Made by a program: the position numbers and the translations under genes
Shown: one piece after another, positions 1-41,613 of the stretch
How positions within the stretch are numbered: the first letter of the stretch is position 1
Layout: each line of letters starts with the position of its first letter
NCBI GenBank assembly: GCA_038061595.1
Contig: JBBTYZ010000015.1
Coordinates: 1-41,613, forward strand
Reading direction: 5' to 3'
Source of the DNA: Patescibacteria group bacterium
GTDB taxonomy: Bacteria > Patescibacteriota > Minisyncoccia > UBA6257 > GWB1-50-10
Length of the DNA stretch: 41,613 nt
The notes under the pieces: model-generated
What the model was told of the DNA's origin: nothing
The model's input: the letters and a program-made list of their open reading frames with translations, nothing else
Databases searched by the model: none

Positions 1-18
1 CAGCTGAGCTACTTCGGC
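1..18 (-). tRNA. tRNA gene, 5' fragment only (continues past the left window edge); isotype not determinable
   Basis: The reverse complement of nt 1-18 reads GCCGAAG-TA-GCTC-AGCTG. This is a 7-nt acceptor arm, U8/A9, a GCTC D-stem and the start of an AGCTGG-type D-loop, typical of bacterial elongator tRNAs. It lies 28 nt downstream of the trxB stop on the same strand. Confidence 0.45.
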
Positions 19-46
19 AACTTTAAACAATCTATACTCTAATACC

Positions 47-976
47 TCAACTCGTCCGTTTCAAGTAATCGTGGATGTTTAAGGCCGCCTTAACCGCATC
101 CCCCATAGATATATTGTTCTGCTTGTAAGAAACATCCGTAACGTCCCCTGCCGCCCAGATACCCGGCTCGGAAGTCTGCTGTGTTTTGTGATCAACAACA
201 ATCTCTCCCCAATCGTTCAATTTAACGATGTTTTTCACGAGATCATTATTTGGCATGCTTCCTATCTCTACGAATACTCCTTCGCATTTAATTTCCTTAA
301 TTTCACCACTCTTATCTTTATATTTCAAACCACTAACGGATGTTTCGCCAAAAACCTCTTGCATCTGCGCATTCAAAATTATTTCCACCTTAGGGTTGGA
401 ACGAATTTTATCCTGTGTAATCGGGTCGCCTTTCAAGGCGTCACTCCTGTGAATCAAGTAAATTTTTGACGCATATGGTATCAAATCAGTTACCGCCTCA
501 AGCCCTGAGTTTCCACCACCCGCAACCGCAACAACTTTATTTTTAAAAAGCGGGGCATCACAAGTGGCGCAATACGAAACTCCTTTTCCTTCAAGTTCGC
601 GCTCGCCCAAGATGTTAAGTTTTTTACGCCGACTACCCAAAGATATTAAAATAGTTTTTGCTTCCAACACTTTCCCATTTTCCACACTGACTTTGAAAGA
701 CTGATTTTTCTTATCGGCTATTTTTTCAATCTTTGAAACAAGAGTTCCATCCATTATTTCTATGTCTTCCTGCGCCCGCAAATGCTCTTCCATCATCTTC
801 GCGAGTTCCAACCCCGAAGCATTCTTTACGCCTATCCAGTTTTCCACGTCATTTGAAACAAGCGATTGACCACCAAAAAAATCCGTAACTAGAACGGTTT
901 TTATTTTTTTTCTTGCGGCGTAAATGCCGGCGGCTACTCCTGCCGGCCCCCCACCGATGATAACAAGGTCGTACAT
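47..976 (-). CDS. trxB: Thioredoxin-disulfide reductase (low-Mr TrxR)
   Basis: 309 aa. It has an FAD GxGxxG motif (VIIGGGPAG), the redox-active CATC dithiol (SYCATCDAPLF), a second Rossmann motif for NADPH (VAGGGNSGLEA) and a C-terminal AAGDV motif. Confidence 0.93.
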   Translation of the reverse strand: MYDLVIIGGGPAGVAAGIYAARKKIKTVLVTDFFGGQSLVSNDVENWIGVKNASGLELAKMMEEHLRAQEDIEIMDGTLVSKIEKIADKKNQSFKVSVENGKVLEAKTILISLGSRRKKLNILGERELEGKGVSYCATCDAPLFKNKVVAVAGGGNSGLEAVTDLIPYASKIYLIHRSDALKGDPITQDKIRSNPKVEIILNAQMQEVFGETSVSGLKYKDKSGEIKEIKCEGVFVEIGSMPNNDLVKNIVKLNDWGEIVVDHKTQQTSEPGIWAAGDVTDVSYKQNNISMGDAVKAALNIHDYLKRTS

Positions 977-980
977 CCTA

Positions 981-1217
981 CTATTGTTTTAAACCCAGCA
1001 CTTTCGATATCTCTTTACGATTAAAACCAACAAAAATTTGGCCATCTATATCTATCACCGGCACCCCTAATTGATGTGATGAATTAACCATCTCCTCCCT
1101 AGCATTGTCATCTTCCGCCACGTTATATTCCGTGTAATTTAAATTATTGGCTTTGAAATACTCCTTAGCCATTTTGCAATAAACACAGGTTGGTGTTGAA
1201 TAAATTTTTATAGACAT
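981..1217 (-). CDS. Glutaredoxin-like / NrdH-type small redoxin
   Basis: 78 aa with a thioredoxin fold and a CVYC active site directly after beta-1 (KIYSTPTCVYCKMAKEYF). Its stop is 4 nt upstream of the trxB ATG, suggesting translational coupling. Confidence 0.85.
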   Translation of the reverse strand: MSIKIYSTPTCVYCKMAKEYFKANNLNYTEYNVAEDDNAREEMVNSSHQLGVPVIDIDGQIFVGFNRKEISKVLGLKQ

Positions 1218-1221
1218 ATAT

Positions 1222-1389
1222 TTAATTTGGTTTTGAGGGAGTTAGGTTCCATAAAGCGAATATTATCATAAGTCCTCCTACCATCAAGTTGTTCCACAAT
1301 ACTAAATTGAGATCAGAAAAACCCAAGACCCACGGAGAAACAATAAGCCATACACCCAAAACAATAAGCGCCCAATAATTCCACTTCAT
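1222..1389 (-). CDS. Small (55 aa) SPW-repeat family membrane protein; not in the supplied ORF track (below its length cut-off)
   Basis: Hand translation from the ATG at 1389 gives MKWNYWALIVLGVWLIVSPWVLGFSDLNLVLWNNLMVGGLMIIFALWNLTPSKPN, ending at TAA 1224-1222. It has two hydrophobic helices, regularly spaced Trp and a literal SPW motif in helix 1, matching one unit of the Pfam SPW repeat. The stop is 4 nt before the glutaredoxin ATG. Confidence 0.7.
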   Translation of the reverse strand: MKWNYWALIVLGVWLIVSPWVLGFSDLNLVLWNNLMVGGLMIIFALWNLTPSKPN

Positions 1390-1403
1390 TCATATATATT
1401 ATA

Positions 1404-1434
1404 TAACAAAATTCCCGCTTTAAAAGCGGGAATT
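1404..1434 (-). terminator. Rho-independent terminator downstream of the Zn-ribbon gene
   Basis: Perfect inverted repeat AATTCCCGC(1410-1418)/GCGGGAATT(1426-1434) with an AT loop. On the minus strand it is followed by TTTTGTTAT. It lies 12 nt after the stop of CDS 1446..1637. Confidence 0.75.
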
Positions 1435-1445
1435 TCGGAAAACGT

Positions 1446-1637
1446 TTATCTTCGGAAAGACCTAACGCGTTCTCGGTGACAGTCACGGCACAACAGCTGG
1501 GTAAGACGCTGTGGATCTGGTTCAAATGGGAGCTCTGTTATATCAGCTCCGCACTTGGAACATTTCCAATTGCCTTGCACCATCGGTCGCTTGAATCCGT
1601 CTCCTGCGCCACCTTGGTTATTACGATCAAAAGCCAT
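1446..1637 (-). CDS. Small zinc-ribbon protein (CxxC-x20-CxxC), resembling the 'CxxC-x17-CxxC domain' proteins
   Basis: 63 aa with a Gly/Arg-rich N-terminus, then CSKCG...ELPFEPD...CRDC. This is four Cys in two CxxC knuckles around an E-x-PF-x-P core, followed by a basic tail. Confidence 0.7.
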   Translation of the reverse strand: MAFDRNNQGGAGDGFKRPMVQGNWKCSKCGADITELPFEPDPQRLTQLLCRDCHRERVRSFRR

Positions 1638-1743
1638 TTTGCTTTTTTTAACGTACTTTTCGTCCCTTTTCGTTTAGGGTCTCCAGCAACATGGCTTTGA
1701 TGCGATCACTGCTCGAAATTGAGGATTACTAAACTTGATGATG

Positions 1744-1772
1744 AGCATACTCCTATATGGACATTCTGTCAA
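1744..1772 (-). promoter_or_regulatory. Candidate sigma70-type promoter for the Zn-ribbon gene
   Basis: The minus strand reads TTGACA (1772-1767), a 17-nt spacer, then TATGCT (1749-1744). It sits just downstream of the dsbA-like stop and about 105 nt upstream of the ATG at 1637. Confidence 0.4.
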
Positions 1773-1776
1773 CCCC

Positions 1777-2526
1777 CTAGTTCTTCAAGGCCTCTTCAAC
1801 CATCGCCTTTACCCTGTCATAAGGAAGGGCCCCTGGAACAACATAGTATTTCCCCTTCGGCGAAATTATTATTGAATGAGGAGTTCCTTTTCCTCCGGAG
1901 TTTTGCGCATCCTTTGACTGAGACTCCACAAGGTCAGCAAACTTGCCGCTAGATAAACACGATTCAAACTTGGCTTGATCCAAACCAATTTGCACGGCTA
2001 ATTTTGGGAGCATAGCGGGCGCAATTATTGCACTTGTAGCTGTTGGTTCAAAAATCTTGCCGATATAGGACCAAAAGGCGTTGTTACCTCCTTGATCCGC
2101 AGCGCATTCTGAAGCTTCAGCCGCCTTTCTTGCACTAAGATGTATTGCATCCAATGGGAAATGACGATAGGCCCAAACAACTTTTCCTCCAGATTCATTC
2201 ACGATCTTTTCCAAAACGGGATGAAAGTTTCTACAAAACGGGCATTCTAAATCTGAAAACTCTATTATTTTCAGCGGAGCTTTGGGGTCGCCAAAATAAT
2301 GGTCTTTGTTTGAAAATGGCTTTACGTTTTTAATAAGTGATGCGACTTCCGAATCAGTGGGAGCTGAAGGAGCTACTTGGTCAGAAGGTTTTTTTCCAAC
2401 ATTGTAAACCAACGAAACAGAAATAAGAACGGCTGAAATCAGAATACTTGCCGGCAATAAATAATCTTTTTTTACCTTACCAACTTCTTGCTCGTGATGT
2501 TTGTGTTGTTCGTGATTTTCTTGCAT
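1777..2526 (-). CDS. Membrane-anchored DsbA-family thiol:disulfide oxidoreductase
   Basis: 249 aa with a His/Glu-rich N-terminus (QENHEQHKHHEQE) and one TM helix (LLPASILISAVLISVSLVY). The thioredoxin-fold domain carries a CPFC active site (FSDLECPFCRNFHP). Confidence 0.85.
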   Translation of the reverse strand: MQENHEQHKHHEQEVGKVKKDYLLPASILISAVLISVSLVYNVGKKPSDQVAPSAPTDSEVASLIKNVKPFSNKDHYFGDPKAPLKIIEFSDLECPFCRNFHPVLEKIVNESGGKVVWAYRHFPLDAIHLSARKAAEASECAADQGGNNAFWSYIGKIFEPTATSAIIAPAMLPKLAVQIGLDQAKFESCLSSGKFADLVESQSKDAQNSGGKGTPHSIIISPKGKYYVVPGALPYDRVKAMVEEALKN

Positions 2527-2537
2527 CTTAGAATGTA

Positions 2538-2546
2538 TGTTAAAAT
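2538..2546 (+). promoter_or_regulatory. Candidate extended -10 element (TGTTAAAAT) for the plus-strand module
   Basis: TGnTAAAAT sits 10 nt upstream of the ATG at 2557 with no Shine-Dalgarno in between, implying a very short or absent leader. The identical 9-mer recurs on the minus strand at 23835-23843, in the 144-nt gap upstream of the SDR gene. Confidence 0.3.
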
Positions 2547-2556
2547 TTTAGATACT

Positions 2557-4029
2557 ATGGATTACAAAGTCAAATTGGGGGAAATAAAGAAATTTATGTT
2601 TGAGAATACGTCTCTTAAACAGACTCTATTGAAAAATACATTTTGGCTATCTTTCGGCAACATTGCTGGACGGTTTATTAAAGCTATTTTAATAATTTAT
2701 TCCGCCAGAGTCTTGGGAGTAGCCGGCTATGGCACATTTTCGTATATCTTAACCTTAGCCGCGTTTTTATCTTTATTCGCTGATCTGGGGGTAACAGCAA
2801 TTATCACGAGAGAGGGCGCAAAAGACCACACAAGATTACCGTTCTTTTTAGCGACTGCTTTTTATATGAAGTTGGGTCTTTCGTTTATCAGTGTCTTAAC
2901 CGTCATTTTCGTAGCGCCATTTTTTACACAGATACCGGACGCAATGAAACTATTGCCATTAGCTGCACTACTCATAGTCCTGGATAATTTCAGAGATTTG
3001 TTTATAAGCATAGGCCGTTCGCAACAACGAATGGAAAAGGAGGCATTAATCAACATCTTCACCTATATTGCAATCACAATAAGCGGTATTGTCGCTCTTG
3101 TTATTTTTTCTTCAGTAAAAAGCCTAATCATTGGCTACATAATTGGCTCGGCAACCGGAACTCTTTTCGCCTTCATTCTTTTCAGACATCATTTCGTTGG
3201 GATTTGGCACCATTATGACAAAACACTGTTCAAAAAAATTTTTGCTGAGGGGTGGATGTTTGCCCTGTGGGGTCTTTTGGGCGGTATTATGCTAAACACA
3301 GACACGATAATGTTGGGTTGGCTCACTAATGCGCAAGAAGTTGGGTATTATTCCGCGGCACAAAGAACCATTCTTATCTTATATACCATACCGGCTCTTT
3401 TGGCCTCAGCGTTTTTTCCTGTTTTTGCAAAACTGGCCAATAAAGATGATAGTCGGTTTAGCTCCGTATTTGAAAAATCTATAAAGATCTCTTTAATGAT
3501 AGCGCTTCCCATGATAGCCGGTGGTTTAATTTTGTCATATAAAATTATTCAATTGCTTTATGGCAATGCTTATACGCCTTCCGTAACAACATTTTCTATT
3601 CTTTTGTTCACGGTGCTCATAGTGTTCCCAAGCACTTTTATAGGAAATGCTATATTTGCATACAACAAACATAAAGTTTTCGTTGGCTTCTTGACCCTGG
3701 GCGTATTGAGCAATGTGACCTTGAACTATCTTTTAATTCCACGCTTTGGAATAGAAGGCTCGGCTGTGGCAACGATCATCGCACAGCTTTTGGCAAACGG
3801 CCTTGGCTTTATTGAAATGAAGAAAATAAACAACTTTAAAGTATTGAAATATTTGCCGAAGATTTTCATGGCGACGATTGTTATGTCGATTCTTACTCTA
3901 TTTCTAAATAATTTGGGAGTAAATGTTGTAATAAACATTATGATTTCCTCTATTGTTTATTTCGGGATTCTTTATTTATTAAAAGAGTCGCTCCTTGACA
4001 AGAGAGCGCTTTTTGATACTTTGAGGTAA
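2557..4029 (+). CDS. wzx: Wzx-type oligosaccharide flippase (MOP superfamily, polysaccharide biosynthesis protein)
   Basis: About 490 aa and multi-TM (12-14 helices). The N-terminal motif KNTFWLSFGNIAGRFIKAILIIYSARVLG..YG.FSY and the overall layout match Polysacc_synt flippases, and it is a clear paralog of CDS 16655..18124. The start was moved from the track's TTG at 2488, which overlaps dsbA, to the ATG at 2557. The ATG at 2596 is an alternative. Confidence 0.85.
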   Translation: MDYKVKLGEIKKFMFENTSLKQTLLKNTFWLSFGNIAGRFIKAILIIYSARVLGVAGYGTFSYILTLAAFLSLFADLGVTAIITREGAKDHTRLPFFLATAFYMKLGLSFISVLTVIFVAPFFTQIPDAMKLLPLAALLIVLDNFRDLFISIGRSQQRMEKEALINIFTYIAITISGIVALVIFSSVKSLIIGYIIGSATGTLFAFILFRHHFVGIWHHYDKTLFKKIFAEGWMFALWGLLGGIMLNTDTIMLGWLTNAQEVGYYSAAQRTILILYTIPALLASAFFPVFAKLANKDDSRFSSVFEKSIKISLMIALPMIAGGLILSYKIIQLLYGNAYTPSVTTFSILLFTVLIVFPSTFIGNAIFAYNKHKVFVGFLTLGVLSNVTLNYLLIPRFGIEGSAVATIIAQLLANGLGFIEMKKINNFKVLKYLPKIFMATIVMSILTLFLNNLGVNVVINIMISSIVYFGILYLLKESLLDKRALFDTLR

Positions 4030-4037
4030 GCTTTTTG

Positions 4038-4058
4038 CCCCCTTCATAAAAAAGGGGG
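4038..4058 (+). promoter_or_regulatory. GC hairpin overlapping the only G-rich (SD-like) tract upstream of the GTG start of the DUF502-like gene
   Basis: CCCCCTT(4038-4044)/AAGGGGG(4052-4058) with a 7-nt loop and no U-tail on either strand, so it is not a canonical terminator. The 3' arm is the GGGGGGG tract 4-10 nt upstream of the GTG at 4064. Confidence 0.3.
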
Positions 4059-4063
4059 GGTCA

Positions 4064-4648
4064 GTGAAAGAAACTGTTTCCCGATTATCGAAGCTAAAAA
4101 GAAGAATGTGGAAGGGATTCGTCGCGCTAATAGTTCTCGCTCTATTGTTTTCTCTAGCGAAATCGACGATTTACCCGTTCTTTGATTCACTGTTTTCTGG
4201 TTTCTTGAACTTAGTGATACCACTCATAACCACCCAAAAGATTTTCACCGTTCCTATTGCCCTGATTTTTGTACCAATTATTTTGTTCGCATTGATTTAT
4301 CTTCTGGGATTACTTAGCGATTCTTTACAACTCAAAAAACCACTGATAAGAATGATATCAAAAAGGGTTCCGTTGGTGGATATTTTTAGGAGAGTACAAG
4401 AGAACCCTGAGTCTCTCATAGAAGTAATGTTCGAATTAGCCCCTGGCGTATTCAAAAAGGGCATTTTGATTGAAGAAAAAGAATATCCATTTCTAAACGG
4501 TATTGTGATATGTTCTATTTTTGAGCCCTGTCCTATTTCTCCGGGCGGAATAATATATTACGTACGAAAGGGTAGGGTCATAGTAACCGGACGCAACGCA
4601 ACAGAGACCATAAAAGAAATCACGTTTGGCTACGGCTACTCATCATAA
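4064..4648 (+). CDS. DUF502-like integral membrane protein
   Basis: 194 aa with a GTG start. Two or three N-terminal TM helices are followed by RVPLVDIFRRV and a C-terminal IFEPCPISPGGIIYYV...TETIKEITFGYG segment, matching the DUF502 pattern (iPlv..iY ... vPttPnPtsGf...S.G). Confidence 0.5.
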   Translation: MKETVSRLSKLKRRMWKGFVALIVLALLFSLAKSTIYPFFDSLFSGFLNLVIPLITTQKIFTVPIALIFVPIILFALIYLLGLLSDSLQLKKPLIRMISKRVPLVDIFRRVQENPESLIEVMFELAPGVFKKGILIEEKEYPFLNGIVICSIFEPCPISPGGIIYYVRKGRVIVTGRNATETIKEITFGYGYSS

Positions 4649-4657
4649 AAACATAAC

Positions 4658-4683
4658 AAAACCCGCAAATTTGCGGGTTTTTG
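4658..4683 (+). terminator. Rho-independent terminator
   Basis: AAAACCCGC(4658-4666)/GCGGGTTTT(4673-4681), a GC-rich stem followed by a T5 tract, 10 nt after the stop at 4648. Confidence 0.75.
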
Positions 4684-4705
4684 ATTCAACGGCTACCATA
4701 TACGT

Positions 4706-6028
4706 ATGTCAACAGCAAAAAAGCTAGTTTTACTCATAGGCGATGTTTTTTCGCTTTATTTATCGTTAATTTTAACCCTTCTCATAAGGTATGGCGTGGT
4801 TGATTTCGAAAAACACTTAGTAAGCCACCTACTGCCCTTTTCTCTGATTTTCGTCGTTTGGCTCCTCATATTCTATCTATCAGACCTCTATCGGCCAAGG
4901 AAACTGGGTGGGGCTTACAAAACTTTCGGCTCTCTTTTTGTTGCCGCATCTCTTTCAATAATAGTCTCTATAATCTTATTCTATTTGTTTGTGGGATTCT
5001 TTAACTTGACGCCAAAGACGAATCTTTTTGTGTTCGGCGGACTTTTCTTATTAACTAGCTGGCTTTGGAGAATAATATTAATAAAATTATTCACGGCAGG
5101 AGCAACGGAGGCAATAATATTAGGAGACTCTCCATTGATTCAAGGCACGATCAATCATTTGGCAGATAACCCACAAACTGGATATAAGATAGTAGATTGG
5201 CTTAAAGACCCGAAAGGTGGGAATGCGAAAGATATCATAGAAAGCATTAAAACAAAAAAAGCGCAGTTAATAATAATAATTCAGCCCCACCTTACAAAAG
5301 AAACAACAACTCAATTGGTCAAGGAATTTCTGCCACTAGAGATGGATTTTGTTAACTTCTGGGATTTCTATGAATCTATTTTCGAAAAAGTTCCGTTTGA
5401 TGAATTAGAAGAGGGGTGGTTTATGGAAAATATAACTACGCGTAGACCCTTCTATGACGCCGCTAAGCGCGGGGTAGATTTTTTTCTATCGTTTTCTTTA
5501 GGTCTCATTTTTCTCCCACTCGCAGTGATTATCGGAATCGCTGTAGCGCTTACGTCTCGCGGCCCAATTACATTAAAACAAGAGAGGCGGGGCAAAAACA
5601 GCCAAGTATTCACTCTGTATAAATTTCGCACAATGAGCACTTGGACGGGCGGCAATGACGGCACTCCAGCCTGGACGCTGAAGGATGATCCACGCATAAC
5701 GCCTTTTGGTAAATTATTACGCTTTACACATCTTGATGAACTACCCCAGCTTCTGAACATATTAATCGGGGATATTTCTTTCACCGGCCCTCGTCCAGAA
5801 CGCACTGAACTCGCAGAAAAGTATGAGAATTTGCCGTACTACGAAATGCGCCACATAGTGAAGCCAGGCCTAACTGGTTGGGCACAAATTAATTACAAAC
5901 CAAGCGCATCCTTAGAAGAAGCAAAAGAAAAACTAAAATACGATATTTATTATGTAAAAAATAGGTCGTTCTTTTTGGATGTGCTCATAATAATAAGAAC
6001 AGTTAGATATATCTTTCTGTCGCATTAG
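4706..6028 (+). CDS. Polyprenyl-phosphate sugar phosphotransferase (WbaP/EpsL-type initiating phosphoglycosyltransferase)
   Basis: 440 aa with N-terminal TM helices, a central Rossmann-like linker and the C-terminal bacterial sugar transferase domain. Hallmark strings are KRGVDFFLS...LYKFRTM, DDPRITPFGKLLRFTHLDELPQLLNIL.GDISF.GPRPE and KPGLTGWAQINY. Confidence 0.92.
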   Translation: MSTAKKLVLLIGDVFSLYLSLILTLLIRYGVVDFEKHLVSHLLPFSLIFVVWLLIFYLSDLYRPRKLGGAYKTFGSLFVAASLSIIVSIILFYLFVGFFNLTPKTNLFVFGGLFLLTSWLWRIILIKLFTAGATEAIILGDSPLIQGTINHLADNPQTGYKIVDWLKDPKGGNAKDIIESIKTKKAQLIIIIQPHLTKETTTQLVKEFLPLEMDFVNFWDFYESIFEKVPFDELEEGWFMENITTRRPFYDAAKRGVDFFLSFSLGLIFLPLAVIIGIAVALTSRGPITLKQERRGKNSQVFTLYKFRTMSTWTGGNDGTPAWTLKDDPRITPFGKLLRFTHLDELPQLLNILIGDISFTGPRPERTELAEKYENLPYYEMRHIVKPGLTGWAQINYKPSASLEEAKEKLKYDIYYVKNRSFFLDVLIIIRTVRYIFLSH

Positions 6029-6040
6029 TAAATCAACAAT

Positions 6041-7942
6041 ATGTGTGGAATAAGCGGCGTATATCATTTCGGAAATTCAAAAACGGTAAACGTTAAGGAT
6101 GTCGTGAAAATGCAGGACACGCTTATTCATCGTGGCCCCGATGGCGGAGCCGATTACATATCGCCGAACAAAAAAGTTGGTCTTTCCCAGAGACGCCTTG
6201 CGATAATAGATCTTTCTAAAGAAGCGGCCTGCCCAATGACAAATGAGAAGGGCAATGTTTGGATAACCTATAACGGCGAAATATATAATTTCGAATCAGT
6301 TAAAGAAGAGCTTGTTAAGAAAGGTTATAAATTCAAAACCCAAGGCGATACGGAGGTTATTCTCTATGGCTATGAAGAGTGGGGCCCGGATGTAGTCAAA
6401 AAACTGAATGGCATGTTTGCCTTCGTAATTTGGGATGAAGAAAATAATGTTCTTTTCGCCGCAAGAGACCATATGGGTGTAAAGCCGTTCTTTTATAGCG
6501 TCCAAAATGAAACCTTTTATTTCGGCTCGGAGATAAAAGCGATACTCGCCCATCCGGATTTCAAGAAAGAATTAAACGAAGTTGGTGTTTTTCATTACTT
6601 AACATTTTCCTCAACTCCTGCGCCGCACACTCTTTTCAAAGATGTTCAAAAACTTGAAGCGGCGCATTATCTCCTAATACGAAATGGAAAAATAGAAACA
6701 AAAGAATATTGGTCGCCTGTAAACGGTGAGGGCGAAAACCTGAACGAAAGCCAATATATTGAGCGCGTCCGTTCTTTGCTTGAGGACTCCGTCCGTTCGC
6801 AAATGGTCTCGGATGTTCCCTTCGGCTGTTTCCTCTCCGGCGGAATTGATTCCTCAACAAACGCGGCTTTGATGAGCAAGGCGCTGGGAAAGCCGGTTGA
6901 GACATTCTCCGTCGGCTACAAAAATTTTGACGAGAAAAATGAGTTTCAATATTCGCGGATGATGGCGAAAGAGTTGGGAGCGAAAAATCATGAAATTCTG
7001 CTTGATGAATCACACATGCGGAAATTCTTGGACGAGTATGCCCACTATGCCGATGATCCAAACGGTGATCAGGTCTGCTTTCCCCTCTTCTGGCTTTCAA
7101 AACTAACAAAAGACAATGGCGTAACTGTAATTCAAATTGGCGAAGGGGCAGATGAACTTTTTGCCGGATACGAGACATACCTCAAGGCAATCCGGCTTCG
7201 CGAAACTGTTTGGGACAAACTGGGCGCTCTCCCCGACTTCTTGAAGAAATCATTGCAAGCGGGAAAATGGATGTTTAATGATTTCCAAAGAGAATATATA
7301 CGAAGACTTGTTTTGAACCAAGAACCTTTTTGGGGACTCGCAACCGCGTTTGGCGGAGAAATGAAGTGCGATCTTTTAACCGAGGGCTTTAAGAAGAAAC
7401 AGAGCAAATCAAGCTACGAAGTGGTTAAGCACCGCTACGACGAGATAAGAGCTGTGGATCCCAAAGCCGATTACCTCAAGCAAATGACCTATTTTGAACT
7501 AAAACACCGCCTGCCGGAGTTCTTGCTCGCCCGAGCGGACAAAATGACTATGGCCCACTCGGTTGAGGGCAGGGTGCCTTTCTTGGATAAACGCCTTGTT
7601 GAATTAGCGTTCAACATGCCGACCGACATAAAAATAAAAGGCGGGAACACAAAACACATCTTGAAAAAAGCTGTTGAAGGAATAATCCCCCAGGAAATAA
7701 TAGACAGAAAGAAACAGGGATTTGGAAATCCGATTGGCGAATGGCTAAAACCGGGAAACCCAATCTCAAAAGAATTAACCGATATAATCTTCAACTCAAA
7801 CCTCCGAAAGCAGGACATATTGAATTACGAATACGTTAAAAAAATAATTCACGACCATCAGCACAGAAATACGGATAACGGCTTCAAAATTTGGAACCTA
7901 ATCACCCTTTCTCTTTGGTACGATTATTGGTTTAAGGTATAA
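6041..7942 (+). CDS. asnB: Asparagine synthase (glutamine-hydrolysing) family amidotransferase, probably a sugar/uronate amidotransferase in this context
   Basis: 633 aa with the N-terminal nucleophile MCGI (Ntn glutaminase domain) and the PP-loop SGGIDSS in the synthetase domain. Confidence 0.88.
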   Translation: MCGISGVYHFGNSKTVNVKDVVKMQDTLIHRGPDGGADYISPNKKVGLSQRRLAIIDLSKEAACPMTNEKGNVWITYNGEIYNFESVKEELVKKGYKFKTQGDTEVILYGYEEWGPDVVKKLNGMFAFVIWDEENNVLFAARDHMGVKPFFYSVQNETFYFGSEIKAILAHPDFKKELNEVGVFHYLTFSSTPAPHTLFKDVQKLEAAHYLLIRNGKIETKEYWSPVNGEGENLNESQYIERVRSLLEDSVRSQMVSDVPFGCFLSGGIDSSTNAALMSKALGKPVETFSVGYKNFDEKNEFQYSRMMAKELGAKNHEILLDESHMRKFLDEYAHYADDPNGDQVCFPLFWLSKLTKDNGVTVIQIGEGADELFAGYETYLKAIRLRETVWDKLGALPDFLKKSLQAGKWMFNDFQREYIRRLVLNQEPFWGLATAFGGEMKCDLLTEGFKKKQSKSSYEVVKHRYDEIRAVDPKADYLKQMTYFELKHRLPEFLLARADKMTMAHSVEGRVPFLDKRLVELAFNMPTDIKIKGGNTKHILKKAVEGIIPQEIIDRKKQGFGNPIGEWLKPGNPISKELTDIIFNSNLRKQDILNYEYVKKIIHDHQHRNTDNGFKIWNLITLSLWYDYWFKV

Positions 7943-7949
7943 TTTTTTC

Positions 7950-9578
7950 ATGCGAATACTTACGGGTAAAAAGTGGCGCGATGGCTTCCTAGATTACCAT
8001 CGGAACAAAAAGGAATACCGCATACAAGTTCTCGCTTGGAAAGACTTGGAAAAGCTTGAGAATGTTTACCACACACGTGCCAAAAGCTTGCGGCTTCTTA
8101 TGAATTACCTGCCGGTTGTTGGTCCCGAGGGACTCATCACAAAAACCTGGTCAAGGATAAGAGAGGAAAGGCGCAATGAAAAATACCTCGGCTGTGGAAT
8201 AGGAATAGTTATGGAAAAGCCCGAAGGCGGCAGCTTTTCTGTGGGAGATGTTGTCGCATTCGTTGCTCCTTGGCACCCACCCCTTTCGGAAAGAATCGTG
8301 TTGCCGGAAATGCTTGTTGCCAAAATAGACAGCACTAGTATGCCCGAGCTCAAAGAGAACACTATTCTTTTCCAACCCTTGAAATCCAAAGAAACTCAAA
8401 ATATTTGGTGGAAAGGCGTTAAAGCATGGAGTGTTTACTCTGGAATAGAGATTTCTGAAGCGACGAGGAAGGGGCTTCAAGATGGGCTAAAGAACGAAAT
8501 AAAAAATACCGATTGGGCGAAGTCGGAACATATTAACGCTAAAAATCCCAGCCCGATTGCAGAAATGAAGATTAAGGAGGGGGCGAGAGAGTCTGATTCC
8601 GGCAAGAAGAGCGGAGTTTTATTCGGCTACGGTAACTACGCCAAGATAAACATAATCCCCTACGCCGGCAAATTTGTTGATATAAAAACGGTTCACGAGA
8701 TAGACCCAACGCAGATATTCATTGAAAAGCGGGTTCAGAAGTGGGATTCTTCCCCATTTCCGAGAAAAGACGAAAAACATGATGTTTATTTCGTCGCAAG
8801 CTACAACCACACGCATGTTCCGATAACCCTTCATGCCCTGAAGCAAGGCGCGTATGTGTTGGTAGAAAAGCCGGTTGTTATGGACTATGAGGAATTGGAC
8901 GAGCTTGAAAAAGCCCTAAAGGTTGCGGGGAGAAAACTTTTTATCGGCTTCCACAAGCGCTATGGCTTGTTCAATGAATTGGCGCTCCAAGATTTGGGTG
9001 TAAAACGCGGCGAGCCGATTTCCTACCACTCAATAGTTTACGAGCTCATTCAGCCCGAATTTTTCTGGTACAACTGGCCTGTTTCCCGAAGCACATTCTT
9101 ATCAAACGGATGCCATCAGGTTGACCACTTCCTGCACTTGAACAACTGGAGCAAGCCCAAAGATGCCGATATAAAACTATTGCAGGATGATGCGGTTGAG
9201 GTTTGGATTGAGCTTGAAAACGGGGCGACATTCACCACAACCTTCAGCGAGAAAGGCGTGTATCGCGTTGGCCCAAGAGATCACGTTGAGCTCAAAGTCC
9301 ACGGCAGGAATGTAAGAATAACGGACGCTATAAAATATCAGTCAGAGGACAATCACAAAATAATCCGCAGGAAGAGAATATTTAAGACGAATAGCTACAG
9401 AGATATGTATGAAACGATTGGTAAGAAGATGGCCAATAACGAACCGGGCGATTCAATAGAATCGGTTTTGATTTCGTCAAAAATAATGCTGGATTTGGAA
9501 GAAAAATTGCAGAAAATGAAAAAATGGGGAAATAGATACGATAAGGCTAAAGATGAGTTTGAGAGGTATTTTTCTTAG
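7950..9578 (+). CDS. Gfo/Idh/MocA-family NAD(P) oxidoreductase with a ~215-aa N-terminal extension (GroES-like segment reminiscent of 'bi-domain' oxidoreductases)
   Basis: The C-terminal half has the Rossmann motif GVLFGYGNYAKINIIP and the family EKP motif (AYVLVEKPVVMDYEELDEL). The N-terminal segment YLGCGIGIVMEKPEGGSFSVGDVVAFV...LVAKI resembles the ADH GroES-like lobe. No ADH Rossmann domain lies between the two. Confidence 0.65.
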   Translation: MRILTGKKWRDGFLDYHRNKKEYRIQVLAWKDLEKLENVYHTRAKSLRLLMNYLPVVGPEGLITKTWSRIREERRNEKYLGCGIGIVMEKPEGGSFSVGDVVAFVAPWHPPLSERIVLPEMLVAKIDSTSMPELKENTILFQPLKSKETQNIWWKGVKAWSVYSGIEISEATRKGLQDGLKNEIKNTDWAKSEHINAKNPSPIAEMKIKEGARESDSGKKSGVLFGYGNYAKINIIPYAGKFVDIKTVHEIDPTQIFIEKRVQKWDSSPFPRKDEKHDVYFVASYNHTHVPITLHALKQGAYVLVEKPVVMDYEELDELEKALKVAGRKLFIGFHKRYGLFNELALQDLGVKRGEPISYHSIVYELIQPEFFWYNWPVSRSTFLSNGCHQVDHFLHLNNWSKPKDADIKLLQDDAVEVWIELENGATFTTTFSEKGVYRVGPRDHVELKVHGRNVRITDAIKYQSEDNHKIIRRKRIFKTNSYRDMYETIGKKMANNEPGDSIESVLISSKIMLDLEEKLQKMKKWGNRYDKAKDEFERYFS

Positions 9579-10134
9579 TTTGTGGACTCTCGGGTTTATT
9601 AAAACTTAAAGCAGTTTTTGTTACCCAAACAGATTCGCCAGTTCTCAATTCTAATTTCGCTTCAACTGATTTTATAAGTTCGTGAGGTAGCTTATCTTTC
9701 GGATCAATCCTTATTTCGCCAGTACCCCCATCTAAAATGAGGTGTGCATGCTCGCCAGATCTTTTTTCAGTGATAAATATATGTTGATCTTCACCATCAA
9801 CAACCGACTGAATATCTACGTTGTCATTCGACAGCATAGCTTTTATTTTTCTTCCTTCTTTATATTCTTCAAGCAAGGCTACCCAGCCATCCAATTGGAT
9901 TGCCTCATCTGCTGATACAAAACCATCTCTCGCTTGCTTTGTCCAGGTAGTTACTTTGCTCAGTTTCTCTGCTTTCCTTTTTAAAAGGTTGTTCGTAAAT
10001 AGGCTGGTTGCTTCTTTTGCGATACGAAAAGCTTCAGATTTATCTTGATGCCTAGCAAGGCCCTGTCCTATCAAATCTTGTATCTTTTTGATTTCTTTAA
10101 TCGCGACATCAATTTTTTCATAATTTGTAACCAT
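9547..10134 (-). CDS. Hypothetical protein, no recognisable family (terminal gene of the minus-strand array)
   Basis: 195 aa with no TM helix or signal peptide. The N-terminal half is helical and charged; the C-terminal half is beta-like (DGEDQHIFITEKRSGEHAHLILDGGTGEIRID). The ATG lies 1 nt after the wecB stop. The 3' end overlaps the convergent gene 7950..9578 by 32 nt. Confidence 0.55.
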   Translation of the reverse strand: MVTNYEKIDVAIKEIKKIQDLIGQGLARHQDKSEAFRIAKEATSLFTNNLLKRKAEKLSKVTTWTKQARDGFVSADEAIQLDGWVALLEEYKEGRKIKAMLSNDNVDIQSVVDGEDQHIFITEKRSGEHAHLILDGGTGEIRIDPKDKLPHELIKSVEAKLELRTGESVWVTKTALSFNKPESPQTKKNTSQTHL

Positions 10135-10135
10135 T

Positions 10136-11299
10136 TTATATCACCTCAACAATTTTCTCCGCGGCCTTTCCATCTCCATATGGATTTTTCTTTCCTGTCA
10201 TAGAAGCGTAAGATGCTGGGTTATCCAAAAGTTCAAAAACAGCTTTAACAATTCTTTCCTTATTCGTTCCCACGAGTCGGCTTACGCCTGCTTCCACTCC
10301 CTCACCTCGCTCAGTTTTCTCACGCATTACAAGCACGGGTTTCCCCAAAGACGGCGCCGCCTCCTGTATGCCCCCCGAATCAGTCAAAATCATATAGGAT
10401 TTATTCATCAAAAATGCGAAAGGTTCGTAAGCAACTGGCGTGGTTAGAACAATATTCTCCTGCCCCGTGAGCATTGAGTGCGCCAAGCTTTGGACATTAG
10501 GATTCGGATGCACCGGAAAAACAATCAAGACATCCTTTCTCTTGCTCGCAATTTCTTTCAACGCTTCAAATATATTTTTAAGCCCCTCGCCAAAACTTTC
10601 TCGTCTGTGCGCTGTAACTAAAATTAATTTTTTGCCGCTTTCCAAATTGACTCCATAATCCTTAGAAAGATTATTCTCCAGTCTTTTCGCAACCGCAGGG
10701 TCTTTATAACGATTCAAGACCCACAAGAGTGCATCTATCTCCGTATTCCCCACCAAATGGATTTTACTGGCGCTTACTCCCTCTCTTAAAAGGTTTTGCT
10801 TAGCGGTTTCGGTAGGAGCGAAATGAATATCCGCGAGTCGGCACAAAAGCTGTCTATTCATCTCCTCTGGAAAAGGAGAATATTTGTCGTATGTCCTCAA
10901 GCCCGCTTCAACATGGGCAATAGGAACTCTCGCAAGAAAACCGAAGAATGCCGCAAGGAAAACGGTGGATGTATCCCCTTGCACCATCAGTAAGTCGGGT
11001 TTTTCTTTTTTTAGAATTCTCATAAACCTCAAAAAGCCAAAACCGCTCCGAGCCAGAGTTATTAATTTTTTAACAGGATTAACGCTTGAAGAGAATAAAT
11101 CTTTGTCGCTCACGGATATCGGCAAATCAAAATCCGGCTTTATTCCAAATGTTTTTAAAACCTGATCCAGCATATCTTTATGCTGGCGGAAAACACAAAC
11201 CAAGGCCTCAAATTTGCCCGTTCTTTTTGCTTCTATTATGACTGGAGCGAGTTTTATCGCCTCAGGACGGGTGCCAAATACTATTAATACTTTCTTCAT
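10136..11299 (-). CDS. wecB: UDP-N-acetylglucosamine 2-epimerase (non-hydrolysing)
   Basis: 387 aa with the canonical N-terminus KVLIVFGTRPEAIKLAPVI. It also has HVEAGLRT, the TDSGGIQEEA-like string (LTDSGGIQEAAPSLGKPVLVMR) and GDG near the C-terminus. Confidence 0.92.
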   Translation of the reverse strand: MKKVLIVFGTRPEAIKLAPVIIEAKRTGKFEALVCVFRQHKDMLDQVLKTFGIKPDFDLPISVSDKDLFSSSVNPVKKLITLARSGFGFLRFMRILKKEKPDLLMVQGDTSTVFLAAFFGFLARVPIAHVEAGLRTYDKYSPFPEEMNRQLLCRLADIHFAPTETAKQNLLREGVSASKIHLVGNTEIDALLWVLNRYKDPAVAKRLENNLSKDYGVNLESGKKLILVTAHRRESFGEGLKNIFEALKEIASKRKDVLIVFPVHPNPNVQSLAHSMLTGQENIVLTTPVAYEPFAFLMNKSYMILTDSGGIQEAAPSLGKPVLVMREKTERGEGVEAGVSRLVGTNKERIVKAVFELLDNPASYASMTGKKNPYGDGKAAEKIVEVI

Positions 11300-12522
11300 G
11301 ATGTCTTTGCCATTCTAAGTATATTTTCTATTTTATTCAAACAAACCTCTTTGGTGAAATTATTTAACACATAATTAAAGGCGTTTTTGCCGTATGCATT
11401 TAACTTTTCTTTTTCAAGAAACATCTTCTCTGTTAGCTCCAACATTTTTTGTTCGTCATCGGATCTGCCCGCCAAACCGCACTTTGCATCTTGAACTATC
11501 TTTACCCCATCACTCCTTTCGTGCAGAAATGCGAGGACTGGAAGCCCCGCTGCCATATAGCCCATCAGTTTTGCGGGAACTGCAGGCGTGGTATTTGCAC
11601 TTGTGAGCGACAAGATACCCACATCTGCGTCTTTAAGCATCCACGGATAATCCTCCTTAGAAACGAGTGGCTTGAAGACAACATTTGTTAGTTTCTTGCT
11701 CTCCGCAAGTTCTACAAGTTTCTTTTTCTCCGAACCTTCACCCACAAAAAGGAAGACAATTTCTTTATATTTTTTTAGCTTTTCGGCAATACGAATAAAC
11801 ATATCCAAACCTTGCGAAGGGCCCAAGACTCCTCCAAAAACGAATATAAATTTATTTTCCAATCCATATAGCTTTCTGAACTTACCAGTCCGCTCGGCTT
11901 CATCAAACGGCTTTATATCTATCCAATGCGGAACAACATGCATCTTTTGAAGCGAAACTCCCCGCTCTTTATTGGCGAATGTTTTGTGAGCTTCAGATGG
12001 CGTTACTATTATGTCCGAGTTTTTATAAGCACGCTCTTCCATTCTTCTAAAAAAGCGTATTAGGAATTTGTTCTTTAAGACACCCAAATCTATAGCGTTC
12101 TGCGGGAAAAAGTCCTGAAGGTTTAAAACATATTTCGCTCCATAATCCCTTTTCACAAGTTCCGCAGTAATTGTGAGAGGCAACGGCGGACTATGAACCC
12201 AAACAAAATCAATGTTCCCCTTAATATGCTTTTGTATATGGCGAAAGAATATATAAGGAAGCGTGACTTGCGAAATTCCCTTCATAACAAAGCCGACATT
12301 GTGATGAGGCAATACATTAGCCCGAATAACCGTTATGCCGTCCTCCTTAGAAACACCAGCAGAAACATTGGTGCCCACTGCCACATTATGCTCGGAAGGA
12401 CGCGAGGTCATAACAAAAACTTCGTGCCCATGCTCCTTAAAGCCGTCCGCCATTTCCTTCATCAAATGAGATGAAGAACGGGTCTCTGGCGGATATGAGT
12501 CTGTAACTATTAATATGCGCAT
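11296..12522 (-). CDS. GT4 glycosyltransferase (WcaI/WbuB-like)
   Basis: 408 aa. MRILIVTDSYPPE...GHEV at the N-terminus and a C-terminal PAKLMGYMAAGLPVLA motif are typical of the WcaI/WbuB subgroup. It has an ATGA overlap with wecB. Confidence 0.8.
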   Translation of the reverse strand: MRILIVTDSYPPETRSSSHLMKEMADGFKEHGHEVFVMTSRPSEHNVAVGTNVSAGVSKEDGITVIRANVLPHHNVGFVMKGISQVTLPYIFFRHIQKHIKGNIDFVWVHSPPLPLTITAELVKRDYGAKYVLNLQDFFPQNAIDLGVLKNKFLIRFFRRMEERAYKNSDIIVTPSEAHKTFANKERGVSLQKMHVVPHWIDIKPFDEAERTGKFRKLYGLENKFIFVFGGVLGPSQGLDMFIRIAEKLKKYKEIVFLFVGEGSEKKKLVELAESKKLTNVVFKPLVSKEDYPWMLKDADVGILSLTSANTTPAVPAKLMGYMAAGLPVLAFLHERSDGVKIVQDAKCGLAGRSDDEQKMLELTEKMFLEKEKLNAYGKNAFNYVLNNFTKEVCLNKIENILRMAKTS

Positions 12523-13316
12523 TATTTTCTGTTTTTATATAGCTTATAGACTTCTTTATCCACAATCCATCTATACCAGAAACCATGCAAAAAATGGAAC
12601 TTCGTGCCTGAAATACCGTCTAAAAAACCCAATTGGAAAAAATACCGGTATGTAAAATATAAAAATACGCGCAAGAATGCAGGTGTTCGATAGTAAATAT
12701 TCCTCTTGCTCCCCGTACCGTATCCTCCAAAATAAACCTCCTCTGCCTCGCGCACTGCATAATTCCTGTGTTTTTTTATCCAATGACTTAATCCATTAAG
12801 ATTGTTGTCGATAAAATCATTATTTAATCTATCGCTTTTGCCATCAGACAAGATTATGTGTTCGTCCATCCTCCTCACCTCTGAACGAGCCCTGCCCTTG
12901 CGCCACAAACGCAAAAACCAAACTGGATAATACCCGCCATGCTTCATCCAATGCTCCATGAAATAAACCCTGCGTTTCATTTCAAAACCGGTTATCCCCT
13001 CTGGCGCATTCGGCAATACTTTTTCTATTTCAGCCCAAAGTTCGGGCAAAACCTCTTCATCGGCATCCAATTTCAAAATCCATTCGCTCTTTATTTCCAA
13101 ATTGTCCAAAGCCCAATTAAATTGCTGAGCCTGATCTTTGAAAGGGTTTTTTGCAACTATGGCGCCATACTTTTTCGCTATTTCCAAGGTTTTGTCCGTG
13201 GAATAAGAGTCAACAACAAAAATCTCACTAGCGCGCCCCGCCACGCTCTTTAAGCATTTTTCAAGATTGAGCTCTTCGTTAAAAGTTAGGATTATCGCTG
13301 TTATTGGAAGCTTCAT
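12522..13316 (-). CDS. GT2 glycosyltransferase (WaaE/KdtX-like size and layout)
   Basis: 264 aa with ITAIILTFNEE...VVDSYSTDKT...LDADE (DxD). Confidence 0.8.
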   Translation of the reverse strand: MKLPITAIILTFNEELNLEKCLKSVAGRASEIFVVDSYSTDKTLEIAKKYGAIVAKNPFKDQAQQFNWALDNLEIKSEWILKLDADEEVLPELWAEIEKVLPNAPEGITGFEMKRRVYFMEHWMKHGGYYPVWFLRLWRKGRARSEVRRMDEHIILSDGKSDRLNNDFIDNNLNGLSHWIKKHRNYAVREAEEVYFGGYGTGSKRNIYYRTPAFLRVFLYFTYRYFFQLGFLDGISGTKFHFLHGFWYRWIVDKEVYKLYKNRK

Positions 13317-13350
13317 TCATGGTTAAGATACCACAATCTTTTTATAATCA

Positions 13351-14136
13351 CTACCGAGATTTCGCATACAAATAGCCGGATTCATTATTATATTCCTTAT
13401 ACACAACCTCGAATTTTTTGGACTCTAAGCTTTTTTTGATTAGAGACGGATCGCAATAAGGCAGGTGTAATTCCATAGCGATTTTATCAACACAATCTAA
13501 CCATTCTAAATTTCTAAATAAATCTGACTCGGAACCCTCTATGTCAATTTTCACAAATTGAAATCTATCAATCTTATGCTCATTCCTTAACTCTTCTATG
13601 ACGAGGTGGGGCGGCAATACTCCCTTGTGACGCAGGTTCTCTAAAATTTTTTTATTAGACATATCTCCGGTCGTACCGCCAACCAATCCCCAAATTGGGA
13701 TTATTTTATCAAGACAGTTATTCAGTTTGGCATTCTGAATTAATAAATCCAACGCATGACGATTCGGCTCTACAGCCATGACCCTACCCCCTAATTTAGC
13801 GGCTAGTATTGTGAATACCCCACCCGAAGCCCCTAAATCCAAAACAGTGTCCCCATCTTTAATTAGAAAATCTTTATTTGGAAAATAGACATTGCTAGCA
13901 TAAATCTCTCCAGCATAACCAAACCATATGCCGGGAATAATAATGTTTACATTTTTTACATGAAACTTAGTCATTCTCGAATGCATTAGTGTGTACGGTA
14001 AGCTAGTGCTTCTATCTCTAACAATGGACGGAATGCTAAACAAAAGGTTTTTGCAGAAAAACAGATAAGATTCCTTGTCTAGGATAAAAAATAGGCGGTA
14101 CAGCCTCAAAACCAAATGATAAATTTTTTTAAACAT
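13351..14136 (-). CDS. FkbM-family SAM-dependent methyltransferase
   Basis: 261 aa with VLDLGASGGVFT...AVEPN... and the FkbM signature FVKIDIEGSE. Confidence 0.8.
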   Translation of the reverse strand: MFKKIYHLVLRLYRLFFILDKESYLFFCKNLLFSIPSIVRDRSTSLPYTLMHSRMTKFHVKNVNIIIPGIWFGYAGEIYASNVYFPNKDFLIKDGDTVLDLGASGGVFTILAAKLGGRVMAVEPNRHALDLLIQNAKLNNCLDKIIPIWGLVGGTTGDMSNKKILENLRHKGVLPPHLVIEELRNEHKIDRFQFVKIDIEGSESDLFRNLEWLDCVDKIAMELHLPYCDPSLIKKSLESKKFEVVYKEYNNESGYLYAKSR

Positions 14137-14145
14137 ACCAATCAG

Positions 14146-14778
14146 CTATTCGTGGGCTAATTTTTTGGCCAAGACAAAAATAGAATGAGATATTGGATAA
14201 AAACGACCGTAGTAACCACAGCCTTCTACCATTAACTTATTTTTCTCAAGAAGATTAAAAAGGGTCTTTTTAGAGAAGAAGCGCACATGAGGACCGGTTG
14301 GATTAAAATGCTTATCAAAGCCAAATATTGTAATTAACAGGTTTTTCAAAAATCCGTGATACGGCGTAGTTAAAAGAACTTTGCCACCAGGTTTTAATAT
14401 TCTGGACCATTCGCGTACGGCATTTTCAGTGTCGTAAATATGCTCTATGACTTCGGATGAAAAAATAAAATCCACAGAACTATCTTTTAATGGTACTGGA
14501 GCCCCGTCTTCAATCTCGTGAAAATCTAGGTTGGGCAACACTTGTCTTGCCTCCGCAATTGCGACTCTTGAGACATCTACTCCAACATAACGCGCATCCG
14601 GATTTATCTTCATCATCTCGCGCAAAATAAATCCGTTCCCACAACCAAAGTCCAATATAGCAATGCTCTTCTCTTTTGGAATCAGTTTTTGAAGTATGGG
14701 CCACTTCAATTGAAAATCACTCAACTGCCCTTGTTTGTCATCTCGATCCCAATAACGTTCGTAAAAACTTTTGGTCAT
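14146..14778 (-). CDS. Class I SAM-dependent methyltransferase
   Basis: 210 aa with motif I ILDFGCGNGF, post-I GVDVS, and motif II/III FIFSSEVIEH...LKPGGKVLL. Confidence 0.85.
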   Translation of the reverse strand: MTKSFYERYWDRDDKQGQLSDFQLKWPILQKLIPKEKSIAILDFGCGNGFILREMMKINPDARYVGVDVSRVAIAEARQVLPNLDFHEIEDGAPVPLKDSSVDFIFSSEVIEHIYDTENAVREWSRILKPGGKVLLTTPYHGFLKNLLITIFGFDKHFNPTGPHVRFFSKKTLFNLLEKNKLMVEGCGYYGRFYPISHSIFVLAKKLAHE

Positions 14779-15959
14779 TAGTTTACCAATTTATTATATG
14801 CCGCTAAAAATTGATCGGCTACGGATGGGGCAGAAAACTCTTTTAGCACAGACAACCTCCCTCTTTCGCCCATCTCTCTCGATTTTTCTGGATTTTGCAG
14901 AATGTTCAAAATAGATTCGGACAGCTCGCTCTCGTTCTTCTCAATCACGATACCTGCCACACTATTTTGGACACTAGGAGCAACACCAACATGCTTAGTT
15001 ACAACGACTGGTACTCTGAAATACATAGCCTCAACAACAGACATGGCAAAATTTTCTGAATATGAAGGTAATACAAAAACACTGCTACTTTTGTATGCCG
15101 CAACGAGATCTCTCCCTAAGAGCATCCCCGTGAAAACAACGCTTGACCGAAGCCCGTGTTTATTAATTAACTCCTCTACTTTTTTCTTATATCCCTCATC
15201 ATCCCCCCCAGCAATCACCAAAAGTGCTTTTGGTTCTTTTTTTATAATCAGGGAAAGGGCCGGTATAAGCGTATCAAGTCCCTTCTTCCAACTTATACGA
15301 CTTAAAAATAAAATTATTTTTATATCTTTTCCTATATTGAATTTATCCCTGAAAACCTCCGGCCGAGTATCTTGAACTTCTTTGAAATCGTCCTCATCGA
15401 AACTGTTGGGGATAACAATTCCCTGCCGCAACGGAAGCCCTTGAGCCTTATATTCTTCTTCCTCAATTGGAGCAGTAAAATGAATAGCTGTGGCATCTCT
15501 TAAATTATTATTTTCCAACAAGGCTATGTAGAATTTTTTCTTGATGTGGCTTTTTAACGCCAGGGGTTCTTTCATCAAGCTTCCTCGCGGAGAAATAATG
15601 TAAGGTTTGTTGAATTTCTTGGCATAATAAGCCCCTAGAGCGGAAGCGGATAAAAAAACTGATGTGATGTGAACCATATCAAAATCCTTGATATTTTCTT
15701 TAAGCGCTCGATGCAAGTCTCTTGAATAAAACCAAGCCCGAGGGAAAGAGCCCTTGAAATAGAAAACCCTTACGCCATCAACATCAACCGGTGTTCCTAG
15801 GGGAACCTTAAGGCTGTTTGGACCGTCAATGTCAGTTGTGTAAACAGAAACCTCCACGCCTTTTTTAACAAGCCATTTATTCCTATAGTGATCACTCTTT
15901 ATGGGCCCACCATAACGATAAGCCGGTAGATAGGCTGGAACGATATATAAAATTTTCAT
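14778..15959 (-). CDS. GT4 glycosyltransferase
   Basis: 393 aa with MKILYIVPAY..YGGP at the N-terminus and a C-terminal LPSYSENFAMSVVEAMYFRVPVVVT (EX7E-type) motif. Confidence 0.85.
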   Translation of the reverse strand: MKILYIVPAYLPAYRYGGPIKSDHYRNKWLVKKGVEVSVYTTDIDGPNSLKVPLGTPVDVDGVRVFYFKGSFPRAWFYSRDLHRALKENIKDFDMVHITSVFLSASALGAYYAKKFNKPYIISPRGSLMKEPLALKSHIKKKFYIALLENNNLRDATAIHFTAPIEEEEYKAQGLPLRQGIVIPNSFDEDDFKEVQDTRPEVFRDKFNIGKDIKIILFLSRISWKKGLDTLIPALSLIIKKEPKALLVIAGGDDEGYKKKVEELINKHGLRSSVVFTGMLLGRDLVAAYKSSSVFVLPSYSENFAMSVVEAMYFRVPVVVTKHVGVAPSVQNSVAGIVIEKNESELSESILNILQNPEKSREMGERGRLSVLKEFSAPSVADQFLAAYNKLVN

Positions 15960-16009
15960 ATAGCTTCAGAAAAATTTTTCACGATTTTTTAAATTAAAAA
16001 AAATTAGGC

Positions 16010-16597
16010 TTAAAATTCCTTCTCGACTTCCTCACAAATGACGTGCAACACCATTGTGTGAACCTCCTGAATCCGCGGAGTGTTTCTGGAAGGCACGACG
16101 ATTGATATGTCTGCGACGCCCCTCAAGGCCCCTCCATCGTTACCAAGCAGGCAGACGGTTTTAATGCTCATTTCTTTCGCCTTCTTTACTGCCTCAATTA
16201 TATTCTTTGAATTACCACTCGTGGAAATGCCGAAGAAAACATCTCCAGAAACCCCCAGCGCTTCTACTTCTCTTGCGAAAAGAGAATTGAAATCATAGTC
16301 GTTACTCCAGGCAGTCAGAGCAGATGTATCGGTTGTGAGCGCTATCGCCGGATGCCCCTTTCTTTCTCGTTTATATTTACAGACAAATTCTGCAGCGAAA
16401 TGCTGGGCATCCGCTGCCGAACCACCATTCCCCGCAACAAGAATCTTGTTCTTGTTTTTGAAACAATCTTTCACCAAAGAAACTGATTCGTGGACACTTT
16501 TTAAAAAATTGGCGTCATGCAAAAGAGCCGTACGCAAGGCCATAGACTCATTTATGTGGTCATTTATATAAGAATAATCACTGCCCATAACCATCAT
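16010..16597 (-). CDS. gmhA: D-sedoheptulose-7-phosphate isomerase (SIS domain)
   Basis: 195 aa with GNGGSAADAQHFAAEF, ISTSGNS and the conserved QE.H segment (RIQEVHTMVLH). Confidence 0.88.
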   Translation of the reverse strand: MMVMGSDYSYINDHINESMALRTALLHDANFLKSVHESVSLVKDCFKNKNKILVAGNGGSAADAQHFAAEFVCKYKRERKGHPAIALTTDTSALTAWSNDYDFNSLFAREVEALGVSGDVFFGISTSGNSKNIIEAVKKAKEMSIKTVCLLGNDGGALRGVADISIVVPSRNTPRIQEVHTMVLHVICEEVEKEF

Positions 16598-16654
16598 TTA
16601 ACCAAGATGGCCGAAATTAGCAAATCTGGTCTTTATTAGTAAGAGTCGAAAAGA

Positions 16655-18124
16655 CTAAACCGGCGACTGGGATGCTCGTAAAAGCGAAAAAACTTCTTCA
16701 ATCATTTTTTCTTTTAGAAGGTGGAGCAAAAGGAAATAGATTCCGGCAGAAATTGCAATATTTATAAGAATTGGCACGCTCATCCATTGCAATAAAAACA
16801 CCACAATCCCCATCACCAGTGCGGCGAAAAGCGCCTTGAATGGCCTTGGTAGGATTCTAAAATTACTAATCTTCCTTGCAAGCCGCCACATTAAGGCGAC
16901 GTACAAAATAGTTGTGCCGGCTGTGGCAATTGCCGCTCCCATAATTCCGTATTTCGGAATGAGCAGAAAACTAAAAATCACGTTGAATAGTGAAGCAACA
17001 ATAGAATAACCCACCGATTTAACCTGTTTGTCAAAAGCGAATATAAGATTATAAAAAATAGGCATAACATAACTCGCCGGGATAGAGATTAGGATAATCG
17101 CAAACGCGTTCGCCGCGAGAATATATTCTGAACCAAATATAAACCCAACAAGAGATTGACGAAGAATAATTCCACCAACTACAAGCGGGATGGCAATCAT
17201 TAACAATATCCCAAGAGTAGTTTCTGTGGTACTTCTTATTTTCTCTTCCTTTTGCTCATGGACAAAACGTGAAAACACAGGAAGAATAGCGGTGGAGATA
17301 ACTACCGGCAATAAAGTGAGTATCCCTGCTGTTTTTTGCGCCGCCGAATAAAGACCTATCTCTTGCGCCGTTCTCCACCAACCAAGCATGACAATATCAA
17401 CATTAAATAAGAGAGTTCCTGCAAGCCCAGCTATTCCTATTGGCAAGGCTGATCTCAATATTGGTTTAATTAGATTTTTATTGAAGTTTCGGACAATTCC
17501 CTTCACGAATGAACGCAAAAATATCGAGGCGATGAATACGCATGACACCGAGGAGATTGCATAAACAACGGTAAGTGCGTATGGTGTCGGATAAAGGCGC
17601 AACACCAAGAAACCAAAAACGACTAGGGTTAGATTCGCAACAACCATCACGAGCGCTTCTAATTCCATTTTTTCTTTTCCACGAAAAAACGCCACAAACA
17701 TATCTCTAAGATCGTCAAATATGATTATGAGCGCCACAATAGGCAGAAGAACGGTTGCCGCACTTATCTTGCTAAAAAACGGAGCAACGAAGAGCACAAG
17801 TAACACGGTGATAAGAAGAAGACCAATCTCTATCCAAAAAGCGGTTGAGAAAAACGAATGTTCGTCTTCGCGCTTTTTCGCCACTTCTCTAGTAAGAATC
17901 ACGTCAATCCCGGTATTTCTGAAAAAAACAAAAAAACTCGCTAGCCCCAGAGCGTAAGAAAAAATTCCGTATGATTCAGCGCCAAGTCTTCGCGCTATAT
18001 AGAGAGTAATAAATACTTTGAGAAATCTGCTTCCTAAATTACCAATCGAGAGCCATGCAAAATTTTTTACTACCATTTGTTTAGCGCCGCGATTGCCAAA
18101 CAATAAATTTTTTAATCTGTTCAT
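16655..18124 (-). CDS. wzx: Wzx-type oligosaccharide flippase, second copy
   Basis: 489 aa and multi-TM. It aligns by eye along its length with CDS 2557..4029, for example KNFAWLSIGNLGSRFLKVFITLYIARRLG..YGIFSY...LTREVAKK...VAPFF. Confidence 0.85.
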   Translation of the reverse strand: MNRLKNLLFGNRGAKQMVVKNFAWLSIGNLGSRFLKVFITLYIARRLGAESYGIFSYALGLASFFVFFRNTGIDVILTREVAKKREDEHSFFSTAFWIEIGLLLITVLLVLFVAPFFSKISAATVLLPIVALIIIFDDLRDMFVAFFRGKEKMELEALVMVVANLTLVVFGFLVLRLYPTPYALTVVYAISSVSCVFIASIFLRSFVKGIVRNFNKNLIKPILRSALPIGIAGLAGTLLFNVDIVMLGWWRTAQEIGLYSAAQKTAGILTLLPVVISTAILPVFSRFVHEQKEEKIRSTTETTLGILLMIAIPLVVGGIILRQSLVGFIFGSEYILAANAFAIILISIPASYVMPIFYNLIFAFDKQVKSVGYSIVASLFNVIFSFLLIPKYGIMGAAIATAGTTILYVALMWRLARKISNFRILPRPFKALFAALVMGIVVFLLQWMSVPILINIAISAGIYFLLLHLLKEKMIEEVFSLLRASQSPV

Positions 18125-18170
18125 TTAGAATAGTTTATCACGAAACTATGACATAAAAGGACGGGGGTGG

Positions 18171-19331
18171 TTATTTGCGCCCCACAAGAATGCGCTCGTA
18201 AGCCTGAACCATTTTTGCACCATAGTCGTCCCAGGTGAAACCGGTGGAAATTCTTTCTTTAGCCGATCTTCCCATTTTCTCCCCAAGCTCCTGATTCTCA
18301 TACAAATATAAGACCCTCTCCTTTAACGCTTCAACGTCACGAATAGGAATTATGAATCCGTCAGTGCCGTTCCGGACAATGTCCTCCCCGCCAGTATTAG
18401 TCGTCGCAATAACCGGCAAGCCGCAAGCCATAGCCTGTGCTTGGACCATTGCTAATCCCTCTTCAATCGAAGGCATTACAAAGACAGAACTTTGTGAATA
18501 ATATTTATAAAGTTCCTTTTGTGGAACCCGGCCGATCCACTTAAATTTGCCTTCATACTTCTTCAAGAAATAATCCATTTCCTCGCTTTTGCCACCCACC
18601 AAAAGCAGTTCGGAGTTGGTTAAATTTAATTCTGAAAAAGCTTGAAGTAGATAGTGAGTTCCTTTACGCAGAGAAACCCCTCCAACGAAAATCACTCGAA
18701 AAACCTTATCGCTCTTTGGGATTTGTCTGAAGTCCGATAAATCAACTCCATAGGGAACCTGAATGAGTTTGTTCTCTGGAATGCCTTTTGCCAAAAACGT
18801 CCTCCTCACAAAAAACGACGGGATAGAGATGTAATCCGCCTCCTCGTATTCTTTTAATTCTTTTTCTATAACCTTAGGGTGAGGCAACCGAAAGTCTTTC
18901 GGCTTGATCCCGAATTTTGAATATTCTTCTTTTAAAATGTCGTTTTGATAAACGATGTGCGAGCTACCATGCTCAACTATAGTTACAGCGCCTAATATTT
19001 TCGCTTTTTTCATTGTGCGGAGAAACATCGATGACCCGCCAATTACAATGTCTGCTTTTTTTAGAGATTTTGATGCCAACTCGTCAAAGATCTCATGAAT
19101 CAGATATTGTGGGTTATAAATATTGCGTAGGAATTTCGGCAGTTTAGACCAGCCTCTTCCTAGGATTTCTTTAATCAAGACCGAATTAATCTTATCTTTT
19201 GGAATACCATATTTGACTACTTCAAATTTCGGGTAAGAAGTGATGAGTTGCGACAAATAGTCCCGTTTCAATAACTGCCCGGCGAGATTAAACATATGAA
19301 ACCTTCCACCAACAGAAATAGTAACCTTCAT
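18171..19331 (-). CDS. GT4/GT1-fold glycosyltransferase
   Basis: 386 aa with the C-terminal motif VMPSIEEGLAMVQAQAMACGLPVIATTNTGGEDIV. Confidence 0.8.
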   Translation of the reverse strand: MKVTISVGGRFHMFNLAGQLLKRDYLSQLITSYPKFEVVKYGIPKDKINSVLIKEILGRGWSKLPKFLRNIYNPQYLIHEIFDELASKSLKKADIVIGGSSMFLRTMKKAKILGAVTIVEHGSSHIVYQNDILKEEYSKFGIKPKDFRLPHPKVIEKELKEYEEADYISIPSFFVRRTFLAKGIPENKLIQVPYGVDLSDFRQIPKSDKVFRVIFVGGVSLRKGTHYLLQAFSELNLTNSELLLVGGKSEEMDYFLKKYEGKFKWIGRVPQKELYKYYSQSSVFVMPSIEEGLAMVQAQAMACGLPVIATTNTGGEDIVRNGTDGFIIPIRDVEALKERVLYLYENQELGEKMGRSAKERISTGFTWDDYGAKMVQAYERILVGRK

Positions 19332-20122
19332 TATTGTTTTTTCTTAGCGACTATTCCTACAGAAAGGTAAGGGCGCCGCAGAAGCGACGTAATTGGACCA
19401 TCAAATATCGGGAGAATTCTCATTGGGAAAGTGATTGCCCAAGCTACTTTTGGCGAAATAATACCACTAACGACTCTTATGGCCCGAACAACACATTGAG
19501 AAATAAAACCAGTAATATAGTCTTTTTTTATAACCTCTAAATTAGACTCGCTAAGAATTTCCTCCAGTTGTTCGTGATTATATCCCAACCGAACATGTCC
19601 ACCCGGCTCCCCTTTTAAAAGGTTGCCACTTGCGTCATAGGTTGAAAGCTCGAACTTATCATCACCAAGCAAATGAGTATCGTAATGCAAATACGGAGCA
19701 GTTAGAAGCAGCCTCCCTCCTGGTTTTAAAAGATTAGAGAAATCACCGACAAGTTTTCTGTCTTTTAAGATATGTTCAATGGTCTCAAAACAGATTATTT
19801 GATCAAACAATCCTAAGTCATTTGCCATTTCTCCTAATCTGCCCAAGTCCTCCGTAATGAATTTAATATTATTAAGCTTTAATATTTTCGCTCTCTCCGT
19901 AGCTTTCCGGTTGTTCTGCTCATCAAAAGAGATGCCAACCACGATATTGCCGCGCCTCGCCGCATACAAGGCAAAGGATCCGGATCCGCATCCAGCGTCT
20001 AACGTGCGTAAATTACCAGACCTAAGATTCCGGCGAAGCCAAAACCATCTATCTGTCACCGCAGAATCTCCAAAGACTATCGTCGCATAATAACCAAATA
20101 CGCGTACTAGGAAATTATTCAT
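19331..20122 (-). CDS. Class I SAM-dependent methyltransferase
   Basis: 263 aa with TLDAGCGSGSFALYAARRG, ICFETIEH and LKPGGRLLLT. Its stop overlaps the next start by 1 nt. Confidence 0.85.
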   Translation of the reverse strand: MNNFLVRVFGYYATIVFGDSAVTDRWFWLRRNLRSGNLRTLDAGCGSGSFALYAARRGNIVVGISFDEQNNRKATERAKILKLNNIKFITEDLGRLGEMANDLGLFDQIICFETIEHILKDRKLVGDFSNLLKPGGRLLLTAPYLHYDTHLLGDDKFELSTYDASGNLLKGEPGGHVRLGYNHEQLEEILSESNLEVIKKDYITGFISQCVVRAIRVVSGIISPKVAWAITFPMRILPIFDGPITSLLRRPYLSVGIVAKKKQ

Positions 20123-20133
20123 TGTTCATAAAT

Positions 20134-20985
20134 TTATTGTCTCAAAGCAAGCCAGTTACCATTATAAATCTTACCAGACGAAATCGCCACCTTAATTGGG
20201 ATTTTATTCTGGTGATCTTGAAAATATATCTCGTAATTCGGGAGCAGGTACAAAAAATCTTCTAATGTTTTTTCGAAATCTCCTTGGTTAAATTGTGTTA
20301 CTTCGAAGAAAACAACAGGGCTGTATTTCCTTATGGTTTCCCGTGCTCCTCGCAAAACAGTTCCTTCCGCACCCTCAACGTCTAATTTTATAAGGCTAAT
20401 TGCGCCAAGGTTATTCTTTTCACAATAACTATCAATAGTAGTTACGGGAACCTTAATCGAAATGCTACGACTATCATCCTTAAGGTGGCTCTTATCTTTT
20501 GTAATAGTGGAGTGACCTGAGTTTAATTTTAAATCAGACGGAATCCAAAGGTCCACCATTCCATTGGTTTCTCCCAAAGCTACCTGTTCAGCGACTATTG
20601 GAGAATTGTTTAGGGCGATGTTTTCTTGCAATTTCCAAAATATTTGTGGCACGGGTTCAAAGGAAATTACTCTTGCTCCCATTCCCTTGGAAAAAAACAG
20701 TGAATACAATCCAATATTGGCACCGACATCAATAATCACACCCCCCCCTCTCTTTTTTTTAGAGAGGTTTGTTTTGATAAAATTCAGATCATCTAGAAGC
20801 CAGGGAAGGCAACCGAACCAAAGAAGATCAAAATCTGTTCTAAATTTAGGATCCAAGTAAAACACAACTTCGGCAGGATAACGATTCGGATGCAATATGC
20901 GAGGCCGTTTAAAGAACCTCCACAACAAGTTAGCAACCCTGCCTTTCCCCTTAAAATTTAAATATGAAATCAATTTATAAAACAT
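20134..20985 (-). CDS. FkbM-family methyltransferase
   Basis: 283 aa with IIDVGANIGLYSL...SFEPVP... and LIKLDVEGAEGTVL. Confidence 0.82.
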   Translation of the reverse strand: MFYKLISYLNFKGKGRVANLLWRFFKRPRILHPNRYPAEVVFYLDPKFRTDFDLLWFGCLPWLLDDLNFIKTNLSKKKRGGGVIIDVGANIGLYSLFFSKGMGARVISFEPVPQIFWKLQENIALNNSPIVAEQVALGETNGMVDLWIPSDLKLNSGHSTITKDKSHLKDDSRSISIKVPVTTIDSYCEKNNLGAISLIKLDVEGAEGTVLRGARETIRKYSPVVFFEVTQFNQGDFEKTLEDFLYLLPNYEIYFQDHQNKIPIKVAISSGKIYNGNWLALRQ

Positions 20986-21091
20986 TTGGTAAGTTGCTTA
21001 TTTTTCCTAAATCTCTTTTAAAATCATCTTGTGCTTTTTATATTTTCTGGGCGTTCCAACTTTAATAAAAGTAATCTCTAAACATAAAGAT

Positions 21092-22027
21092 TTATGGTTT
21101 TTGTTTAAGATCTCGTTCTATGCGGGCCGCAATCTTTTTCGCCGTAAGCCCACACAATCCTATCAAATATTCCCGTGAGCCGGTAACGTGCAAAAACTTA
21201 TCTGCCGTACCCATTCTCACAACCCGATACGACAACCCGCGATCCGCGACTAATTCGGAGATAGCCGATCCTAAACCGCCTATCATGCTATGCTCTTCAA
21301 GAACATAAACGATTTTTTTGTTTTTGAATAAATTTAAAACCTTGCGGACATTAAGCGGTTTTACGGTGGGCAATGATATTAACGCTGCATCTATTTTTTT
21401 ATTTTTAAGCTCGTCTGCCAATTCTCTTGCCAAAAACAACATACTTCCGGTTGAAATAATTGTAGCCATATTGCCGCGTTTTATAAAAATCGGCTCGCCA
21501 ATTCTAAGCTTGGGCTTTTTTAAATGAATAAATTCGTCTGGTCCGCTATTTGTACGCCCAATTCTTATATAAGCTGGGCCTTTAAAAGAACAAGCGAGCT
21601 TGGTAACCTGTTCCGCCTCATAGAGATCCCCCGGACATAACACCGTCATATTTGGCAAGGATCTCATCGCCGCAACATCCTCCAATGCAAAATGGCTTAC
21701 TCCGTACTGGCTTAGCGTAAATCCAGAAGAGGTGCCAACAAGCTTAACGTTCAAATTATTAGACGCGATATCAAGCCTAACCTGCTCAAAGCACCGCAAT
21801 GTTACAAAGGCCGCTTGCGCGTAAAAAAATACTGTGTATCCGTTCATTGCGAGACCCGCCGAAATACCAGCGGCATTCGCTTCCGAAACTCCAGCATTAA
21901 TGAATCTATCCGGGAATTTGTCGCGCAACCCTTCAAAAGTTCCATAGCCCATGTCGGCCGTAACAACGATTATGCTTTTATCTTTCCACATCATCTCCAT
22001 TAAAGTTTTGACAAAAGTCCCTCTCAT
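21092..22027 (-). CDS. Transketolase, C-terminal (pyrimidine-binding + C-terminal domain) subunit of a split transketolase
   Basis: 311 aa with DMGYGT...FINAGVSEANAAGISAGLA..G...F and a later HSMIGGLGSA. It is separated by 1 nt from the N-terminal subunit gene. Confidence 0.85.
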   Translation of the reverse strand: MRGTFVKTLMEMMWKDKSIIVVTADMGYGTFEGLRDKFPDRFINAGVSEANAAGISAGLAMNGYTVFFYAQAAFVTLRCFEQVRLDIASNNLNVKLVGTSSGFTLSQYGVSHFALEDVAAMRSLPNMTVLCPGDLYEAEQVTKLACSFKGPAYIRIGRTNSGPDEFIHLKKPKLRIGEPIFIKRGNMATIISTGSMLFLARELADELKNKKIDAALISLPTVKPLNVRKVLNLFKNKKIVYVLEEHSMIGGLGSAISELVADRGLSYRVVRMGTADKFLHVTGSREYLIGLCGLTAKKIAARIERDLKQKP

Positions 22028-22028
22028 G

Positions 22029-22850
22029 TTATTTAGATAGTTCTTTTAAAGCTGCTTTTAGATCCGACTCGTTTGGGTATTTATAGTGCCATTCAATCCT
22101 GTCTTCCAGAAAAGAAACCCCCTTTCCTTTTATGGTATGGGCAATTATCGCGGTTGGTTTGTTTTTTTTGAGCGGTATTCGCGCAAATGCTTTTTCTAAA
22201 GAAGTGAAATTATTCCCATCCGCCTCAATCGCCTCCCAGCCAAAAGCTAGAAATTTGTCGGGGACCGGGTCTATATTCAAAACCTCTTTTGTTCTGCCAA
22301 AAGATTGCCATTTATTGTAATCCACGATAGCTATCAAATTATCCAAATTATTATGGCCGGCAAACAGTATTGCTTCCCAGGTTGAACCCTCGTCCAATTC
22401 CCCGTCGCTTATAACCACAAAAACACGGTGCTTGCTTTTCATTTTTTTTCCCGCAAGGGCCATACCGGTACCAACCGGAAGTCCGTGTCCCATCGATCCG
22501 GTAGTCGCCTCTATTCCCGGGACTCCGCTCATGGTTGTTATGCCAACGAATTTACTGCCATTCACACAATAGGTATCCAATTTATTTTTGCTGAAAAATC
22601 CCCTGTCGGCTAAAACGGCATAAAGCGCAGAAGCGCCCCACCCCTTACTCAAAATAAATCTGTCTCGCGTTTTGTTTTTAGGATCTTTTGGGTCTATTTT
22701 TAAAATAAAATTATACAAATAAATCAAAATATCCAGCACGGAATAGGCCGAACCCAAGTGCGATGCCCTTGCCTTAAATATCATCTCTATTATCCGCTTC
22801 CTTAGCTCCTTGCCCTTCTTTTTTAAAAGATTGATCTCTTCTTTTTTCAT
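22029..22850 (-). CDS. Transketolase, N-terminal (ThDP/PP-binding) subunit
   Basis: 273 aa with ASHLGSAYSVLDIL, GSMGHGLPVGTGMALAG and VISDGELDEGSTWEA...NNLDNLIAIVDYNK. In the last string the usual GDG of the ThDP motif reads SDG. Confidence 0.85.
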   Translation of the reverse strand: MKKEEINLLKKKGKELRKRIIEMIFKARASHLGSAYSVLDILIYLYNFILKIDPKDPKNKTRDRFILSKGWGASALYAVLADRGFFSKNKLDTYCVNGSKFVGITTMSGVPGIEATTGSMGHGLPVGTGMALAGKKMKSKHRVFVVISDGELDEGSTWEAILFAGHNNLDNLIAIVDYNKWQSFGRTKEVLNIDPVPDKFLAFGWEAIEADGNNFTSLEKAFARIPLKKNKPTAIIAHTIKGKGVSFLEDRIEWHYKYPNESDLKAALKELSK

Positions 22851-23785
22851 TATTTTAGAGACTGTTTCTTCACCCAGTTTATGAATTTTGTAAGTCCGTC
22901 ATCTAGAGAATTTTTTGGGGACCAGTCAAGGATTTTTTTCGCTAGAGATATGTCGGCAACCCACATCTTCGGCTCATGTTGTTTCGCCGCAAGGTTCCCA
23001 TATATAACCCGGATCTTTTTACCCAAAATTTTTTCAACCGCACTTACCGCCCCAGAGATTGAATGTTGCTTTCCGGAAGCGATATTAAAAATCCTTCCCT
23101 TAATATTATCAGCGTTATCGATTGCCCTCAAATAAACGTCTATAACATCTTCAATAAACACAAAATCTCTTACGAATGACGGTGAGGGGGCACTGAATTT
23201 TTCATCTTTAAGCCCGGCCGCAACAATATTCGGCATTAGCCGGCCGCTCCCCTCAAAATATCCGTACGGTGAAAAAAGCCTCATGGTCGCTACGGATAAT
23301 CCCGTTTTTCTGGATAACGATTCACAATACAAGGTACCGGCGGCCTTGCTTACGCCGTAGAGATTGTTCGGTTCCAATAGATCTTTTTCAGATATTGGGT
23401 GATTTTTTTCTCCATATTCGGAGCTGCTACCGGTGTTTATAAAACACTTAAAACCTGTTTCTGCGCACGCATTCAATAGATTTATCGTCCCCAAAGCATT
23501 GGTTAAAATTGTCGTTTTCACATCCATCTCTTTCCCCGAATAAGCGCCATAAGCAGCGAAATGCAAGATAATTTCCGGCCTTAAGCCGTTTACAAACTTG
23601 CTCGTCGCCTGCTCGTCTATAAGATCGACCGGATGCAAATGAACTCTATTTTTTATCGGTTCAATACGTTTAAAATTGGAATCCCCTCGGACTAGCAAAT
23701 GAATTTCGTGCCCTAATTCCAAAAATTTATACACAAAATTAGCCCCTACAAAACCCGTACCTCCGGTTATTAGTATTTTTTTCAT
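22850..23785 (-). CDS. Extended SDR, NAD-dependent epimerase/dehydratase/reductase
   Basis: 311 aa with ILITGGTGFVGANF, GSSSEYG and YGVSK (YxxxK). Its stop overlaps the tkt-N start by 1 nt. Confidence 0.8.
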   Translation of the reverse strand: MKKILITGGTGFVGANFVYKFLELGHEIHLLVRGDSNFKRIEPIKNRVHLHPVDLIDEQATSKFVNGLRPEIILHFAAYGAYSGKEMDVKTTILTNALGTINLLNACAETGFKCFINTGSSSEYGEKNHPISEKDLLEPNNLYGVSKAAGTLYCESLSRKTGLSVATMRLFSPYGYFEGSGRLMPNIVAAGLKDEKFSAPSPSFVRDFVFIEDVIDVYLRAIDNADNIKGRIFNIASGKQHSISGAVSAVEKILGKKIRVIYGNLAAKQHEPKMWVADISLAKKILDWSPKNSLDDGLTKFINWVKKQSLK

Positions 23786-23929
23786 TGCTTTTTGCTCATT
23801 TTATAGCCTATTTTGCAATCATTCCTACCCAACGATTTTAACACAAAAAACACTAAATTCTAGGGTCCCACCCGAATAATCACTATGACGACCCCCGCCC
23901 AAAACATACGATGCTTGGAGCAAAAGTTC

Positions 23930-25174
23930 TTATTTAATCTTAAATTTCTTCAGAAAAGTTCCAATCACCTCACAAACGTAATCAACCATTTCTACCGTTA
24001 TCCCGTGATGCAATCCGATTAAAAAAGATCGCTCCATTATTATCTGAGAATTCTTCAGGTCGCCAATTTTTCTATACTTGGTGTTCTTGTAGGCTGGTTG
24101 TTTTAAGATGTTGCCGGAGAAAAGTGGTCGGGTCTGAATTTTATGATCTTCCAGATATTTAACCAATTGATTGCGAGTAAAAGGCGCTCCGTCGTTTATG
24201 GTTAGCGGCAAGGCAAGCCAATTTACCGAAGCGTTTGGTAACTCTTCCGGTAATGTGAAATAGCGTTCGAATTTCTTTAAAAAATTGCAGAATCTTTTAT
24301 GGTTATGCCTGCGAGCCGAGGTAAATCCACCCAACCTATTCAACTGTTCCAAACCAAAAGCGGCCTGCATCTCAGTGGGTTTAAAGTTATAACCCCTCTC
24401 CACAAACACAAAAGCGCTATCGTAGGGCCGGCCATCTATTTTAAAAGTAGCGAGCCGGGAGCGTATGTTCTCGTCATGCCTTGAAATACCCCTACCCCAG
24501 TCACGAAACACACGTGCGCGTTCCCTTAGTTTTTTATCATTAGTCATAAGCATGCCGCCTGCACCACCAGTGGTTATAAGGTGTGAAGAATAAAAGCTTG
24601 TCGTAGTTAAATCACTCCACTTACCAGATGGCTTTCCATGAAATTTTCCCCCAATAGTGTCACAACTATCTTCAATGAAGATCAATTTGTGTTTTTTGCA
24701 AAAATTTTTTATTACCGGCAGGTTTACAAAATTACCAATAAGATGTGGGGCCATAATCGCAACGGTCTTCTTTGAAAGAGCCTTCTTTAGATTTTTGGTA
24801 TCTATTTGGTATGTTTCTGGTTCTACATCAACGAAAACAGGGACCAAGCCCGTTTGAATTATGGGCGCAACGGTTGTGTTGAATGTACAAGCAGGCGTAA
24901 TTATTTCCGACCCTTTCGGAAATTTAAAAGCCTCTAACGCCAAAAGATTCGCAGAGGAACCAGAGTTAACAAACAGTCCGTATTTCTTGCCAAAAATACT
25001 GGCTATCTTATTCTCAAATTCCTTAGTTATTCCCCCAGTCGTTAGCCAGCCGCTCTCTAAGGCAGTGGTCACAGCCATTATCTCCTTTCTTCCGAAAGCA
25101 TCTTTCATGTTGGGCGCATACCAAACCCAATCCTTTCCACGAATAAATTTTTTATTTTTTATGAGCTGATTCAT
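23930..25174 (-). CDS. DegT/DnrJ/EryC1-fold PLP/PMP enzyme of the E1 (RfbH/DdhC)/ColD 3-dehydrase type (active-site Lys replaced by His)
   Basis: Family strings are LFVNSGSSANLLA, TFNTTVAPIIQTGLVPVFVDV and IEDSCDTIGG. The Schiff-base position reads SFYSSHLITTGG, with His encoded by codon 24583-24581 (CAC). The start was moved to the ATG at 25174, which forms a TGATG overlap with the upstream stop, giving 414 aa. Confidence 0.75.
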   Translation of the reverse strand: MNQLIKNKKFIRGKDWVWYAPNMKDAFGRKEIMAVTTALESGWLTTGGITKEFENKIASIFGKKYGLFVNSGSSANLLALEAFKFPKGSEIITPACTFNTTVAPIIQTGLVPVFVDVEPETYQIDTKNLKKALSKKTVAIMAPHLIGNFVNLPVIKNFCKKHKLIFIEDSCDTIGGKFHGKPSGKWSDLTTTSFYSSHLITTGGAGGMLMTNDKKLRERARVFRDWGRGISRHDENIRSRLATFKIDGRPYDSAFVFVERGYNFKPTEMQAAFGLEQLNRLGGFTSARRHNHKRFCNFLKKFERYFTLPEELPNASVNWLALPLTINDGAPFTRNQLVKYLEDHKIQTRPLFSGNILKQPAYKNTKYRKIGDLKNSQIIMERSFLIGLHHGITVEMVDYVCEVIGTFLKKFKIK

Positions 25175-26229
25175 CAATGCATTTCCATCTTGCCTTCCCC
25201 TGTTTCGATTGGAACATACCTCATCCAAAGTTTTTCCTCCCACCATTTATTATTTTCGGTATACCATTTAATGGTCTTCTCTAAGCCGTCAACAAACGAA
25301 ATCTGCGGCTGCCAACCCAATACAGTTTTAATTTTAGTGGCATCCGCCATGTGTCTAAAAACCTGACCAGGCCTATCACCGATATTCATCACGGAATCAC
25401 TAAAGTTAAAATCTTGTAACCGGGACATCTTGTCTACGATTTTGACCGCGATTTCATTAACCGAGAAATTTTTACCGGACCCCACATTGAACACCTGCCC
25501 CTTAACCTTGTCGATTGGAGCGTGCAGAACTAAGTCGATAGCTCTCACAAGGTCTTCAACATAAGTAAAGTCTCGGCTACTGTTACCGCTTCCATGAATC
25601 GTGAGAGGTTCTTTCAAAAGACAAGCGGTGATAAATCTTGGTATAAGTTTTTCTAAATGCTGATGCGGACCAAATATATTAAAAGGTCTTATTATGACCG
25701 CTGGAATATCAAATGTGGCAACATAGGAATAAACCAGACGATCAGCGCCAGCCTTTGCCGCTGCGTAAGGGCTCATCGGGTTTAGGGGGTGATTCTCGTT
25801 CATAAAATCTGCAGCAGAGGTTCCATACACCTCGCTTGTTGAAATATGAATAAACCTATCAATGTTCTTTTTATGTTTTAAAACCGCATTCGCCACTCGT
25901 TGAGTGCCAATAACATCTGTCTCAAAAAACCTTTCATCGTCGTAAATTGAACGAGCTACGTGAGTTTCGGCAGCAAAATGAATAACAATATTCGCCCGCG
26001 AGACAAGCTCTTCAACCAGCTTGGCGTTTTTTACATCTCCATACACAAAACGAAAATTTGGAGCTTCGTGAATCTTTTTTGAAATATTATGAATATCTCC
26101 AGCATACGTAAGTGCGTCAAGAACAATAAAGTTGTATTTGGGGTACTTGTCGAACAGATAAGCAAGCATATTGCTACCAATAAATCCGGCGGCCCCAGTT
26201 ATTAAAATTGTCTTTTCGTGAGCTAACAT
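25174..26229 (-). CDS. NDP-hexose 4,6-dehydratase (RmlB/RfbB-like extended SDR)
   Basis: 351 aa with ILITGAAGFIGSN...YPKYNFIVLDALTYAGDIHNI, HFAAETHVARSI, ISTSEVYG and YAAAKAGADRLV. The layout is strongly RmlB-like, but TDE reads TSE. Confidence 0.8.
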   Translation of the reverse strand: MLAHEKTILITGAAGFIGSNMLAYLFDKYPKYNFIVLDALTYAGDIHNISKKIHEAPNFRFVYGDVKNAKLVEELVSRANIVIHFAAETHVARSIYDDERFFETDVIGTQRVANAVLKHKKNIDRFIHISTSEVYGTSAADFMNENHPLNPMSPYAAAKAGADRLVYSYVATFDIPAVIIRPFNIFGPHQHLEKLIPRFITACLLKEPLTIHGSGNSSRDFTYVEDLVRAIDLVLHAPIDKVKGQVFNVGSGKNFSVNEIAVKIVDKMSRLQDFNFSDSVMNIGDRPGQVFRHMADATKIKTVLGWQPQISFVDGLEKTIKWYTENNKWWEEKLWMRYVPIETGEGKMEMH

Positions 26230-26332
26230 TGAAAGTAATTTTACTTCAGGCCACTAAATATATCAAGGACAGGCCTAGTTATATCAACAAATAAGCGCCC
26301 ACTCTTCATGACCCCTCTTTTGCTGTTCCTAG

Positions 26333-27397
26333 TTACTTTATGCCGAACTCATTCATTAATATTTCCAATAATTTCTTAACAATGCTATCCAATAATTCTC
26401 CGCCATTTAAAATTCTTTCCCGTCCGGCCTTGGCAATACGCTCCCGCAATTCTGGATGTTTTAGATAATAATCAATCTTCTCTTTCATTTCTTCGTACGA
26501 ATCAAAGAAATCGGTTTCTTTGCCAGCTAAAAGCATTTTCTCTGCCTCTTCGGTTCTCTCGTGAAGCATAAAACCTCCGCACAATGGAATCTCCCAACTC
26601 CGGCACGCAACGTATTCTTGATTATGTTTGCGCATAAAAGCCAGAGCGATCTTGCTCGCACCCAAGACTCTCGCCATATCTTCGCAATACACGCCCCCAG
26701 GTACAATACGATTTTTTCGACGCAGACAAGAATTCCAAGGAAGCCTTCCCCACGAATTGCCGTAGATCTTAATGTCATATCCATCCCGACACAGTTTTTC
26801 TAAATATTCGGATCGATTTTCCTTGGCGTAAGTGCCAATAAAAACAACGTCCGCACCAAGTTTTTTTCGGTCTCCTTCAGTGATTAAGACCGGGTGATGA
26901 CAACTCGCGTCAGCAGAAACCGTTAGATAAATTGCCCGCTTAGCGCCCCACCTTAGGAGTGGTTCAACATTTGCGGATATAGCCGCCAGATGGCAATCAT
27001 ACAAAGGAATAGATTTATAAAAATAAGTACTCCCCGACTTCGTAAAATCAACATGGTCCGGATACCAGGAGATTAACTTAGCGAATTTTTTAAGCTCCAC
27101 AACAGTGCTGGGATATATTAAAATGGGTTTCATAAAAAGAATGAAACCAAACTTACCAACGCGCGCTTTTTCAACAATAATATTATTCAATTTTTTGATA
27201 CCGGAGCCGAAATAGATGGGGGTTGGCAACAACCCGCTAGCAATAAAAAACCTGCTCATTACTCGATTAAAAAGAGATGGCGTGAAATATTGATTGGTAT
27301 TTACGAGCTGTACATCTACGCCAAGCTTCAACAAATTATCGTAAATCAAACCCATTGATCCGCCCGGGCCAAGCTCACCGACTAATAATATTTTCAT
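26333..27397 (-). CDS. CgeB-family / DUF3880-type glycosyltransferase-like protein
   Basis: The C-terminal region SWEIPLCGGFMLHERTEE...FDSYEEMKEKIDYYLKHPELRERIAKAGRERI matches the Glyco_trans_1_2/CgeB pattern. The start was moved to the ATG at 27397 (MKILLVGELG), 10 nt after the upstream stop, giving 354 aa. Confidence 0.6.
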   Translation of the reverse strand: MKILLVGELGPGGSMGLIYDNLLKLGVDVQLVNTNQYFTPSLFNRVMSRFFIASGLLPTPIYFGSGIKKLNNIIVEKARVGKFGFILFMKPILIYPSTVVELKKFAKLISWYPDHVDFTKSGSTYFYKSIPLYDCHLAAISANVEPLLRWGAKRAIYLTVSADASCHHPVLITEGDRKKLGADVVFIGTYAKENRSEYLEKLCRDGYDIKIYGNSWGRLPWNSCLRRKNRIVPGGVYCEDMARVLGASKIALAFMRKHNQEYVACRSWEIPLCGGFMLHERTEEAEKMLLAGKETDFFDSYEEMKEKIDYYLKHPELRERIAKAGRERILNGGELLDSIVKKLLEILMNEFGIK

Positions 27398-27407
27398 ATA
27401 TGATTTT

Positions 27408-28523
27408 TTAAGAAGAGTAATTGTTGTGCCGCTGAGCAATTTGTTTTTTGACAAAAGAACGAATTTTGGCAAGATATGGAACTTTTTTAAAATACGGCTT
27501 AAACCTTTCGTAATTATTAAAATATCCACGTTTTTTTATATCTAATAACTTCTGCAAATGCTGTCTATATGTAATAGTACGCCCAAGGAAACCGGAGGTA
27601 ATAAGGTCCCGAAATTTTTCTATATTTATTTTTTCAGAATCGTTAATAATCCTATACTTCTCTGCCACACCCAATAGTTCTATGGCGCAATCGGGCAACC
27701 CAAAAACCTCAAACAAAGATGCCGCCTTCAAAACACGCGTTGCGTCCCAATCAGATGATAATAATTTTTTGTCCTCTATCTCAGCTACCGGATCGCGAAA
27801 AAATATGGCTTGAGCAAAGATAATCTGGCCGTATGAAGAAACGCCACAACCGCCAGGTAAAACACTGTCTATGCTAGGAAATGCTTTATTCGCGAAACGG
27901 CAGAAATTAATATCATATAATTTGAAGCCAAGAGGCCTTAAGAGCTGCTCCAATTCGCTAAAACCCTTACCCTCTCCGCACCATGGCGCAAAGTGAATCT
28001 CCGAGCTTATTCCAAGAACCGATTTTTTAATTTGGGAAACAGATCCTTTAACAACATCAAAATCGGCCCCCTCAGCGTCGGTCTTAATGAAATCAACTTC
28101 AGGAATCTTATAGTCTTCGGCAAAAGAATCAAAAGTAGTAGTTTTGATCTGCGAAGTTCCTGTAATTTTGAAAAGCTCTCCGGTTGGAAAACGATTTACT
28201 ATTTTCGGATCCCTGGGGCACAGTCCACCGGCAGCCGACGAAACCTGCTCATAAAAGGTATGGGTGCCTTTGTCCGAATAAAGAGCAGCTGGATAAAATC
28301 GCGTAGCCGACCCAGAACCCAGGTCTCTGTTTAACCTTTCACACTCCCCCTTGTCGGGTTCAAAACCAATAAACCTGACCGCGTCACCATAATTTACCCA
28401 ATGATATTCTGGCCCGCCTCGAGCCCCAACATCAACAACGGTTAAGGGGTTGTTCTTAAAAACACCCTCACTTACAAGATGTTTAGTGAATCGCGGATTT
28501 GATGAGAATGATGAATATAACAT
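27408..28523 (-). CDS. FkbM-family methyltransferase with a ~150-aa C-terminal extension
   Basis: 371 aa with VVDVGARGG...GFEPD... and FIKTDAEGADFDVV. Confidence 0.78.
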   Translation of the reverse strand: MLYSSFSSNPRFTKHLVSEGVFKNNPLTVVDVGARGGPEYHWVNYGDAVRFIGFEPDKGECERLNRDLGSGSATRFYPAALYSDKGTHTFYEQVSSAAGGLCPRDPKIVNRFPTGELFKITGTSQIKTTTFDSFAEDYKIPEVDFIKTDAEGADFDVVKGSVSQIKKSVLGISSEIHFAPWCGEGKGFSELEQLLRPLGFKLYDINFCRFANKAFPSIDSVLPGGCGVSSYGQIIFAQAIFFRDPVAEIEDKKLLSSDWDATRVLKAASLFEVFGLPDCAIELLGVAEKYRIINDSEKINIEKFRDLITSGFLGRTITYRQHLQKLLDIKKRGYFNNYERFKPYFKKVPYLAKIRSFVKKQIAQRHNNYSS

Positions 28524-28535
28524 TGATTTTTGTTG

Positions 28536-29678
28536 CTAGCCGACCTTAAAATTCTTATTTGAATCCAAAAAATTTTCCGCGGTAAACACGAGAAATTCTT
28601 TTGCTTTATGTCCCGAACGCCCAAGTAGCTTCCTTTTAAGCCAGCCGAAACTTCTTGAGACGCTCATTGGAATAGAATATATTATTGCCGCGACAATTTC
28701 AAAAAGAGAAAATTCTTCAAAAAATCTGCGAACCCACACCACCCCCTCTCTGGAATTGAGAAAAGACAAACGCATACCATTACTAAAAAAATAGAAACAC
28801 GAAGACACAAGCGCCTGCGCCACTGAAAATATTTTCATCCCTAAGTAATACTCCGGCCACTTAGGTTGGTAAATATATTTGTGTATAAGGAAATAACAAC
28901 AGGCATCTTTGAAAATCGCCGCCAAAGAATCTTGTCTTAGATCAAAAGTTTGATTTGCAGAATGCTCTGTTTTTATGTAGTTCATAGAACTGTCAAAAAC
29001 AAAATTTTTGTACCGCGTTAGAACTTCTGGAAACAACATTGAATCAATACCGAGCGCTCTCCTAAAAAAACCCCTAAACTCTTCAGGGAGCGATTTGGAT
29101 GGATTGTGATAATAATTTTTGACGTAATAATCCATAGCGCTCAGAAGATCTCCTCTCCTTACGAGAGCATACCCGCTTACGTATAGCACTATCGGCCGAT
29201 AGATTCGTTTTAGAAACCATTCTCTCGGATACTTTTCCGGAGGAGAAAAGGTATCGAGTACTGTGTTAAGAAAGCTGAATGTTCCATCTTTCATATCGCG
29301 TAGACTGGTGAGCTTTGGCACTACCCCGGCAACATCGGGATGATTCAATAAATTGCTCACTCCTTTCTCTATAAAGTCCCGCGCGAGCCAATCGTCTGCC
29401 CCAAGAACCATAGCGAAATCTCCTTTCGCACATTCAGACATTTTTAAAAAACTTTCGGAAACACCGACTCGGTTACCGTTTTTGAAATATTTTATTCGTT
29501 TATCTTTCGCAACATACCCCCTTATCACCGCCTCACTACCGTCAGTCGAGGCATCGTCAACTATTACTATTTCTATATTTTTGTATGTCTGATTAAGACA
29601 ACTATTAAGAAGTCTGTAAATATATGGTTCTCCATTAAAAAATGTTGTGCAAATACTTACTAACGGATCTTTGTTCAT
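28536..29678 (-). CDS. GT2 glycosyltransferase
   Basis: 380 aa with VSICTTFFNGEPYI...VIVDDASTDGS...LGADD (DxD). Confidence 0.82.
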   Translation of the reverse strand: MNKDPLVSICTTFFNGEPYIYRLLNSCLNQTYKNIEIVIVDDASTDGSEAVIRGYVAKDKRIKYFKNGNRVGVSESFLKMSECAKGDFAMVLGADDWLARDFIEKGVSNLLNHPDVAGVVPKLTSLRDMKDGTFSFLNTVLDTFSPPEKYPREWFLKRIYRPIVLYVSGYALVRRGDLLSAMDYYVKNYYHNPSKSLPEEFRGFFRRALGIDSMLFPEVLTRYKNFVFDSSMNYIKTEHSANQTFDLRQDSLAAIFKDACCYFLIHKYIYQPKWPEYYLGMKIFSVAQALVSSCFYFFSNGMRLSFLNSREGVVWVRRFFEEFSLFEIVAAIIYSIPMSVSRSFGWLKRKLLGRSGHKAKEFLVFTAENFLDSNKNFKVG

Positions 29679-29685
29679 GTTGAGA

Positions 29686-30438
29686 TTAGACTAACGGCAA
29701 ATTGCTCACTCCCTCCAAGTTCTTATCAAAATCATTCCGTGCTTTCTCATAACTTTCGGGTGTTCCAATATCGATGAAGTAATTCTTAAACACAAAACCA
29801 TAAACTTTCGCATCTCTAATGTGTTTTTCGAAAAAATCTTTCTCTATCGAAAATGTTTCAGGCAAATCAAAATTGTTCAAAACGCCCTTTCCGAATATAT
29901 ACATCCCGCCGCTAATTAGTCCTGGGCCGCCCCTTCCTGTTTTCTCTTTAAAATTCATTATCCTATTATTCTCATCTACGGTCACAGTTCCAAAATTTCG
30001 AGTATCATCCATTTGGCTTAGACAGATAGAGACGTGAGCACCGTGCTTAATGTGTTGTTTTAAGAAGTGATCGTAATTGATAGGGAAGAACGTGTCGCCG
30101 TTCAAGACGAGCACCATCTCATGCGAGGAATTATTAATAGCCTTCTTAATTGCTCCTCCTGTACCCAAAGGACTTTCTTCTTCTGAAAAACTTATCGTTG
30201 TACCTTTCGGAAACGATCGTCCTTTCATATGTTCGCGCATTTTGTCTTTCATATGGCCAACAGAAAGCATTATGTCCCGAAAGCCACATTGCAAAAGATT
30301 ATCAATCGTGTAATCCAATAGAGTTTTATTTTTTATCGGGGCTAAGACCTTGGGCCTATCAGCAATAACCGTCTGCAAACGAGTTCCAAGGCCGCCGGCA
30401 AGGATAATAACGCGTATATTTTTAAGTTCGGTGTTCAT
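29686..30438 (-). CDS. hddC: Sugar-1-phosphate nucleotidyltransferase, best fit D-glycero-alpha-D-manno-heptose-1-phosphate guanylyltransferase
   Basis: 250 aa with VIILAGGLGTRL...DRPK.LAPI, PLGTGGAI and NGDT. Its short single-domain size and its position next to the HddA-like kinase fit HddC/WcbM. Confidence 0.7.
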   Translation of the reverse strand: MNTELKNIRVIILAGGLGTRLQTVIADRPKVLAPIKNKTLLDYTIDNLLQCGFRDIMLSVGHMKDKMREHMKGRSFPKGTTISFSEEESPLGTGGAIKKAINNSSHEMVLVLNGDTFFPINYDHFLKQHIKHGAHVSICLSQMDDTRNFGTVTVDENNRIMNFKEKTGRGGPGLISGGMYIFGKGVLNNFDLPETFSIEKDFFEKHIRDAKVYGFVFKNYFIDIGTPESYEKARNDFDKNLEGVSNLPLV

Positions 30439-30449
30439 TGATTGAAAAA

Positions 30450-31439
30450 CTATTTTGTTTGATAAATTATATGGCTACCCTCATCTTCAAAAGCAAATGG
30501 GACGTGGAGCAATTTAGAAAGCGCCGTTTTAACTCTTTCCTGGTCTTTCGGCCGAGCATATACCAACAGGAATCCGCCCCCACCGGCGCCCAAGAGCTTG
30601 CCACCCAAGGCTCCCGCCTCCCTGGCCCGTGCATAAAAGCCGTCAATAGTATCGTTTGATATTTTTGGTGAAAGACTCCTTTTTAACTCCCAGCTTTTAT
30701 GGAGAAGTCTACCAAAATCCCCCAGCCAATCGCCATTGCTCTTAAGCACAAGAACAGCCTCATCTACCATGTTATGCATTGCCTGTAATTCAATTTTTTT
30801 ATTAGGGATGTTTTTAATCTGTTCGGTTGCAATCTCCGAAGCATTCCTAGAAAAACCAGTGAAGAAAAGCATCATATGTTTTTGTAACTCCTCAAGCCTC
30901 CCATCGCTTAACTTTATTGGCGTGACAGCGAAGCTACCATCTTTATGGAAGTTAATCTTATTAAATCCGCCATATGCAACAGCAACTTGATCTTGCGACC
31001 CAACGTTTTCTTTGATGCAATTCTGCTCAATATGAATCGCTTCCTCTGCTAATTTCTTTCTATCAGGACTGATTCCTTTGAGTCCATAAAGTGCGTGCAA
31101 AAAACCAACAGTAAAAGACGAGCTTGAACCCATACCCGATCTAGCCGGCACATCTCCGTTATAGTGGATAGACAACCCATCATTAAAATCCATAAAACGG
31201 AGGGTCTCCCGAACTGACGGATGCGCGATTTCATCAATACTATTAACCTCCTCCATTCGAGACCAAGCCACCCTGGTTTTATAAGGAAAATATGGGGGAA
31301 GACGTATCGCGTGCAAATACGAATATTTGTTAATTGAGGTGCTAAGTACTGCCCCGCCATATTCTTTGACCCACCCCGGATAATCTGTCCCACCCCCAAA
31401 AAACGATATGCGCAGTGGTGTTTTTGTAATAACCATCAT
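30450..31439 (-). CDS. hddA: GHMP sugar kinase, best fit D-glycero-alpha-D-manno-heptose-7-phosphate kinase
   Basis: 329 aa with TKTPLRISFFGGGTDYP, GMGSSSSF (GHMP motif II) and LLGAGGGGFLL (motif III). This is the HddA/WcbL-like layout. Confidence 0.72.
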   Translation of the reverse strand: MMVITKTPLRISFFGGGTDYPGWVKEYGGAVLSTSINKYSYLHAIRLPPYFPYKTRVAWSRMEEVNSIDEIAHPSVRETLRFMDFNDGLSIHYNGDVPARSGMGSSSSFTVGFLHALYGLKGISPDRKKLAEEAIHIEQNCIKENVGSQDQVAVAYGGFNKINFHKDGSFAVTPIKLSDGRLEELQKHMMLFFTGFSRNASEIATEQIKNIPNKKIELQAMHNMVDEAVLVLKSNGDWLGDFGRLLHKSWELKRSLSPKISNDTIDGFYARAREAGALGGKLLGAGGGGFLLVYARPKDQERVKTALSKLLHVPFAFEDEGSHIIYQTK

Positions 31440-31444
31440 AATAA

Positions 31445-32311
31445 TTAGCTGTTAAATATATTGACCAACTTTTCGATAATATCATCAATATTGTTCTTCG
31501 GAAACCATTTCAAAAGTTTTTGAGATTCGGAAAAATTGGACGTGAGAGTAAAAGCCTGTGTTGTAGAGGGCGTAAAAACAACCTTGCTCTCAAGCCTGCT
31601 TGCCACCTTTGTGGCTAAATCACGCATCGAAATACGGTTAGAAGAAAGGAAAAATGGATAATAACCCGGCTCCGCAACGGTGCCATATTCAACCGCCTTA
31701 AGTATCCCCTCGGCCACATCATCTATCCAAATCCACTCTCTTTCGTGACGACCCTCACCATAAATTTCTATATCCTTGTGAGCAAGTGCGGTTTTTATAA
31801 ATTCAATCGGAGCGTGGGGAAGATATGTATTCTTGCCCAAAACCATAGTTGGTCGAACCGTTACGATTTTCATTTCTGGAGCTTCCTTAATAAACTGCAT
31901 CATAGAAAATTCGGCAGAGGCCTTGCTCGCACTATACCCGTGTTTTGGACTAAAATTAGAAAATTGAGTTTGGTGTTCGCCGATCTTGTTTTCTCCATGA
32001 ACAGTCATGGAGCTTGTGAAGATATAATTTTTCACACCCGCCTCATGGGCAGCTTTTAAGACTTTTAAATTCCCCATTACGTTTGTCTCAAAAAGATCTT
32101 GAATTCCCGGCGCTTCTTTCATGGTTCCCAAGATTGCAGCTAAATTAATTACCACGTCTGGCTTCTCAATCCCTAAACCGCGCGTGAATGTCTCCGTATT
32201 TCGGACATCTTCTTTGGTCAAATCGAATATCACAACATCGTGCGTTCCTTTCGCTTTCTCTTGGAGCGCCTTACCTATAAAACCCTGTCCACCAAAAATT
32301 ACTATTTTCAT
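31445..32311 (-). CDS. Extended SDR (NDP-sugar reductase/epimerase)
   Basis: 288 aa with IVIFGGQGFIG, TSSMTVHG and YSASK (YxxxK). It has a 4-nt ATGA overlap with the upstream gene. Confidence 0.75.
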   Translation of the reverse strand: MKIVIFGGQGFIGKALQEKAKGTHDVVIFDLTKEDVRNTETFTRGLGIEKPDVVINLAAILGTMKEAPGIQDLFETNVMGNLKVLKAAHEAGVKNYIFTSSMTVHGENKIGEHQTQFSNFSPKHGYSASKASAEFSMMQFIKEAPEMKIVTVRPTMVLGKNTYLPHAPIEFIKTALAHKDIEIYGEGRHEREWIWIDDVAEGILKAVEYGTVAEPGYYPFFLSSNRISMRDLATKVASRLESKVVFTPSTTQAFTLTSNFSESQKLLKWFPKNNIDDIIEKLVNIFNS

Positions 32312-33558
32312 GTTTGAAACTTACCACGACCAATAGATGAGTAACGGACGCCGAGTTGTTTAACGTCTTCTTTCCTGAACATATTGGCTGCGTCTATGAT
32401 TATCTTATTTTTCATAGAAGAAATTAATTTTTTATATGGCGCTTCTTTGAATTCTTTTTTACCTACAGCTATAACTACCGCATCTGCGCTGGAAAAGACA
32501 TCACCAATTGAGTTTACTGTATATGCGTTATTCTCGACCAGGGGATCATAGAGCACCACTTCTGCCCCCTTTTTCTCTAGGCGTTTCATAAGAGGGGCGA
32601 CCAAGGACCCTCTCATATTTGAAGTAAATGGTTTATACGTTGCTCCTAAAAAGCCCAACTTTTTACCCTTCACGTTTTTGAAATATTTACCAATCTCTTT
32701 TTCCATGAATTTATTATGTTCGTTATTCACCGCAATGATCTGCTGCAACATTGGCAACTTAATCTTAATTTTCTTGCCTAAATTTATTAACACTTTAAAA
32801 TCTCTTTCTACGGTTCCGGCAAAGCCCAAACCCGGTAAAGTATAGGCCTTGGGCCCAACTCGTTTGTCAGACCGCAAAATCTGTCCGATATTTTCAAAAT
32901 TAACATTGAAATACTCACTAAATTTGGTAAGTTCTGAGACAAAACTCACCGTCATAGCTACGAAAATATTTGCTGCGTGTTTGGACATTTCCGCTTCTTC
33001 TAAGGTGACGCTGAATTTGGGAGAATTTATTTTATCAAAGAGACGTAAGACGCCTTTCACCACCCCTCCGTCTCCTCCTAACACAATATAATCTGGCTCA
33101 ACAAAACGCTTGAGCGCATCTCCAAATCTCAAAAATTCTGGGAAATAAATAATTTCTATTTTTTTATATTTCTTCTGCCAAATTCTCATTGTGCCTATGG
33201 GGGTTTGAGAAGAAACTACCACCACCCTAAATAGACCACTCTCCACAACTTTTCTGAAGTGCCCCCCTATGTCATTCATATCAACACCGGTGGGAATTAT
33301 ATTTACATCTTGTGCAAAAAAACAAATATCCGCTTTATTATTTGGATCGGCAATATTATTAGAGAAAAAGAGCTTGTTGCTCTCTTTAAATTTTTTTATT
33401 CCATCGGTAATTCCTGGTTCAAAAACCGGCGGCTTACCCATTTCATAATCTTCGTAAGCCTCATTACCCGCAACTAATCGCACTGTGTGACCCAACTCAC
33501 AAAGACCTATCGCATACACTTCAGCCAAGTGCCATGAGCCATAGACGGTTATCTTCAT
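32308..33558 (-). CDS. UDP-glucose/GDP-mannose dehydrogenase-family homolog with degenerate cofactor and catalytic motifs
   Basis: 416 aa with the three-domain layout of nucleotide-sugar dehydrogenases (PEFLRFGDA, AEMSKHAANIFVAMTVSF, GATYKPFTSNMRGS). The N-terminal GxGxxG reads GSWHLA, and the GFGG(S/Y)C.PKD catalytic-Cys motif reads GFAGTVERD. Confidence 0.65.
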   Translation of the reverse strand: MKITVYGSWHLAEVYAIGLCELGHTVRLVAGNEAYEDYEMGKPPVFEPGITDGIKKFKESNKLFFSNNIADPNNKADICFFAQDVNIIPTGVDMNDIGGHFRKVVESGLFRVVVVSSQTPIGTMRIWQKKYKKIEIIYFPEFLRFGDALKRFVEPDYIVLGGDGGVVKGVLRLFDKINSPKFSVTLEEAEMSKHAANIFVAMTVSFVSELTKFSEYFNVNFENIGQILRSDKRVGPKAYTLPGLGFAGTVERDFKVLINLGKKIKIKLPMLQQIIAVNNEHNKFMEKEIGKYFKNVKGKKLGFLGATYKPFTSNMRGSLVAPLMKRLEKKGAEVVLYDPLVENNAYTVNSIGDVFSSADAVVIAVGKKEFKEAPYKKLISSMKNKIIIDAANMFRKEDVKQLGVRYSSIGRGKFQT

Positions 33559-34490
33559 ATATTTGAGAATTGATTACGCTTAATTATTCGATAACCTTTT
33601 ATAAGCTCAGAGATTGCGCCCTGAATAGATACCTGTGGCTTGAAACCACTTTTTTCAATCTTTTCGTTAGAAATAATATAATTTCTTTTATCTGGGTCTT
33701 TGCCAAATTCCGATTCTATAAAAACGAAGTCTGGGACTTGTTTCTTTATTTCGGCACAAAGCTCCCTCTTGCTTAAGTTTGCATCAGAGAGACCAACATT
33801 ATAAGAATTGTTTTTCATCTTTTCAAAATTATTCATCACATGCATAAAAGCGCGCGCCACATCTCGAACATGAATATAATTTCTTTTGAAATCGGCCTCA
33901 AAAAGAACGACAAATCTATCATTCACCGCTCTGTAGACAAAATCGTTCACGAGAAGATCTAAGCGCATCCGGGGGCTAATTCCACAAACCGTTGCTAATC
34001 GAAGCGTTACCGCATTACCAGAAGCAAAAAGTTTCTTTTCGGCTTCCACTTTAAGCTGACCATACAAAGACACTGGGTTTAATGGCGATTCTTCAGTGCA
34101 AAATTCCGTACTTTTACCTATGCCATAACCACTATTAGTATTGGGGAAGATAATCTTCTGTTCCGGTTGTCGCGATGCGATTAACAACTCAATCGCCTCA
34201 AGATTAACGGTTCTTGCTGCGACCGGGTCTTTATCGCAAAGCGGGGCTCCCACAAGACAAGCAAGGGGAAATATAAACTCCTTACCTGCAATATGTTTTT
34301 CTAGCAAAGCCTTGTCCCTCGCATCACCCCGAACTATCATTAGGTTCGGTGAATTGCACACATCCAGAAGGGGGGCCTGGCCATAAATAAAACTATCCAG
34401 AACAGTAACTTCGTGCCCGGCACGCAAGAGCTCTGGAACAAGAATCGCACCAATGTATCCCGCACCACCCGTGACTAAGATTCTTGCCAT
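33555..34490 (-). CDS. Extended SDR, NAD-dependent epimerase/dehydratase family
   Basis: 311 aa with ILVTGGAGYIGA and YGQLK (YxxxK). It has a 4-nt overlap with the downstream gene. Confidence 0.78.
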   Translation of the reverse strand: MARILVTGGAGYIGAILVPELLRAGHEVTVLDSFIYGQAPLLDVCNSPNLMIVRGDARDKALLEKHIAGKEFIFPLACLVGAPLCDKDPVAARTVNLEAIELLIASRQPEQKIIFPNTNSGYGIGKSTEFCTEESPLNPVSLYGQLKVEAEKKLFASGNAVTLRLATVCGISPRMRLDLLVNDFVYRAVNDRFVVLFEADFKRNYIHVRDVARAFMHVMNNFEKMKNNSYNVGLSDANLSKRELCAEIKKQVPDFVFIESEFGKDPDKRNYIISNEKIEKSGFKPQVSIQGAISELIKGYRIIKRNQFSNI

Positions 34491-34491
34491 T

Positions 34492-35061
34492 TTACTCTAC
34501 ATACTTCCCCGCCTCATCGCGCGGAGAAAGGATTGGATTCTTGATAGGCCACTCGATATTAAACCTTGGATCATCATAGCGGTAACTTGATTGCCTCTTG
34601 GGATCATAATAATTTGACTGCAGATAATGAAATACAATATTGTCGCTCAAGGCCAGATGACCATTGCCAAACCTTGGGGGGACAAGCACTTGTAAATGGT
34701 TTTCCCCAGAAAGCGTGAAAGACTCCCATTTACCAAATTCTTTTGATGTTTCATCACAATTTACAACAACGAAATAAAATTCGCCCTGGTGACAAGAAAT
34801 AAGCTTCCAATTATCCGAGTCAGCGTGTAGGCCTCTAAGCACACCTTTTTTGGAAATGGAATAATCCTGAGTCACAAATTCCACCGGAATTCCAAGTTTC
34901 TGAAAATCAACTTTATTATAGGGTGATACATACTTACCCCGAAAATCCTCATGTACATCAGGTTTCAGGAGCAAAACACCATCCAATGTTGTCTTTTCTG
35001 CTTTAATCACAACCCTATAGTACCACGAGAAATAACCCAGTGACAAGGTTATGGAAAACAC
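34492..35061 (-). CDS. RmlC-like cupin, NDP-4-keto-sugar 3,5- (or 3-/5-) epimerase
   Basis: It has TTLDGVLLLKPDVHEDFRGKY, LRGLH and the ..FHYL..YYDP....YRYDDP pattern of dTDP-4-dehydrorhamnose 3,5-epimerase-like proteins. The listed start is GTG at 35061. Homology suggests the GTG at 35010 (VIKAEKTTLDGV) may be the real start. Confidence 0.8.
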   Translation of the reverse strand: MFSITLSLGYFSWYYRVVIKAEKTTLDGVLLLKPDVHEDFRGKYVSPYNKVDFQKLGIPVEFVTQDYSISKKGVLRGLHADSDNWKLISCHQGEFYFVVVNCDETSKEFGKWESFTLSGENHLQVLVPPRFGNGHLALSDNIVFHYLQSNYYDPKRQSSYRYDDPRFNIEWPIKNPILSPRDEAGKYVE

Positions 35062-35100
35062 CTGTAAATATCTCCACCAACGGGGGCTTATTTATCTTAT

Positions 35101-35619
35101 TCAAATTAAATCCAGGACTTCTTCTGGACTCTGAACAATATGATCAGGCGAACAATTTGCGAGATATTTAGCCTTAAACTCATTTTTCACAAAAATCGTC
35201 TTGCATCCCACCGCCTGGCCAGCTAAAACATCCTTATCACCATCGCCAACCAATATTGACTGTGTGCAATCAATATTTAAATCTTGCGCCGCTTGTCGGA
35301 ACATCCCGGCCTTAGGTTTCCGGCAATCACAATTGTCTGCATCTACATGCGGGCAATGATACACGGCGTCTAACTCATGATCCAAAAGACGTTCCATCTC
35401 ATTATGGAGTTTATGCAATTCGACTTCAGAAAGTAACCCTTTCGAAATTTGGGGTTGATTCGTTACCACAACCACCTTGTAGCCGTGTTCTTTTGCGGCA
35501 TGGATTACACTTTTTATTCCCGGCATAAGCTCGAACCCGTCCTTGAGGAGACGATAACGCCCGAGTTCCGCACATATAACACCGTCGCGATCAAGGAAAA
35601 GCGCCTTACGCTTTTCCAT
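35101..35619 (-). CDS. gmhB: D,D-heptose 1,7-bisphosphate phosphatase (HAD-IIIA)
   Basis: It has ALFLDRDGVI (DxD nucleophile motif), VVVTNQPQISKG, the Zn-knuckle CPHVDADNCDCRKP and GDGDKD. The start was moved from the track's TTG at 35652 to the ATG at 35619, which overlaps the upstream gene by 14 nt. Confidence 0.82.
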   Translation of the reverse strand: MEKRKALFLDRDGVICAELGRYRLLKDGFELMPGIKSVIHAAKEHGYKVVVVTNQPQISKGLLSEVELHKLHNEMERLLDHELDAVYHCPHVDADNCDCRKPKAGMFRQAAQDLNIDCTQSILVGDGDKDVLAGQAVGCKTIFVKNEFKAKYLANCSPDHIVQSPEEVLDLI

Positions 35620-36652
35620 ATATTTTGTTGATATCCCTAAGATGAGCAGCAAAATATTCTTTGTGTCTCTTGATTATTACGTTCTCCGATTCCATCAACT
35701 TTTCCAAAAACTTCACTGGATCTTTTTCGGTTATAGCATTGATTTCCGCCCACACCTCATGTCCGTGCATATATCCTTCGATCTCTGTCAAAAAATCATT
35801 TTTATAGACATTACGAGCGCCCCACACCCCACGATCTTGTCGATTCACTGCATCACCAACATGGACATACATATCGTTGTTAAAAAGCACTTTCTGAAAT
35901 ACGAAAGAATGGAAAATATCATCCATCCGTTCCGCAAAAGGCCACATGAGCGCGAGTGGAAAGATAAATTTTGCATACACCGTATTCTGAGTGTTATACG
36001 GCGACCAAACATTTTTTAGGCAATAATTTTTTTCTCTGATTGACTCAAGGGGTAGACGCTTGGGGTAAACCAGACGGGTTCTAGCATCAATATCTGGGTC
36101 ACCTAGGGAAATTCCTTGAAAAAGACCAATCTCTTGAGGTTGAATAGCATCTTTTATTGCCCTAACCTCTGTAGCATCTTGCCACAAAAATGGCATGGGA
36201 AAACCACGTGGATACATTTCTATAGGGGCCGGAGCGGTCTTCAGATAGTTATGCCAGGGAGCAGGCACAACCTCTTTTGTAACTTCGACTACTTGATTTA
36301 CTGGTCTCGTAAGAACATTGTGCCAACTTTCAAAATAATCGGGGTCGGGAATGTTGTCATCATCAATAGTAAGAATAAAATCCGGATTAAGCTCTAAGGC
36401 ACGCAGAAATGCGGCGTTTCTTCGTCTCTGACTTTTCCAACCAATAAGACTGCTTATCTCAAAACGCTCTTGGTTTTTGGGTGATAAATACTCAATCTTA
36501 CATTTGAATTTCTTGTCATCAAATGGCTTTGAGGTTGTGTCTCCGGCAATAACAAATACAACCTCTGAAAATTTACTTTTTGCCGCCAATGAATCGTAAG
36601 GCAGGTATCCCTCCTCTCCGTTTATGGTTGTAGAAACAATTACTAATTTCAT
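35606..36652 (-). CDS. RGP/GT75-like protein (reversibly glycosylated polypeptide / UDP-arabinopyranose mutase-like fold)
   Basis: 348 aa, and by-eye alignment to plant RGP/UAM runs along the whole length. LVIVSTTIN matches IVIPTIRN and FILTIDDDN matches YIFTIDDDC (DxD). YPRGFPMPF matches VRGYPFS and includes the Arg corresponding to the reversibly glycosylated Arg. GISLGDPDIDARTRL matches GLWLNIPDYDAPTQL, and ERMDDIFHSF matches GRYDDMWAGW. Confidence 0.5.
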   Translation of the reverse strand: MKLVIVSTTINGEEGYLPYDSLAAKSKFSEVVFVIAGDTTSKPFDDKKFKCKIEYLSPKNQERFEISSLIGWKSQRRRNAAFLRALELNPDFILTIDDDNIPDPDYFESWHNVLTRPVNQVVEVTKEVVPAPWHNYLKTAPAPIEMYPRGFPMPFLWQDATEVRAIKDAIQPQEIGLFQGISLGDPDIDARTRLVYPKRLPLESIREKNYCLKNVWSPYNTQNTVYAKFIFPLALMWPFAERMDDIFHSFVFQKVLFNNDMYVHVGDAVNRQDRGVWGARNVYKNDFLTEIEGYMHGHEVWAEINAITEKDPVKFLEKLMESENVIIKRHKEYFAAHLRDINKIYGKA

Positions 36653-36671
36653 ATAGATTTACAATGTTGTT

Positions 36672-37628
36672 TTATATTCTTCCTTTTTCCTTCATGTCCG
36701 ATTCAATCCAATTATACAGTTCTTTTATTCCTTCTTGAAGAGAAACGCTTGGCTTCCAATTAGAATTGAACTCTTTCTCAACAACGTTCTCCGGGCCAAG
36801 TTTTCGTTCAATGCCCCTTGGCGCATCAAGTTTGTGCTTCCTATTAAACTTTATTCCGGCAGCAGCTTCAACCGCATCAACCAACTGATTTATAGTTACA
36901 AATTCCCCACTCCCGAGACGCACCGGTTCTGTAATCTCGCTTTCTGTTAATTTGCGTATTCCATCCACCGCGTCTCTCACAAACATAAAGCTTCTAACCT
37001 GCGTACCGTCTCCCCAAATTTCGAGATCAAGATTCCCGGAAGATTTAGCGATAACCGCCTTGCGACAGAGTGCGGCAGGAGCCCTCTCTCTACCACCCTC
37101 GTAGGCATCGTGTGGCCCATATATATTCTGGAGACGGCCAATCCTAGTAGGCAATCCGAAATCTTCACGAAAATATTTACAAAGTTTTTCGCTGAAAAGT
37201 TTTTCCCAAACATGGCCGTCCTCAATAACGTCTGTTAGGGCCTTGCCCTCTTGGGGGACTTCGGCCACAGAAACTGCATTTGAAGAAGAATAGAAATACC
37301 GTCCCACTTTTGCCGCTCGCGCAGCCATAAGAAGGTGGGTATTAATTAGAACAGAAAGCATGGTTAGGGCTTTCTGTTTCTCAATAAAGTTAACCCCGCC
37401 GATTTCAGCGGCCAAATTATATACCCCATCAACGCCCTCCATCGCCTTTTCACAACTCTCTTTAAGAGTGAGGTTTAAGGAGATGTTTTCCGCTTCCTTG
37501 TGGAGTTGTTTCCATTCGGAAAGTCCCCGCTTCCCAACAGCACGCACTCGAAAACCATCACTTAAAAGACTTCCTACTAAATGGCCACCAATAAGCCCGC
37601 TTCCGCCCGCAACTAATATTCTTTTCAT
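36672..37628 (-). CDS. GDP-mannose 3,5-epimerase (GME)-family extended SDR with non-canonical active site
   Basis: 318 aa with ILVAGGSGLIGGHL. The long strings IGRLQNIYGP, EGGRERAPAALCRKA and WGDGTQVRSF mirror plant/bacterial GME (IGRFHNIYGP, KGGREKAPAAFCRKA, WGDGLQTRSF). The YxxxK motif reads HVWEK (His139). Confidence 0.7.
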   Translation of the reverse strand: MKRILVAGGSGLIGGHLVGSLLSDGFRVRAVGKRGLSEWKQLHKEAENISLNLTLKESCEKAMEGVDGVYNLAAEIGGVNFIEKQKALTMLSVLINTHLLMAARAAKVGRYFYSSSNAVSVAEVPQEGKALTDVIEDGHVWEKLFSEKLCKYFREDFGLPTRIGRLQNIYGPHDAYEGGRERAPAALCRKAVIAKSSGNLDLEIWGDGTQVRSFMFVRDAVDGIRKLTESEITEPVRLGSGEFVTINQLVDAVEAAAGIKFNRKHKLDAPRGIERKLGPENVVEKEFNSNWKPSVSLQEGIKELYNWIESDMKEKGRI

Positions 37629-37657
37629 AATTTGTGATTTATTTATTGTTCAACGCA

Positions 37658-38935
37658 CTAAGTTTCGTAAATCTTAAATTCCGGCATGGGTACGATAAAT
37701 TTTCCGCCATTTTTAAAAAATTCTTTTTCACGTTCTCTGAATTCTGGAAGAAAATGCCAGGCTAAAACAAAGTAATAATCGGGTTTTTGACTCCGCGATT
37801 GTATCTCTGACACGACGGGAATTTTGGTACTCACTGTTATCTTGCCCCACTTCAATGAGTTTCTATCGGCAATCGCTTCGATCAATTCTGGTTTTAATCC
37901 GTAAAACTGCAGAGTCGTATTCCCTTTAGTAGACGCCGCATAGCCGTGAACCTTCTTACCACTAGCTATCTCTTGCTTTATGAAAGACACAACCCTCTCC
38001 TTTGTTTCAATGGTTCTTTTGGCAAATCTCTCATAAATATCTTTGTCGTCTAAACCGAGTGATTTTTCTTTTTCGCGTACCGCTAAAACTCTTTGCTTCG
38101 CACCATCATAAACACTCAAGTTCTTGCCCAATCCTTTTTTTCTGACATATATCCGAACACTGCCTTCATTAATGTGCTCCCTCATTTCTAAATCGAAAAC
38201 CTCAAGTCCGTGACGGGCGAGCAAGTTCTCAAGAGCCATCAATGAGTAGTATTCAAGGTGCTCATGACAAATGCCATCAACCGCGTTCTGCCCGAGGAAA
38301 GACGGCAGATACATCATTTGGATAACAAGAATCCCGTCATCATCTAAACACTTCACGATATCACTAACGAAAATATTAGGGTTATCCAGGTCATAAAACA
38401 TCGCAATCGCAGTAATGCTCTTGGCCTTGGCATTGCCAAACTCTTTCTCCCAAGAGTTGTGGTTAAAAAAATCAACTATTATTTTAGTAGTCCCCTTTTT
38501 GCCTTCTTCTTCTAGGTTTTTCGCTGGCTCAAAACCAACTGTTTTCAACCCAGGAATTTTATAACCACGTAGAAGCGTGCCATCATTTGCACCTATATCT
38601 ATAACCAAATCGCCACTTTTCAAACCGACAATTTCGGAAACCTTGTTTGCTATCCCATTTAACTCATCCGTCATCGTCTGGTTAATCCCTGACTTATACC
38701 AATAATTTCTATACATAACCTCTCCAGAAACGGTATGTCTGAGCTGAAGCAAACCGCAACCGCCATCTTTTTGATTGCACAAAACCAATTCTAAGGGCGC
38801 CTCAGTGCCCTGATATTCTTGCCCCGGATCCAAAAAATCCGAAACATATAGATTACCGAGTGAAAAAATCTGAGTCAGATTTTTAAAACCACAAGAGCGG
38901 CATGACTCAATAACACGAATCATTGGATTTGACAT
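37658..38935 (-). CDS. NDP-4-keto-sugar C-methyltransferase (TylCIII/EryBIII-type; Zn-finger + SAM MT + C-terminal MT_14 domain)
   Basis: 425 aa with an N-terminal 4-Cys module CRSCG...L.LVLCNQKDGGCGLLQL, SAM motif I VIDIGANDGTLL, and the C-terminal domain typical of sugar C3/C5 C-methyltransferases (HGYAASTKGNT...KWGK..P). Confidence 0.82.
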   Translation of the reverse strand: MSNPMIRVIESCRSCGFKNLTQIFSLGNLYVSDFLDPGQEYQGTEAPLELVLCNQKDGGCGLLQLRHTVSGEVMYRNYWYKSGINQTMTDELNGIANKVSEIVGLKSGDLVIDIGANDGTLLRGYKIPGLKTVGFEPAKNLEEEGKKGTTKIIVDFFNHNSWEKEFGNAKAKSITAIAMFYDLDNPNIFVSDIVKCLDDDGILVIQMMYLPSFLGQNAVDGICHEHLEYYSLMALENLLARHGLEVFDLEMREHINEGSVRIYVRKKGLGKNLSVYDGAKQRVLAVREKEKSLGLDDKDIYERFAKRTIETKERVVSFIKQEIASGKKVHGYAASTKGNTTLQFYGLKPELIEAIADRNSLKWGKITVSTKIPVVSEIQSRSQKPDYYFVLAWHFLPEFREREKEFFKNGGKFIVPMPEFKIYET

Positions 38936-38950
38936 AGCTTTAACAAATTA

Positions 38951-40009
38951 TCAATTCTGGAACTTACCGTCAACTCCGACAAGTTTTAGGTCGCTCTCTA
39001 ACATTAGCTTAACGAGCTCTTTAAATCTGACTTTGGGTTCCCACCCCAATATTTGTTTGGCCTTAGAATAATCCCCTTGCAAAACATCCACTTCGGCCGG
39101 ACGAAAATACATTGGATTTATCTTAAAAATCGTCTTGCCACTTTTTTTATCAATGCCTTTTTCGTTCACACCATGCCCGTCCCAAATCAAATCAATGCCC
39201 ACCAAACGACACGCCTCTTCAATAAATTCGCGAACCGAATGAGTTTCGTTCGTAGCCAACACATAATCGTCCGGTTTATCTTTCTGCACCATTAGCCACA
39301 TGCCATAGACATAATCCTTGGCATAACCCCAATCTCTTTTTGCGTCAATATTGCCGACATGAACGATGTCTAACTTTCCGGCAACAATATTAGCTAAACC
39401 CAACGTGATTTTCCGAGTAACAAAATTTTCGCCACGCCTTGGCGATTCATGATTGAAAAGAATGCCGTTCGAAACGTGCAGTCCATAACTCTCGCGATAA
39501 TTAACCGCTGCCCAATAAGCGTAAACCTTAGAAACTCCGTAAGGACTTCTCGGGTGGAAGGGAGTTGTCTCCTTCTGAGGCGTTTCTTTGACCAACCCAA
39601 ACATTTCAGAACTTGAAGCTTGGTAAAAACGCGTCTCGGAGTTATCGTGACGAATTGCCTCTAGAAGACGGGTTGTTGAGAGAGCAACAGCGTTGCCAGT
39701 AAATTCGGGAATATCAAAACTAATCCGAACATGGCTTTGAGCGCCGAGATGATATACCTCATCAGGCTTCAAATCACGAATGATCCGATGAAGAGAACCG
39801 GAGTCGGTTAGATCACCGTAGTGAAGGGTAATCAAATTCTTCTTGCCGTGCATATCGGGGAAAAGATGTTCGATTCGCTCGCGATTAAAAGTGCTCACAC
39901 GCCGTACTAAACCATGAACCTCATAGCCCTTCTGAAGCAAAAGCTCCGCTAAATAAGAACCGTCTTGACCGGTTATGCCAGTGATAAATGCTCTTTTTTG
40001 TTTTCCCAT
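38951..40009 (-). CDS. gmd: GDP-mannose 4,6-dehydratase
   Basis: 352 aa with [39 protein letters not shown] (T/S-S-E), [12 protein letters not shown] (YxxxK) and [17 protein letters not shown]. Confidence 0.92.
39950..39979. repeat. 30-nt stretch identical between the two gmd paralogs (second copy at 40986-41015)
   Basis: TAAATAAGAACCGTCTTGACCGGTTATGCC occurs at both positions on the plus strand and encodes [10 protein letters not shown] on the minus strand. A further shared 15-mer, CCATGAACCTCATAG, lies just upstream in both. Confidence 0.85.
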
Positions 40010-40064
40010 GACAGATATAGCTAATTATTGAATAGAACCTATAAAAAACAAGCAGGGTTTAATT

Positions 40065-41048
40065 TCAGACGTTTTTTAAATCAGACTCAACCATCATCTG
40101 CACCAAATCCTGAAAATTGGTTTTTGCCTTCCAGCGCAATGCGTTTTCAATTTTTTTCGGATTCGCAAGCCATTCTCTAGCCTCGCCTGGCCTAAAAAGA
40201 GATTCGTCTATGGAAACATAATCTTTGGAATCCAATCCAACAAATTTAAAAGCTGCCTCAACAAATTCACGAATGGTATGGCTCTTGCCCGTTCCAATCA
40301 CATAGTCATCGGGCTTATCCGCTTGAAGCATCAACCACATCGCCTCGACATAATCACCGGCAAATCCCCAATCTCGTCTCGCATCCAGATTGCCAAGACG
40401 AAGCGTTTTTTCTTTACCGGATTTAATACGGGCGACTGCAAGGCTAATTTTTCTCGTGACAAATTCAAAACCTCGACGAGGAGATTCGTGACTAAACGCG
40501 ATGCCAGAACAGGCGAACATGTAATGAGTGTCACGATAAAACTTAGTAAGATATAGTCCGGAAGCCTTGGAAACTCCGTAGGGTGTTGTCGGAGCAAATC
40601 GAGCCTGCTCGTCTTGAGGCGAATCACCTAAACCACTAAAGAGATCGCTCGTAGCAGCGAAGTAGAAACGAGATTTAGGACTAACATCTCGTAACGCAGA
40701 CAACAAATAGTGCGTACCCGATACGTTTGTAATCATTGTTCCAAGTTCATCATTAAAAGATTCTGTAATACTCGCAATCGCCGCCAAGTGATAGACCTCG
40801 TCAGGCCTCACCTTATTGATTAACTGCCAAACGGTTGCGTAATTTGTAATATCGCCTGAATGAAGAATTAGATTTTTGTTCTCAAGAAGATGGTTGATGC
40901 GCGAAAATCGGGCAGGGCCACTCTCGAGGGCGACGCGTCTTACCAAGCCATGAACCTCATAGTCTTTTTTAAGCAGAAGCTCGGTTAAATAAGAACCGTC
41001 TTGACCGGTTATGCCGGTTATTAAAGCTACCTTTCTTTTATTTTCCAT
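40065..41048 (-). CDS. GDP-mannose 4,6-dehydratase paralog (shorter; possible GDP-heptose-specific dehydratase/oxidase)
   Basis: 327 aa with [37 protein letters not shown] and SHESPRRGFEFVTRKIS. The catalytic T-S-E reads T-S-D (AATSDLFSG). This is the only gene here with a clear SD (GAGGTGA, 7 nt upstream of the ATG). Confidence 0.82.
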   Translation of the reverse strand: MENKRKVALITGITGQDGSYLTELLLKKDYEVHGLVRRVALESGPARFSRINHLLENKNLILHSGDITNYATVWQLINKVRPDEVYHLAAIASITESFNDELGTMITNVSGTHYLLSALRDVSPKSRFYFAATSDLFSGLGDSPQDEQARFAPTTPYGVSKASGLYLTKFYRDTHYMFACSGIAFSHESPRRGFEFVTRKISLAVARIKSGKEKTLRLGNLDARRDWGFAGDYVEAMWLMLQADKPDDYVIGTGKSHTIREFVEAAFKFVGLDSKDYVSIDESLFRPGEAREWLANPKKIENALRWKAKTNFQDLVQMMVESDLKNV

Positions 41049-41093
41049 AATACTTCACCTCATCTTACGCTCGACTTAGCCGTATTTCAAACC

Positions 41094-41613
41094 CTAGAGA
41101 TGATTCTTGTTGTTGATATAATCCAAAGCCTGGAGCAAACCATTAATATCTTCCTTATAACTGAAGCGCTGAACAATCTTGAAAGACTCTCTGCCAAAAC
41201 TATTCAACTTATTTTTATCGGCCATTAGATTGTCTAAAAACCCAGTGAGCTCCTCAACGTTACCAAGCTCGAAAATAAAACCGTTTTGGCCGTGATGGAC
41301 CAAACTTTTACCGCAACCAACCATATTAGAAACAATAACCGGTAGACTAAAACACATCGCTTCGTTTACCACCAAGCCCCAGGTTTCTCCGACGCCAGAT
41401 GGCAACACAAAAATATCAGCCGCCGCATAAAACTTTGGCAATTCGGTTTGATTCTGGAACCCAACGAAATGCACATTTTTGACATCTCTTTCGTCAACGT
41501 ATTTCTCTAAGGCTGTCTTAAGAATACCGTCTCCAACGAACACAAGAACTTTGTTGCTGTCTTTGAGATTTTCATAAGCCATCAACAGATCCATTGGTCT
41601 TTTCTTGTCTATC
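41094..41613 (-). CDS. GT4 glycosyltransferase, C-terminal part only (5' end beyond the right window edge)
   Basis: The frame stays open to nt 41613 (..IDKKRPMDLL..). It has the GT4 C-terminal motif FVLPSGVGETWGLVVNEAMCFSLPVIVSNMVGC. Confidence 0.8.
   Translation of the reverse strand, partial: IDKKRPMDLLMAYENLKDSNKVLVFVGDGILKTALEKYVDERDVKNVHFVGFQNQTELPKFYAAADIFVLPSGVGETWGLVVNEAMCFSLPVIVSNMVGCGKSLVHHGQNGFIFELGNVEELTGFLDNLMADKNKLNSFGRESFKIVQRFSYKEDINGLLQALDYINNKNHL

Follow-up and report, generated by a model that had tools for sequence, protein, structure and literature searches.

Gene Content and Organization of the Locus

From nt 2557 to the edge of the window (the whole 41,613-nt stretch analysed here), the ORF listing and gap table give 38 genes: five on the plus strand (2488/2557-9578) and 33 on the minus strand (9547-41613), the latter all co-directional and the final one interrupted by the window end. 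The two directions of transcription converge at 9547-9578. Only three gaps in the minus array exceed 100 nt (20986-21091, 106 nt; 23786-23929, 144 nt; 26230-26332, 103 nt). Stop and start codons overlap by 4 nt (ATGA type) at 11296-11299, 32308-32311 and 33555-33558, and by 1 nt at 12522, 14778, 19331 and 22850; refining a start in the dehydratase/dehydrase pair adds a TGATG overlap at 25174. Gene count, gaps and overlaps all agree with the original prediction, as do the near absence of Shine-Dalgarno-like motifs upstream of the genes and the presence of a small CxxC redox gene (981-1217) and a Zn-ribbon gene (1446-1637). GC content is uniform across the window (0.38-0.44).

The families originally called by eye survived annotation with Pfam and NCBIfam, which assign glycan-related families to 35 of the 38 genes, in line with the near-total glycan content proposed from nt 2557 on. 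Pfam had no match for 4064-4648, 9547-10134 and 35606-36652, the last of which was placed afterwards by structure. Its census of the window comprises nucleotide-sugar enzymes, seven glycosyltransferases, one initiating phosphoglycosyl transferase, two Wzx flippases, five SAM methyltransferases and one C-methyltransferase. A functionally coherent, co-directional run of 33 genes is far beyond chance.

The cluster begins at 2557 as predicted, but the window edge is not its end. On an identical NCBI contig (L001) it continues with the rest of the GT4 gene, a methyltransferase, a GT4, a 189-aa ORF and a Wzy_C-family membrane protein, in this order. The locus thus extends at least 4.6 kb past the window, to a total of at least 44 kb, and gains one glycosyltransferase (7 + 1) and one SAM methyltransferase (5 + 1). 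We found no chain-length regulator in the locus, which has two flippases and one phosphoglycosyl transferase. It is a Wzx-type glycan locus, a kind already known, and represents another variant. The genes for assembly and modification, together with two small uncharacterized ORFs, are:

2557..4029, plus: Wzx-type flippase 1 (Polysacc_synt 120.9 bits, Polysacc_synt_3, MurJ; 14 hydrophobic segments; the ORF opens with TTG at 2488, its first ATG is at 2497, and 2557 is the start originally chosen)
4064..4648, plus: 194-aa protein with three hydrophobic segments (no Pfam/NCBIfam match)
4706..6028, plus: initiating polyprenyl-phosphate phosphoglycosyl transferase (Bac_transf 196 bits; TIGR03025 324.7 bits, above the cutoff of 295.55)
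7950..9578, plus: Gfo/Idh/MocA oxidoreductase, 540 aa with a ~210-aa N-terminal extension (GFO_IDH_MocA, partial match)
9547..10134, minus: 195-aa protein, last gene of the minus array (no Pfam/NCBIfam match)
11296..12522, minus: GT4 glycosyltransferase (Glycos_transf_1, Glyco_transf_4)
12522..13316, minus: GT2 glycosyltransferase (Glycos_transf_2 64 bits; L025 orthologue 58% identical)
13351..14136, minus: FkbM/TRM5-like SAM methyltransferase (Methyltransf_21; TIGR01444 61 bits)
14146..14778, minus: class I SAM methyltransferase (Methyltransf_11 77 bits)
14778..15959, minus: GT4 glycosyltransferase (Glycos_transf_1 134.5 bits; L025 orthologue 54% identical)
16655..18124, minus: Wzx-type flippase 2 (Polysacc_synt 130 bits; 12 hydrophobic segments)
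18171..19331, minus: GT4 glycosyltransferase (Glycos_transf_1 120 bits; L007 and L025 orthologues 65-68% identical)
19331..20122, minus: class I SAM methyltransferase (Methyltransf_31/23/11)
20134..20985, minus: FkbM-family methyltransferase (Methyltransf_21 96 bits; TIGR01444 124.6 bits)
26333..27397, minus: glycosyltransferase, start refined to Met45 (Glyco_trans_1_2 96 bits)
27408..28523, minus: FkbM-family methyltransferase (Methyltransf_21 59 bits; TIGR01444)
28536..29678, minus: GT2 glycosyltransferase (Glycos_transf_2 104 bits)
41094..41613, minus, running past the window end: C-terminal part of a 398-aa GT4 glycosyltransferase (Glycos_transf_1 105.7 bits)

The Gfo/Idh/MocA protein has a GFO fold with WbpB- and GnnA-like proteins among its structure matches, and its family is kept across the CPR, with homologues 64-80% identical in many Patescibacteria.

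Heptose, ManNAc and Amidotransferase Genes

All four genes of a GDP-heptose pathway are present, accompanied by candidate modifying enzymes:

16010..16597, minus: GmhA, sedoheptulose-7-phosphate isomerase (TIGR00441 220.2 bits, cutoff 209.45)
29686..30438, minus: HddC-like heptose-1-phosphate guanylyltransferase (top NCBIfam NF049965 178 bits, cutoff 300; NTP_transferase)
30450..31439, minus: HddA-like heptose-7-phosphate kinase of the GHMP type (top NCBIfam NF049969 151.8 bits, cutoff 600; GHMP_kinases_N and _C)
31445..32311, minus: extended SDR (Epimerase 122.6 bits; an 81% identical orthologue lies beside HddA in L081)
32308..33558, minus: NDP-sugar 6-dehydrogenase (TIGR03026 203.9 bits, cutoff 189.8)
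33555..34490, minus: extended SDR (Epimerase 95.5 bits; weak NCBIfam matches only)
34492..35061, minus: RmlC-fold 3,5- (or 3-) epimerase of a 4-keto NDP-sugar (TIGR01221 143.3 bits, cutoff 155.75)
35101..35619, minus: GmhB-like heptose-1,7-bisphosphate phosphatase, 172-aa form following the NCBI record of L001 (NF006506 147 bits, cutoff 178; TIGR01656 115.9 bits, cutoff 84)
10136..11299, minus: WecB, non-hydrolysing UDP-GlcNAc 2-epimerase (TIGR00236 433.4 bits, cutoff 210; Epimerase_2 359.6 bits)
6041..7942, plus: AsnB-type glutamine amidotransferase, candidate uronate amidase-forming enzyme (Asn_synthase 315.6 bits and GATase_7; TIGR01536 520 bits)

GmhA is the one heptose enzyme to score above its NCBIfam equivalog cutoff; for HddA, HddC and GmhB the best match falls below. 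By homology, GmhA, HddA, GmhB and HddC would convert sedoheptulose-7-phosphate to GDP-D-glycero-D-manno-heptose (module A), and this heptose is probably modified further by the adjacent epimerase, SDRs and 6-dehydrogenase. Against the PDB, the epimerase matched RmlC at ~118 bits and the C. jejuni GDP-4-keto-heptose epimerases at ~100 bits, and the dehydrogenase matched UDP-glucose dehydrogenase best (131 bits, versus 66 bits for GDP-mannose dehydrogenase). WecB would supply UDP-ManNAc (module E); uronate formation by the dehydrogenase, and amidation by the AsnB-type enzyme, whose action on a sugar is predicted, are possible additions.

C-Methyl and Putative Furanose Genes

Further toward the window edge lie the genes of two predicted GDP-sugar modules, together with a Gmd paralogue:

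38951..40009, minus: Gmd (TIGR01472 541.6 bits, cutoff 415)
40065..41048, minus: Gmd paralogue (TIGR01472 349.4 bits, below the same cutoff; 45% identical to Gmd by pairwise comparison)
37658..38935, minus: NDP-4-keto-sugar C-methyltransferase, TylC3/TcaB9 family (Methyltransf_14 146.8 bits, Methyltransf_13 41.9 bits, Methyltransf_23)
36672..37628, minus: GDP-mannose 3,5-epimerase (GME)-like SDR
35606..36652, minus: GT75/MtdL-like NDP-pyranose/furanose mutase (no Pfam match)

The Gmd paralogue resembles P. aeruginosa GMD (327 bits) far more than the C. jejuni GDP-heptose 4,6-dehydratase (96 bits), and the closest PDB match noted for the C-methyltransferase is the mycarose 3-C-methyltransferase 4rv9 (E 5e-59). 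Gmd and this methyltransferase, along with a 4-ketoreductase, would yield a GDP-6-deoxy-3-C-methyl-hexose (module B).

The original prediction named a modified heptose, a C-methyl 6-deoxyhexose, ManNAc-derived residues, possibly amidated uronates and heavy O-methylation, and the heptose genes, Gmd with the C-methyltransferase, WecB, the AsnB-type enzyme, the 6-dehydrogenase and many methyltransferases are there in its support, but it overlooked a furanose module. The SDR beside the C-methyltransferase is GME-like, matching GME (2c59) at 194.8 bits versus ~72 bits for GDP-fucose synthase. It is paired with the mutase gene, as it also is in L008, L027 and L081. The AF2 model of the mutase (pLDDT 93.1) has MtdL, a GDP-L-galactose pyranose/furanose mutase of family GT75, as its top Foldseek match (E 8e-21, TM 0.76), and the family profile agrees (E 3.4e-26). 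A DDDN motif (DXD), the Arg nucleophile R149 (MtdL Arg159) and the Asp base D245 (MtdL Asp260) are conserved. Because the Mn ligand His287 of MtdL is replaced by Gln and no equivalent of MtdL Asp87 is present, the family could differ in activity. The GME-like SDR and this putatively Mn-dependent mutase would form a GDP-L-hexofuranose (module C), GDP-L-galactofuranose being the simplest reading.

A Cassette with an Fe-S-less 3-Dehydrase and a Split Transketolase

Five consecutive genes make up module D (hereafter cassette D):

25174..26229, minus: RmlB-like NDP-hexose 4,6-dehydratase (TIGR01181 319.7 bits, cutoff 365)
23930..25174, minus: E1/RfbH-like PMP-dependent 3-dehydrase without Fe-S motif, start refined to Met25 (NF011936 RfbH 405.7 bits, cutoff 423)
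22850..23785, minus: extended SDR, candidate branch or 4-keto reductase (Epimerase 169 bits)
22029..22850, minus: split transketolase, ThDP (PP) subunit, TKn (Transketolase_N 140.8 bits)
21092..22027, minus: split transketolase, Pyr/C-terminal subunit, TKc (Transket_pyr, Transketolase_C)

The best PDB matches of the dehydratase are dTDP-glucose 4,6-dehydratases (~237 bits). The 3-dehydrase had been called an E1 enzyme, and it does belong to the RfbH/E1-like family (E1 3bcx 284 bits, ColD 190 bits), with the catalytic His retained at the E1-H220 position. Three of the four [2Fe-2S] cysteines (C251, C253, C261) are, however, missing, also in all nine homologues examined (seven close CPR orthologues and, at 46-50% identity, L011 and L012), and Pfam found no ferredoxin-reductase-type E3 domain among 40 proteins. 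The enzyme is thus E1-like by sequence but ColD-like in its cofactors. No nucleotidyltransferase for the cassette D hexose lies within the window.

The transketolase assignment stands as far as a split enzyme with an intact ThDP core is concerned, but the enzyme is non-canonical. Compared with E. coli TktA, TKn keeps H26, the GDG motif, N185 and H261 and carries H66W and H100I; TKc keeps R358, D381, E411, H473 and R520 and carries S385Y, F434Q, H461S and D469Y. W66 with a non-His residue at 100 is common to 116 of the 120 best ThDP-subunit homologues. Split transketolases are commonly housekeeping, GmhA of the same locus requires sedoheptulose-7-phosphate, and the top NCBIfam matches are transketolase and DXS models, all of which, like the intact core, would suit a pentose-phosphate enzyme that feeds the heptose pathway and makes no branched sugar. 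We regard this as very improbable, as the pair keeps its synteny with the dehydratase, dehydrase and SDR throughout the CPR, L025 and L007 included, although the 16-21 kb examined of each revealed no heptose genes. Furthermore, transketolases that the same search found outside glycan contexts have every canonical residue, including the five substrate-site positions changed here (H66W, H100I, S385Y, H461S, D469Y), and related loci hold two different non-canonical pairs.

The split transketolase is instead probably a C2-branching enzyme analogous to YerE. The dehydratase and the ColD-type dehydrase would generate an NDP-3,6-dideoxy-4-ketohexose, the transketolase would add a two-carbon unit to the C4 ketone, and the SDR would reduce the product to a predicted 3,6-dideoxy-4-C-branched hexose. 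Cassette D would then be a functional analogue of the YerE/YerF steps of yersiniose through another ThDP enzyme superfamily. The replacement of H66 and H100 by Trp and Ile makes an acetyl equivalent from pyruvate the most likely unit, the substitution H102L of the equivalent His promoting pyruvate as donor in a Geobacillus enzyme (PMC11997939).

Branching of NDP-sugars by transketolase-family enzymes has been proposed for miharamycin and amipurimycin, without biochemical proof (PMC12247030). This missing precedent favours a product lacking the C4 branch, such as a plain 3,6-dideoxyhexose of the colitose or abequose kind, for which a ColD-type dehydrase and an SDR suffice; the transketolase-like pair would then serve another substrate, in sugar-aldehyde chain extension or keto-acid chemistry, and a sugar phosphate instead of an NDP-sugar could be the ligand of the retained R358 and R520. 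In canonical transketolases, D469 and H461 position the phosphorylated aldose acceptor, and their loss argues against an ordinary acceptor of this type. Seven CPR loci, moreover, tightly conserve SDR-TKn-TKc as the order that immediately follows the dehydrase, and we find the unbranched product unlikely.

Related CPR Loci

The same modules occur in different orders in L081, L025, L007, L009, L010 and L027. All six share the cassette D order (glycosyltransferase, 4,6-dehydratase, dehydrase, SDR, TKn, TKc) at 38-80% identity, with SDR orthologues (51-65% identical) immediately upstream of TKn; in L006-L010, L025 and L081 the dehydratase is directly preceded by an orthologue of the 26333..27397 glycosyltransferase. 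The locus is no one-off: uncharacterized CPR relatives hold orthologues of most modules, 19 of them in L081 (52-81% identity). Annotated plasmid and phage collections contained no similar DNA. Mosaic CPR loci that reshuffle the same modules form a family, and this locus is one arrangement within it.

The heptose/Gmd block lies elsewhere in L081 and is absent from the L025 stretch examined, so modules are separable. Together with the two flippases and the converging transcription, this could indicate two or more independent abutting glycan loci, such as an EPS unit on the plus strand, equipped with a flippase and phosphoglycosyl transferase of its own, next to a glycan unit on the minus strand. 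Such a composite is doubtful: the sole initiating transferase found sits on the strand opposite to all glycosyltransferases, GC is uniform, the minus array is almost without gaps, and L025 keeps a backbone colinear with most of it (GT4d ... GT25, dehydratase, dehydrase, SDR, TK pair ... GT4c ... GT4b, GT2a).

Host and Proposed Role

We consider it likely that the whole cluster is the main surface-glycan locus of an uncultivated groundwater Patescibacteria, Wzx-dependent and polyprenyl-phosphate-linked, with at least five modules (A-E) supplying its donor sugars. The sugar products, O-methylation and uronate amidation are all predicted from homology. An oligosaccharide, probably O-methylated, would be flipped by Wzx, and the Wzy_C-family protein would either polymerize it or transfer it to a surface acceptor. 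An ultra-small uncultivated bacterium would thereby give over at least 44 kb to a single surface-glycan cluster.

The original guess of a small-genome, uncultivated host was correct: the DNA comes from a Patescibacteria (CPR) MAG of Hainich groundwater. Identical proteins, named "[Patescibacteria group bacterium]" at NCBI, occur on the MAG contig CAYHZZ010000005.1 and on Hainich 0.1-um groundwater contigs. The host is probably of the Parcubacteria type, and the closest relatives of its 3-dehydrase (69-78% identity) all come from CPR MAGs.

Organization and extent of the locus

Pfam and NCBIfam searches, the latter with curated or equivalog cutoffs, assigned all but three of the 38 genes (35) to families linked with glycans, so that the original prediction, made by eye, that nearly every gene from nt 2557 onward belongs to a glycan-assembly family holds under HMM testing. 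Two of those three genes, 4064-4648 and 9547-10134, matched no model of either library; the third, 35606-36652, was placed by structure. GmhA, Gmd, WecB, an EPS-type phosphoglycosyl transferase, an NDP-sugar dehydrogenase and an AsnB-type amidotransferase scored above the curated cutoffs, and HddA, HddC, GmhB, RmlC, RmlB, RfbH and a second Gmd-like protein were best matches yet fell below the equivalog cutoffs. The window encodes seven glycosyltransferases, two Wzx flippases, five SAM methyltransferases (three of them FkbM-type) and one TylC3-family C-methyltransferase.

The layout is also as predicted. Our ORF map and gap table give 33 co-directional minus-strand genes (9547-41613), exactly three gaps over 100 nt (20986-21091, 23786-23929 and 26230-26332), and stop/start overlaps of 4 nt (three) and 1 nt (four); shifting the dehydrase start to Met25 creates an additional TGATG overlap, called the fifth. 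Five plus-strand genes (2488/2557 to 9578) converge on this array. GC content is uniform over the window (0.38-0.44), and start codons are hardly ever preceded by Shine-Dalgarno-like motifs, as had been noticed. Among the few exceptions, both purine-rich and SD-like, is an A6G7 homopolymer at about 4049-4061, immediately 5' of the GTG start of a three-TM gene (4064-4648); this run could be slippage-prone. In the three large gaps, sigma-70 promoter and terminator scans returned 15 and 4 sites against 15.6 and 7.2 in shuffled sequence, so that without an excess of either these gaps cannot be called promoters. Scans for tRNAs and Rfam families gave no match, and megablast of 25 kb against annotated plasmid and phage collections found no similar DNA.

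The small redox and Zn-ribbon genes of the original prediction were both found directly left of the glycan locus, in a minus-strand redox set (47-2526):

47-976, minus strand, TrxB/AhpF-like reductase
981-1217, minus strand, 78-aa CxxC glutaredoxin/NrdH-like gene
1222-1389, minus strand, 55-aa hydrophobic peptide
1446-1637, minus strand, 63-aa Zn-ribbon
1777-2526, minus strand, DsbA-like protein with an N-terminal TM segment

With this redox set on its left, the locus has a real left boundary at about nt 2557. Proteins identical to those of the window occur on a 44.2-kb NCBI MAG contig (CAYHZZ010000005.1, GCA_964361385.1) and also on contigs of Hainich groundwater, 0.1-um fraction. Past the window end, the identical contig carries the remainder of a GT4 gene, a methyltransferase, a further GT4, a 189-aa ORF and a Wzy_C-family protein, extending the locus to at least 43.7 kb (~44 kb) and about 42 genes.

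The guess that the host is a small-genome uncultivated bacterium is supported by the NCBI label of the identical proteins ("Patescibacteria group bacterium") and by the nearest relatives found for the dehydrase, at 69-78% identity, which all come from CPR MAGs: a Patescibacteria H43 bin, Jorgensenbacteria, Brennerbacteria, Minisyncoccia and a "Saccharibacteria" label; any placement finer than the Patescibacteria group rests on such neighbours. Separately, one transketolase subunit and the Gfo/Idh/MocA protein have close homologues (58-71% identity) labelled Woesearchaeota and Nanoarchaeota; this may reflect genes shared by CPR bacteria and DPANN archaea, or else mis-binning.

Glycan assembly

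The locus type itself, a Wzx-dependent glycan cluster, is already known. What is new here is the module set together with an E1-like dehydrase lacking an Fe-S cluster, a non-canonical transketolase and a GT75-like mutase, in a CPR surface-glycan setting. An initiating polyprenyl-phosphate glycosyl-1-phosphate transferase is present at 4706-6028 (Bac_transf, 196 bits; TIGR03025, 324.7 bits, above cutoff), and the two MOP-family Wzx flippases (2557-4029 and 16655-18124) have 12-14 TM segments. The presence of two flippases and one priming enzyme bears on whether one glycan or two are made.

No Wzy polymerase was found within the window. Just past its end, an 11-TM Wzy_C-family protein (70.7 bits) lies at positions 1-1392 of the identical contig (L001), cut by the contig end. 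This family also holds ligases and O-oligosaccharyltransferases, and the protein is likely the polymerase or ligase of the pathway. Pfam matches to Wzz, Wzc or Wza, as chain-length regulator or exporter, were absent from all 40 proteins of the window and from its extension on L001. In the proposed pathway, the phosphoglycosyl transferase would prime polyprenyl phosphate, elongation by up to eight glycosyltransferases and decoration by methyltransferases would follow, and Wzx would flip the glycan for polymerization or ligation by the Wzy_C-family protein.

A non-canonical transketolase in a proposed branched-sugar cassette

Five contiguous genes form the cassette: a 4,6-dehydratase (25174-26229), a 3-dehydrase (23930-25174), an SDR (22850-23785) and a split transketolase made of a ThDP subunit (TKn, 22029-22850) and a Pyr/C-terminal subunit (TKc, 21092-22027).

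In an alignment with E. coli TktA, whose reference residues were verified, the split transketolase retains the ThDP/metal motif (equivalents of G114, D155-G156 and N185) as well as the cofactor-activating E411, H26, H261, H473, R358 and R520. Relative to TktA, the window protein and five CPR orthologues carry the substitutions H66W, H100I, S385Y, F434Q, H461S and D469Y. Transketolases of non-glycan contexts recovered in the same search keep every canonical residue, and an intermediate clade (45-53% identity), found beside SDR or DegT-like genes, has lost only H461 and D469. W66 with a non-His residue at position 100 occurs in 116 of the 120 best database homologues, among which the named ones belong to CPR and one Woesearchaeota. 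A housekeeping role is rejected on the active-site substitutions and the synteny, together with the canonical residues of the non-glycan enzymes and the W66/non-His100 pattern of the homologues.

In a Geobacillus transketolase, engineering of the equivalent histidine (H102L) makes pyruvate the favoured donor relative to hydroxypyruvate (PMC11997939). From this donor switch and the replacement of H100 we infer an acetyl-type C2 transfer. The transketolase pair would transfer this unit onto a 4-keto-3,6-dideoxy sugar, and the ever-adjacent SDR would reduce the branched product, giving an analogue of YerE/YerF built on another ThDP superfamily.

The dehydrase finds its best match in Yersinia E1 (284 bits), followed by ColD (190 bits). 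In every sequence aligned, the active-site lysine of aminotransferases is replaced by a histidine, which corresponds to H220 of E1. The [2Fe-2S] motif (C-X57-C-X1-C-X7-C) is incomplete: only the C193 equivalent is kept, and the C251/C253/C261 positions read I, gap, I in the window dehydrase and seven close CPR orthologues, and S, gap, A/T in two loci with 46-50% identical homologues (L011 and L012). Fer2, FAD_binding_6 and NAD_binding_1, the Pfam domains of an E3 flavin/Fe-S reductase, matched no window protein. A classical Fe-S E1 working with E3 is therefore rejected on the three missing cysteines out of four and the absence of a reductase domain in the locus. With its histidine kept and its Fe-S cysteines lost, the enzyme is E1-like in sequence and predicted to be ColD-like in cofactor requirements.

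One of the closest known systems, alike in step order, is the yersiniose A pathway of Y. pseudotuberculosis O:6, which uses a CDP-glucose 4,6-dehydratase, E1/E3 3-deoxygenation, the ThDP carboligase YerE and the reductase YerF. Both have a 4,6-dehydratase, a PMP-dependent 3-dehydrase, a ThDP enzyme and an SDR reductase in succession within one surface glycan locus. However, the window dehydrase lacks the [2Fe-2S] cysteines and has no E3 reductase gene, the dehydratase is closer to the dTDP-glucose than to the CDP-glucose enzymes, and the ThDP enzyme is a two-subunit member of the transketolase superfamily, whereas YerE is decarboxylase/acetolactate-synthase-like. Pfam detected no YerE-type enzyme (TPP_enzyme_N/M/C) in the window, where the sole ThDP proteins are Transketolase_N and Transket_pyr/Transketolase_C. 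A nucleotidyltransferase matching the cassette was likewise not found in the window.

According to a 2025 review, YerE-like enzymes branch LPS sugars, and transketolases have only been proposed for such a role, in two antibiotic pathways (PMC12247030). In that proposal for miharamycin and amipurimycin, as in the one made here, a transketolase-family enzyme would add a C2 unit to a keto sugar to give a tertiary alcohol (PMC12247030). These are actinomycete nucleoside antibiotics whose transketolase step is unproven, whereas the window enzyme is split and lies in a surface-glycan locus; moreover, its H66W and H100I substitutions suggest a non-hydroxylated (acetyl) donor rather than the hydroxyacetyl donor of the antibiotic proposal.

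We put forward tentatively, and with somewhat less than even confidence, that a diverged split transketolase lineage (W66/I100, without H461 and D469) was recruited by Patescibacteria, and perhaps DPANN archaea, as an NDP-sugar C-branching enzyme. With the Fe-S-free E1-like 3-dehydrase it would yield a 4-C-two-carbon-branched 3,6-dideoxyhexose for a surface glycan, as a new enzyme class analogous to YerE but unrelated to it; the GT75-like mutase of the same loci would supply an L-hexofuranose, and the result would be an exotic, lineage-typical coat of minimal-genome episymbionts.

Predicted heptose, C-methyl and uronate modules

The predicted heptose pathway (GmhA, HddA, GmhB, HddC) is complete at the family level, with only GmhA above its equivalog cutoff. 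HddA (151.8 against 600), HddC (178 against 300) and GmhB (147 against 178) fall below theirs, each nonetheless as the best-scoring NCBIfam model. An RmlC-fold epimerase, two SDRs and a diverged NDP-sugar 6-dehydrogenase accompany HddA/HddC in the window and in a related CPR locus, L081. The four families with adjacent RmlC-fold epimerase and SDRs recall the heptose pathways of the Aneurinibacillus S-layer glycan and the C. jejuni capsule, and characterised GDP-D-glycero-alpha-D-manno-heptose pathways likewise have downstream GDP-heptose epimerases and reductases. Unlike these, the window module combines sub-cutoff enzymes with a UGDH-family dehydrogenase, for which we know of no counterpart in characterised heptose pathways.

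The C-methyltransferase (37658-38935) has the three-domain architecture of TylC3/TcaB9-type NDP-4-keto-sugar 3-C-methyltransferases, namely Methyltransf_13 (Zn), Methyltransf_23 (SAM) and a C-terminal Methyltransf_14, and aligns over its full length to 4rv9 (E 5e-59). As in those systems, a 4,6-dehydratase gene is adjacent. Since this dehydratase is a true Gmd (38951-40009), the substrate is probably GDP-linked, unlike the dTDP-linked substrates of TylC3/TcaB9; a GDP-based C-methyl sugar route has been proposed for virenose in Coxiella. The Gmd paralogue (Gmd2, 40065-41048) is 45% identical to Gmd; it scores 327 bits to a GMD, and its score of 96 bits to the GDP-heptose 4,6-dehydratase of C. 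jejuni lends no support to a GDP-heptose 4,6-dehydratase role, although it may still have one. WecB, the dehydrogenase and the AsnB-type enzyme may plausibly make ManNAc-derived and amidated uronate residues.

A putative GT75-like mutase and a GDP-mannose-3,5-epimerase-like gene

A putative furanose module (35606-36652 and 36672-37628) had been overlooked in the original prediction. The product of 35606-36652 matches no Pfam or NCBIfam model, yet belongs to a well-conserved family with an invariant DDDN. Its AlphaFold model (pLDDT 93) has MtdL (7xps) as top Foldseek match (E 8e-21, TMq 0.76) and rice UAM2 as second, and the family profile also finds MtdL by sequence (E 3.4e-26). MtdL and Hyg20 are GT75 pyranose-furanose mutases of GDP-L-galactose/GDP-L-fucose from the A201A and hygromycin A antibiotic pathways; the roles of MtdL residues and its substrate, GDP-L-galactose, are described in PMC9937993. 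D97-D99/N100, R149 and D245, invariant in 30 family members, align to the DDD motif, the nucleophile Arg159 and the base Asp260 of MtdL, whose Gln229, Arg257 and Arg289 also align to invariant residues. The two enzymes thus share fold, DDD(N) motif, nucleophile, base and a neighbouring GME-like gene. In contrast, identity is only ~21%, the Mn ligand His287 is replaced by Gln272, Asp87 by a non-acidic residue, and the setting is a CPR surface-glycan locus rather than an actinomycete antibiotic cluster.

The adjoining SDR (36672-37628) scores 195 bits to GDP-mannose 3,5-epimerase and ~72 bits to GDP-fucose synthase. On these PDB scores, its assignment as the GDP-fucose-synthase-type reductase of the C-methyl branch was replaced by a GDP-mannose-3,5-epimerase-like one, which leaves the Gmd and C-methyltransferase branch without an assigned 4-ketoreductase. 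The mutase/GME-like pair is kept in three related CPR loci (L008, L027, L081) that have no Gmd or C-methyltransferase. The simplest reading is that the GME-like SDR would convert GDP-mannose to GDP-L-galactose and the putative mutase would convert this to GDP-L-galactofuranose.

Related loci in CPR bacteria

Comparison of the ORFs of more than 70 fetched loci with the proteins of the window revealed a recurrent colinear backbone: GT4 ... Glyco_trans_1_2 glycosyltransferase, 4,6-dehydratase, dehydrase, SDR, TKn, TKc ... methyltransferase, GT4 ... GT4, GT2. In L025 this backbone is kept and a 14-gene block (27408-41048, with the heptose, Gmd, C-methyl and furanose genes) is missing. L081 holds 19 orthologues (52-81% identity), with the heptose/furanose block downstream of the transketolase pair, a second transketolase pair, and no Gmd or C-methyltransferase; the Gmd-Gmd2-C-methyltransferase trio is thus a window-specific addition among the loci seen. 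The predicted supercluster stands as a contiguous multi-module glycan locus, not as a singleton: with the block missing in L025 and moved in L081, it is one arrangement of shuffled modules. Four related loci carry a further non-canonical transketolase, either as another split pair or as a single fused protein of 612 aa:

L081, 15489-17263
L010, 18312-20023
L008, 12587-14412
L009, 18476-20311

These differ from the window pair and also lack H461 and D469, so transketolase-type enzymes look recurrent in CPR glycan loci.

CPR/Patescibacteria make up a large share of bacterial diversity and are widely regarded as symbiotic. Every cultivated member is an obligate episymbiont attached to other cells (PMC11623550). 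In the literature search, CPR glycan loci appeared only as general mentions ("glycosyltransferases", "O-antigen nucleotide sugar genes"). Here, as this locus and its relatives show, a genome type otherwise called stripped down invests at least 43.7 kb in a many-sugar, heavily tailored glycan, and the locus points to two enzyme types with no earlier tie to cell-surface glycans: the non-canonical transketolase by the deoxysugar cassette and the GT75-like furanose mutase. If confirmed, these would offer concrete targets for host recognition and phage receptors in CPR and an additional ThDP catalyst for tertiary alcohols on sugars, and would caution that an annotation as "transketolase" in a CPR metabolic reconstruction need not mean a pentose-phosphate pathway.

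The slot between dehydrase and SDR is variable: a 144-nt gap in the window (23786-23929), an additional SDR in L007 (11338-12261), a Pfam-less ORF of 234-245 aa in L025 (7601-8335) and L081 (5586-6290), and an HTH_38 protein, typical of IS30-type transposases, in L027 (2065-3048). The Gfo/Idh/MocA protein (~540 aa, 7950-9578) combines, by structure search, a generic GFO fold with an N-terminal extension of ~210 aa of unassigned fold; homologues in many Patescibacteria lineages share 64-80% identity with it, one homologue carries a Nanoarchaeota label, and such conservation is unusually strong for a gene of a glycan locus. Finally, L025 has three neighbouring ORFs (3156-5137) with matches to the Glyco_trans_1_2 glycosyltransferase: a full-length copy of 362 aa, and fragments of 191 and 128 aa resembling a duplicate that has split or decayed.

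Follow-up and report, generated by a model that had tools for sequence, protein, structure and literature searches.

The yersiniose A route of Yersinia pseudotuberculosis leads from CDP-glucose through DdhB, the E1/E3 pair, YerE and YerF. Its ThDP enzyme, YerE, consists of a single chain, belongs to the decarboxylase (acetolactate-synthase-like) superfamily and attaches to CDP-3,6-dideoxy-4-keto-D-glucose an activated acetaldehyde derived from pyruvate (PMC12247030). Comparable branching is carried out by the PDH-E1-like alphaKADH2 enzymes, two-subunit ThDP proteins by which a C2 unit taken from pyruvate is passed to a deoxy-keto sugar, with optional ketoreduction thereafter (PMC12247030; PMC4753412); examples are KbDH-alpha/beta and the aldgamycin, avilamycin and paulomycin systems. 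For miharamycin and amipurimycin, split transketolases have also been proposed to attach a hydroxyacetyl branch to a keto sugar, with 13 further Streptomyces candidates, all of them from Streptomycetes by description (PMC12247030).

The window analyzed here, a stretch of 41,613 nucleotides from a Patescibacteria group bacterium, carries on its minus strand (26229-21092) five genes encoding, in this order, a 4,6-dehydratase-like enzyme, a sugar 3-dehydrase, an SDR and the two subunits of a transketolase-like enzyme, tktN and tktC. As in the YerE/YerF system, genes for a ThDP enzyme and a reductase accompany those for a 4,6-dehydratase and a 3-dehydrase. We give about an even chance (roughly 0.5) to the reading that these five genes, probably with a glycosyltransferase-like gene lying upstream, make up a C-branched dideoxysugar pathway within a surface-glycan cluster, in which an NDP-3,6-dideoxy-4-ketosugar would be branched and then reduced in a YerE/YerF-like manner.

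The dehydratase gene (25174..26229) and the dehydrase gene (23930..25174) meet at GCATTGATGAAT, a TGATG in which the start codon of the second overlaps the stop codon of the first. A 144-nt gap (23786..23929), where promoter or terminator signals do not rise above the shuffled background, precedes the SDR gene (22850..23785), which is translationally coupled to tktN (22029..22850) via the 1-nt TAATG overlap at AAATAATGAAA, while tktN and tktC (21092..22027) are separated by a single nucleotide (TAACATG). The open reading frames and the sequence thus bear out the five genes, overlaps and gaps as the sequence-only reading had described them. The same gene order was found again on unrelated metagenome contigs and is therefore no product of chance. 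At the position of the gap, however, relatives hold between zero and two extra genes (a NUDIX gene, an additional SDR or unknown genes, inserted in L004, L005, L008 and the P0027 locus), and together with the gap itself this shows that the two halves of the module do not strictly form one translational unit. Upstream of the dehydratase lies the Glyco_trans_1_2-type glycosyltransferase-like gene (26333..27355, minus strand; PF13524, E 2.4e-27), which the public gene call (L001) gives as 340 aa and the ORF lister prolonged to 27529 with a GTG start. Its orthologues (42-53% identity) are found directly upstream of the 4,6-dehydratase in L004, L005, L008, L012 and the P0027 locus, and it is a candidate for the transferase of the modified sugar.

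The first enzyme is an extended SDR whose best family is dTDP-glucose 4,6-dehydratase (TIGR01181, 319.7 bits, below the cutoff of 365.1) and whose closest solved relatives are dTDP-glucose 4,6-dehydratases (2hun, 1.9e-69; 6bi4). It shows an NAD-type Asp after beta-2 (VLDAL) and a YAAAK motif, and its motifs are conserved in orthologues at 67-68% identity. Its earlier description as RmlB-like holds at the level of the family but not of the catalytic motif, which reads STSEVYG instead of the STDEVYG of solved RmlB enzymes. The former motif, common to Gmd and the UXS/ArnA decarboxylases, places Ser at the position of the RmlB catalytic Asp, so that the acceptor in the window could be other than a 6-deoxyhexose.

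The 3-dehydrase, a PMP/PLP-dependent enzyme, belongs to the DegT family (PF01041, E 3.3e-90), its best family being RfbH (NF011936, with 404.3 bits falling short of the cutoff of 423) and its nearest solved structures E1 (3bcx, 1.4e-83) followed by ColD (3.5e-55). As in E1 (DdhC/RfbH) and ColD, His takes the place of the Schiff-base Lys (SFYSSHLITTGGAGGM; SFYSSH), and in this respect the E1/ColD-type assignment proposed beforehand stands. A true E1, by contrast, it is not, since alignment shows none of E1 Cys251, Cys253 and Cys261, and three of the four [2Fe-2S] cysteines are therefore missing; an E3-type reductant is accordingly not expected, and the His is followed by a distinctive GGxGGM motif. 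From its residues, the enzyme resembles E1 in sequence and ColD in its cofactor make-up. In both points, the absence of the Fe-S cluster and of an E3 partner, the window departs from the yersiniose A route.

Both transketolase-like subunits match their expected domains, the PP-domain subunit tktN to PF00456 (Transketolase_N, E 6.8e-41) and tktC, with its Pyr and C domains, to PF02779 (Transket_pyr, E 4e-29) and PF02780 (Transketolase_C, E 4.5e-22), and the best solved match of the pair is the split transketolase of Carboxydothermus hydrogenoformans (6yak/6yaj; N 5.5e-67, C 1.1e-48). Residues were placed by HMMER alignment to 6yak/6yaj and human transketolase and by MAFFT signature tables across loci, and both approaches agree on a non-canonical pair. 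The ThDP-binding and ThDP-activating residues are retained, namely S148-D149-G150 ... N179, the SDG motif noted previously, in tktN, and Glu49 (ThDP activation) in tktC; His31 and His255 of tktN (human His37 and His258) and His112, Arg2 and Arg158 of tktC are likewise kept. Conversely, four or five substrate-contacting residues are replaced: Trp71 and Ile104 stand for human His77 and His110, and Gly29, Ser100 and Tyr108 for human Ser345, His416 and Asp424. The canonical signature, H-H-H-GDG-N-H and R-S-E-H-D-H/Q-R, thereby becomes H-W-I-SDG-N-H and R-G-E-S-Y-H-R; what these residues do in recognising substrate and phosphate has been described (PMC3352088). The Carboxydothermus enzyme shares the fold, the two-gene split, the ThDP motif, the Glu, the Asn and three histidines, but differs in these substrate sites (H-H-H/GDG and S-H-D against W-I/SDG and G-S-Y), in genomic context and in clade. 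Trp at the human His77 position occurs in 117 of the 120 closest homologues (56-100% identity), and in a neighbour-joining tree all 121 W-type sequences form one clade, with the canonical and H-H types outside; the pair groups with this separate clade, and the clustering with housekeeping split transketolases that would have spoken against a specialized function was not seen. Judged from its sequence, the pair does not belong with the housekeeping enzymes, and the rebuilt pocket together with the proximity of 3-deoxygenation genes suggests that it most likely C-branches an NDP-deoxysugar.

The SDR coupled to tktN (PF01370, E 1.5e-49; solved relatives distant, the best at E 4.7e-29) displays the motifs TGGTGFVGA, SSSEYG and YGVSK and an Arg after beta-2 (LLVRGDS), and is probably an NADP(H)-dependent ketoreductase. 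Almost all W-type loci have an orthologue of it immediately upstream of tktN, in which the VR, SSSEYG and YGxxK motifs, and with them the NADP-type Arg, are retained. Relatives of the SDR are also known fused to TktN, as SDR::TktN proteins among related transketolase-like sequences. Our survey of W-type pairs covered about 15 independent informative loci, nearly all from Patescibacteria MAGs, and an NADP-type SDR precedes the pair in about 15 independent loci. In the close clade (L004, L005, L008, L012 and the P0027 locus) the order is always glycosyltransferase, 4,6-dehydratase, His-type dehydrase, the intervening genes if any, SDR, tktN and tktC. More distant members (L009, L013/L026, L020, L021, L024 and L025) carry, directly upstream of SDR-tktN-tktC, glucose-1-P cytidylyltransferase-like and CDP-glucose 4,6-dehydratase-like feeder genes, a further likeness to the yersiniose A route. 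The W-type clade sits in glycan clusters beside His-type 3-dehydrases.

The chemistry that we infer for the module would start with the RmlB-like SDR, which as a member of its family would oxidise and dehydrate an NDP-hexose to an NDP-4-keto-6-deoxyhexose. The DegT enzyme, given its His and missing cysteines, would then remove the 3-hydroxyl to yield an NDP-3,6-dideoxy-4-ketohexose, probably by a ColD-like PMP/glutamate route with no E3 reductase. The heteromeric transketolase-like enzyme might add a ThDP-bound C2 carbanion onto the C4 ketone, so that the carbon would become a tertiary alcohol bearing a side chain of two carbons; two retained phosphate-binding basic residues could hold the sugar-1-diphosphate, and the replacement by Tyr or Leu of the Asp that reads the hydroxyl beside the acceptor carbonyl would suit a 3-deoxy CH2. 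With Trp and Ile in place of both donor C1-OH histidines, a hydroxyethyl donor of the pyruvate type seems likelier to us than a ketose phosphate. Our guess is consequently that the classical donors, xylulose-5-P and hydroxypyruvate, are doubtful and a pyruvate-type donor more plausible, this being the weakest step; the prediction turns on two substitutions only. The side-chain carbonyl would finally be reduced by the coupled SDR, in the manner of YerF, to a yersiniose-like 4-C-(1-hydroxyethyl) or 4-C-(1,2-dihydroxyethyl) 3,6-dideoxyhexose, which might then be transferred to the glycan. The proposal of the sequence-only reading, a ThDP-dependent split transketolase with an SDR standing in for YerE and YerF, came through all computed tests, with the dehydrase recast as something other than an E1 and the chemistry kept as a prediction.

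Less probable, yet worth weighing, is that the SDR and the transketolase-like pair form a sugar-modifying unit which acts on something other than the 3-dehydrase product, be it by aldehyde chain extension, by branching of another SDR-made keto sugar, as proposed for miharamycin, or by building a non-sugar C2/C3 substituent, the nearness of the dehydrase reflecting only shared residence in glycan clusters. SDR-tktN-tktC is indeed the invariant core, from which the dehydrase is set off by the 144-nt gap or by inserted genes. In three W-type loci (L016, L017 and L018), set among NeuB/HisFH-like or phosphonate genes, a His-type dehydrase was not found within the DNA on hand at each locus, so that some acceptors may be other than 3-deoxy sugars. 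In L009/L014, where the only His-type dehydrase lies ~7 kb off on the opposite strand beside a transposase, two tandem transketolase pairs suggest more than one C-C step. Among related H-H-type transketolase-like proteins there are fusions with methyltransferase or glycosyltransferase domains. Nevertheless, 12 of the ~15 informative loci have a His-type dehydrase near the pair, a raw count that carries no background rate for CPR glycan clusters, and three dehydrase lineages are represented (the GGxGGM type, ColD-like enzymes and true E1 with its four Fe-S cysteines); the hydrophobic Asp477 equivalent would fit an acceptor with no hydroxyl beside its carbonyl; and no other aldehyde- or ketone-making enzyme is consistently present.

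It is improbable that the pair performs no carboligation, and works instead as a ThDP lyase or decarboxylase on a sugar or keto acid, or persists as a degenerate transketolase paralogue with a structural or regulatory function. The pair lacks two of five cluster histidines as well as Asp477, and in canonical transketolase the loss of cluster histidines or of Asp477 lowers activity, as known from mutagenesis of the yeast enzyme; the role of His103 has been documented as well (PMC3352088). Against this, the ThDP motif, the Mg-ligand Asn, the activating Glu and the counterparts of His30, His263 and His481 do not vary among at least 120 homologues, which argues for selection for ThDP catalysis, and the replacements are themselves conserved, unlike what decay would leave.

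The supply of sedoheptulose-7-phosphate by an ordinary pentose-phosphate enzyme to the heptose pathway of the window (GmhA, whose TIGR00441 score of 220 bits exceeds the cutoff of 209, with an HddA-like kinase, a GmhB-like phosphatase and an HddC-like transferase), an alternative raised from the outset and compatible with intact ThDP binding, Glu49 and three of five cluster histidines, is very unlikely, because five residues for the donor C1-OH, phosphate and stereochemistry are replaced throughout a clade distinct from canonical split transketolases and only two of ~15 W-type loci combine the pair with heptose genes, the other ~13 having none within 10 kb on either side, while at the second of the two, L019, the adjoining E1 dehydrase and Gmd-like dehydratase fit a dideoxy-heptose acceptor instead of precursor supply.

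Returning to a branching function on the dehydrase product, the window differs from the yersiniose A route in using a two-subunit transketolase fold in place of a single-chain decarboxylase-type enzyme, and in its host, a member of the Patescibacteria, whereas yersiniose A belongs to Gram-negative LPS bacteria. The alphaKADH2 enzymes are E1_dh alpha/beta proteins of actinomycete secondary metabolism, unlike the window pair, whose N subunit scores 20.7 bits against PF00676, under the cutoff of 22. The Streptomyces split transketolases, compared by description only and with branching itself a proposal, share with the window a sugar-tailoring cluster, a proposed ketone acceptor and an adjacent oxidoreductase. 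They belong, however, to actinomycete secondary-metabolite clusters and not to a CPR cell-surface glycan cluster, and the hydroxyacetyl fragment proposed for them needs the donor C1-OH histidines that Trp and Ile replace here. The use of a split-transketolase scaffold for sugar branching would not be wholly new, the proposal made for the Streptomyces nucleoside antibiotics being the only precedent that we found.

The five minus-strand genes of the module appeared, by ORF listing and family matches, at the coordinates that the sequence-only reading had assigned to them. They encode an extended SDR of 351 aa (26229-25174; best family dTDP-glucose 4,6-dehydratase, TIGR01181, 319.7 bits with a cutoff of 365.1), a DegT family protein of 414 aa (25174-23930; PF01041, 3.3e-90; best NCBIfam match RfbH), a second extended SDR of 311 aa (23785-22850) and the N and C subunits of a split transketolase-like enzyme, tktN (22850-22029; 273 aa, Transketolase_N, 6.8e-41) and tktC (22027-21092; 311 aa, Transket_pyr and Transketolase_C). 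Direct reading of the sequence also agreed with the junctions proposed there, namely a TGATG overlap between dehydratase and dehydrase, a 144-nt gap between dehydrase and SDR (23786-23929), a TAATG overlap of 1 nt between SDR and tktN, and a 1-nt gap between tktN and tktC. The 144-nt gap, which contains a G-rich stretch (GGGCGGGGGTCGTC...GGGTGGGACCC), lies where relatives carry an inserted NUDIX gene, an extra SDR or unknown ORFs of 185-240 aa, and it may be the remnant of an insertion or deletion. A promoter and terminator scan of the module gave no signal over shuffled background.

The transketolase-like pair was compared with the split transketolase of C. hydrogenoformans (6yak/6yaj) and with human transketolase by HMMER alignments and MAFFT signature tables. 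The cofactor apparatus is present: the ThDP motif GDG-X(25-30)-N occurs in the N subunit as S148-D149-G150...N179, and the activating glutamate is Glu49 of the C subunit. The SDG variant, already noticed from the sequence alone, is found in 108 of 120 homologues. Human His37, His258, Asp155 and Asn185 correspond to His31, His255, Asp149 and Asn179 of the N subunit, and in the C subunit Glu366, Gln428 (yeast His481), Arg318 and Arg474 correspond to Glu49, His112, Arg2 and Arg158, all of them kept. The replaced positions are human His77 and His110, occupied by Trp71 and Ile104 in the N subunit, and Ser345, His416 and Asp424, occupied by Gly29, Ser100 and Tyr108 in the C subunit. As a result, the five-histidine cluster described for transketolases (yeast His30, 69, 103, 263 and 481; PMC3352088) is incomplete, with Trp71 for His69, Ile104 for His103 and the other three kept; His103 is needed for substrate recognition and catalysis, as cited in PMC3352088. 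The conserved substrate-recognition set comprises yeast His30, His263, Arg359, Ser386, His469, Asp477 and Arg528 (PMC3352088), and at its last five positions the window retains both arginines and shows Ser to Gly, His to Ser and Asp to Tyr changes. The summed score of both subunits against the NCBIfam equivalog NF004559 (257.2 plus 161.7, that is 419 bits) falls below the cutoff of 488.

These replacements recur well beyond the window. Tryptophan occupies the His77 site in 117 of the 120 best homologues (56-100% identity), hereafter W-type, accompanied at the His110 site by Ile, Gly, Ser, Thr, Cys or Ala, and the C subunit carries Ser, Ala or Asn at the His416 site and Tyr or Leu at the Asp424 site in every W-type locus examined; at the yeast Ser386 site the clade shows Ser, Gly or Asn. 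Replacements this constant form a conserved signature and have no appearance of decay. All 121 W-type sequences formed one clade in a neighbour-joining tree, which excluded the relatives keeping these histidines (H-H type), a Bacillota split transketolase, 6yak and human transketolase, so that the clustering with housekeeping split transketolases for which the sequence-only reading had proposed a phylogenetic check was not seen. Among 1.84 billion cluster representatives, 1764 proteins matched at E <= 1e-30, and the 150 best included just 2 of W-type. So few 50%-identity clusters indicate a compact clade and limit what this search says on its diversity; a tblastn search of the PLSDB plasmids gave no match above 47% identity and no evident W-type gene. 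The nearest tktN homologues come from Patescibacteria/CPR MAGs (Saccharibacteria, Minisyncoccia, Levybacteria and Roizmanbacteria) and from one Woesearchaeota archaeon. In view of these homologues a Leptospira rfb origin, suggested by GC content and the long same-strand array, was dropped; together with the synteny of L012 they make a CPR origin probable. W-type genes are currently annotated simply as "transketolase", a label that inflates pentose-phosphate-pathway calls in CPR metabolic reconstructions.

Other non-canonical transketolases accompany the W-type pairs at some loci. A Levybacteria MAG (L009:8224-11748, same as L014) carries two tandem split pairs, the first with the donor histidines kept (H-H-H-SDG-N-Q / R-S-E-G-Y-H-R) and the second of W-type (H-W-C / K-S-E-N-L-H-K), an arrangement that points to a pathway with two distinct C-C steps or with two distinct donors. 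In a Minisyncoccia glycan cluster, a fused 602-aa transketolase-like gene with the non-canonical pattern H-Q-H-GDG-N-H / R-P-E-G-S-H-R (L008:14724-16532, same as L011) lies 3 kb downstream of the W-type pair, with a B12-binding radical SAM gene nearby.

The first enzyme of the module (25174-26229, minus strand) retains YAAAK but reads STSEVYG where the solved structures 2hun and 6bi4 read STDEVYG, a serine thus replacing the catalytic aspartate, and this serine is kept in all close orthologues (loci L004, L005, L008 and L012). Neither the Thr-Asp-Glu plus Tyr-X3-Lys combination of RmlB nor a score above the TIGR01181 cutoff (319.7 < 365.1 bits) is found, and the protein belongs to the wider 4,6-dehydratase-like SDR group. 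Since STSEVYG is common to Gmd and to UXS/ArnA-type decarboxylases, a pentose or other acceptor is possible for the clade of the window.

In the second enzyme, SFYSSH aligns with SFYPAH of 3bcx and places a histidine at the position of the PLP-binding, Schiff-base lysine, as expected of the His-type 3-dehydrase that had been proposed. The same proposal called it E1/ColD-type; the histidine bears out the general type, but the E1 identity did not stand. Of the E1 [2Fe-2S] motif C-X57-C-X1-C-X7-C only the first cysteine is kept, the others being Ile, a gap and Ile, and the scanned window ORFs of at least 120 aa included no E3-type [2Fe-2S] flavodoxin-reductase gene. In sequence the protein resembles E1 (284 bits) more than ColD (190 bits), and it scores 404.3 bits with the RfbH model, under the cutoff of 423; the histidine and the absence of the Fe-S cluster motif would fit a ColD-type enzyme. 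A true E1 requiring E3 was rejected for the window on the missing Fe-S cysteines, and, with the E1 cluster lacking and no E3 gene among the scanned ORFs, a ColD-like working is probable. A true E1 does hold at L019, L021 and L024, where all four cysteines are present. Three dehydrase lineages occur near W-type pairs: the GGxGGM type without Fe-S cysteines to which the window belongs, true E1 and a ColD-like type. The E1-type gene of L024 (12708-15404, plus strand; SFYPAHQMS..., CxCx7C downstream), two genes downstream of the W-type pair, is split just past its catalytic histidine by an intein that bears a LAGLIDADG endonuclease domain.

The SDR that overlaps tktN (22850-23785) belongs to a set of orthologues that keep TGxxGxxG, SSSEYG and YGxxK, together with an arginine directly after beta-2 (VR), a position that indicates NADP(H) as co-substrate rather than a tightly bound NAD+. 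Among solved structures it has distant relatives only, with no match better than E 4.7e-29. SDR::TktN fusions in several 50%-identity clusters of H-H-type relatives (P0129, P0130, P0211, P0228 and P0230) support the SDR and the transketolase as a functional pair. These five and P0121, P0123, P0139, P0166 and P0241 make up ten TktN-like domain fusions, all H-H type, with SDR311-like, FkbM-like or other methyltransferase-like, C-methyltransferase-like or GT2-like N-terminal partners; these could be true Rosetta-stone fusions, or could stem from errors of gene calling.

Of about 15 distinct W-type loci examined, 12 have a His-type dehydrase near the pair, as a raw count. The close clade (at least 64% identity; L004, L005, L008/L011, L012 and the P0027 locus) always shows the order GT (Glyco_trans_1_2), 4,6-dehydratase, His-dehydrase, zero to two inserted genes such as NUDIX, SDR, tktN and tktC, and in L012, from a MAG labelled Saccharibacteria, synteny with the window is extended. 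In the distant members (L009/L014, L013/L026, L020, L021, L024 and L025) the genes directly upstream of SDR-tktN-tktC have CDP-glucose 4,6-dehydratase (195-212 bits, SSDKAY motif) and glucose-1-phosphate cytidylyltransferase (249-266 bits) as best families. Of these, L009/L014, L013/L026 and L020 have the cytidylyltransferase-like gene, L024 and L025 have it as an NTP-transferase gene, and L021 showed none. Judged by these family matches, the upstream genes are putative DdhA/DdhB-type feeders of a CDP-3,6-dideoxyhexose pathway. Exceptions with other contexts, phosphonate or NeuB/HisFH-like genes, are L016, L017 and L018. The W-type pair of L016 (8264-12775), on a Woesearchaeota contig, stands in a cluster with a PEP mutase fused to a cytidylyltransferase, a phosphonopyruvate-decarboxylase-like ThDP enzyme and an Fe-ADH, and no 3-dehydrase was found within the contig DNA present.

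The array around the module also holds a scattered heptose set, consisting of GmhA (above cutoff), an HddA-like GHMP kinase, an HddC-like nucleotidyltransferase and a GmhB-like phosphatase, which together with a second Gmd-like dehydratase occupy 16010-16597, 29686-31439, 35101-35652 and 40065-41048 on the minus strand. With 349 bits against a cutoff of 415, that dehydratase is a candidate GDP-heptose 4,6-dehydratase of the DmhA type. With such genes at hand, a housekeeping transketolase supplying sedoheptulose-7-phosphate to GmhA had been offered as the alternative; it was rejected on the active-site substitutions, the tree position and the scarce co-occurrence, heptose genes accompanying the W-type pair only in the window and L019 among the approximately 15 loci. 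The heptose genes of L019 stand beside an E1 and a Gmd-like dehydratase, so the acceptor there may be a dideoxyheptose.

The most far-reaching reading is that an undescribed two-subunit clade of the transketolase fold, found almost only in Patescibacteria and DPANN MAGs, has had the pocket of a pentose-phosphate transketolase remade (His to Trp, His to Ile, His to Ser/Ala/Asn, Asp to Tyr/Leu) into an NDP-3,6-dideoxy-4-ketosugar carboligase, to which we give a probability of about 0.4. In the proposed sequence, the 4,6-dehydratase-like SDR would yield an NDP-4-keto-6-deoxyhexose, the His-type dehydrase, probably ColD-like, would convert it into an NDP-3,6-dideoxy-4-ketohexose, the transketolase-like enzyme would add a ThDP-bound C2 carbanion onto C4, and the NADP-type SDR would reduce the new side-chain carbonyl. 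From C4 to the phosphoester carbon there are three carbons, equal to the C2-C5 spacing in xylulose-5-P, so that the retained Arg/Lys pair could bind the sugar-1-diphosphate. The change of the hydroxyl-reading aspartate next to the acceptor carbonyl to a hydrophobic residue suits a 3-deoxy CH2. With both histidines that contact the donor C1-OH gone, glycolaldehyde transfer from ketose phosphates is less likely and a hydroxyethyl (pyruvate-type) unit is favoured; this putative donor assignment is the least secure step. C-C branching by the split transketolase, the central idea of the sequence-only reading, is supported by comparative genomics and active-site analysis, short of proof, and needed correction as to the dehydrase type, the likely donor, the existing transketolase precedent and the taxonomic setting. 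For the pair in the window, a transketolase scaffold remodelled for ThDP-dependent C-branching of NDP-ketosugars is a supported, not proven, prediction.

In its proposed function, the module comes closest to YerE/YerF. As in the YerE pathway, the window and its relatives encode a 4,6-dehydratase, a 3-dehydrase and a reductase beside the ThDP enzyme. The single-chain TPP_enzyme_N/M/C architecture of YerE is absent from the pair, which matches Transketolase_N and Transket_pyr/Transketolase_C, with PF02775 at 20 bits, below cutoff, and no YerE-type gene was found elsewhere in the window. Because YerE belongs to a different ThDP superfamily, the enzyme is proposed to be YerE-like in its working without membership of that family. 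PDH-E1-like alpha/beta enzymes do an analogous job in several antibiotics. The only transketolase precedent is that of the miharamycin and amipurimycin split transketolases, proposed together with 13 further Streptomyces candidates to branch keto sugars (PMC12247030); compared by description only, both these and the window have split transketolase genes in a sugar-tailoring cluster beside keto-sugar-forming enzymes. According to this 2025 review, no transketolase has been shown in vitro to branch keto sugars, and all candidates are from Streptomycetes (PMC12247030). Our search of the literature on transketolase in O-antigen, capsule, CDP-glucose and CPR contexts found no earlier transketolase-like enzyme in a deoxysugar module for surface polysaccharides.

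The module is embedded in a glycan array made up of a single minus-strand stretch (9547-41594) and of plus-strand genes that carry it to ~2488. Besides numerous GT1/GT2 glycosyltransferases, the array holds four FkbM-type methyltransferases and others, two Wzx-like flippases, a Bac_transf initiating transferase, an RmlC-like epimerase, the second Gmd-like dehydratase and a gene of the UDP-glucose/GDP-mannose dehydrogenase family. The divergent block 2488-9578 (plus strand) contains the second Wzx-like flippase, the Bac_transf initiating transferase, an AsnB-like amidotransferase and a 542-aa GFO/IDH/MocA-domain protein, so that the glycan region spans nearly the whole window. Thioredoxin-reductase-like and DsbA-like genes occupy the left edge (47-2526, minus strand). 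At 36672-40009 (minus strand) lie a genuine Gmd (TIGR01472, 541.6 bits) and, after it, genes for a TylC3-like sugar C-methyltransferase (PF08484/PF08421) and for an SDR with weak similarity to GDP-fucose synthase. By family assignment these genes look like a GDP-6-deoxy-3-C-methylhexose pathway, virenose- or evalose-like, which would give the cluster a second branched sugar. No Pfam match was obtained for ORFs 35606-36652 (minus), 9547-10134 (minus) and 4064-4648 (plus), of 348, 195 and 194 aa, nor any NCBIfam match for the first.

If the carboligase reading is true, the clade would provide a third, independent ThDP scaffold for yersiniose-type C-branching, beside the YerE-like and PDH-E1-like enzymes. 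The Trp/Ile switch would mark a donor change from ketose phosphates to pyruvate, and neighbouring H-H-type paralogues (the first pair of L009, and L023) would retain glycolaldehyde transfer. Ketone-accepting ThDP enzymes that make chiral tertiary alcohols are sought-after biocatalysts, and no transketolase has yet been shown to do so (PMC12247030); in the W-type clade there are over 100 natural variants to draw on, with an active-site signature that is clear and testable, and the physiological acceptor is obvious. The clade would further give the first enzymatic evidence that ultra-small CPR bacteria carry tertiary-alcohol branched sugars on their surface. Genome-reduced CPR bacteria would then devote a large cluster, here more than 30 kb, to exotic surface sugars, including a branched dideoxysugar, a C-methylated sugar and heptose-derived sugars, which bears on the interaction of these epibionts with their hosts and phages.

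Follow-up and report, generated by a model that had tools for sequence, protein, structure and literature searches.

We examined a 41,613-nucleotide stretch of DNA from a Patescibacteria MAG (hereafter the window) and found that a 348-aa protein encoded there, currently annotated as 'hypothetical', is probably a soluble mutase of the GT75 kind that interconverts the pyranose and furanose forms of a GDP-sugar and depends on a divalent cation, by analogy with MtdL, Hyg20 and the plant UAMs (rough probability 0.7). We infer the mutase activity, together with its metal, nucleotide and substrate. The initial annotation of the window had likewise proposed a candidate non-flavin GT75-type mutase rather than an ordinary transferase, for instance one that supplies a heptofuranose or 6-deoxyhexofuranose donor, and the homology, Foldseek matches, residues and gene linkage reported below fit that proposal. 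The gene and its direct neighbours are:

35606..36652, minus strand, GT75/MtdL-like candidate GDP-sugar pyranose/furanose mutase, 348 aa (ORF; phmmer, profile, AF2, Foldseek)
36672..37628, minus strand, diverged GDP-mannose-3,5-epimerase (GME) paralog (E=2e-56 to At GME 2C59)
35101..35619, minus strand, GmhB-like heptose-1,7-bisphosphate phosphatase (NCBIfam PRK08942, E=4e-43, 147 bits vs cut-off 178)

The candidate mutase gene runs from an ATG at 36652 to a TAA stop at 35608-35606. A 19-nt spacer separates it from the stop of the upstream SDR (36672), and the ATG of gmhB at 35619 creates a 14-nt overlap through which the two genes are translationally coupled. We consider the gene real because the database contains one identical protein and 195 homologs of its product; all the listed close homologs are named 'hypothetical' and carry no Pfam domain. 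The 348-aa ORF, its place between gmhB and the SDR and the 14-nt overlap had all been given in the initial annotation, with boundaries that agree exactly with ours, and we add the minus strand, which it did not state. Its placement of the gene in a sugar-modification block, not beside glycosyltransferases, also holds for the neighbouring ORFs of the window, which are nucleotide-sugar tailoring genes with no adjoining glycosyltransferase.

Among PDB sequences, MtdL was the sole significant relative of the protein (phmmer, E=1e-17; family profile, E=1.8e-26). The AF2 model (pLDDT 93.2, pTM 0.92; pLDDT falling to 70 at residues 271-280) had no membrane segment, and its best Foldseek match was again MtdL (E=1.6e-21, TM 0.77), followed by rice UAM2 (8CID; E=3e-11, TM 0.65, 13% identity), both over the whole chain; the best matches outside GT75, generic GT-A transferases, reached a TM of at most 0.47. 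The GT-A Rossmann region, the GT75-specific core and the C-terminal helical region were all matched. Overall identity to MtdL was about 20% in the Foldseek alignment, a value that we counted against the mutase reading. The protein is a remote MtdL homolog within a large bacterial clade that lies nearer to MtdL than to the plant RGPs.

The Pfam scan of the protein gave no match to PF03214 (RGP) even at E≤10, which also counted against the mutase reading, no match to PF03385 (STELLO) and none to PF03275 or the FAD-binding Glf fold; among GT2 models only Glyco_tranf_2_3 appeared (E=0.035, 14.5 bits vs cut-off 27). A sub-threshold NCBIfam match to DfrA35 (E=0.04) was rejected as spurious. In a search of PDB sequences with the family profile, rice UAM2 was not recovered at E≤1. 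We take the missing RGP, STELLO and Glf matches to reflect limited sensitivity and do not hold them against homology. The profile collected 90 relatives of 25-30% identity at E≤1e-31, of which 68 matched PF03214 (best 5.8e-14) and 47 matched the STELLO model PF03385 at E≤0.01; by sequence, the latter matches indicate a shared superfamily and not membership. One relative of 1162 aa (P0194) had STELLO matches only, and analysis of its fusion partner was uninformative. The predicted link to plant RGPs therefore rests on modelled structure (TM 0.65, 13% identity) and on intermediates (the 68 of 90 that match PF03214).

These results change part of the initial annotation, in which the protein was called 'plant-type': its nearest characterised relative is the bacterial MtdL, and PF03214 misses it. 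The likeness to plant RGPs over the whole length, claimed there, rests on structure and intermediates and is not demonstrable by HMM methods, since PF03214 misses the protein and the profile misses rice UAM2. As for the two checks it had suggested, hmmscan with PF03214 and PF03385 returned nothing for this protein, while Foldseek ranked MtdL and rice UAM2 clearly above the generic GT-A folds.

Catalytic and pocket residues were compared in an alignment of 54 close homologs (A2), in an alignment of 90 distant sequences (A3) and against MtdL, the crystallographically and biochemically defined GDP-L-Galp/GDP-L-Fucp mutase of the A201A pathway of Marinactinospora thermotolerans (PDB 7XPR/7XPS/7YUA; PMC9937993):

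36425..36436, minus strand, pocket loop K73-S74-Q75-R76, equivalent to MtdL H85-S86-D87-N88 (heptose-class signature [KR][ST][QP][RK])
36356..36364, minus strand, DDD (DxD) motif, residues 97-99, equivalent to MtdL D109-D111 (A2, A3 and MtdL alignments)
36206..36208, minus strand, Arg149, equivalent to MtdL Arg159 (A2, A3 and MtdL alignments)
35918..35929, minus strand, R242-M-D-D245, with R242 equivalent to MtdL R257 and D245 to D260 (alignments)
35837..35839, minus strand, Gln272 at the site of the MtdL Mn2+ ligand His287 (profile alignment)

The DxD motif was found in TIDDDN at residues 97-99, as noted earlier. D97-D98-D99 was invariant in A2 (n=54); in A3 (n=90) D97, D99 and N100 were invariant and D98 was at least 90% conserved, and D97-D98-D99-N100 aligned to MtdL D109-N112. 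In MtdL, D109-D111 bind Mn2+, ribose and sugar, and Arg159 is the proposed nucleophile, an autoglycosylated Arg that has been equated with that of plant UAMs (PMC9937993). Arg149, which had already been singled out as the equivalent of the reversibly glycosylated Arg, lies in YPRGFP, aligns to Arg159 and was invariant in the 54 close and the 90 distant sequences. Moreover, MtdL R257 contacts the beta-phosphate and O5, D260 is the proposed general base, and mutating D109, R159, D195, Q229, R257 or D260 abolishes activity (PMC9937993). These six residues correspond to D97, R149, D187, Q222, R242 and D245 of our protein: all six were invariant in A3 (n=90), and five of them in A2 (n=54), where R242 was at least 90% conserved and replaced by Gln in one homolog (L011). 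Such (near-)invariance of the catalytic set (R149, D187, Q222, D245, DDD and R274) at 25-30% identity argues for selection on catalysis.

Two further MtdL residues, the Mn ligand His287 and Asp87, are not kept according to the alignments, which corrects the initial annotation. The His287 site was occupied by Gln in 53 of 54 (A2) and 87 of 90 sequences (A3). The equivalent His is conserved in active AtRGP1-3, and its loss in AtRGP5 has been linked with inactivity (PMC9937993). We counted Gln272 against the mutase reading, yet Gln is the norm of the clade. To our knowledge no characterised protein comes from this Gln-type clade, a point weighed on the same side. MtdL Asp87 contacts the sugar O4, and both D87N and D87S are inactive (PMC9937993); its counterpart here is Gln75, and Pro, Ile or Gln in the family, again counted against the mutase reading. 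Other equivalences were R274 with MtdL R289, R280 with MtdL H292 and Thr221 with MtdL Ser228, and loop A carried a 3-aa insertion (VWG).

Thr13 and Ser86 are the GDP-selective residues of MtdL, and plants have Pro and Asp there, the Asp blocking GDP binding (PMC9937993). Ser74 aligned to Ser86, a position held by Lys in the sister classes, and Thr8 may be the equivalent of Thr13, an assignment from a T-x-I motif only, as the HMM alignments begin at residue 61. Across about 60 loci, the pocket-loop motif sorted strictly with genomic context, residues 73-76 reading, for example, KSQR, NKIM or NKYA in different classes.

By analogy with MtdL, the GT-A Rossmann half would bind the GDP moiety (T8/I10/D38, R78 and D97-D99), and the metal would be held by D99 and by Gln272 in place of the MtdL His and would, together with R242, R274 and R280, grip the diphosphate. 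With D187 orienting it and D245 removing its proton, Arg149 would then attack C1 and displace GDP, giving a transient Arg-sugar adduct in which the sugar ring could open and reclose via O4, before GDP re-attacks to yield the GDP-furanose.

In those approximately 60 related loci, the gene was accompanied by one of three independent routes of GDP-sugar supply: GDP-heptose genes, Gmd together with an SDR resembling fucose synthase, or canonical GDP-mannose 3,5-epimerase. In five loci (L008, L016, L017, L023, L052) a canonical GME (to At GME, E=7e-103 and 1e-93) lay 2-21 nt upstream. The fucose-synthase-like SDR, for which NF047922 was the best match but below cut-off, adjoined the gene in L004 and L054; a nearby Gmd in L004 passed its cut-off, and L058 had an adjacent Gmd-like ORF. 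GDP-heptose genes were present in all 10 class-B loci that had at least 3 kb of downstream flank, and they also surrounded a homolog of 31% identity from a Pelagibacteraceae genome (L025). The window belongs to this heptose class (class B) by both context and pocket loop. In minimal loci the gene was paired only with GME and a separate glycosyltransferase-like gene, which fits an arrangement of precursor supply, then mutase, then transferase. The clade comprised about 2,200 clusters at 50% identity (E≤1e-3) and spanned CPR phyla, Planctomycetota, Gammaproteobacteria and Pelagibacteraceae. In the literature searched, we found no earlier description of bacterial polysaccharide loci with GT75 homologs.

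The GME paralog was directly upstream of the candidate mutase gene in 17 of 17 class-B loci and is an obligate upstream partner of the heptose-class members. The neighbour had been described as a 'GME-like SDR': its relationship to GME stands (E=2e-56), but it is not a canonical GME, with Ala, His and Arg replacing the catalytic Cys145, Tyr174 and Lys217 in the residue-level alignment. Without these residues, formation of GDP-L-Gal through the known mechanism is unlikely, and we rejected the paralog as a working GME feeding GDP-L-Gal to the mutase. That the partner itself is without the canonical catalytic residues was counted against the mutase reading.

The remaining sugar genes of the window that bear on the substrate are:

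34492..35061, minus strand, RmlC-type cupin, 3- or 3,5-epimerase on an NDP-4-keto sugar (PF00908, E=6e-48)
33555..34490, minus strand, SDR strongly similar to PDB 6VO6 (Cj1427-like; E=1.4e-109)
32308..33558, minus strand, nucleotide-sugar dehydrogenase of the UDP-Glc/GDP-Man dehydrogenase family (TIGR03026, 203.9 bits vs cut-off 189.8)
31445..32311, minus strand, extended SDR, SDR_31445 (Pfam scan)
30450..31439, minus strand, HddA-like heptose-7-phosphate kinase, GHMP family (NF049969, E=3e-44, best match, below cut-off)
29686..30438, minus strand, HddC-like heptose-1-phosphate guanylyltransferase (NF049965, E=1.7e-52, best match, below cut-off)
16010..16597, minus strand, GmhA sedoheptulose-7-phosphate isomerase (TIGR00441, 220.2 bits vs cut-off 209.45)

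GmhA completes the predicted GDP-heptose pathway of the window. The PDB matches of the cupin included C. jejuni GDP-4-keto-heptose epimerases (E about 1e-28) and do not separate dTDP from GDP-heptose specificity. The SDR similar to 6VO6, a structure that we take to be Cj1427, had counterparts directly downstream of the mutase gene in seven loci (L011, L012, L018, L033, L037, L049, L057), and the nucleotide-sugar dehydrogenase was kept in many heptose-class loci. SDR_31445, which may be a C4-reductase or act in tailoring after the mutase, was a second conserved partner of the family: orthologs occurred in class-B loci, in 13 class-A' loci they were convergent to the 3' end of the mutase gene within 2-115 nt, and in L006/L007 they overlapped it. 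A PF13524 glycosyltransferase of the window was rejected as ortholog of the ~370-aa partner protein seen at other loci, with which it showed no BLAST or HMM relationship. Finally, the Pfam scan of all window ORFs of at least 120 aa found no flavin-dependent Glf-type mutase, in agreement with the initial annotation, and the sole flavoprotein of the window (47-976) was thioredoxin-reductase-like.

If the protein is a mutase, a heptose-derived substrate is rather likely, a hexose of the GDP-L-galactose/L-fucose type doubtful and any other substrate improbable. The most likely substrate is a GDP-heptopyranose whose stereochemistry has been edited, plausibly to an L-galacto-type configuration; the enzyme would convert it into a GDP-heptofuranose that serves as donor for the surface glycan built by the ~32-kb cluster. 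This heptose assignment is guilt by association, which we counted against the mutase/heptose reading; the heptofuranose pathways of C. jejuni HS:10 and HS:41 are predicted to use Glf-type enzymes (the GDP-6-deoxy-heptopyranose mutases HS10.16 and HS41.15, besides the CDP-fucose mutase HS41.17), and we counted this against the heptose assignment.

The same GT75-type mutase might act in the window on a GDP-hexose instead of a heptose, such as GDP-L-galactose, GDP-L-fucose or another 6-deoxy or C-methyl hexose supplied by two Gmd paralogs, a C-methyltransferase and the GME paralog. MtdL and Hyg20 do act on GDP-L-Gal and GDP-L-Fuc, the sister classes pair with canonical GME or with Gmd and the fucose-synthase-like SDR, the immediate upstream gene is derived from GME, and the same-strand block holds Gmd_A (TIGR01472, 542 bits), Gmd_B and a C-methyltransferase for NDP-hexoses a short distance upstream. 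We nevertheless consider this unlikely: the GME paralog has lost its three catalytic residues, the class-B pocket loop is unlike the loops of the GME-linked and Fcl-linked classes, and Gmd and the C-methyltransferase, rejected as conserved partners, are absent within 10 kb at the other class-B loci, where the heptose genes are always present.

An ordinary GT-A glycosyltransferase, or an Arg self-glycosylating or STELLO-like protein that does not release an NDP-furanose, would share the GT-A fold and DxD motif and could account for the weak Glyco_tranf_2_3 match and the STELLO matches of 47 of 90 relatives; autoglycosylation is known in GT75 members, and the His-to-Gln and Asp87 changes allow for altered chemistry. 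This is improbable given the low TM of transferases (≤0.47, vs 0.77 for MtdL), the match to the mutase-specific core and C-terminal helical domain, the model without membrane segment, the tailoring genes in place of glycosyltransferases next to the gene and the minimal loci, in which GME and mutase come with their own glycosyltransferase-like gene. That GT75 proteins may be purely self-glycosylating or non-catalytic (class-2 RGPs, STELLO) was counted against the mutase reading in general. We regard as very improbable a non-catalytic GT75-like subunit, comparable to the class-2 RGPs AtRGP5 and OsUAM2, that binds or scaffolds the neighbouring SDR or GME paralog. It would agree with the absent Mn-ligand His, as in inactive AtRGP5, with rice UAM2 (which we take to be a non-catalytic class-2 RGP) as second-best structural match, and with the strict pairing to a GME paralog itself devoid of catalytic residues; but in the inactive RGP the equivalent of Arg257 is lost as well, while R242 is kept in all but one close homolog, the catalytic set is (near-)invariant across relatives of 25-30% identity, and Gln272 is itself nearly invariant.

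Returning to the mutase reading, it is possible, as a tentative proposal, that the heptose subclass (loop [KR][ST][QP][RK], Gln for the metal His) represents the first GDP-heptopyranose to GDP-heptofuranose mutase that depends on a metal and needs no flavin, obligately paired with an Ala/His/Arg GME-derived SDR and opening a new heptofuranose route, in CPR and independently in SAR11-type bacteria, that is unrelated to the Campylobacter Glf-type enzymes. The surface glycans of CPR bacteria probably contain furanose sugars made with no need for the usual flavin enzyme, a concrete and testable feature of their little-known cell envelopes. A large GT75-related clade goes unrecognised by current annotation, and in surface-glycan loci its members consistently occur with genes that supply GDP-L-galactose, GDP-L-fucose or GDP-heptose. 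If its members are active, L-galactofuranose, L-fucofuranose and heptofuranose may be widespread in environmental bacterial glycans, the absence of Glf alone could not exclude furanose biosynthesis, the GT75 metal site would tolerate Gln for His, and the context-sorted pocket loop would offer a testable specificity code for the enzymatic making of rare GDP-furanoses.

MtdL and Hyg20 (hygromycin A pathway) are bacterial GT75 Mn2+-dependent GDP-L-galactose/GDP-L-fucose pyranose-furanose mutases (PMC9937993). They are the only two characterised bacterial GT75 mutases, and both come from actinomycete antibiotic pathways. The 348-aa protein resembles MtdL as its best sequence and structure match, in the same three-region architecture, in the retained DDD, nucleophile Arg, Asp195/Asp260 pair and Gln229, Arg257 and Arg289 equivalents, and probably in a Thr at the guanine-selective position (Thr8, by the T-x-I motif); genes supplying GDP-L-Gal and GDP-L-Fuc accompany its sister classes, in keeping with the substrates of MtdL and Hyg20. 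It differs from MtdL in its low identity (~20%), in Gln272, Gln75, Thr221, Arg280 and the 3-aa loop insertion, in escaping PF03214, and in its setting, a CPR cell-surface glycan locus amid GDP-heptose genes and not an actinomycete antibiotic cluster.

The plant RGP/UAM enzymes (rice UAM1, AtRGP1-3) reside in the cytosol or at the Golgi and provide the Araf of cell walls. They belong to the same superfamily by structure and intermediates and share the DxD, the Arg in an RG[FY]P context and, as predicted here, a non-flavin metal-dependent mutase chemistry; in contrast, identity is 13% (rice UAM2) with no direct HMM match, and plants use UDP-sugars and have Pro and Asp at the base-selective positions, where our protein has, probably, Thr8 and Ser74. 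With the Glf/UGM-type enzymes of C. jejuni the protein would share the net reaction, NDP-pyranose to NDP-furanose, and it shares a capsule/O-antigen sugar-tailoring setting beside GDP-heptose genes, whereas the fold is unrelated and FADH2 would be replaced by a divalent metal and an Arg nucleophile. Should the heptose assignment hold, the two would be analogous, non-homologous solutions to the same problem.

We examined the 348-aa GT75/MtdL-like target protein and its gene neighbourhood in the window, where every gene between ~9.5 kb and 41.6 kb (about 9547-41594) is on the minus strand; these genes form one glycan cluster of ~32 kb.

Genes of the window relevant to the target
16010-16597, minus: GmhA (TIGR00441, above cut-off)
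glycan cluster, minus: HddA-like kinase, GmhB and HddC-like guanylyltransferase
31445-32311, minus: SDR_31445, another SDR, a tailoring gene near the target
32308-33558, minus: nucleotide-sugar dehydrogenase (TIGR03026, above cut-off)
among the tailoring genes near the target, minus: RmlC-type cupin
among the tailoring genes by the target, minus: SDR matching PDB 6VO6 (E=1.4e-109)
35606-36652, minus: target, ATG at 36652, TAA stop at 35608-35606
36672-37628, minus: GME-like SDR (GME homology, E=2e-56)
37658-38935, 38951-40009 and 40065-41048, minus: NDP-hexose C-methyltransferase and two Gmd paralogs

As read from the sequence, the upstream SDR gene ends 19 nt before the target ATG, and the gmhB ATG at 35619 reproduces the 14-nt overlap described in the initial annotation. 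The other features it reported were also confirmed as real, since the DxD motif TIDDDN (D97-D99) and the Arg149 context YPRGFP are present and did not vary among 54 close homologs. The target has the same sequence as a 'hypothetical protein' from the Patescibacteria-group MAG GCA_964361385.1, and none of its 196 word-sharing homologs from the database search had a precomputed Pfam domain.

The profile scan proposed in the initial annotation gave no PF03214 match for the target even at E≤10, and the NCBIfam scan gave no useful match. The search of PDB sequences recovered one family only, MtdL (7XPR, 7XPS, 7YUA, 8HL8), at E=1e-17 with the target alone. With the family profile the E-value was 1.8e-26, and this profile did not reach the plant structure at the sequence level. 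MtdL is a structurally characterised bacterial GT75 enzyme, a Mn2+-dependent mutase that converts GDP-L-galactopyranose and GDP-L-fucopyranose to their furanose forms (PMC9937993). We built a confident AF2 model from the family alignment (pLDDT 93.2, pTM 0.92), and its Foldseek comparison with the PDB pointed to GT75 structures: the top six matches were MtdL entries (E ~1e-21, TM 0.75-0.78), the next was rice UAM2 (E=3e-11, TM 0.65), and generic GT-A transferases ranked far below (TM ≤0.47). An exhaustive profile search returned 2,241 clusters at 50% identity (E≤1e-3); of 90 relatives sampled at 25-30% identity to the target, 68 matched PF03214 and 47 matched STELLO. Based on the MtdL matches, the Foldseek ranking and the PF03214 matches of these relatives, the target belongs to the GT75/RGP superfamily, where it is a divergent branch with bacterial MtdL nearest. 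The label 'plant-type' is inaccurate because the plant structure lies beyond the sequence reach of the family profile.

The MtdL residues defined by structure and mutagenesis in the MtdL paper were mapped onto the target through HMM alignments.

Equivalent residues of MtdL and the target
D109/D110/D111/N112 (DxD motif): D97/D98/D99/N100
R90: R78
R159 (nucleophile; the autoglycosylated Arg in plants): R149
D195: D187
Q229: Q222
R257: R242
D260 (proposed general base): D245
R289: R274

In the 90-sequence distant alignment, D97, D99, N100, R78, R149, D187, Q222, R242, D245 and R274 were invariant, and D98 was conserved at ≥90%. The Mn2+ ligand His287 of MtdL is replaced by Gln272; Gln occupied this position in 53 of the 54 close and 87 of the 90 distant relatives, thus it is the clade norm and not a defect of the target. 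Asp87, which is essential in MtdL, corresponds to Gln75. MtdL His292 corresponds to Arg280, which follows three inserted residues (VWG, residues 276-278, window 35819-35827, minus strand) in loop A, the diphosphate-closing loop. The other loci aligned over this region lack the insertion, and it falls in the only part of the AF2 model with low confidence (pLDDT ~70). Among GT75 features, the target has the fold, the DxD, the Arg, the Asp pair and the Gln/Arg, and lacks the PF03214 match, the His ligand and Asp87. According to the MtdL paper, GDP-specific MtdL carries Thr13 and Ser86 where UDP-specific plant enzymes carry Pro and Asp; the target has Ser74 and probably Thr8 there, Thr8 being placed by its T-x-I motif, as the HMM alignments begin at residue 61.

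Upstream of the target are the GME-like SDR, the C-methyltransferase (Methyltransf_14/13 domains), whose gene comes after the two Gmd paralogs, and these paralogs, which together with the methyltransferase imply that the cluster also makes a 6-deoxy sugar with a C-methyl branch. Gmd_A scored above the TIGR01472 cut-off (542 bits); Gmd_B scored below it (349 bits vs 415) and could be a GDP-heptose 4,6-dehydratase. The 6VO6 entry is presumably Cj1427, which functions as a GDP-heptose C4-dehydrogenase. The initial statement that the window lacks a flavin-dependent mutase was borne out, with no Glf-type flavoenzyme among its ORFs. The cluster, which sits in a reduced CPR genome, also contains at least 6 methyltransferases, FkbM-type ones among them, as well as a DegT aminotransferase, a UDP-GlcNAc 2-epimerase, several genes of the GT1/GT2/GT4 types and a Wzx-type flippase. 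A further flippase lies on the plus strand (2488-7942), along with a Bac_transf initiating transferase and an AsnB-like amidotransferase. A split transketolase-/E1-like thiamine-diphosphate enzyme pair (22029-22850 and 21092-22027, minus) recurs near family members in several unrelated loci (L006:3975-5980, L020:7223-9027, L054:13208-15119), a hint that two-carbon branched-chain sugars are made for the same glycans.

We compared the window proteins with the ORFs of ~60 loci in GTDB genomes and metagenomes that contain a family member. The pocket loop of 4 residues, corresponding to MtdL H85-S86-D87-N88, sorted strictly with gene context. Class A (NKIM and similar; including Pirellulales, Phycisphaerales and Taylorbacteria) has a canonical GME as partner, with E=7e-103 and 1e-93 to Arabidopsis GME and intact catalytic Cys/Tyr/Lys; in five loci this gene is 2-21 nt upstream, and in two others it lies within 1.1 kb. 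In class A' (loops such as NK[PS]A and GKSA), 13 loci have an SDR_31445-like gene (e.g. L006:7025-7936(-), L014:10907-11767(-), L015:3278-4186(-), plus 10 more loci) convergent to the GT75-like 3' end within 2-115 nt, overlapping in L006/L007, and a canonical GME lies 3.5-4 kb away in five loci. These SDRs are 46-51% identical to SDR_31445. The same family is retained in the heptose class, and by analogy it may act on the furanose product; Hyg26 acts on hygromycin fucofuranose. Class C (NKYA, KKFA, KRWA; L004, L054, L058) has an adjoining SDR best matching GDP-L-fucose synthase in L004 and L054 (E=2.5e-71 and 2.8e-54, both short of the cut-off), accompanied by a Gmd close by whose score in L004 exceeds its own cut-off, and only an adjoining Gmd-like ORF in L058; we take this gene set to be the Hyg20-type supply route.

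The window (KSQR) is one of 18 loci in class B, the heptose class ([KR][ST][QP][RK]). All 17 of these loci with upstream flank had a diverged GME paralog directly upstream and none a canonical GME, and all 10 with a downstream flank of ≥3 kb contained GDP-heptose genes. An independent link between a GT75-like gene and GDP-heptose genes occurs in an abundant marine lineage: in the SAR11-type genome Pelagibacteraceae AG-461-B04, a homolog 31% identical to the target (L025:10001-11086) has GmhA at 45 nt, HddA at 74 nt and GmhB at 608 nt on its flanks. Its loop reads NSFA, and it carries Gln where MtdL has His287 and His where MtdL has His292.

A conserved ~370-aa protein with a weak PF13524 (Glyco_trans_1_2) match, 43-46% identical across different context classes, is separated from the GT75-like gene by 9-49 nt in six distinct loci and by 2-5.5 kb in two more (L008:7084-8202, L009:7046-8170, L016:11060-12190, L047:1237-2352, L052:8306-9421, L019:870-2006, L004:9364-10476, L012:16525-17649), and is a candidate dedicated furanosyltransferase. 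The window held no ortholog at E<1e-5; its PF13524 gene (26333-27355) was rejected as such, being unrelated by BLAST.

The GME paralog of class B, which in the window is the GME-like SDR at 36672-37628 (orthologs e.g. L020:9045-9995, L011:8600-9538, L012:9033-10004), has Ala, His and Arg at Cys145, Tyr174 and Lys217, positions we take to be the GME epimerisation acid/base pair and the SDR catalytic Tyr, and a His in place of this Tyr is unusual for an SDR. The resulting motifs (xAV, H[VI]WEK, G..ERAP) and a deletion of 8-13 aa after the SSxAx motif were common to all 13 full-length copies, whereas SSAC/YGWEK/GGKEKAP was kept in 15 of 15 canonical copies. Because of these replacements and the deletion, the paralog probably does not catalyse classical GDP-mannose 3,5-epimerisation; it could instead act in the heptose branch as a stereospecific 4-keto reductase, work in tailoring after the mutase step, or serve as a partner with no catalytic role.

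The initial preference for a non-flavin nucleotide-sugar mutase over a transferase gains support from the MtdL homology, the Foldseek gap and three different GDP-sugar supply routes converging on one family, two of which make exactly the sugars converted by MtdL and Hyg20. This convergence, the strongest non-biochemical evidence, argues for a family of GDP-sugar mutases as opposed to transferases. The data likewise support correcting the earlier interpretation to an MtdL-like protein with a rewired GME neighbour and a metal site with Gln, not His. With homology, fold, residue conservation and linkage observed, we put the probability of a GT75-type NDP-sugar mutase at about 0.7. Chemistry, metal, nucleotide and substrate are inferred. 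By analogy with MtdL, D99 and Gln272 would hold a divalent metal on which the diphosphate of the bound GDP-sugar rests; R149, placed by D187 and deprotonated by D245, would displace GDP at C1; the ring of the Arg-linked sugar would open and reclose through O4; and re-attack by GDP would release the GDP-furanose.

If the enzyme is such a mutase, a heptose substrate is somewhat favoured. A GDP-heptopyranose is the most likely substrate for the window enzyme, given the tight operon with its gmhB overlap and the heptose genes on either side of class-B members, and plausibly has the L-galacto-type configuration of the substrates of MtdL and the sister classes. Action on a GDP-hexose instead is a live alternative. 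The nucleotide-sugar dehydrogenase is kept in many heptose-class loci (L011, L018, L020, L027, L029, L031, L037, L057) and the class-B loop acquires basic residues (K73 and R76 in the target); a uronic-acid substrate, hepturonic or mannuronic, is conceivable for class-B enzymes. For this widespread family without annotation, the mutase assignment is a solid and useful prediction of function, and the pocket loop offers a testable specificity code.

The target is a divergent GT75-superfamily member within a known enzyme class and would work like MtdL, Hyg20 and the plant UAMs, but it differs from MtdL in its own metal-site residue (Gln for His287) and specificity loop. It lies in a surface-glycan context, in contrast to the antibiotic context of the known bacterial GT75 enzymes, and we found no report of GT75 homologs in bacterial polysaccharide loci in the literature searched. 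In C. jejuni, Glf-type enzymes are credited with forming heptofuranose, so a heptose mutase of the GT75 type would be an analogous but unrelated solution.

Follow-up and report, generated by a model that had tools for sequence, protein, structure and literature searches.

We describe an extended SDR derived from GDP-mannose 3,5-epimerase (GME) in which all three catalytic residues of that enzyme are replaced, and which is encoded next to a GT75 sugar mutase. Its gene (36672..37628 (-); 318 aa, intact ORF) lies in a window of 41,613 nucleotides from a Patescibacteria group bacterium, the whole stretch of DNA analysed here, and its product belongs to a conserved clade named HAR for its His/Ala/Arg replacements. 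Our preferred reading, to which we give a probability of about one half, is that the HAR SDR retains only the final half-reaction of GME and works as an NADPH-dependent C4-ketoreductase supplying the mutase.

Family placement, active site and cofactor site

The earlier note on this DNA had assigned the protein to the GME family, and this assignment held. The best solved relative was Arabidopsis GME (2C59, E=2e-56), with the next family at about 1e-20. The strings quoted in the note were found at residues 163 (IGRLQNIYGP), 178 (GGRERAPAALCRKA) and 205 (WGDGTQVRSF), identity to bacterial GMEs was about 50%, and the predicted model (pLDDT 91.9) had an extended-SDR fold with GME nearest, at a TM of 0.87. 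The GFS model NF047922 gave 103 bits against a cut-off of 500, and the MlghC structure 7ANH matched at only 1e-5. Lacking the combination of GFS homology with an intact Ser-Tyr-Lys triad, the window SDR is an analogue of the NDP-heptose C4-reductases and not a member of that group. Pipelines name the clade proteins 'GDP-mannose 3,5-epimerase' or a generic epimerase/dehydratase, labels that are almost certainly wrong for the HAR clade.

To assign the active-site columns, the protein was aligned pairwise to 2C59 with HMMER and, with MAFFT, to 65 canonical bacterial GMEs. Both independent alignments placed Ala118 (codon 37275-37277), His139 (37212-37214) and Arg182 (37083-37085) in the columns of Cys145, Tyr174 and Lys217, as had been read by eye, and Lys143 in that of GME Lys178. 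A shifted alignment, named beforehand as grounds for refutation, was ruled out: HMMER and MAFFT agree, and the protein contains no YxxxK anywhere, as had been claimed, its sole HxxxK being at 139. The further claim that only Lys143 and GxxGxxG survive was right for these two elements (the latter as G8/G11/G14) but too strong in its 'only', since Ser116, Asn168 and Arg212, the equivalents of Ser143, Asn203 and the diphosphate-binding Arg243, are kept too. Further key residues of the window SDR are Q167, D174 and R275.

In GME, Cys145 and Lys217 act as acid and base in epimerising C3 and C5, and Arg306 acidifies the Cys (PMC8787198). Across the clade the Cys145 column holds Ala, Gly or Ser and the Lys217 column Arg (55/55); the Cys seen in some members ('SSTCAVA') occupies the variable column 117 next to the catalytic one (118). 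Arg306, present in 65 of 65 canonical GMEs, is Lys276 in the window SDR and Lys, Ala, Val or Ser in the clade. Within the Ser-Tyr-Lys triad (S143/Y174/K178), Tyr has become His in all 55 members, while Ser/Thr and Lys are retained. The Gly-rich motif, Ser/Thr116 and Lys143 are conserved throughout, the GDP-sugar-binding residues Asn168 and Arg212 are invariant, and so are the clade-specific active-site residues His139, Arg182, Gln167, Asp174 (Asp or Glu) and Arg275; relative to GME, 8-13 residues are missing from the loop that precedes the catalytic helix. All of the epimerisation apparatus has thus disappeared together, with the residues for hydride transfer and GDP binding kept. The window SDR cannot be an ordinary 3,5-epimerase, nor can it run the GME cycle of oxidation, epimerisation and reduction as described.

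The surviving glycine motif had been taken for an NAD motif, a reading that did not stand: the cofactor site now looks NADP-type. Asp58, the invariant acidic residue at the β2 end that goes with tight NAD+ binding in GME, is Gly in 54 of 55 clade members and is followed by Arg or Lys in all 55 (Gly32-Lys33-Arg34 in the window SDR). This change is directed rather than erosive, and the clade probably prefers NADP(H). The window SDR is the only NADP-type SDR of its conserved block, where the Cj1427-like SDR311 and SDR288 retain Asp. All characterised heptose C4-reductases use NADPH (PMC10680097).

The 55 relatives form a single clade (SH-aLRT 100, stem 0.71) nested within the canonical bacterial GMEs, with a mean column identity of 68% and sequences as low as about 55% identity. 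The idea that the variant might form a conserved clade was thus borne out, by 55 cluster representatives and 17 loci, and none of 106 loci and 120 proteins showed an intermediate that kept Tyr with Cys/Lys lost, or the reverse. When 401 genomes from across the phylum were searched, no further close member of the clade emerged, and the nine other matches were all canonical. A contig scan with the clade alignment gave, among the matches listed, only canonical GMEs at ≤52% identity; the canonical loci among these listed matches served as our control set. A decaying pseudogene was ruled out by the intact ORF, the size and mean identity of the clade and the invariance of the replaced residues. Altered chemistry, as the earlier note suggested, was the right conclusion.

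Genomic context

Only 19 nt downstream of the SDR gene lies a gene (35606..36652 (-)) for a GT75 (MtdL/Hyg20-like) metal-dependent GDP-sugar pyranose-furanose mutase, which retains the DDD motif, the PRGFP arginine and Q229 as well as the equivalents of R257/D260. This mutase is the obligate partner of the HAR SDR: it follows directly in all 16 informative loci but in only 2 of the 89 canonical GME loci among the matches listed, and the pair is often translationally coupled. Close kin of the window GT75 (51-58% identity, same clade) adjoin a canonical GME (L111) or a GFS-like enzyme with Gmd (L109, L110); the enzymes that replace the HAR SDR in these three loci are those that supply the L-galacto GDP-sugar. 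MtdL accepts L-galacto GDP-sugars and uses the C4-OH as ring-closing nucleophile (PMC9937993).

The SDR-GT75 pair sits in a GDP-heptose operon. Beyond the mutase gene lie a GmhB-like HAD-IIIA phosphatase (heptose 1,7-bisphosphate phosphatase; 35101..35652 (-)), whose longest ORF overlaps the GT75 gene end, so that its true start is probably internal; an RmlC-like cupin, the candidate GDP-4-keto-heptose C3/C5-epimerase (34492..35061 (-)); and a Cj1427-like NAD-type SDR, the candidate GDP-heptose C4-dehydrogenase (33555..34490 (-)), with a YGQLK motif, Asp at the β2 end and a match at E=1e-109 to 6VO6, which we take to be Cj1427. These are followed by a UGDH-like protein without GxGxxG and catalytic Cys (32308..33558 (-)), conserved in the block and always abutting SDR288; by SDR288 itself (31445..32311 (-)), a canonical NAD-type extended SDR with a YSASK motif and Asp30, possibly a second reductase or epimerase of the block; and by an HddA-like GHMP kinase (30450..31439 (-)) and an HddC-like nucleotidyltransferase (29686..30438 (-)). 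A GmhA-like SIS isomerase is encoded at 16010..16597 (-). The link to heptose is seen both in the synteny with hddA, hddC and gmhB and in P0008 (locus L107), where a GmhA domain is fused to the N-terminus of a HAR-clade SDR.

The window, L081/L082, L083, L084, L085, L104 and the P0021 contig carry an RmlC-like gene, and none was found at L101 within the sequence covered. The window SDR thus combines a lost epimerisation dyad with a separate candidate cupin C3/C5-epimerase in its locus, as the heptose C4-reductases do. A Cj1427-like gene occurs in the window, L083, L084, L085, L097, L101 and L103; L081/L082 and L104 carry a 4,6-dehydratase-type SDR351 module instead, and a 4-keto generator is present in every sufficiently long locus. 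Since L081 and L104 have no Cj1427-like gene and the sequence covered at L101 contains no RmlC-like one, the substrate may differ from locus to locus, a point against the reading proposed below.

Upstream of the SDR, a variable module (37658..41048) holds two Gmd paralogues (40065-41048 and 38951-40009, both (-)) and a TylCIII-type C-methyltransferase (37658-38935 (-)), in the order gmd2-gmd1-C-MT-SDR with gaps of 15-29 nt. The SDR gene does lie downstream of the C-methyltransferase gene, as had been pointed out, at a gap of 29 nt. A conserved partnership between the two, however, which the earlier note had suggested looking for, was ruled out: only 3 of 18 loci have a C-methyltransferase close to the SDR (the window, L085 with a weak fused copy, and L107; 0 of 89 canonical loci among the matches listed), and the upstream neighbour may be a C-methyltransferase, a split transketolase, GmhA or a GT2. 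The module provides extra sources of GDP-4-keto sugars in the window genome and is not conserved with the SDR. Against the four 4-keto-sugar-forming enzymes of this genome stand only three candidate ketoreductases, and reduction of a C-methylated 4-keto sugar is a possible side role of the SDR there.

Proposed function and alternative readings

On the basis of the NADP-type signature and the genomic context, we propose that the window SDR reduces a GDP-4-keto-heptose with NADPH. As the clade is always found beside a ring-contracting mutase in CPR bacteria, whose genomes are tiny, it most likely performs the final NADPH-dependent reduction step only. A true GDP-mannose 3,5-epimerase ancestor would have been pared down to its final half-reaction. 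The 4-keto intermediate would arise from the Cj1427-like C4-dehydrogenase or a 4,6-dehydratase, with the RmlC-like cupin providing the epimerisation step that the SDR can no longer perform; the substrate would be a GDP-4-keto sugar, most likely a 3,5-epimerised GDP-4-keto-heptose or 6-deoxy-4-keto-heptose. Hydride would pass from exchangeable NADPH to C4, with Ser/Thr116-His139-Lys143 replacing the Ser-Tyr-Lys triad and His139 as the likely proton donor. With the facial selectivity of GME retained, the product would be an L-galacto-configured GDP-sugar, and its new C4-OH would be the nucleophile for furanose ring closure by the adjacent mutase. Against this reading, the Campylobacter reductases MlghC, DdahC and Cj1428 all retain Ser-Tyr-Lys, and the reductase of the block could instead be SDR288. 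We know of no characterised sugar C4-reductase without the catalytic Tyr, and our literature searches returned no relevant report on a catalytic-His SDR or on CPR heptose glycans. The one known case of HxxxK is a classical SDR of rice with no defined function (PMC8659612).

The conserved hydride-transfer residues and Gly motif also fit an enzyme that is redox-active but no net reductase, namely an NADP+-dependent GDP-heptose C4-dehydrogenase running the first GME half-reaction, or a GalE-like C4-epimerase with tightly bound NADP+ as in ADP-heptose 6-epimerase, with His139 as general base. His can take the role of base as well as acid, and L081/L082 and L104 have no Cj1427-like dehydrogenase; those loci, however, have the SDR351 module, and in most others the activity would duplicate that of the Cj1427-like enzyme. 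Moreover, oxidising an alcohol with free NADP+ runs thermodynamically uphill, and for this reason Cj1427 requires alpha-ketoglutarate (PMC10680097). With the GT75-adjacent slot of sister loci holding sugar-finishing rather than sugar-starting enzymes, we consider such a role unlikely. Somewhat less probable again is that the SDR acts after or with the mutase, oxidising or reducing the exocyclic C5 or C6 of a GDP-heptofuranose and so pulling the unfavourable pyranose-furanose equilibrium, or that it forms a complex with GT75 in which SDR chemistry not yet described takes place. Such new chemistry would explain the unusual His, Gln167, Asp174 and Arg275; the obligate and often coupled pairing is consistent with it, the five invariant clade-specific changes and the loop shortening suggest a reshaped pocket, and in the hygromycin A pathway the SDR Hyg26 oxidises C5 of fucofuranose. 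Yet the mutases of the sister GT75 loci get by with an ordinary GME or a GFS-like enzyme upstream of them, the GDP-binding and C4-proximal GME residues are retained, and the SDR-GT75 complex that may be involved is hypothetical.

Loss of the canonical Tyr and of the acid/base pair could, still less probably, mark a pseudoenzyme without catalytic activity, serving as a chaperone, a mutase regulator or a subunit that binds GDP-sugar and/or NADP, like the Tyr-less NmrA-type SDRs. The UGDH-like protein is a second apparent pseudo-dehydrogenase in the operon, and Tyr-less atypical SDRs can be non-enzymatic (PMC8659612). In NmrA-like proteins, however, Tyr loss goes with relaxed catalytic and cofactor residues, whereas the clade holds His139, Arg182, Gln167, Asp174/Glu and Arg275 strictly fixed and, in sequences as distant as about 55% identity, conserves Lys143, Ser/Thr116 and the Gly motif. 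The extended SDRs PglF and CapE are active without the Tyr (PMC8659612), and the cofactor-site change is directed, not erosive. A non-redox or scaffolding role, as the earlier note had considered, is very unlikely on these grounds and on the conservation of Asn168 and Arg212. We give even less credence to a conserved role on a 3-C-methylated GDP-4-keto-6-deoxyhexose, the product of Gmd and a TylCIII-type C-methyltransferase, whether by reduction or another transformation. The compact gene order in the window, the similar genes in L085 and L107 with none in the listed canonical loci, and the need of the genome for a reductase in its Gmd/C-MT branch speak for it; but 15 of 18 clade loci have no C-methyltransferase nearby, the upstream neighbour varies, and the conserved partners are GT75 and heptose genes, GmhA even occurring as a fusion.

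If the C4-ketoreductase reading is true, a multi-step enzyme that oxidises, epimerises twice and reduces has been trimmed to one half-reaction once others supply the remaining steps. Trimming of GME with a matching cofactor switch would repeat, on a different scaffold, the fate of GFS in Campylobacter. With an invariant His where SDRs canonically have Tyr, the clade offers a natural test case of what that Tyr is needed for; a catalytic His would be without characterised precedent. A gene annotated as an epimerase or dehydratase is thereby given a proposed role, and the SDR and GT75 together sketch a route by which CPR/Patescibacteria may obtain the furanose heptoses of their surface glycans with no need of flavin mutases. 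More tentatively, the HAR SDR may be the first natural extended SDR in which His-Lys rather than Tyr-Lys mediates the proton transfer coupled to hydride transfer and, with GT75, may give CPR bacteria a GME-derived way to GDP-L-galacto-type heptofuranoses that is independent of flavin; in a radical version, the reshaped pocket (His139, Gln167, Asp174, Arg182, Arg275 and the shortened loop) would perform SDR-novel chemistry on a furanose or in a mutase complex.

Comparison with known systems

In sequence and fold, the HAR SDR is closest to GME (Arabidopsis 2C59, Methylacidiphilum MfGM35E). It keeps the Gly motif, Ser143, Lys178, Asn203 and Arg243, and this retention suggests that GDP-sugar and nicotinamide binding are kept. 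It differs from GME in Tyr174 to His, Cys145 to Ala, Lys217 to Arg, a relaxed Arg306, Asp58 to Gly plus Arg/Lys, and the shorter loop.

The proposed functional analogues are MlghC, DdahC and Cj1428, the GDP-4-keto-heptose C4-reductases of Campylobacter jejuni. These NADPH enzymes go back to a combined epimerase/reductase, no longer possess its epimerisation dyad and work with a separate cupin C3/C5-epimerase; in the GFS homologues MlghC and DdahC, the Cys/His dyad is replaced by Y/R and T/H (PMC7949155, PMC10680097). Unlike the HAR SDR, they descend from GFS rather than GME and keep the Ser-Tyr-Lys triad, and their furanose-forming partners are FADH2-type mutases, not GT75.

PglF and CapE (MxxxK) and rice SDR7-6 (HxxxK) indicate that Tyr loss alone does not equal loss of catalysis and that HxxxK is natural (PMC8659612). 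In contrast to the HAR SDR, PglF and CapE have Met and act as 4,6-dehydratases, SDR7-6 belongs to the classical SDRs and has no defined activity, and none of them is a GME relative or a C4-reductase.

The A201A pathway reportedly uses a GME homologue. In this pathway (MtdL) and in that of hygromycin A (Hyg20), a GDP-L-galacto pyranose is handed to a Mn-dependent GT75 mutase (PMC9937993). L111, L110 and L109 share this logic, with a canonical GME or a GFS-like enzyme and Gmd beside the close kin of the window GT75. In the antibiotic pathways, however, the supplier has full competence as an epimerase or epimerase/reductase and acts on a hexose, whereas here a His variant stands beside the mutase in a heptose operon.

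Alignment and origin of the His-variant protein

The window does contain an intact open reading frame at 36672-37628 (minus strand), encoding a protein of 318 aa that belongs to the Pfam family of NAD-dependent epimerases/dehydratases. Among solved structures, GDP-mannose 3,5-epimerase (GME) was far ahead of all others (2C59, E=2e-56, versus about 1e-20 for the next families). An AlphaFold2 model computed from a 40-sequence clade alignment was confident (pLDDT 91.9, pTM 0.91), and its top structural matches were GME (TM 0.87), then GDP-fucose synthase (GFS). On the GFS sequence model, which has a cut-off of 500 bits, the protein scored 103. The earlier note had placed the protein in the GME family from three strings and, aligning by eye, had read Ala118, His139 and Arg182 at the columns of Cys145, Tyr174 and Lys217 of Arabidopsis GME (AtGME). 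The strings are present, at residues 163, 178 and 205. We then asked whether the by-eye alignment was shifted; two alignments, one to 2C59 by HMMER and one by MAFFT that included 65 canonical GMEs from bacteria, agreed on the three columns, and both placed Lys143 in the Lys178 column. Since, in addition, no YxxxK motif was found anywhere in the protein, the reading by eye is correct.

The best 120 homologues fell into two groups with zero intermediates. In the His-variant group, made up of 55 cluster representatives, the five key positions read (S/T/A)-(A/G/S)-H-K-R; identity is 55-80% and length 309-327 aa, apart from one 538-aa fusion. The remaining 65 (about 50% identity) read S-C-Y-K-K. 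Gene loci, 17 of the clade and 89 canonical, repeated this binary split, and among them even GMEs of Patescibacteria (CPR) only 30-40% identical to the window protein were fully canonical. In a maximum-likelihood tree, the His variant formed a single clade with a long stem of 0.71 substitutions per site, nested within canonical bacterial GMEs, with the canonical CPR enzymes outside. Hence the clade arose once, from a genuine epimerase. Its 55 representatives and SH-aLRT of 100 also answer a question raised in the earlier note: the His/Ala/Arg combination does mark a conserved clade, and is no product of decay. The few named members are from Candidatus Jorgensenbacteria and Sungbacteria (CPR/Patescibacteria). 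The source genome of the window is 0.55 Mb and 94% complete; no close clade member was found in other genomes of its phylum in a sample of 401, and the clade is therefore sporadic. Source annotations call its members generic epimerase/dehydratase or "GDP-D-mannose 3,5-epimerase", and are probably wrong.

Residue changes and cofactor site

In order to define the changes, columns were compared between the 65 canonical GMEs and the 55 clade sequences in AtGME numbering, with residue roles from a GME review (PMC8787198). The clade retains the Gly motif for cofactor binding, Lys178 of the catalytic triad, Asn203 for sugar binding and Arg243 for diphosphate binding (the last three in 55/55), and Ser143 of the triad is Ser or Thr in 52 and Ala in 3. 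In contrast, Tyr174 of the triad is His in 55/55. The epimerisation acid/base residues are replaced as well, Cys145 by Ala (50), Gly (3) or Ser (2) and Lys217 by Arg (55/55), and Arg306, which acidifies Cys145 and is found in 65/65 canonical GMEs, is Lys in 37 clade sequences and Ala, Val, Ser or others in the rest. Further exchanges in 55/55 are His202 to Gln, Gly209 to Asp/Glu and Gly305 to Arg. Asp58, the NAD ribose binder at the end of beta2 (65/65 in canonical GMEs), is Gly in 54, followed by Arg or Lys in 55/55. The Cys that some clade members carry in this region falls in the variable column 117 of the window protein and not in column 118, the catalytic one.

At the beta2 end of SDRs an acidic residue means NAD preference, and basic residues NADP(H). 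The clade consensus AVGRR resembles GLVRR of the NADP-dependent Gmd encoded in the window. The clade has thus lost the epimerisation apparatus as a unit and kept the residues for hydride transfer and GDP binding, and its cofactor site has changed, by its sequence signature, from one that holds bound NAD+ to one for NADP(H). The window protein is a descendant of GME that does not qualify as a functional GME: it lacks the Tyr, the pair of Cys and Lys, Arg306 and a beta2 site of NAD type.

Ahead of the catalytic helix, clade members have a loop 8-13 residues shorter than that of canonical GMEs. From the Ser/Ala strand to the HxxxK helix (residues 118-139 of the window protein) there are 21 residues in 29 clade sequences and 16 in 25, and canonical GMEs have 29. 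The two loop-length classes may correspond to two substrate subclasses.

Genomic neighbours and the GT75 partner

Adjacency to a TylCIII-type C-methyltransferase (C-MT), taken by the earlier note as the key context, did not prove general. A C-MT lies near the clade SDR in 3 of 18 loci: the window (37658-38935, minus strand), L107 and, weakly, L085, where an 877-aa fusion of an extended SDR and a TylCIII-type C-MT (PF08421/PF08484; 1934-4567, minus strand) is on the strand opposite to the SDR. The upstream neighbour varies between a C-MT, a split transketolase (L081, L096, L104, L106), GmhA (L098) and a GT2 (contig of member P0021), and the modules around the SDR appear to have been shuffled between lineages. 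In the four transketolase loci, the N- and C-terminal subunits with DegT, SDR351 and SDR311b are directly upstream of the SDR; the corresponding module of the window (21092-22850) is 14 kb away. SDR311b of the window (22850-23785, minus strand) combines a canonical YGVSK motif with a beta2 end of NADP type (LLVRGDS), and probably serves the transketolase/3-dehydrase module as its reductase.

What stays constant is the next gene downstream (35606-36652, minus strand, in the window), which is unannotated, encodes about 345 aa, and often overlaps the SDR gene or is a few bases away. It was present in 16/16 clade loci with any downstream sequence versus 2/89 canonical GME loci (Fisher p ~1e-11, the loci being mutually related and hence not independent). 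Its product matches MtdL (PDB 7XPR/7YUA, E=1e-17), and retains the DDD motif, the catalytic Arg of PRGFP, Gln229, and equivalents of Arg257/Asp260. The Mn-dependent GT75 mutases MtdL and Hyg20 turn GDP-L-galactopyranose and GDP-L-fucopyranose into furanoses, and it has been proposed that the new ring is closed by the C4-OH of the sugar (PMC9937993). In L083 a NUDIX hydrolase gene (10936-11394) overlaps the SDR stop codon and separates SDR and GT75; NUDIX and inositol-monophosphatase-family genes recur in L081 and L083.

Close kin of the window GT75 (51-58% identity, same tight clade) also occur without the His-variant SDR. In L111 (8012-10023) the gene just upstream of the mutase, on its strand, encodes a canonical GME (C/Y/K, Asp at beta2); in L110 there are, besides two canonical GMEs, a GFS-like protein and two Gmd genes; and in L109 (9001-12362) a GFS-like SDR (itself missing both Cys and His of the GFS epimerisation dyad; GTIYEY, TAEVIA) and Gmd come after the mutase. 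These neighbours are enzymes that finish an L-galacto-configured GDP-sugar, and sugars of this class are the known substrates of bacterial GT75 mutases. The His-variant SDR fills the slot of these enzymes.

A putative C4-reductase in a heptose operon

Besides the SDR-GT75 pair, the syntenic block encodes a GmhB-like HAD phosphatase, an RmlC-like cupin (34492-35061, minus strand), a 311-aa SDR (33555-34490, minus strand), a UGDH-like protein, a 288-aa SDR (31445-32311, minus strand), HddA and HddC; GmhA is encoded close by. In the PDB, 6VO6/6VO8 are close homologues of the 311-aa SDR (E=1e-109); we take them to be the GDP-heptose C4-dehydrogenase Cj1427, which fits the PDB title and a reference. 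The cupin matches GDP-4-keto-heptose C3/C5-epimerases about as well as RmlC. In clade member P0008 (L107, 5522-7138) a GmhA-type SIS domain is naturally fused in frame to the SDR; a GT75 fragment follows the fusion gene, and a PF08484 C-MT-type gene and a radical-SAM gene lie upstream. In Campylobacter, GDP-heptoses are made by the successive action of a C4-dehydrogenase or 4,6-dehydratase, a cupin C3/C5-epimerase and an NADPH-dependent C4-reductase; serotypes HS:10 and HS:41 add a pyranose/furanose mutase, the HS:10 product being 6-deoxy-beta-L-galacto-heptofuranose (PMC10680097).

The UGDH-like protein (32308-33558, minus strand) lacks the Rossmann GxGxxG (VYGSWHLAEV) and the catalytic Cys (GFAGTVERD), and is apparently a second dead-site enzyme of the operon. 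Its homologues in L081, L083, L085, L097 and L104 are conserved at 53-72% identity, and its gene always adjoins, and often overlaps, that of the NAD-type 288-aa SDR.

We propose, with a probability of about one half, that the window protein retains only the final half-reaction of GME, as an NADPH-dependent C4-ketoreductase supplying the GT75 mutase; cofactor preference, reaction direction, substrate and stereochemistry of the clade are all inferred. The substrate would be a (3,5-epimerised) GDP-4-keto-heptose or 6-deoxy-heptose, possibly with Gmd/C-MT products in the window genome. Reduction would create the C4 hydroxyl, probably L-galacto if the facial selectivity of GME is retained, which the mutase would then use as nucleophile. 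His139 could be the proton donor, with Lys143 and Ser/Thr116. A Cj1427-like gene is absent in L081 and L104, where a 4,6-dehydratase module is in place, and no cupin gene was found within the available L101 sequence, so the exact substrate may differ between lineages.

Oxidation and epimerisation in the block each appear to be covered by a dedicated candidate enzyme. The His variant has the only NADP-type site among the block SDRs; the 288-aa and 311-aa SDRs both have a canonical YxxxK and end beta2 with Asp. The 288-aa SDR is an alternative candidate reductase. The whole genome encodes only eight extended SDRs, one of them, an ordinary GalE, outside the window, which leaves three possible ketoreductases for four 4-keto-sugar-forming enzymes. 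That the protein is instead a dehydrogenase or C4-epimerase seems unlikely. The tight pairing with GT75 would also suit an enzyme that acts on the furanose or together with the mutase in a complex, for which we see a rather small chance. A non-catalytic partner would fit the missing Tyr, and is improbable beside the conserved hydride-transfer residues; a role specific to C-methyl sugars, suggested by the C-MT of the window, is the least probable, with a C-MT in so few loci.

The proposed C4-ketoreductase would resemble the heptose C4-reductases in function, with homology at the superfamily level only. To our knowledge, all characterised sugar C4-reductases retain S-Y-K; the change of Tyr to His is without precedent. 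The one reported case of HxxxK is a classical SDR from rice with undefined activity, and PglF and CapE (MxxxK) demonstrate that extended SDRs without the Tyr can remain active (PMC8659612). For the lost dyad there is an experimentally proven parallel: in the GFS homologues DdahC and MlghC, Cys109/His179 became T/H and Y/R, respectively (PMC7949155, PMC10680097), and the window protein repeats this loss on a GME scaffold (Cys to Ala, Lys to Arg).
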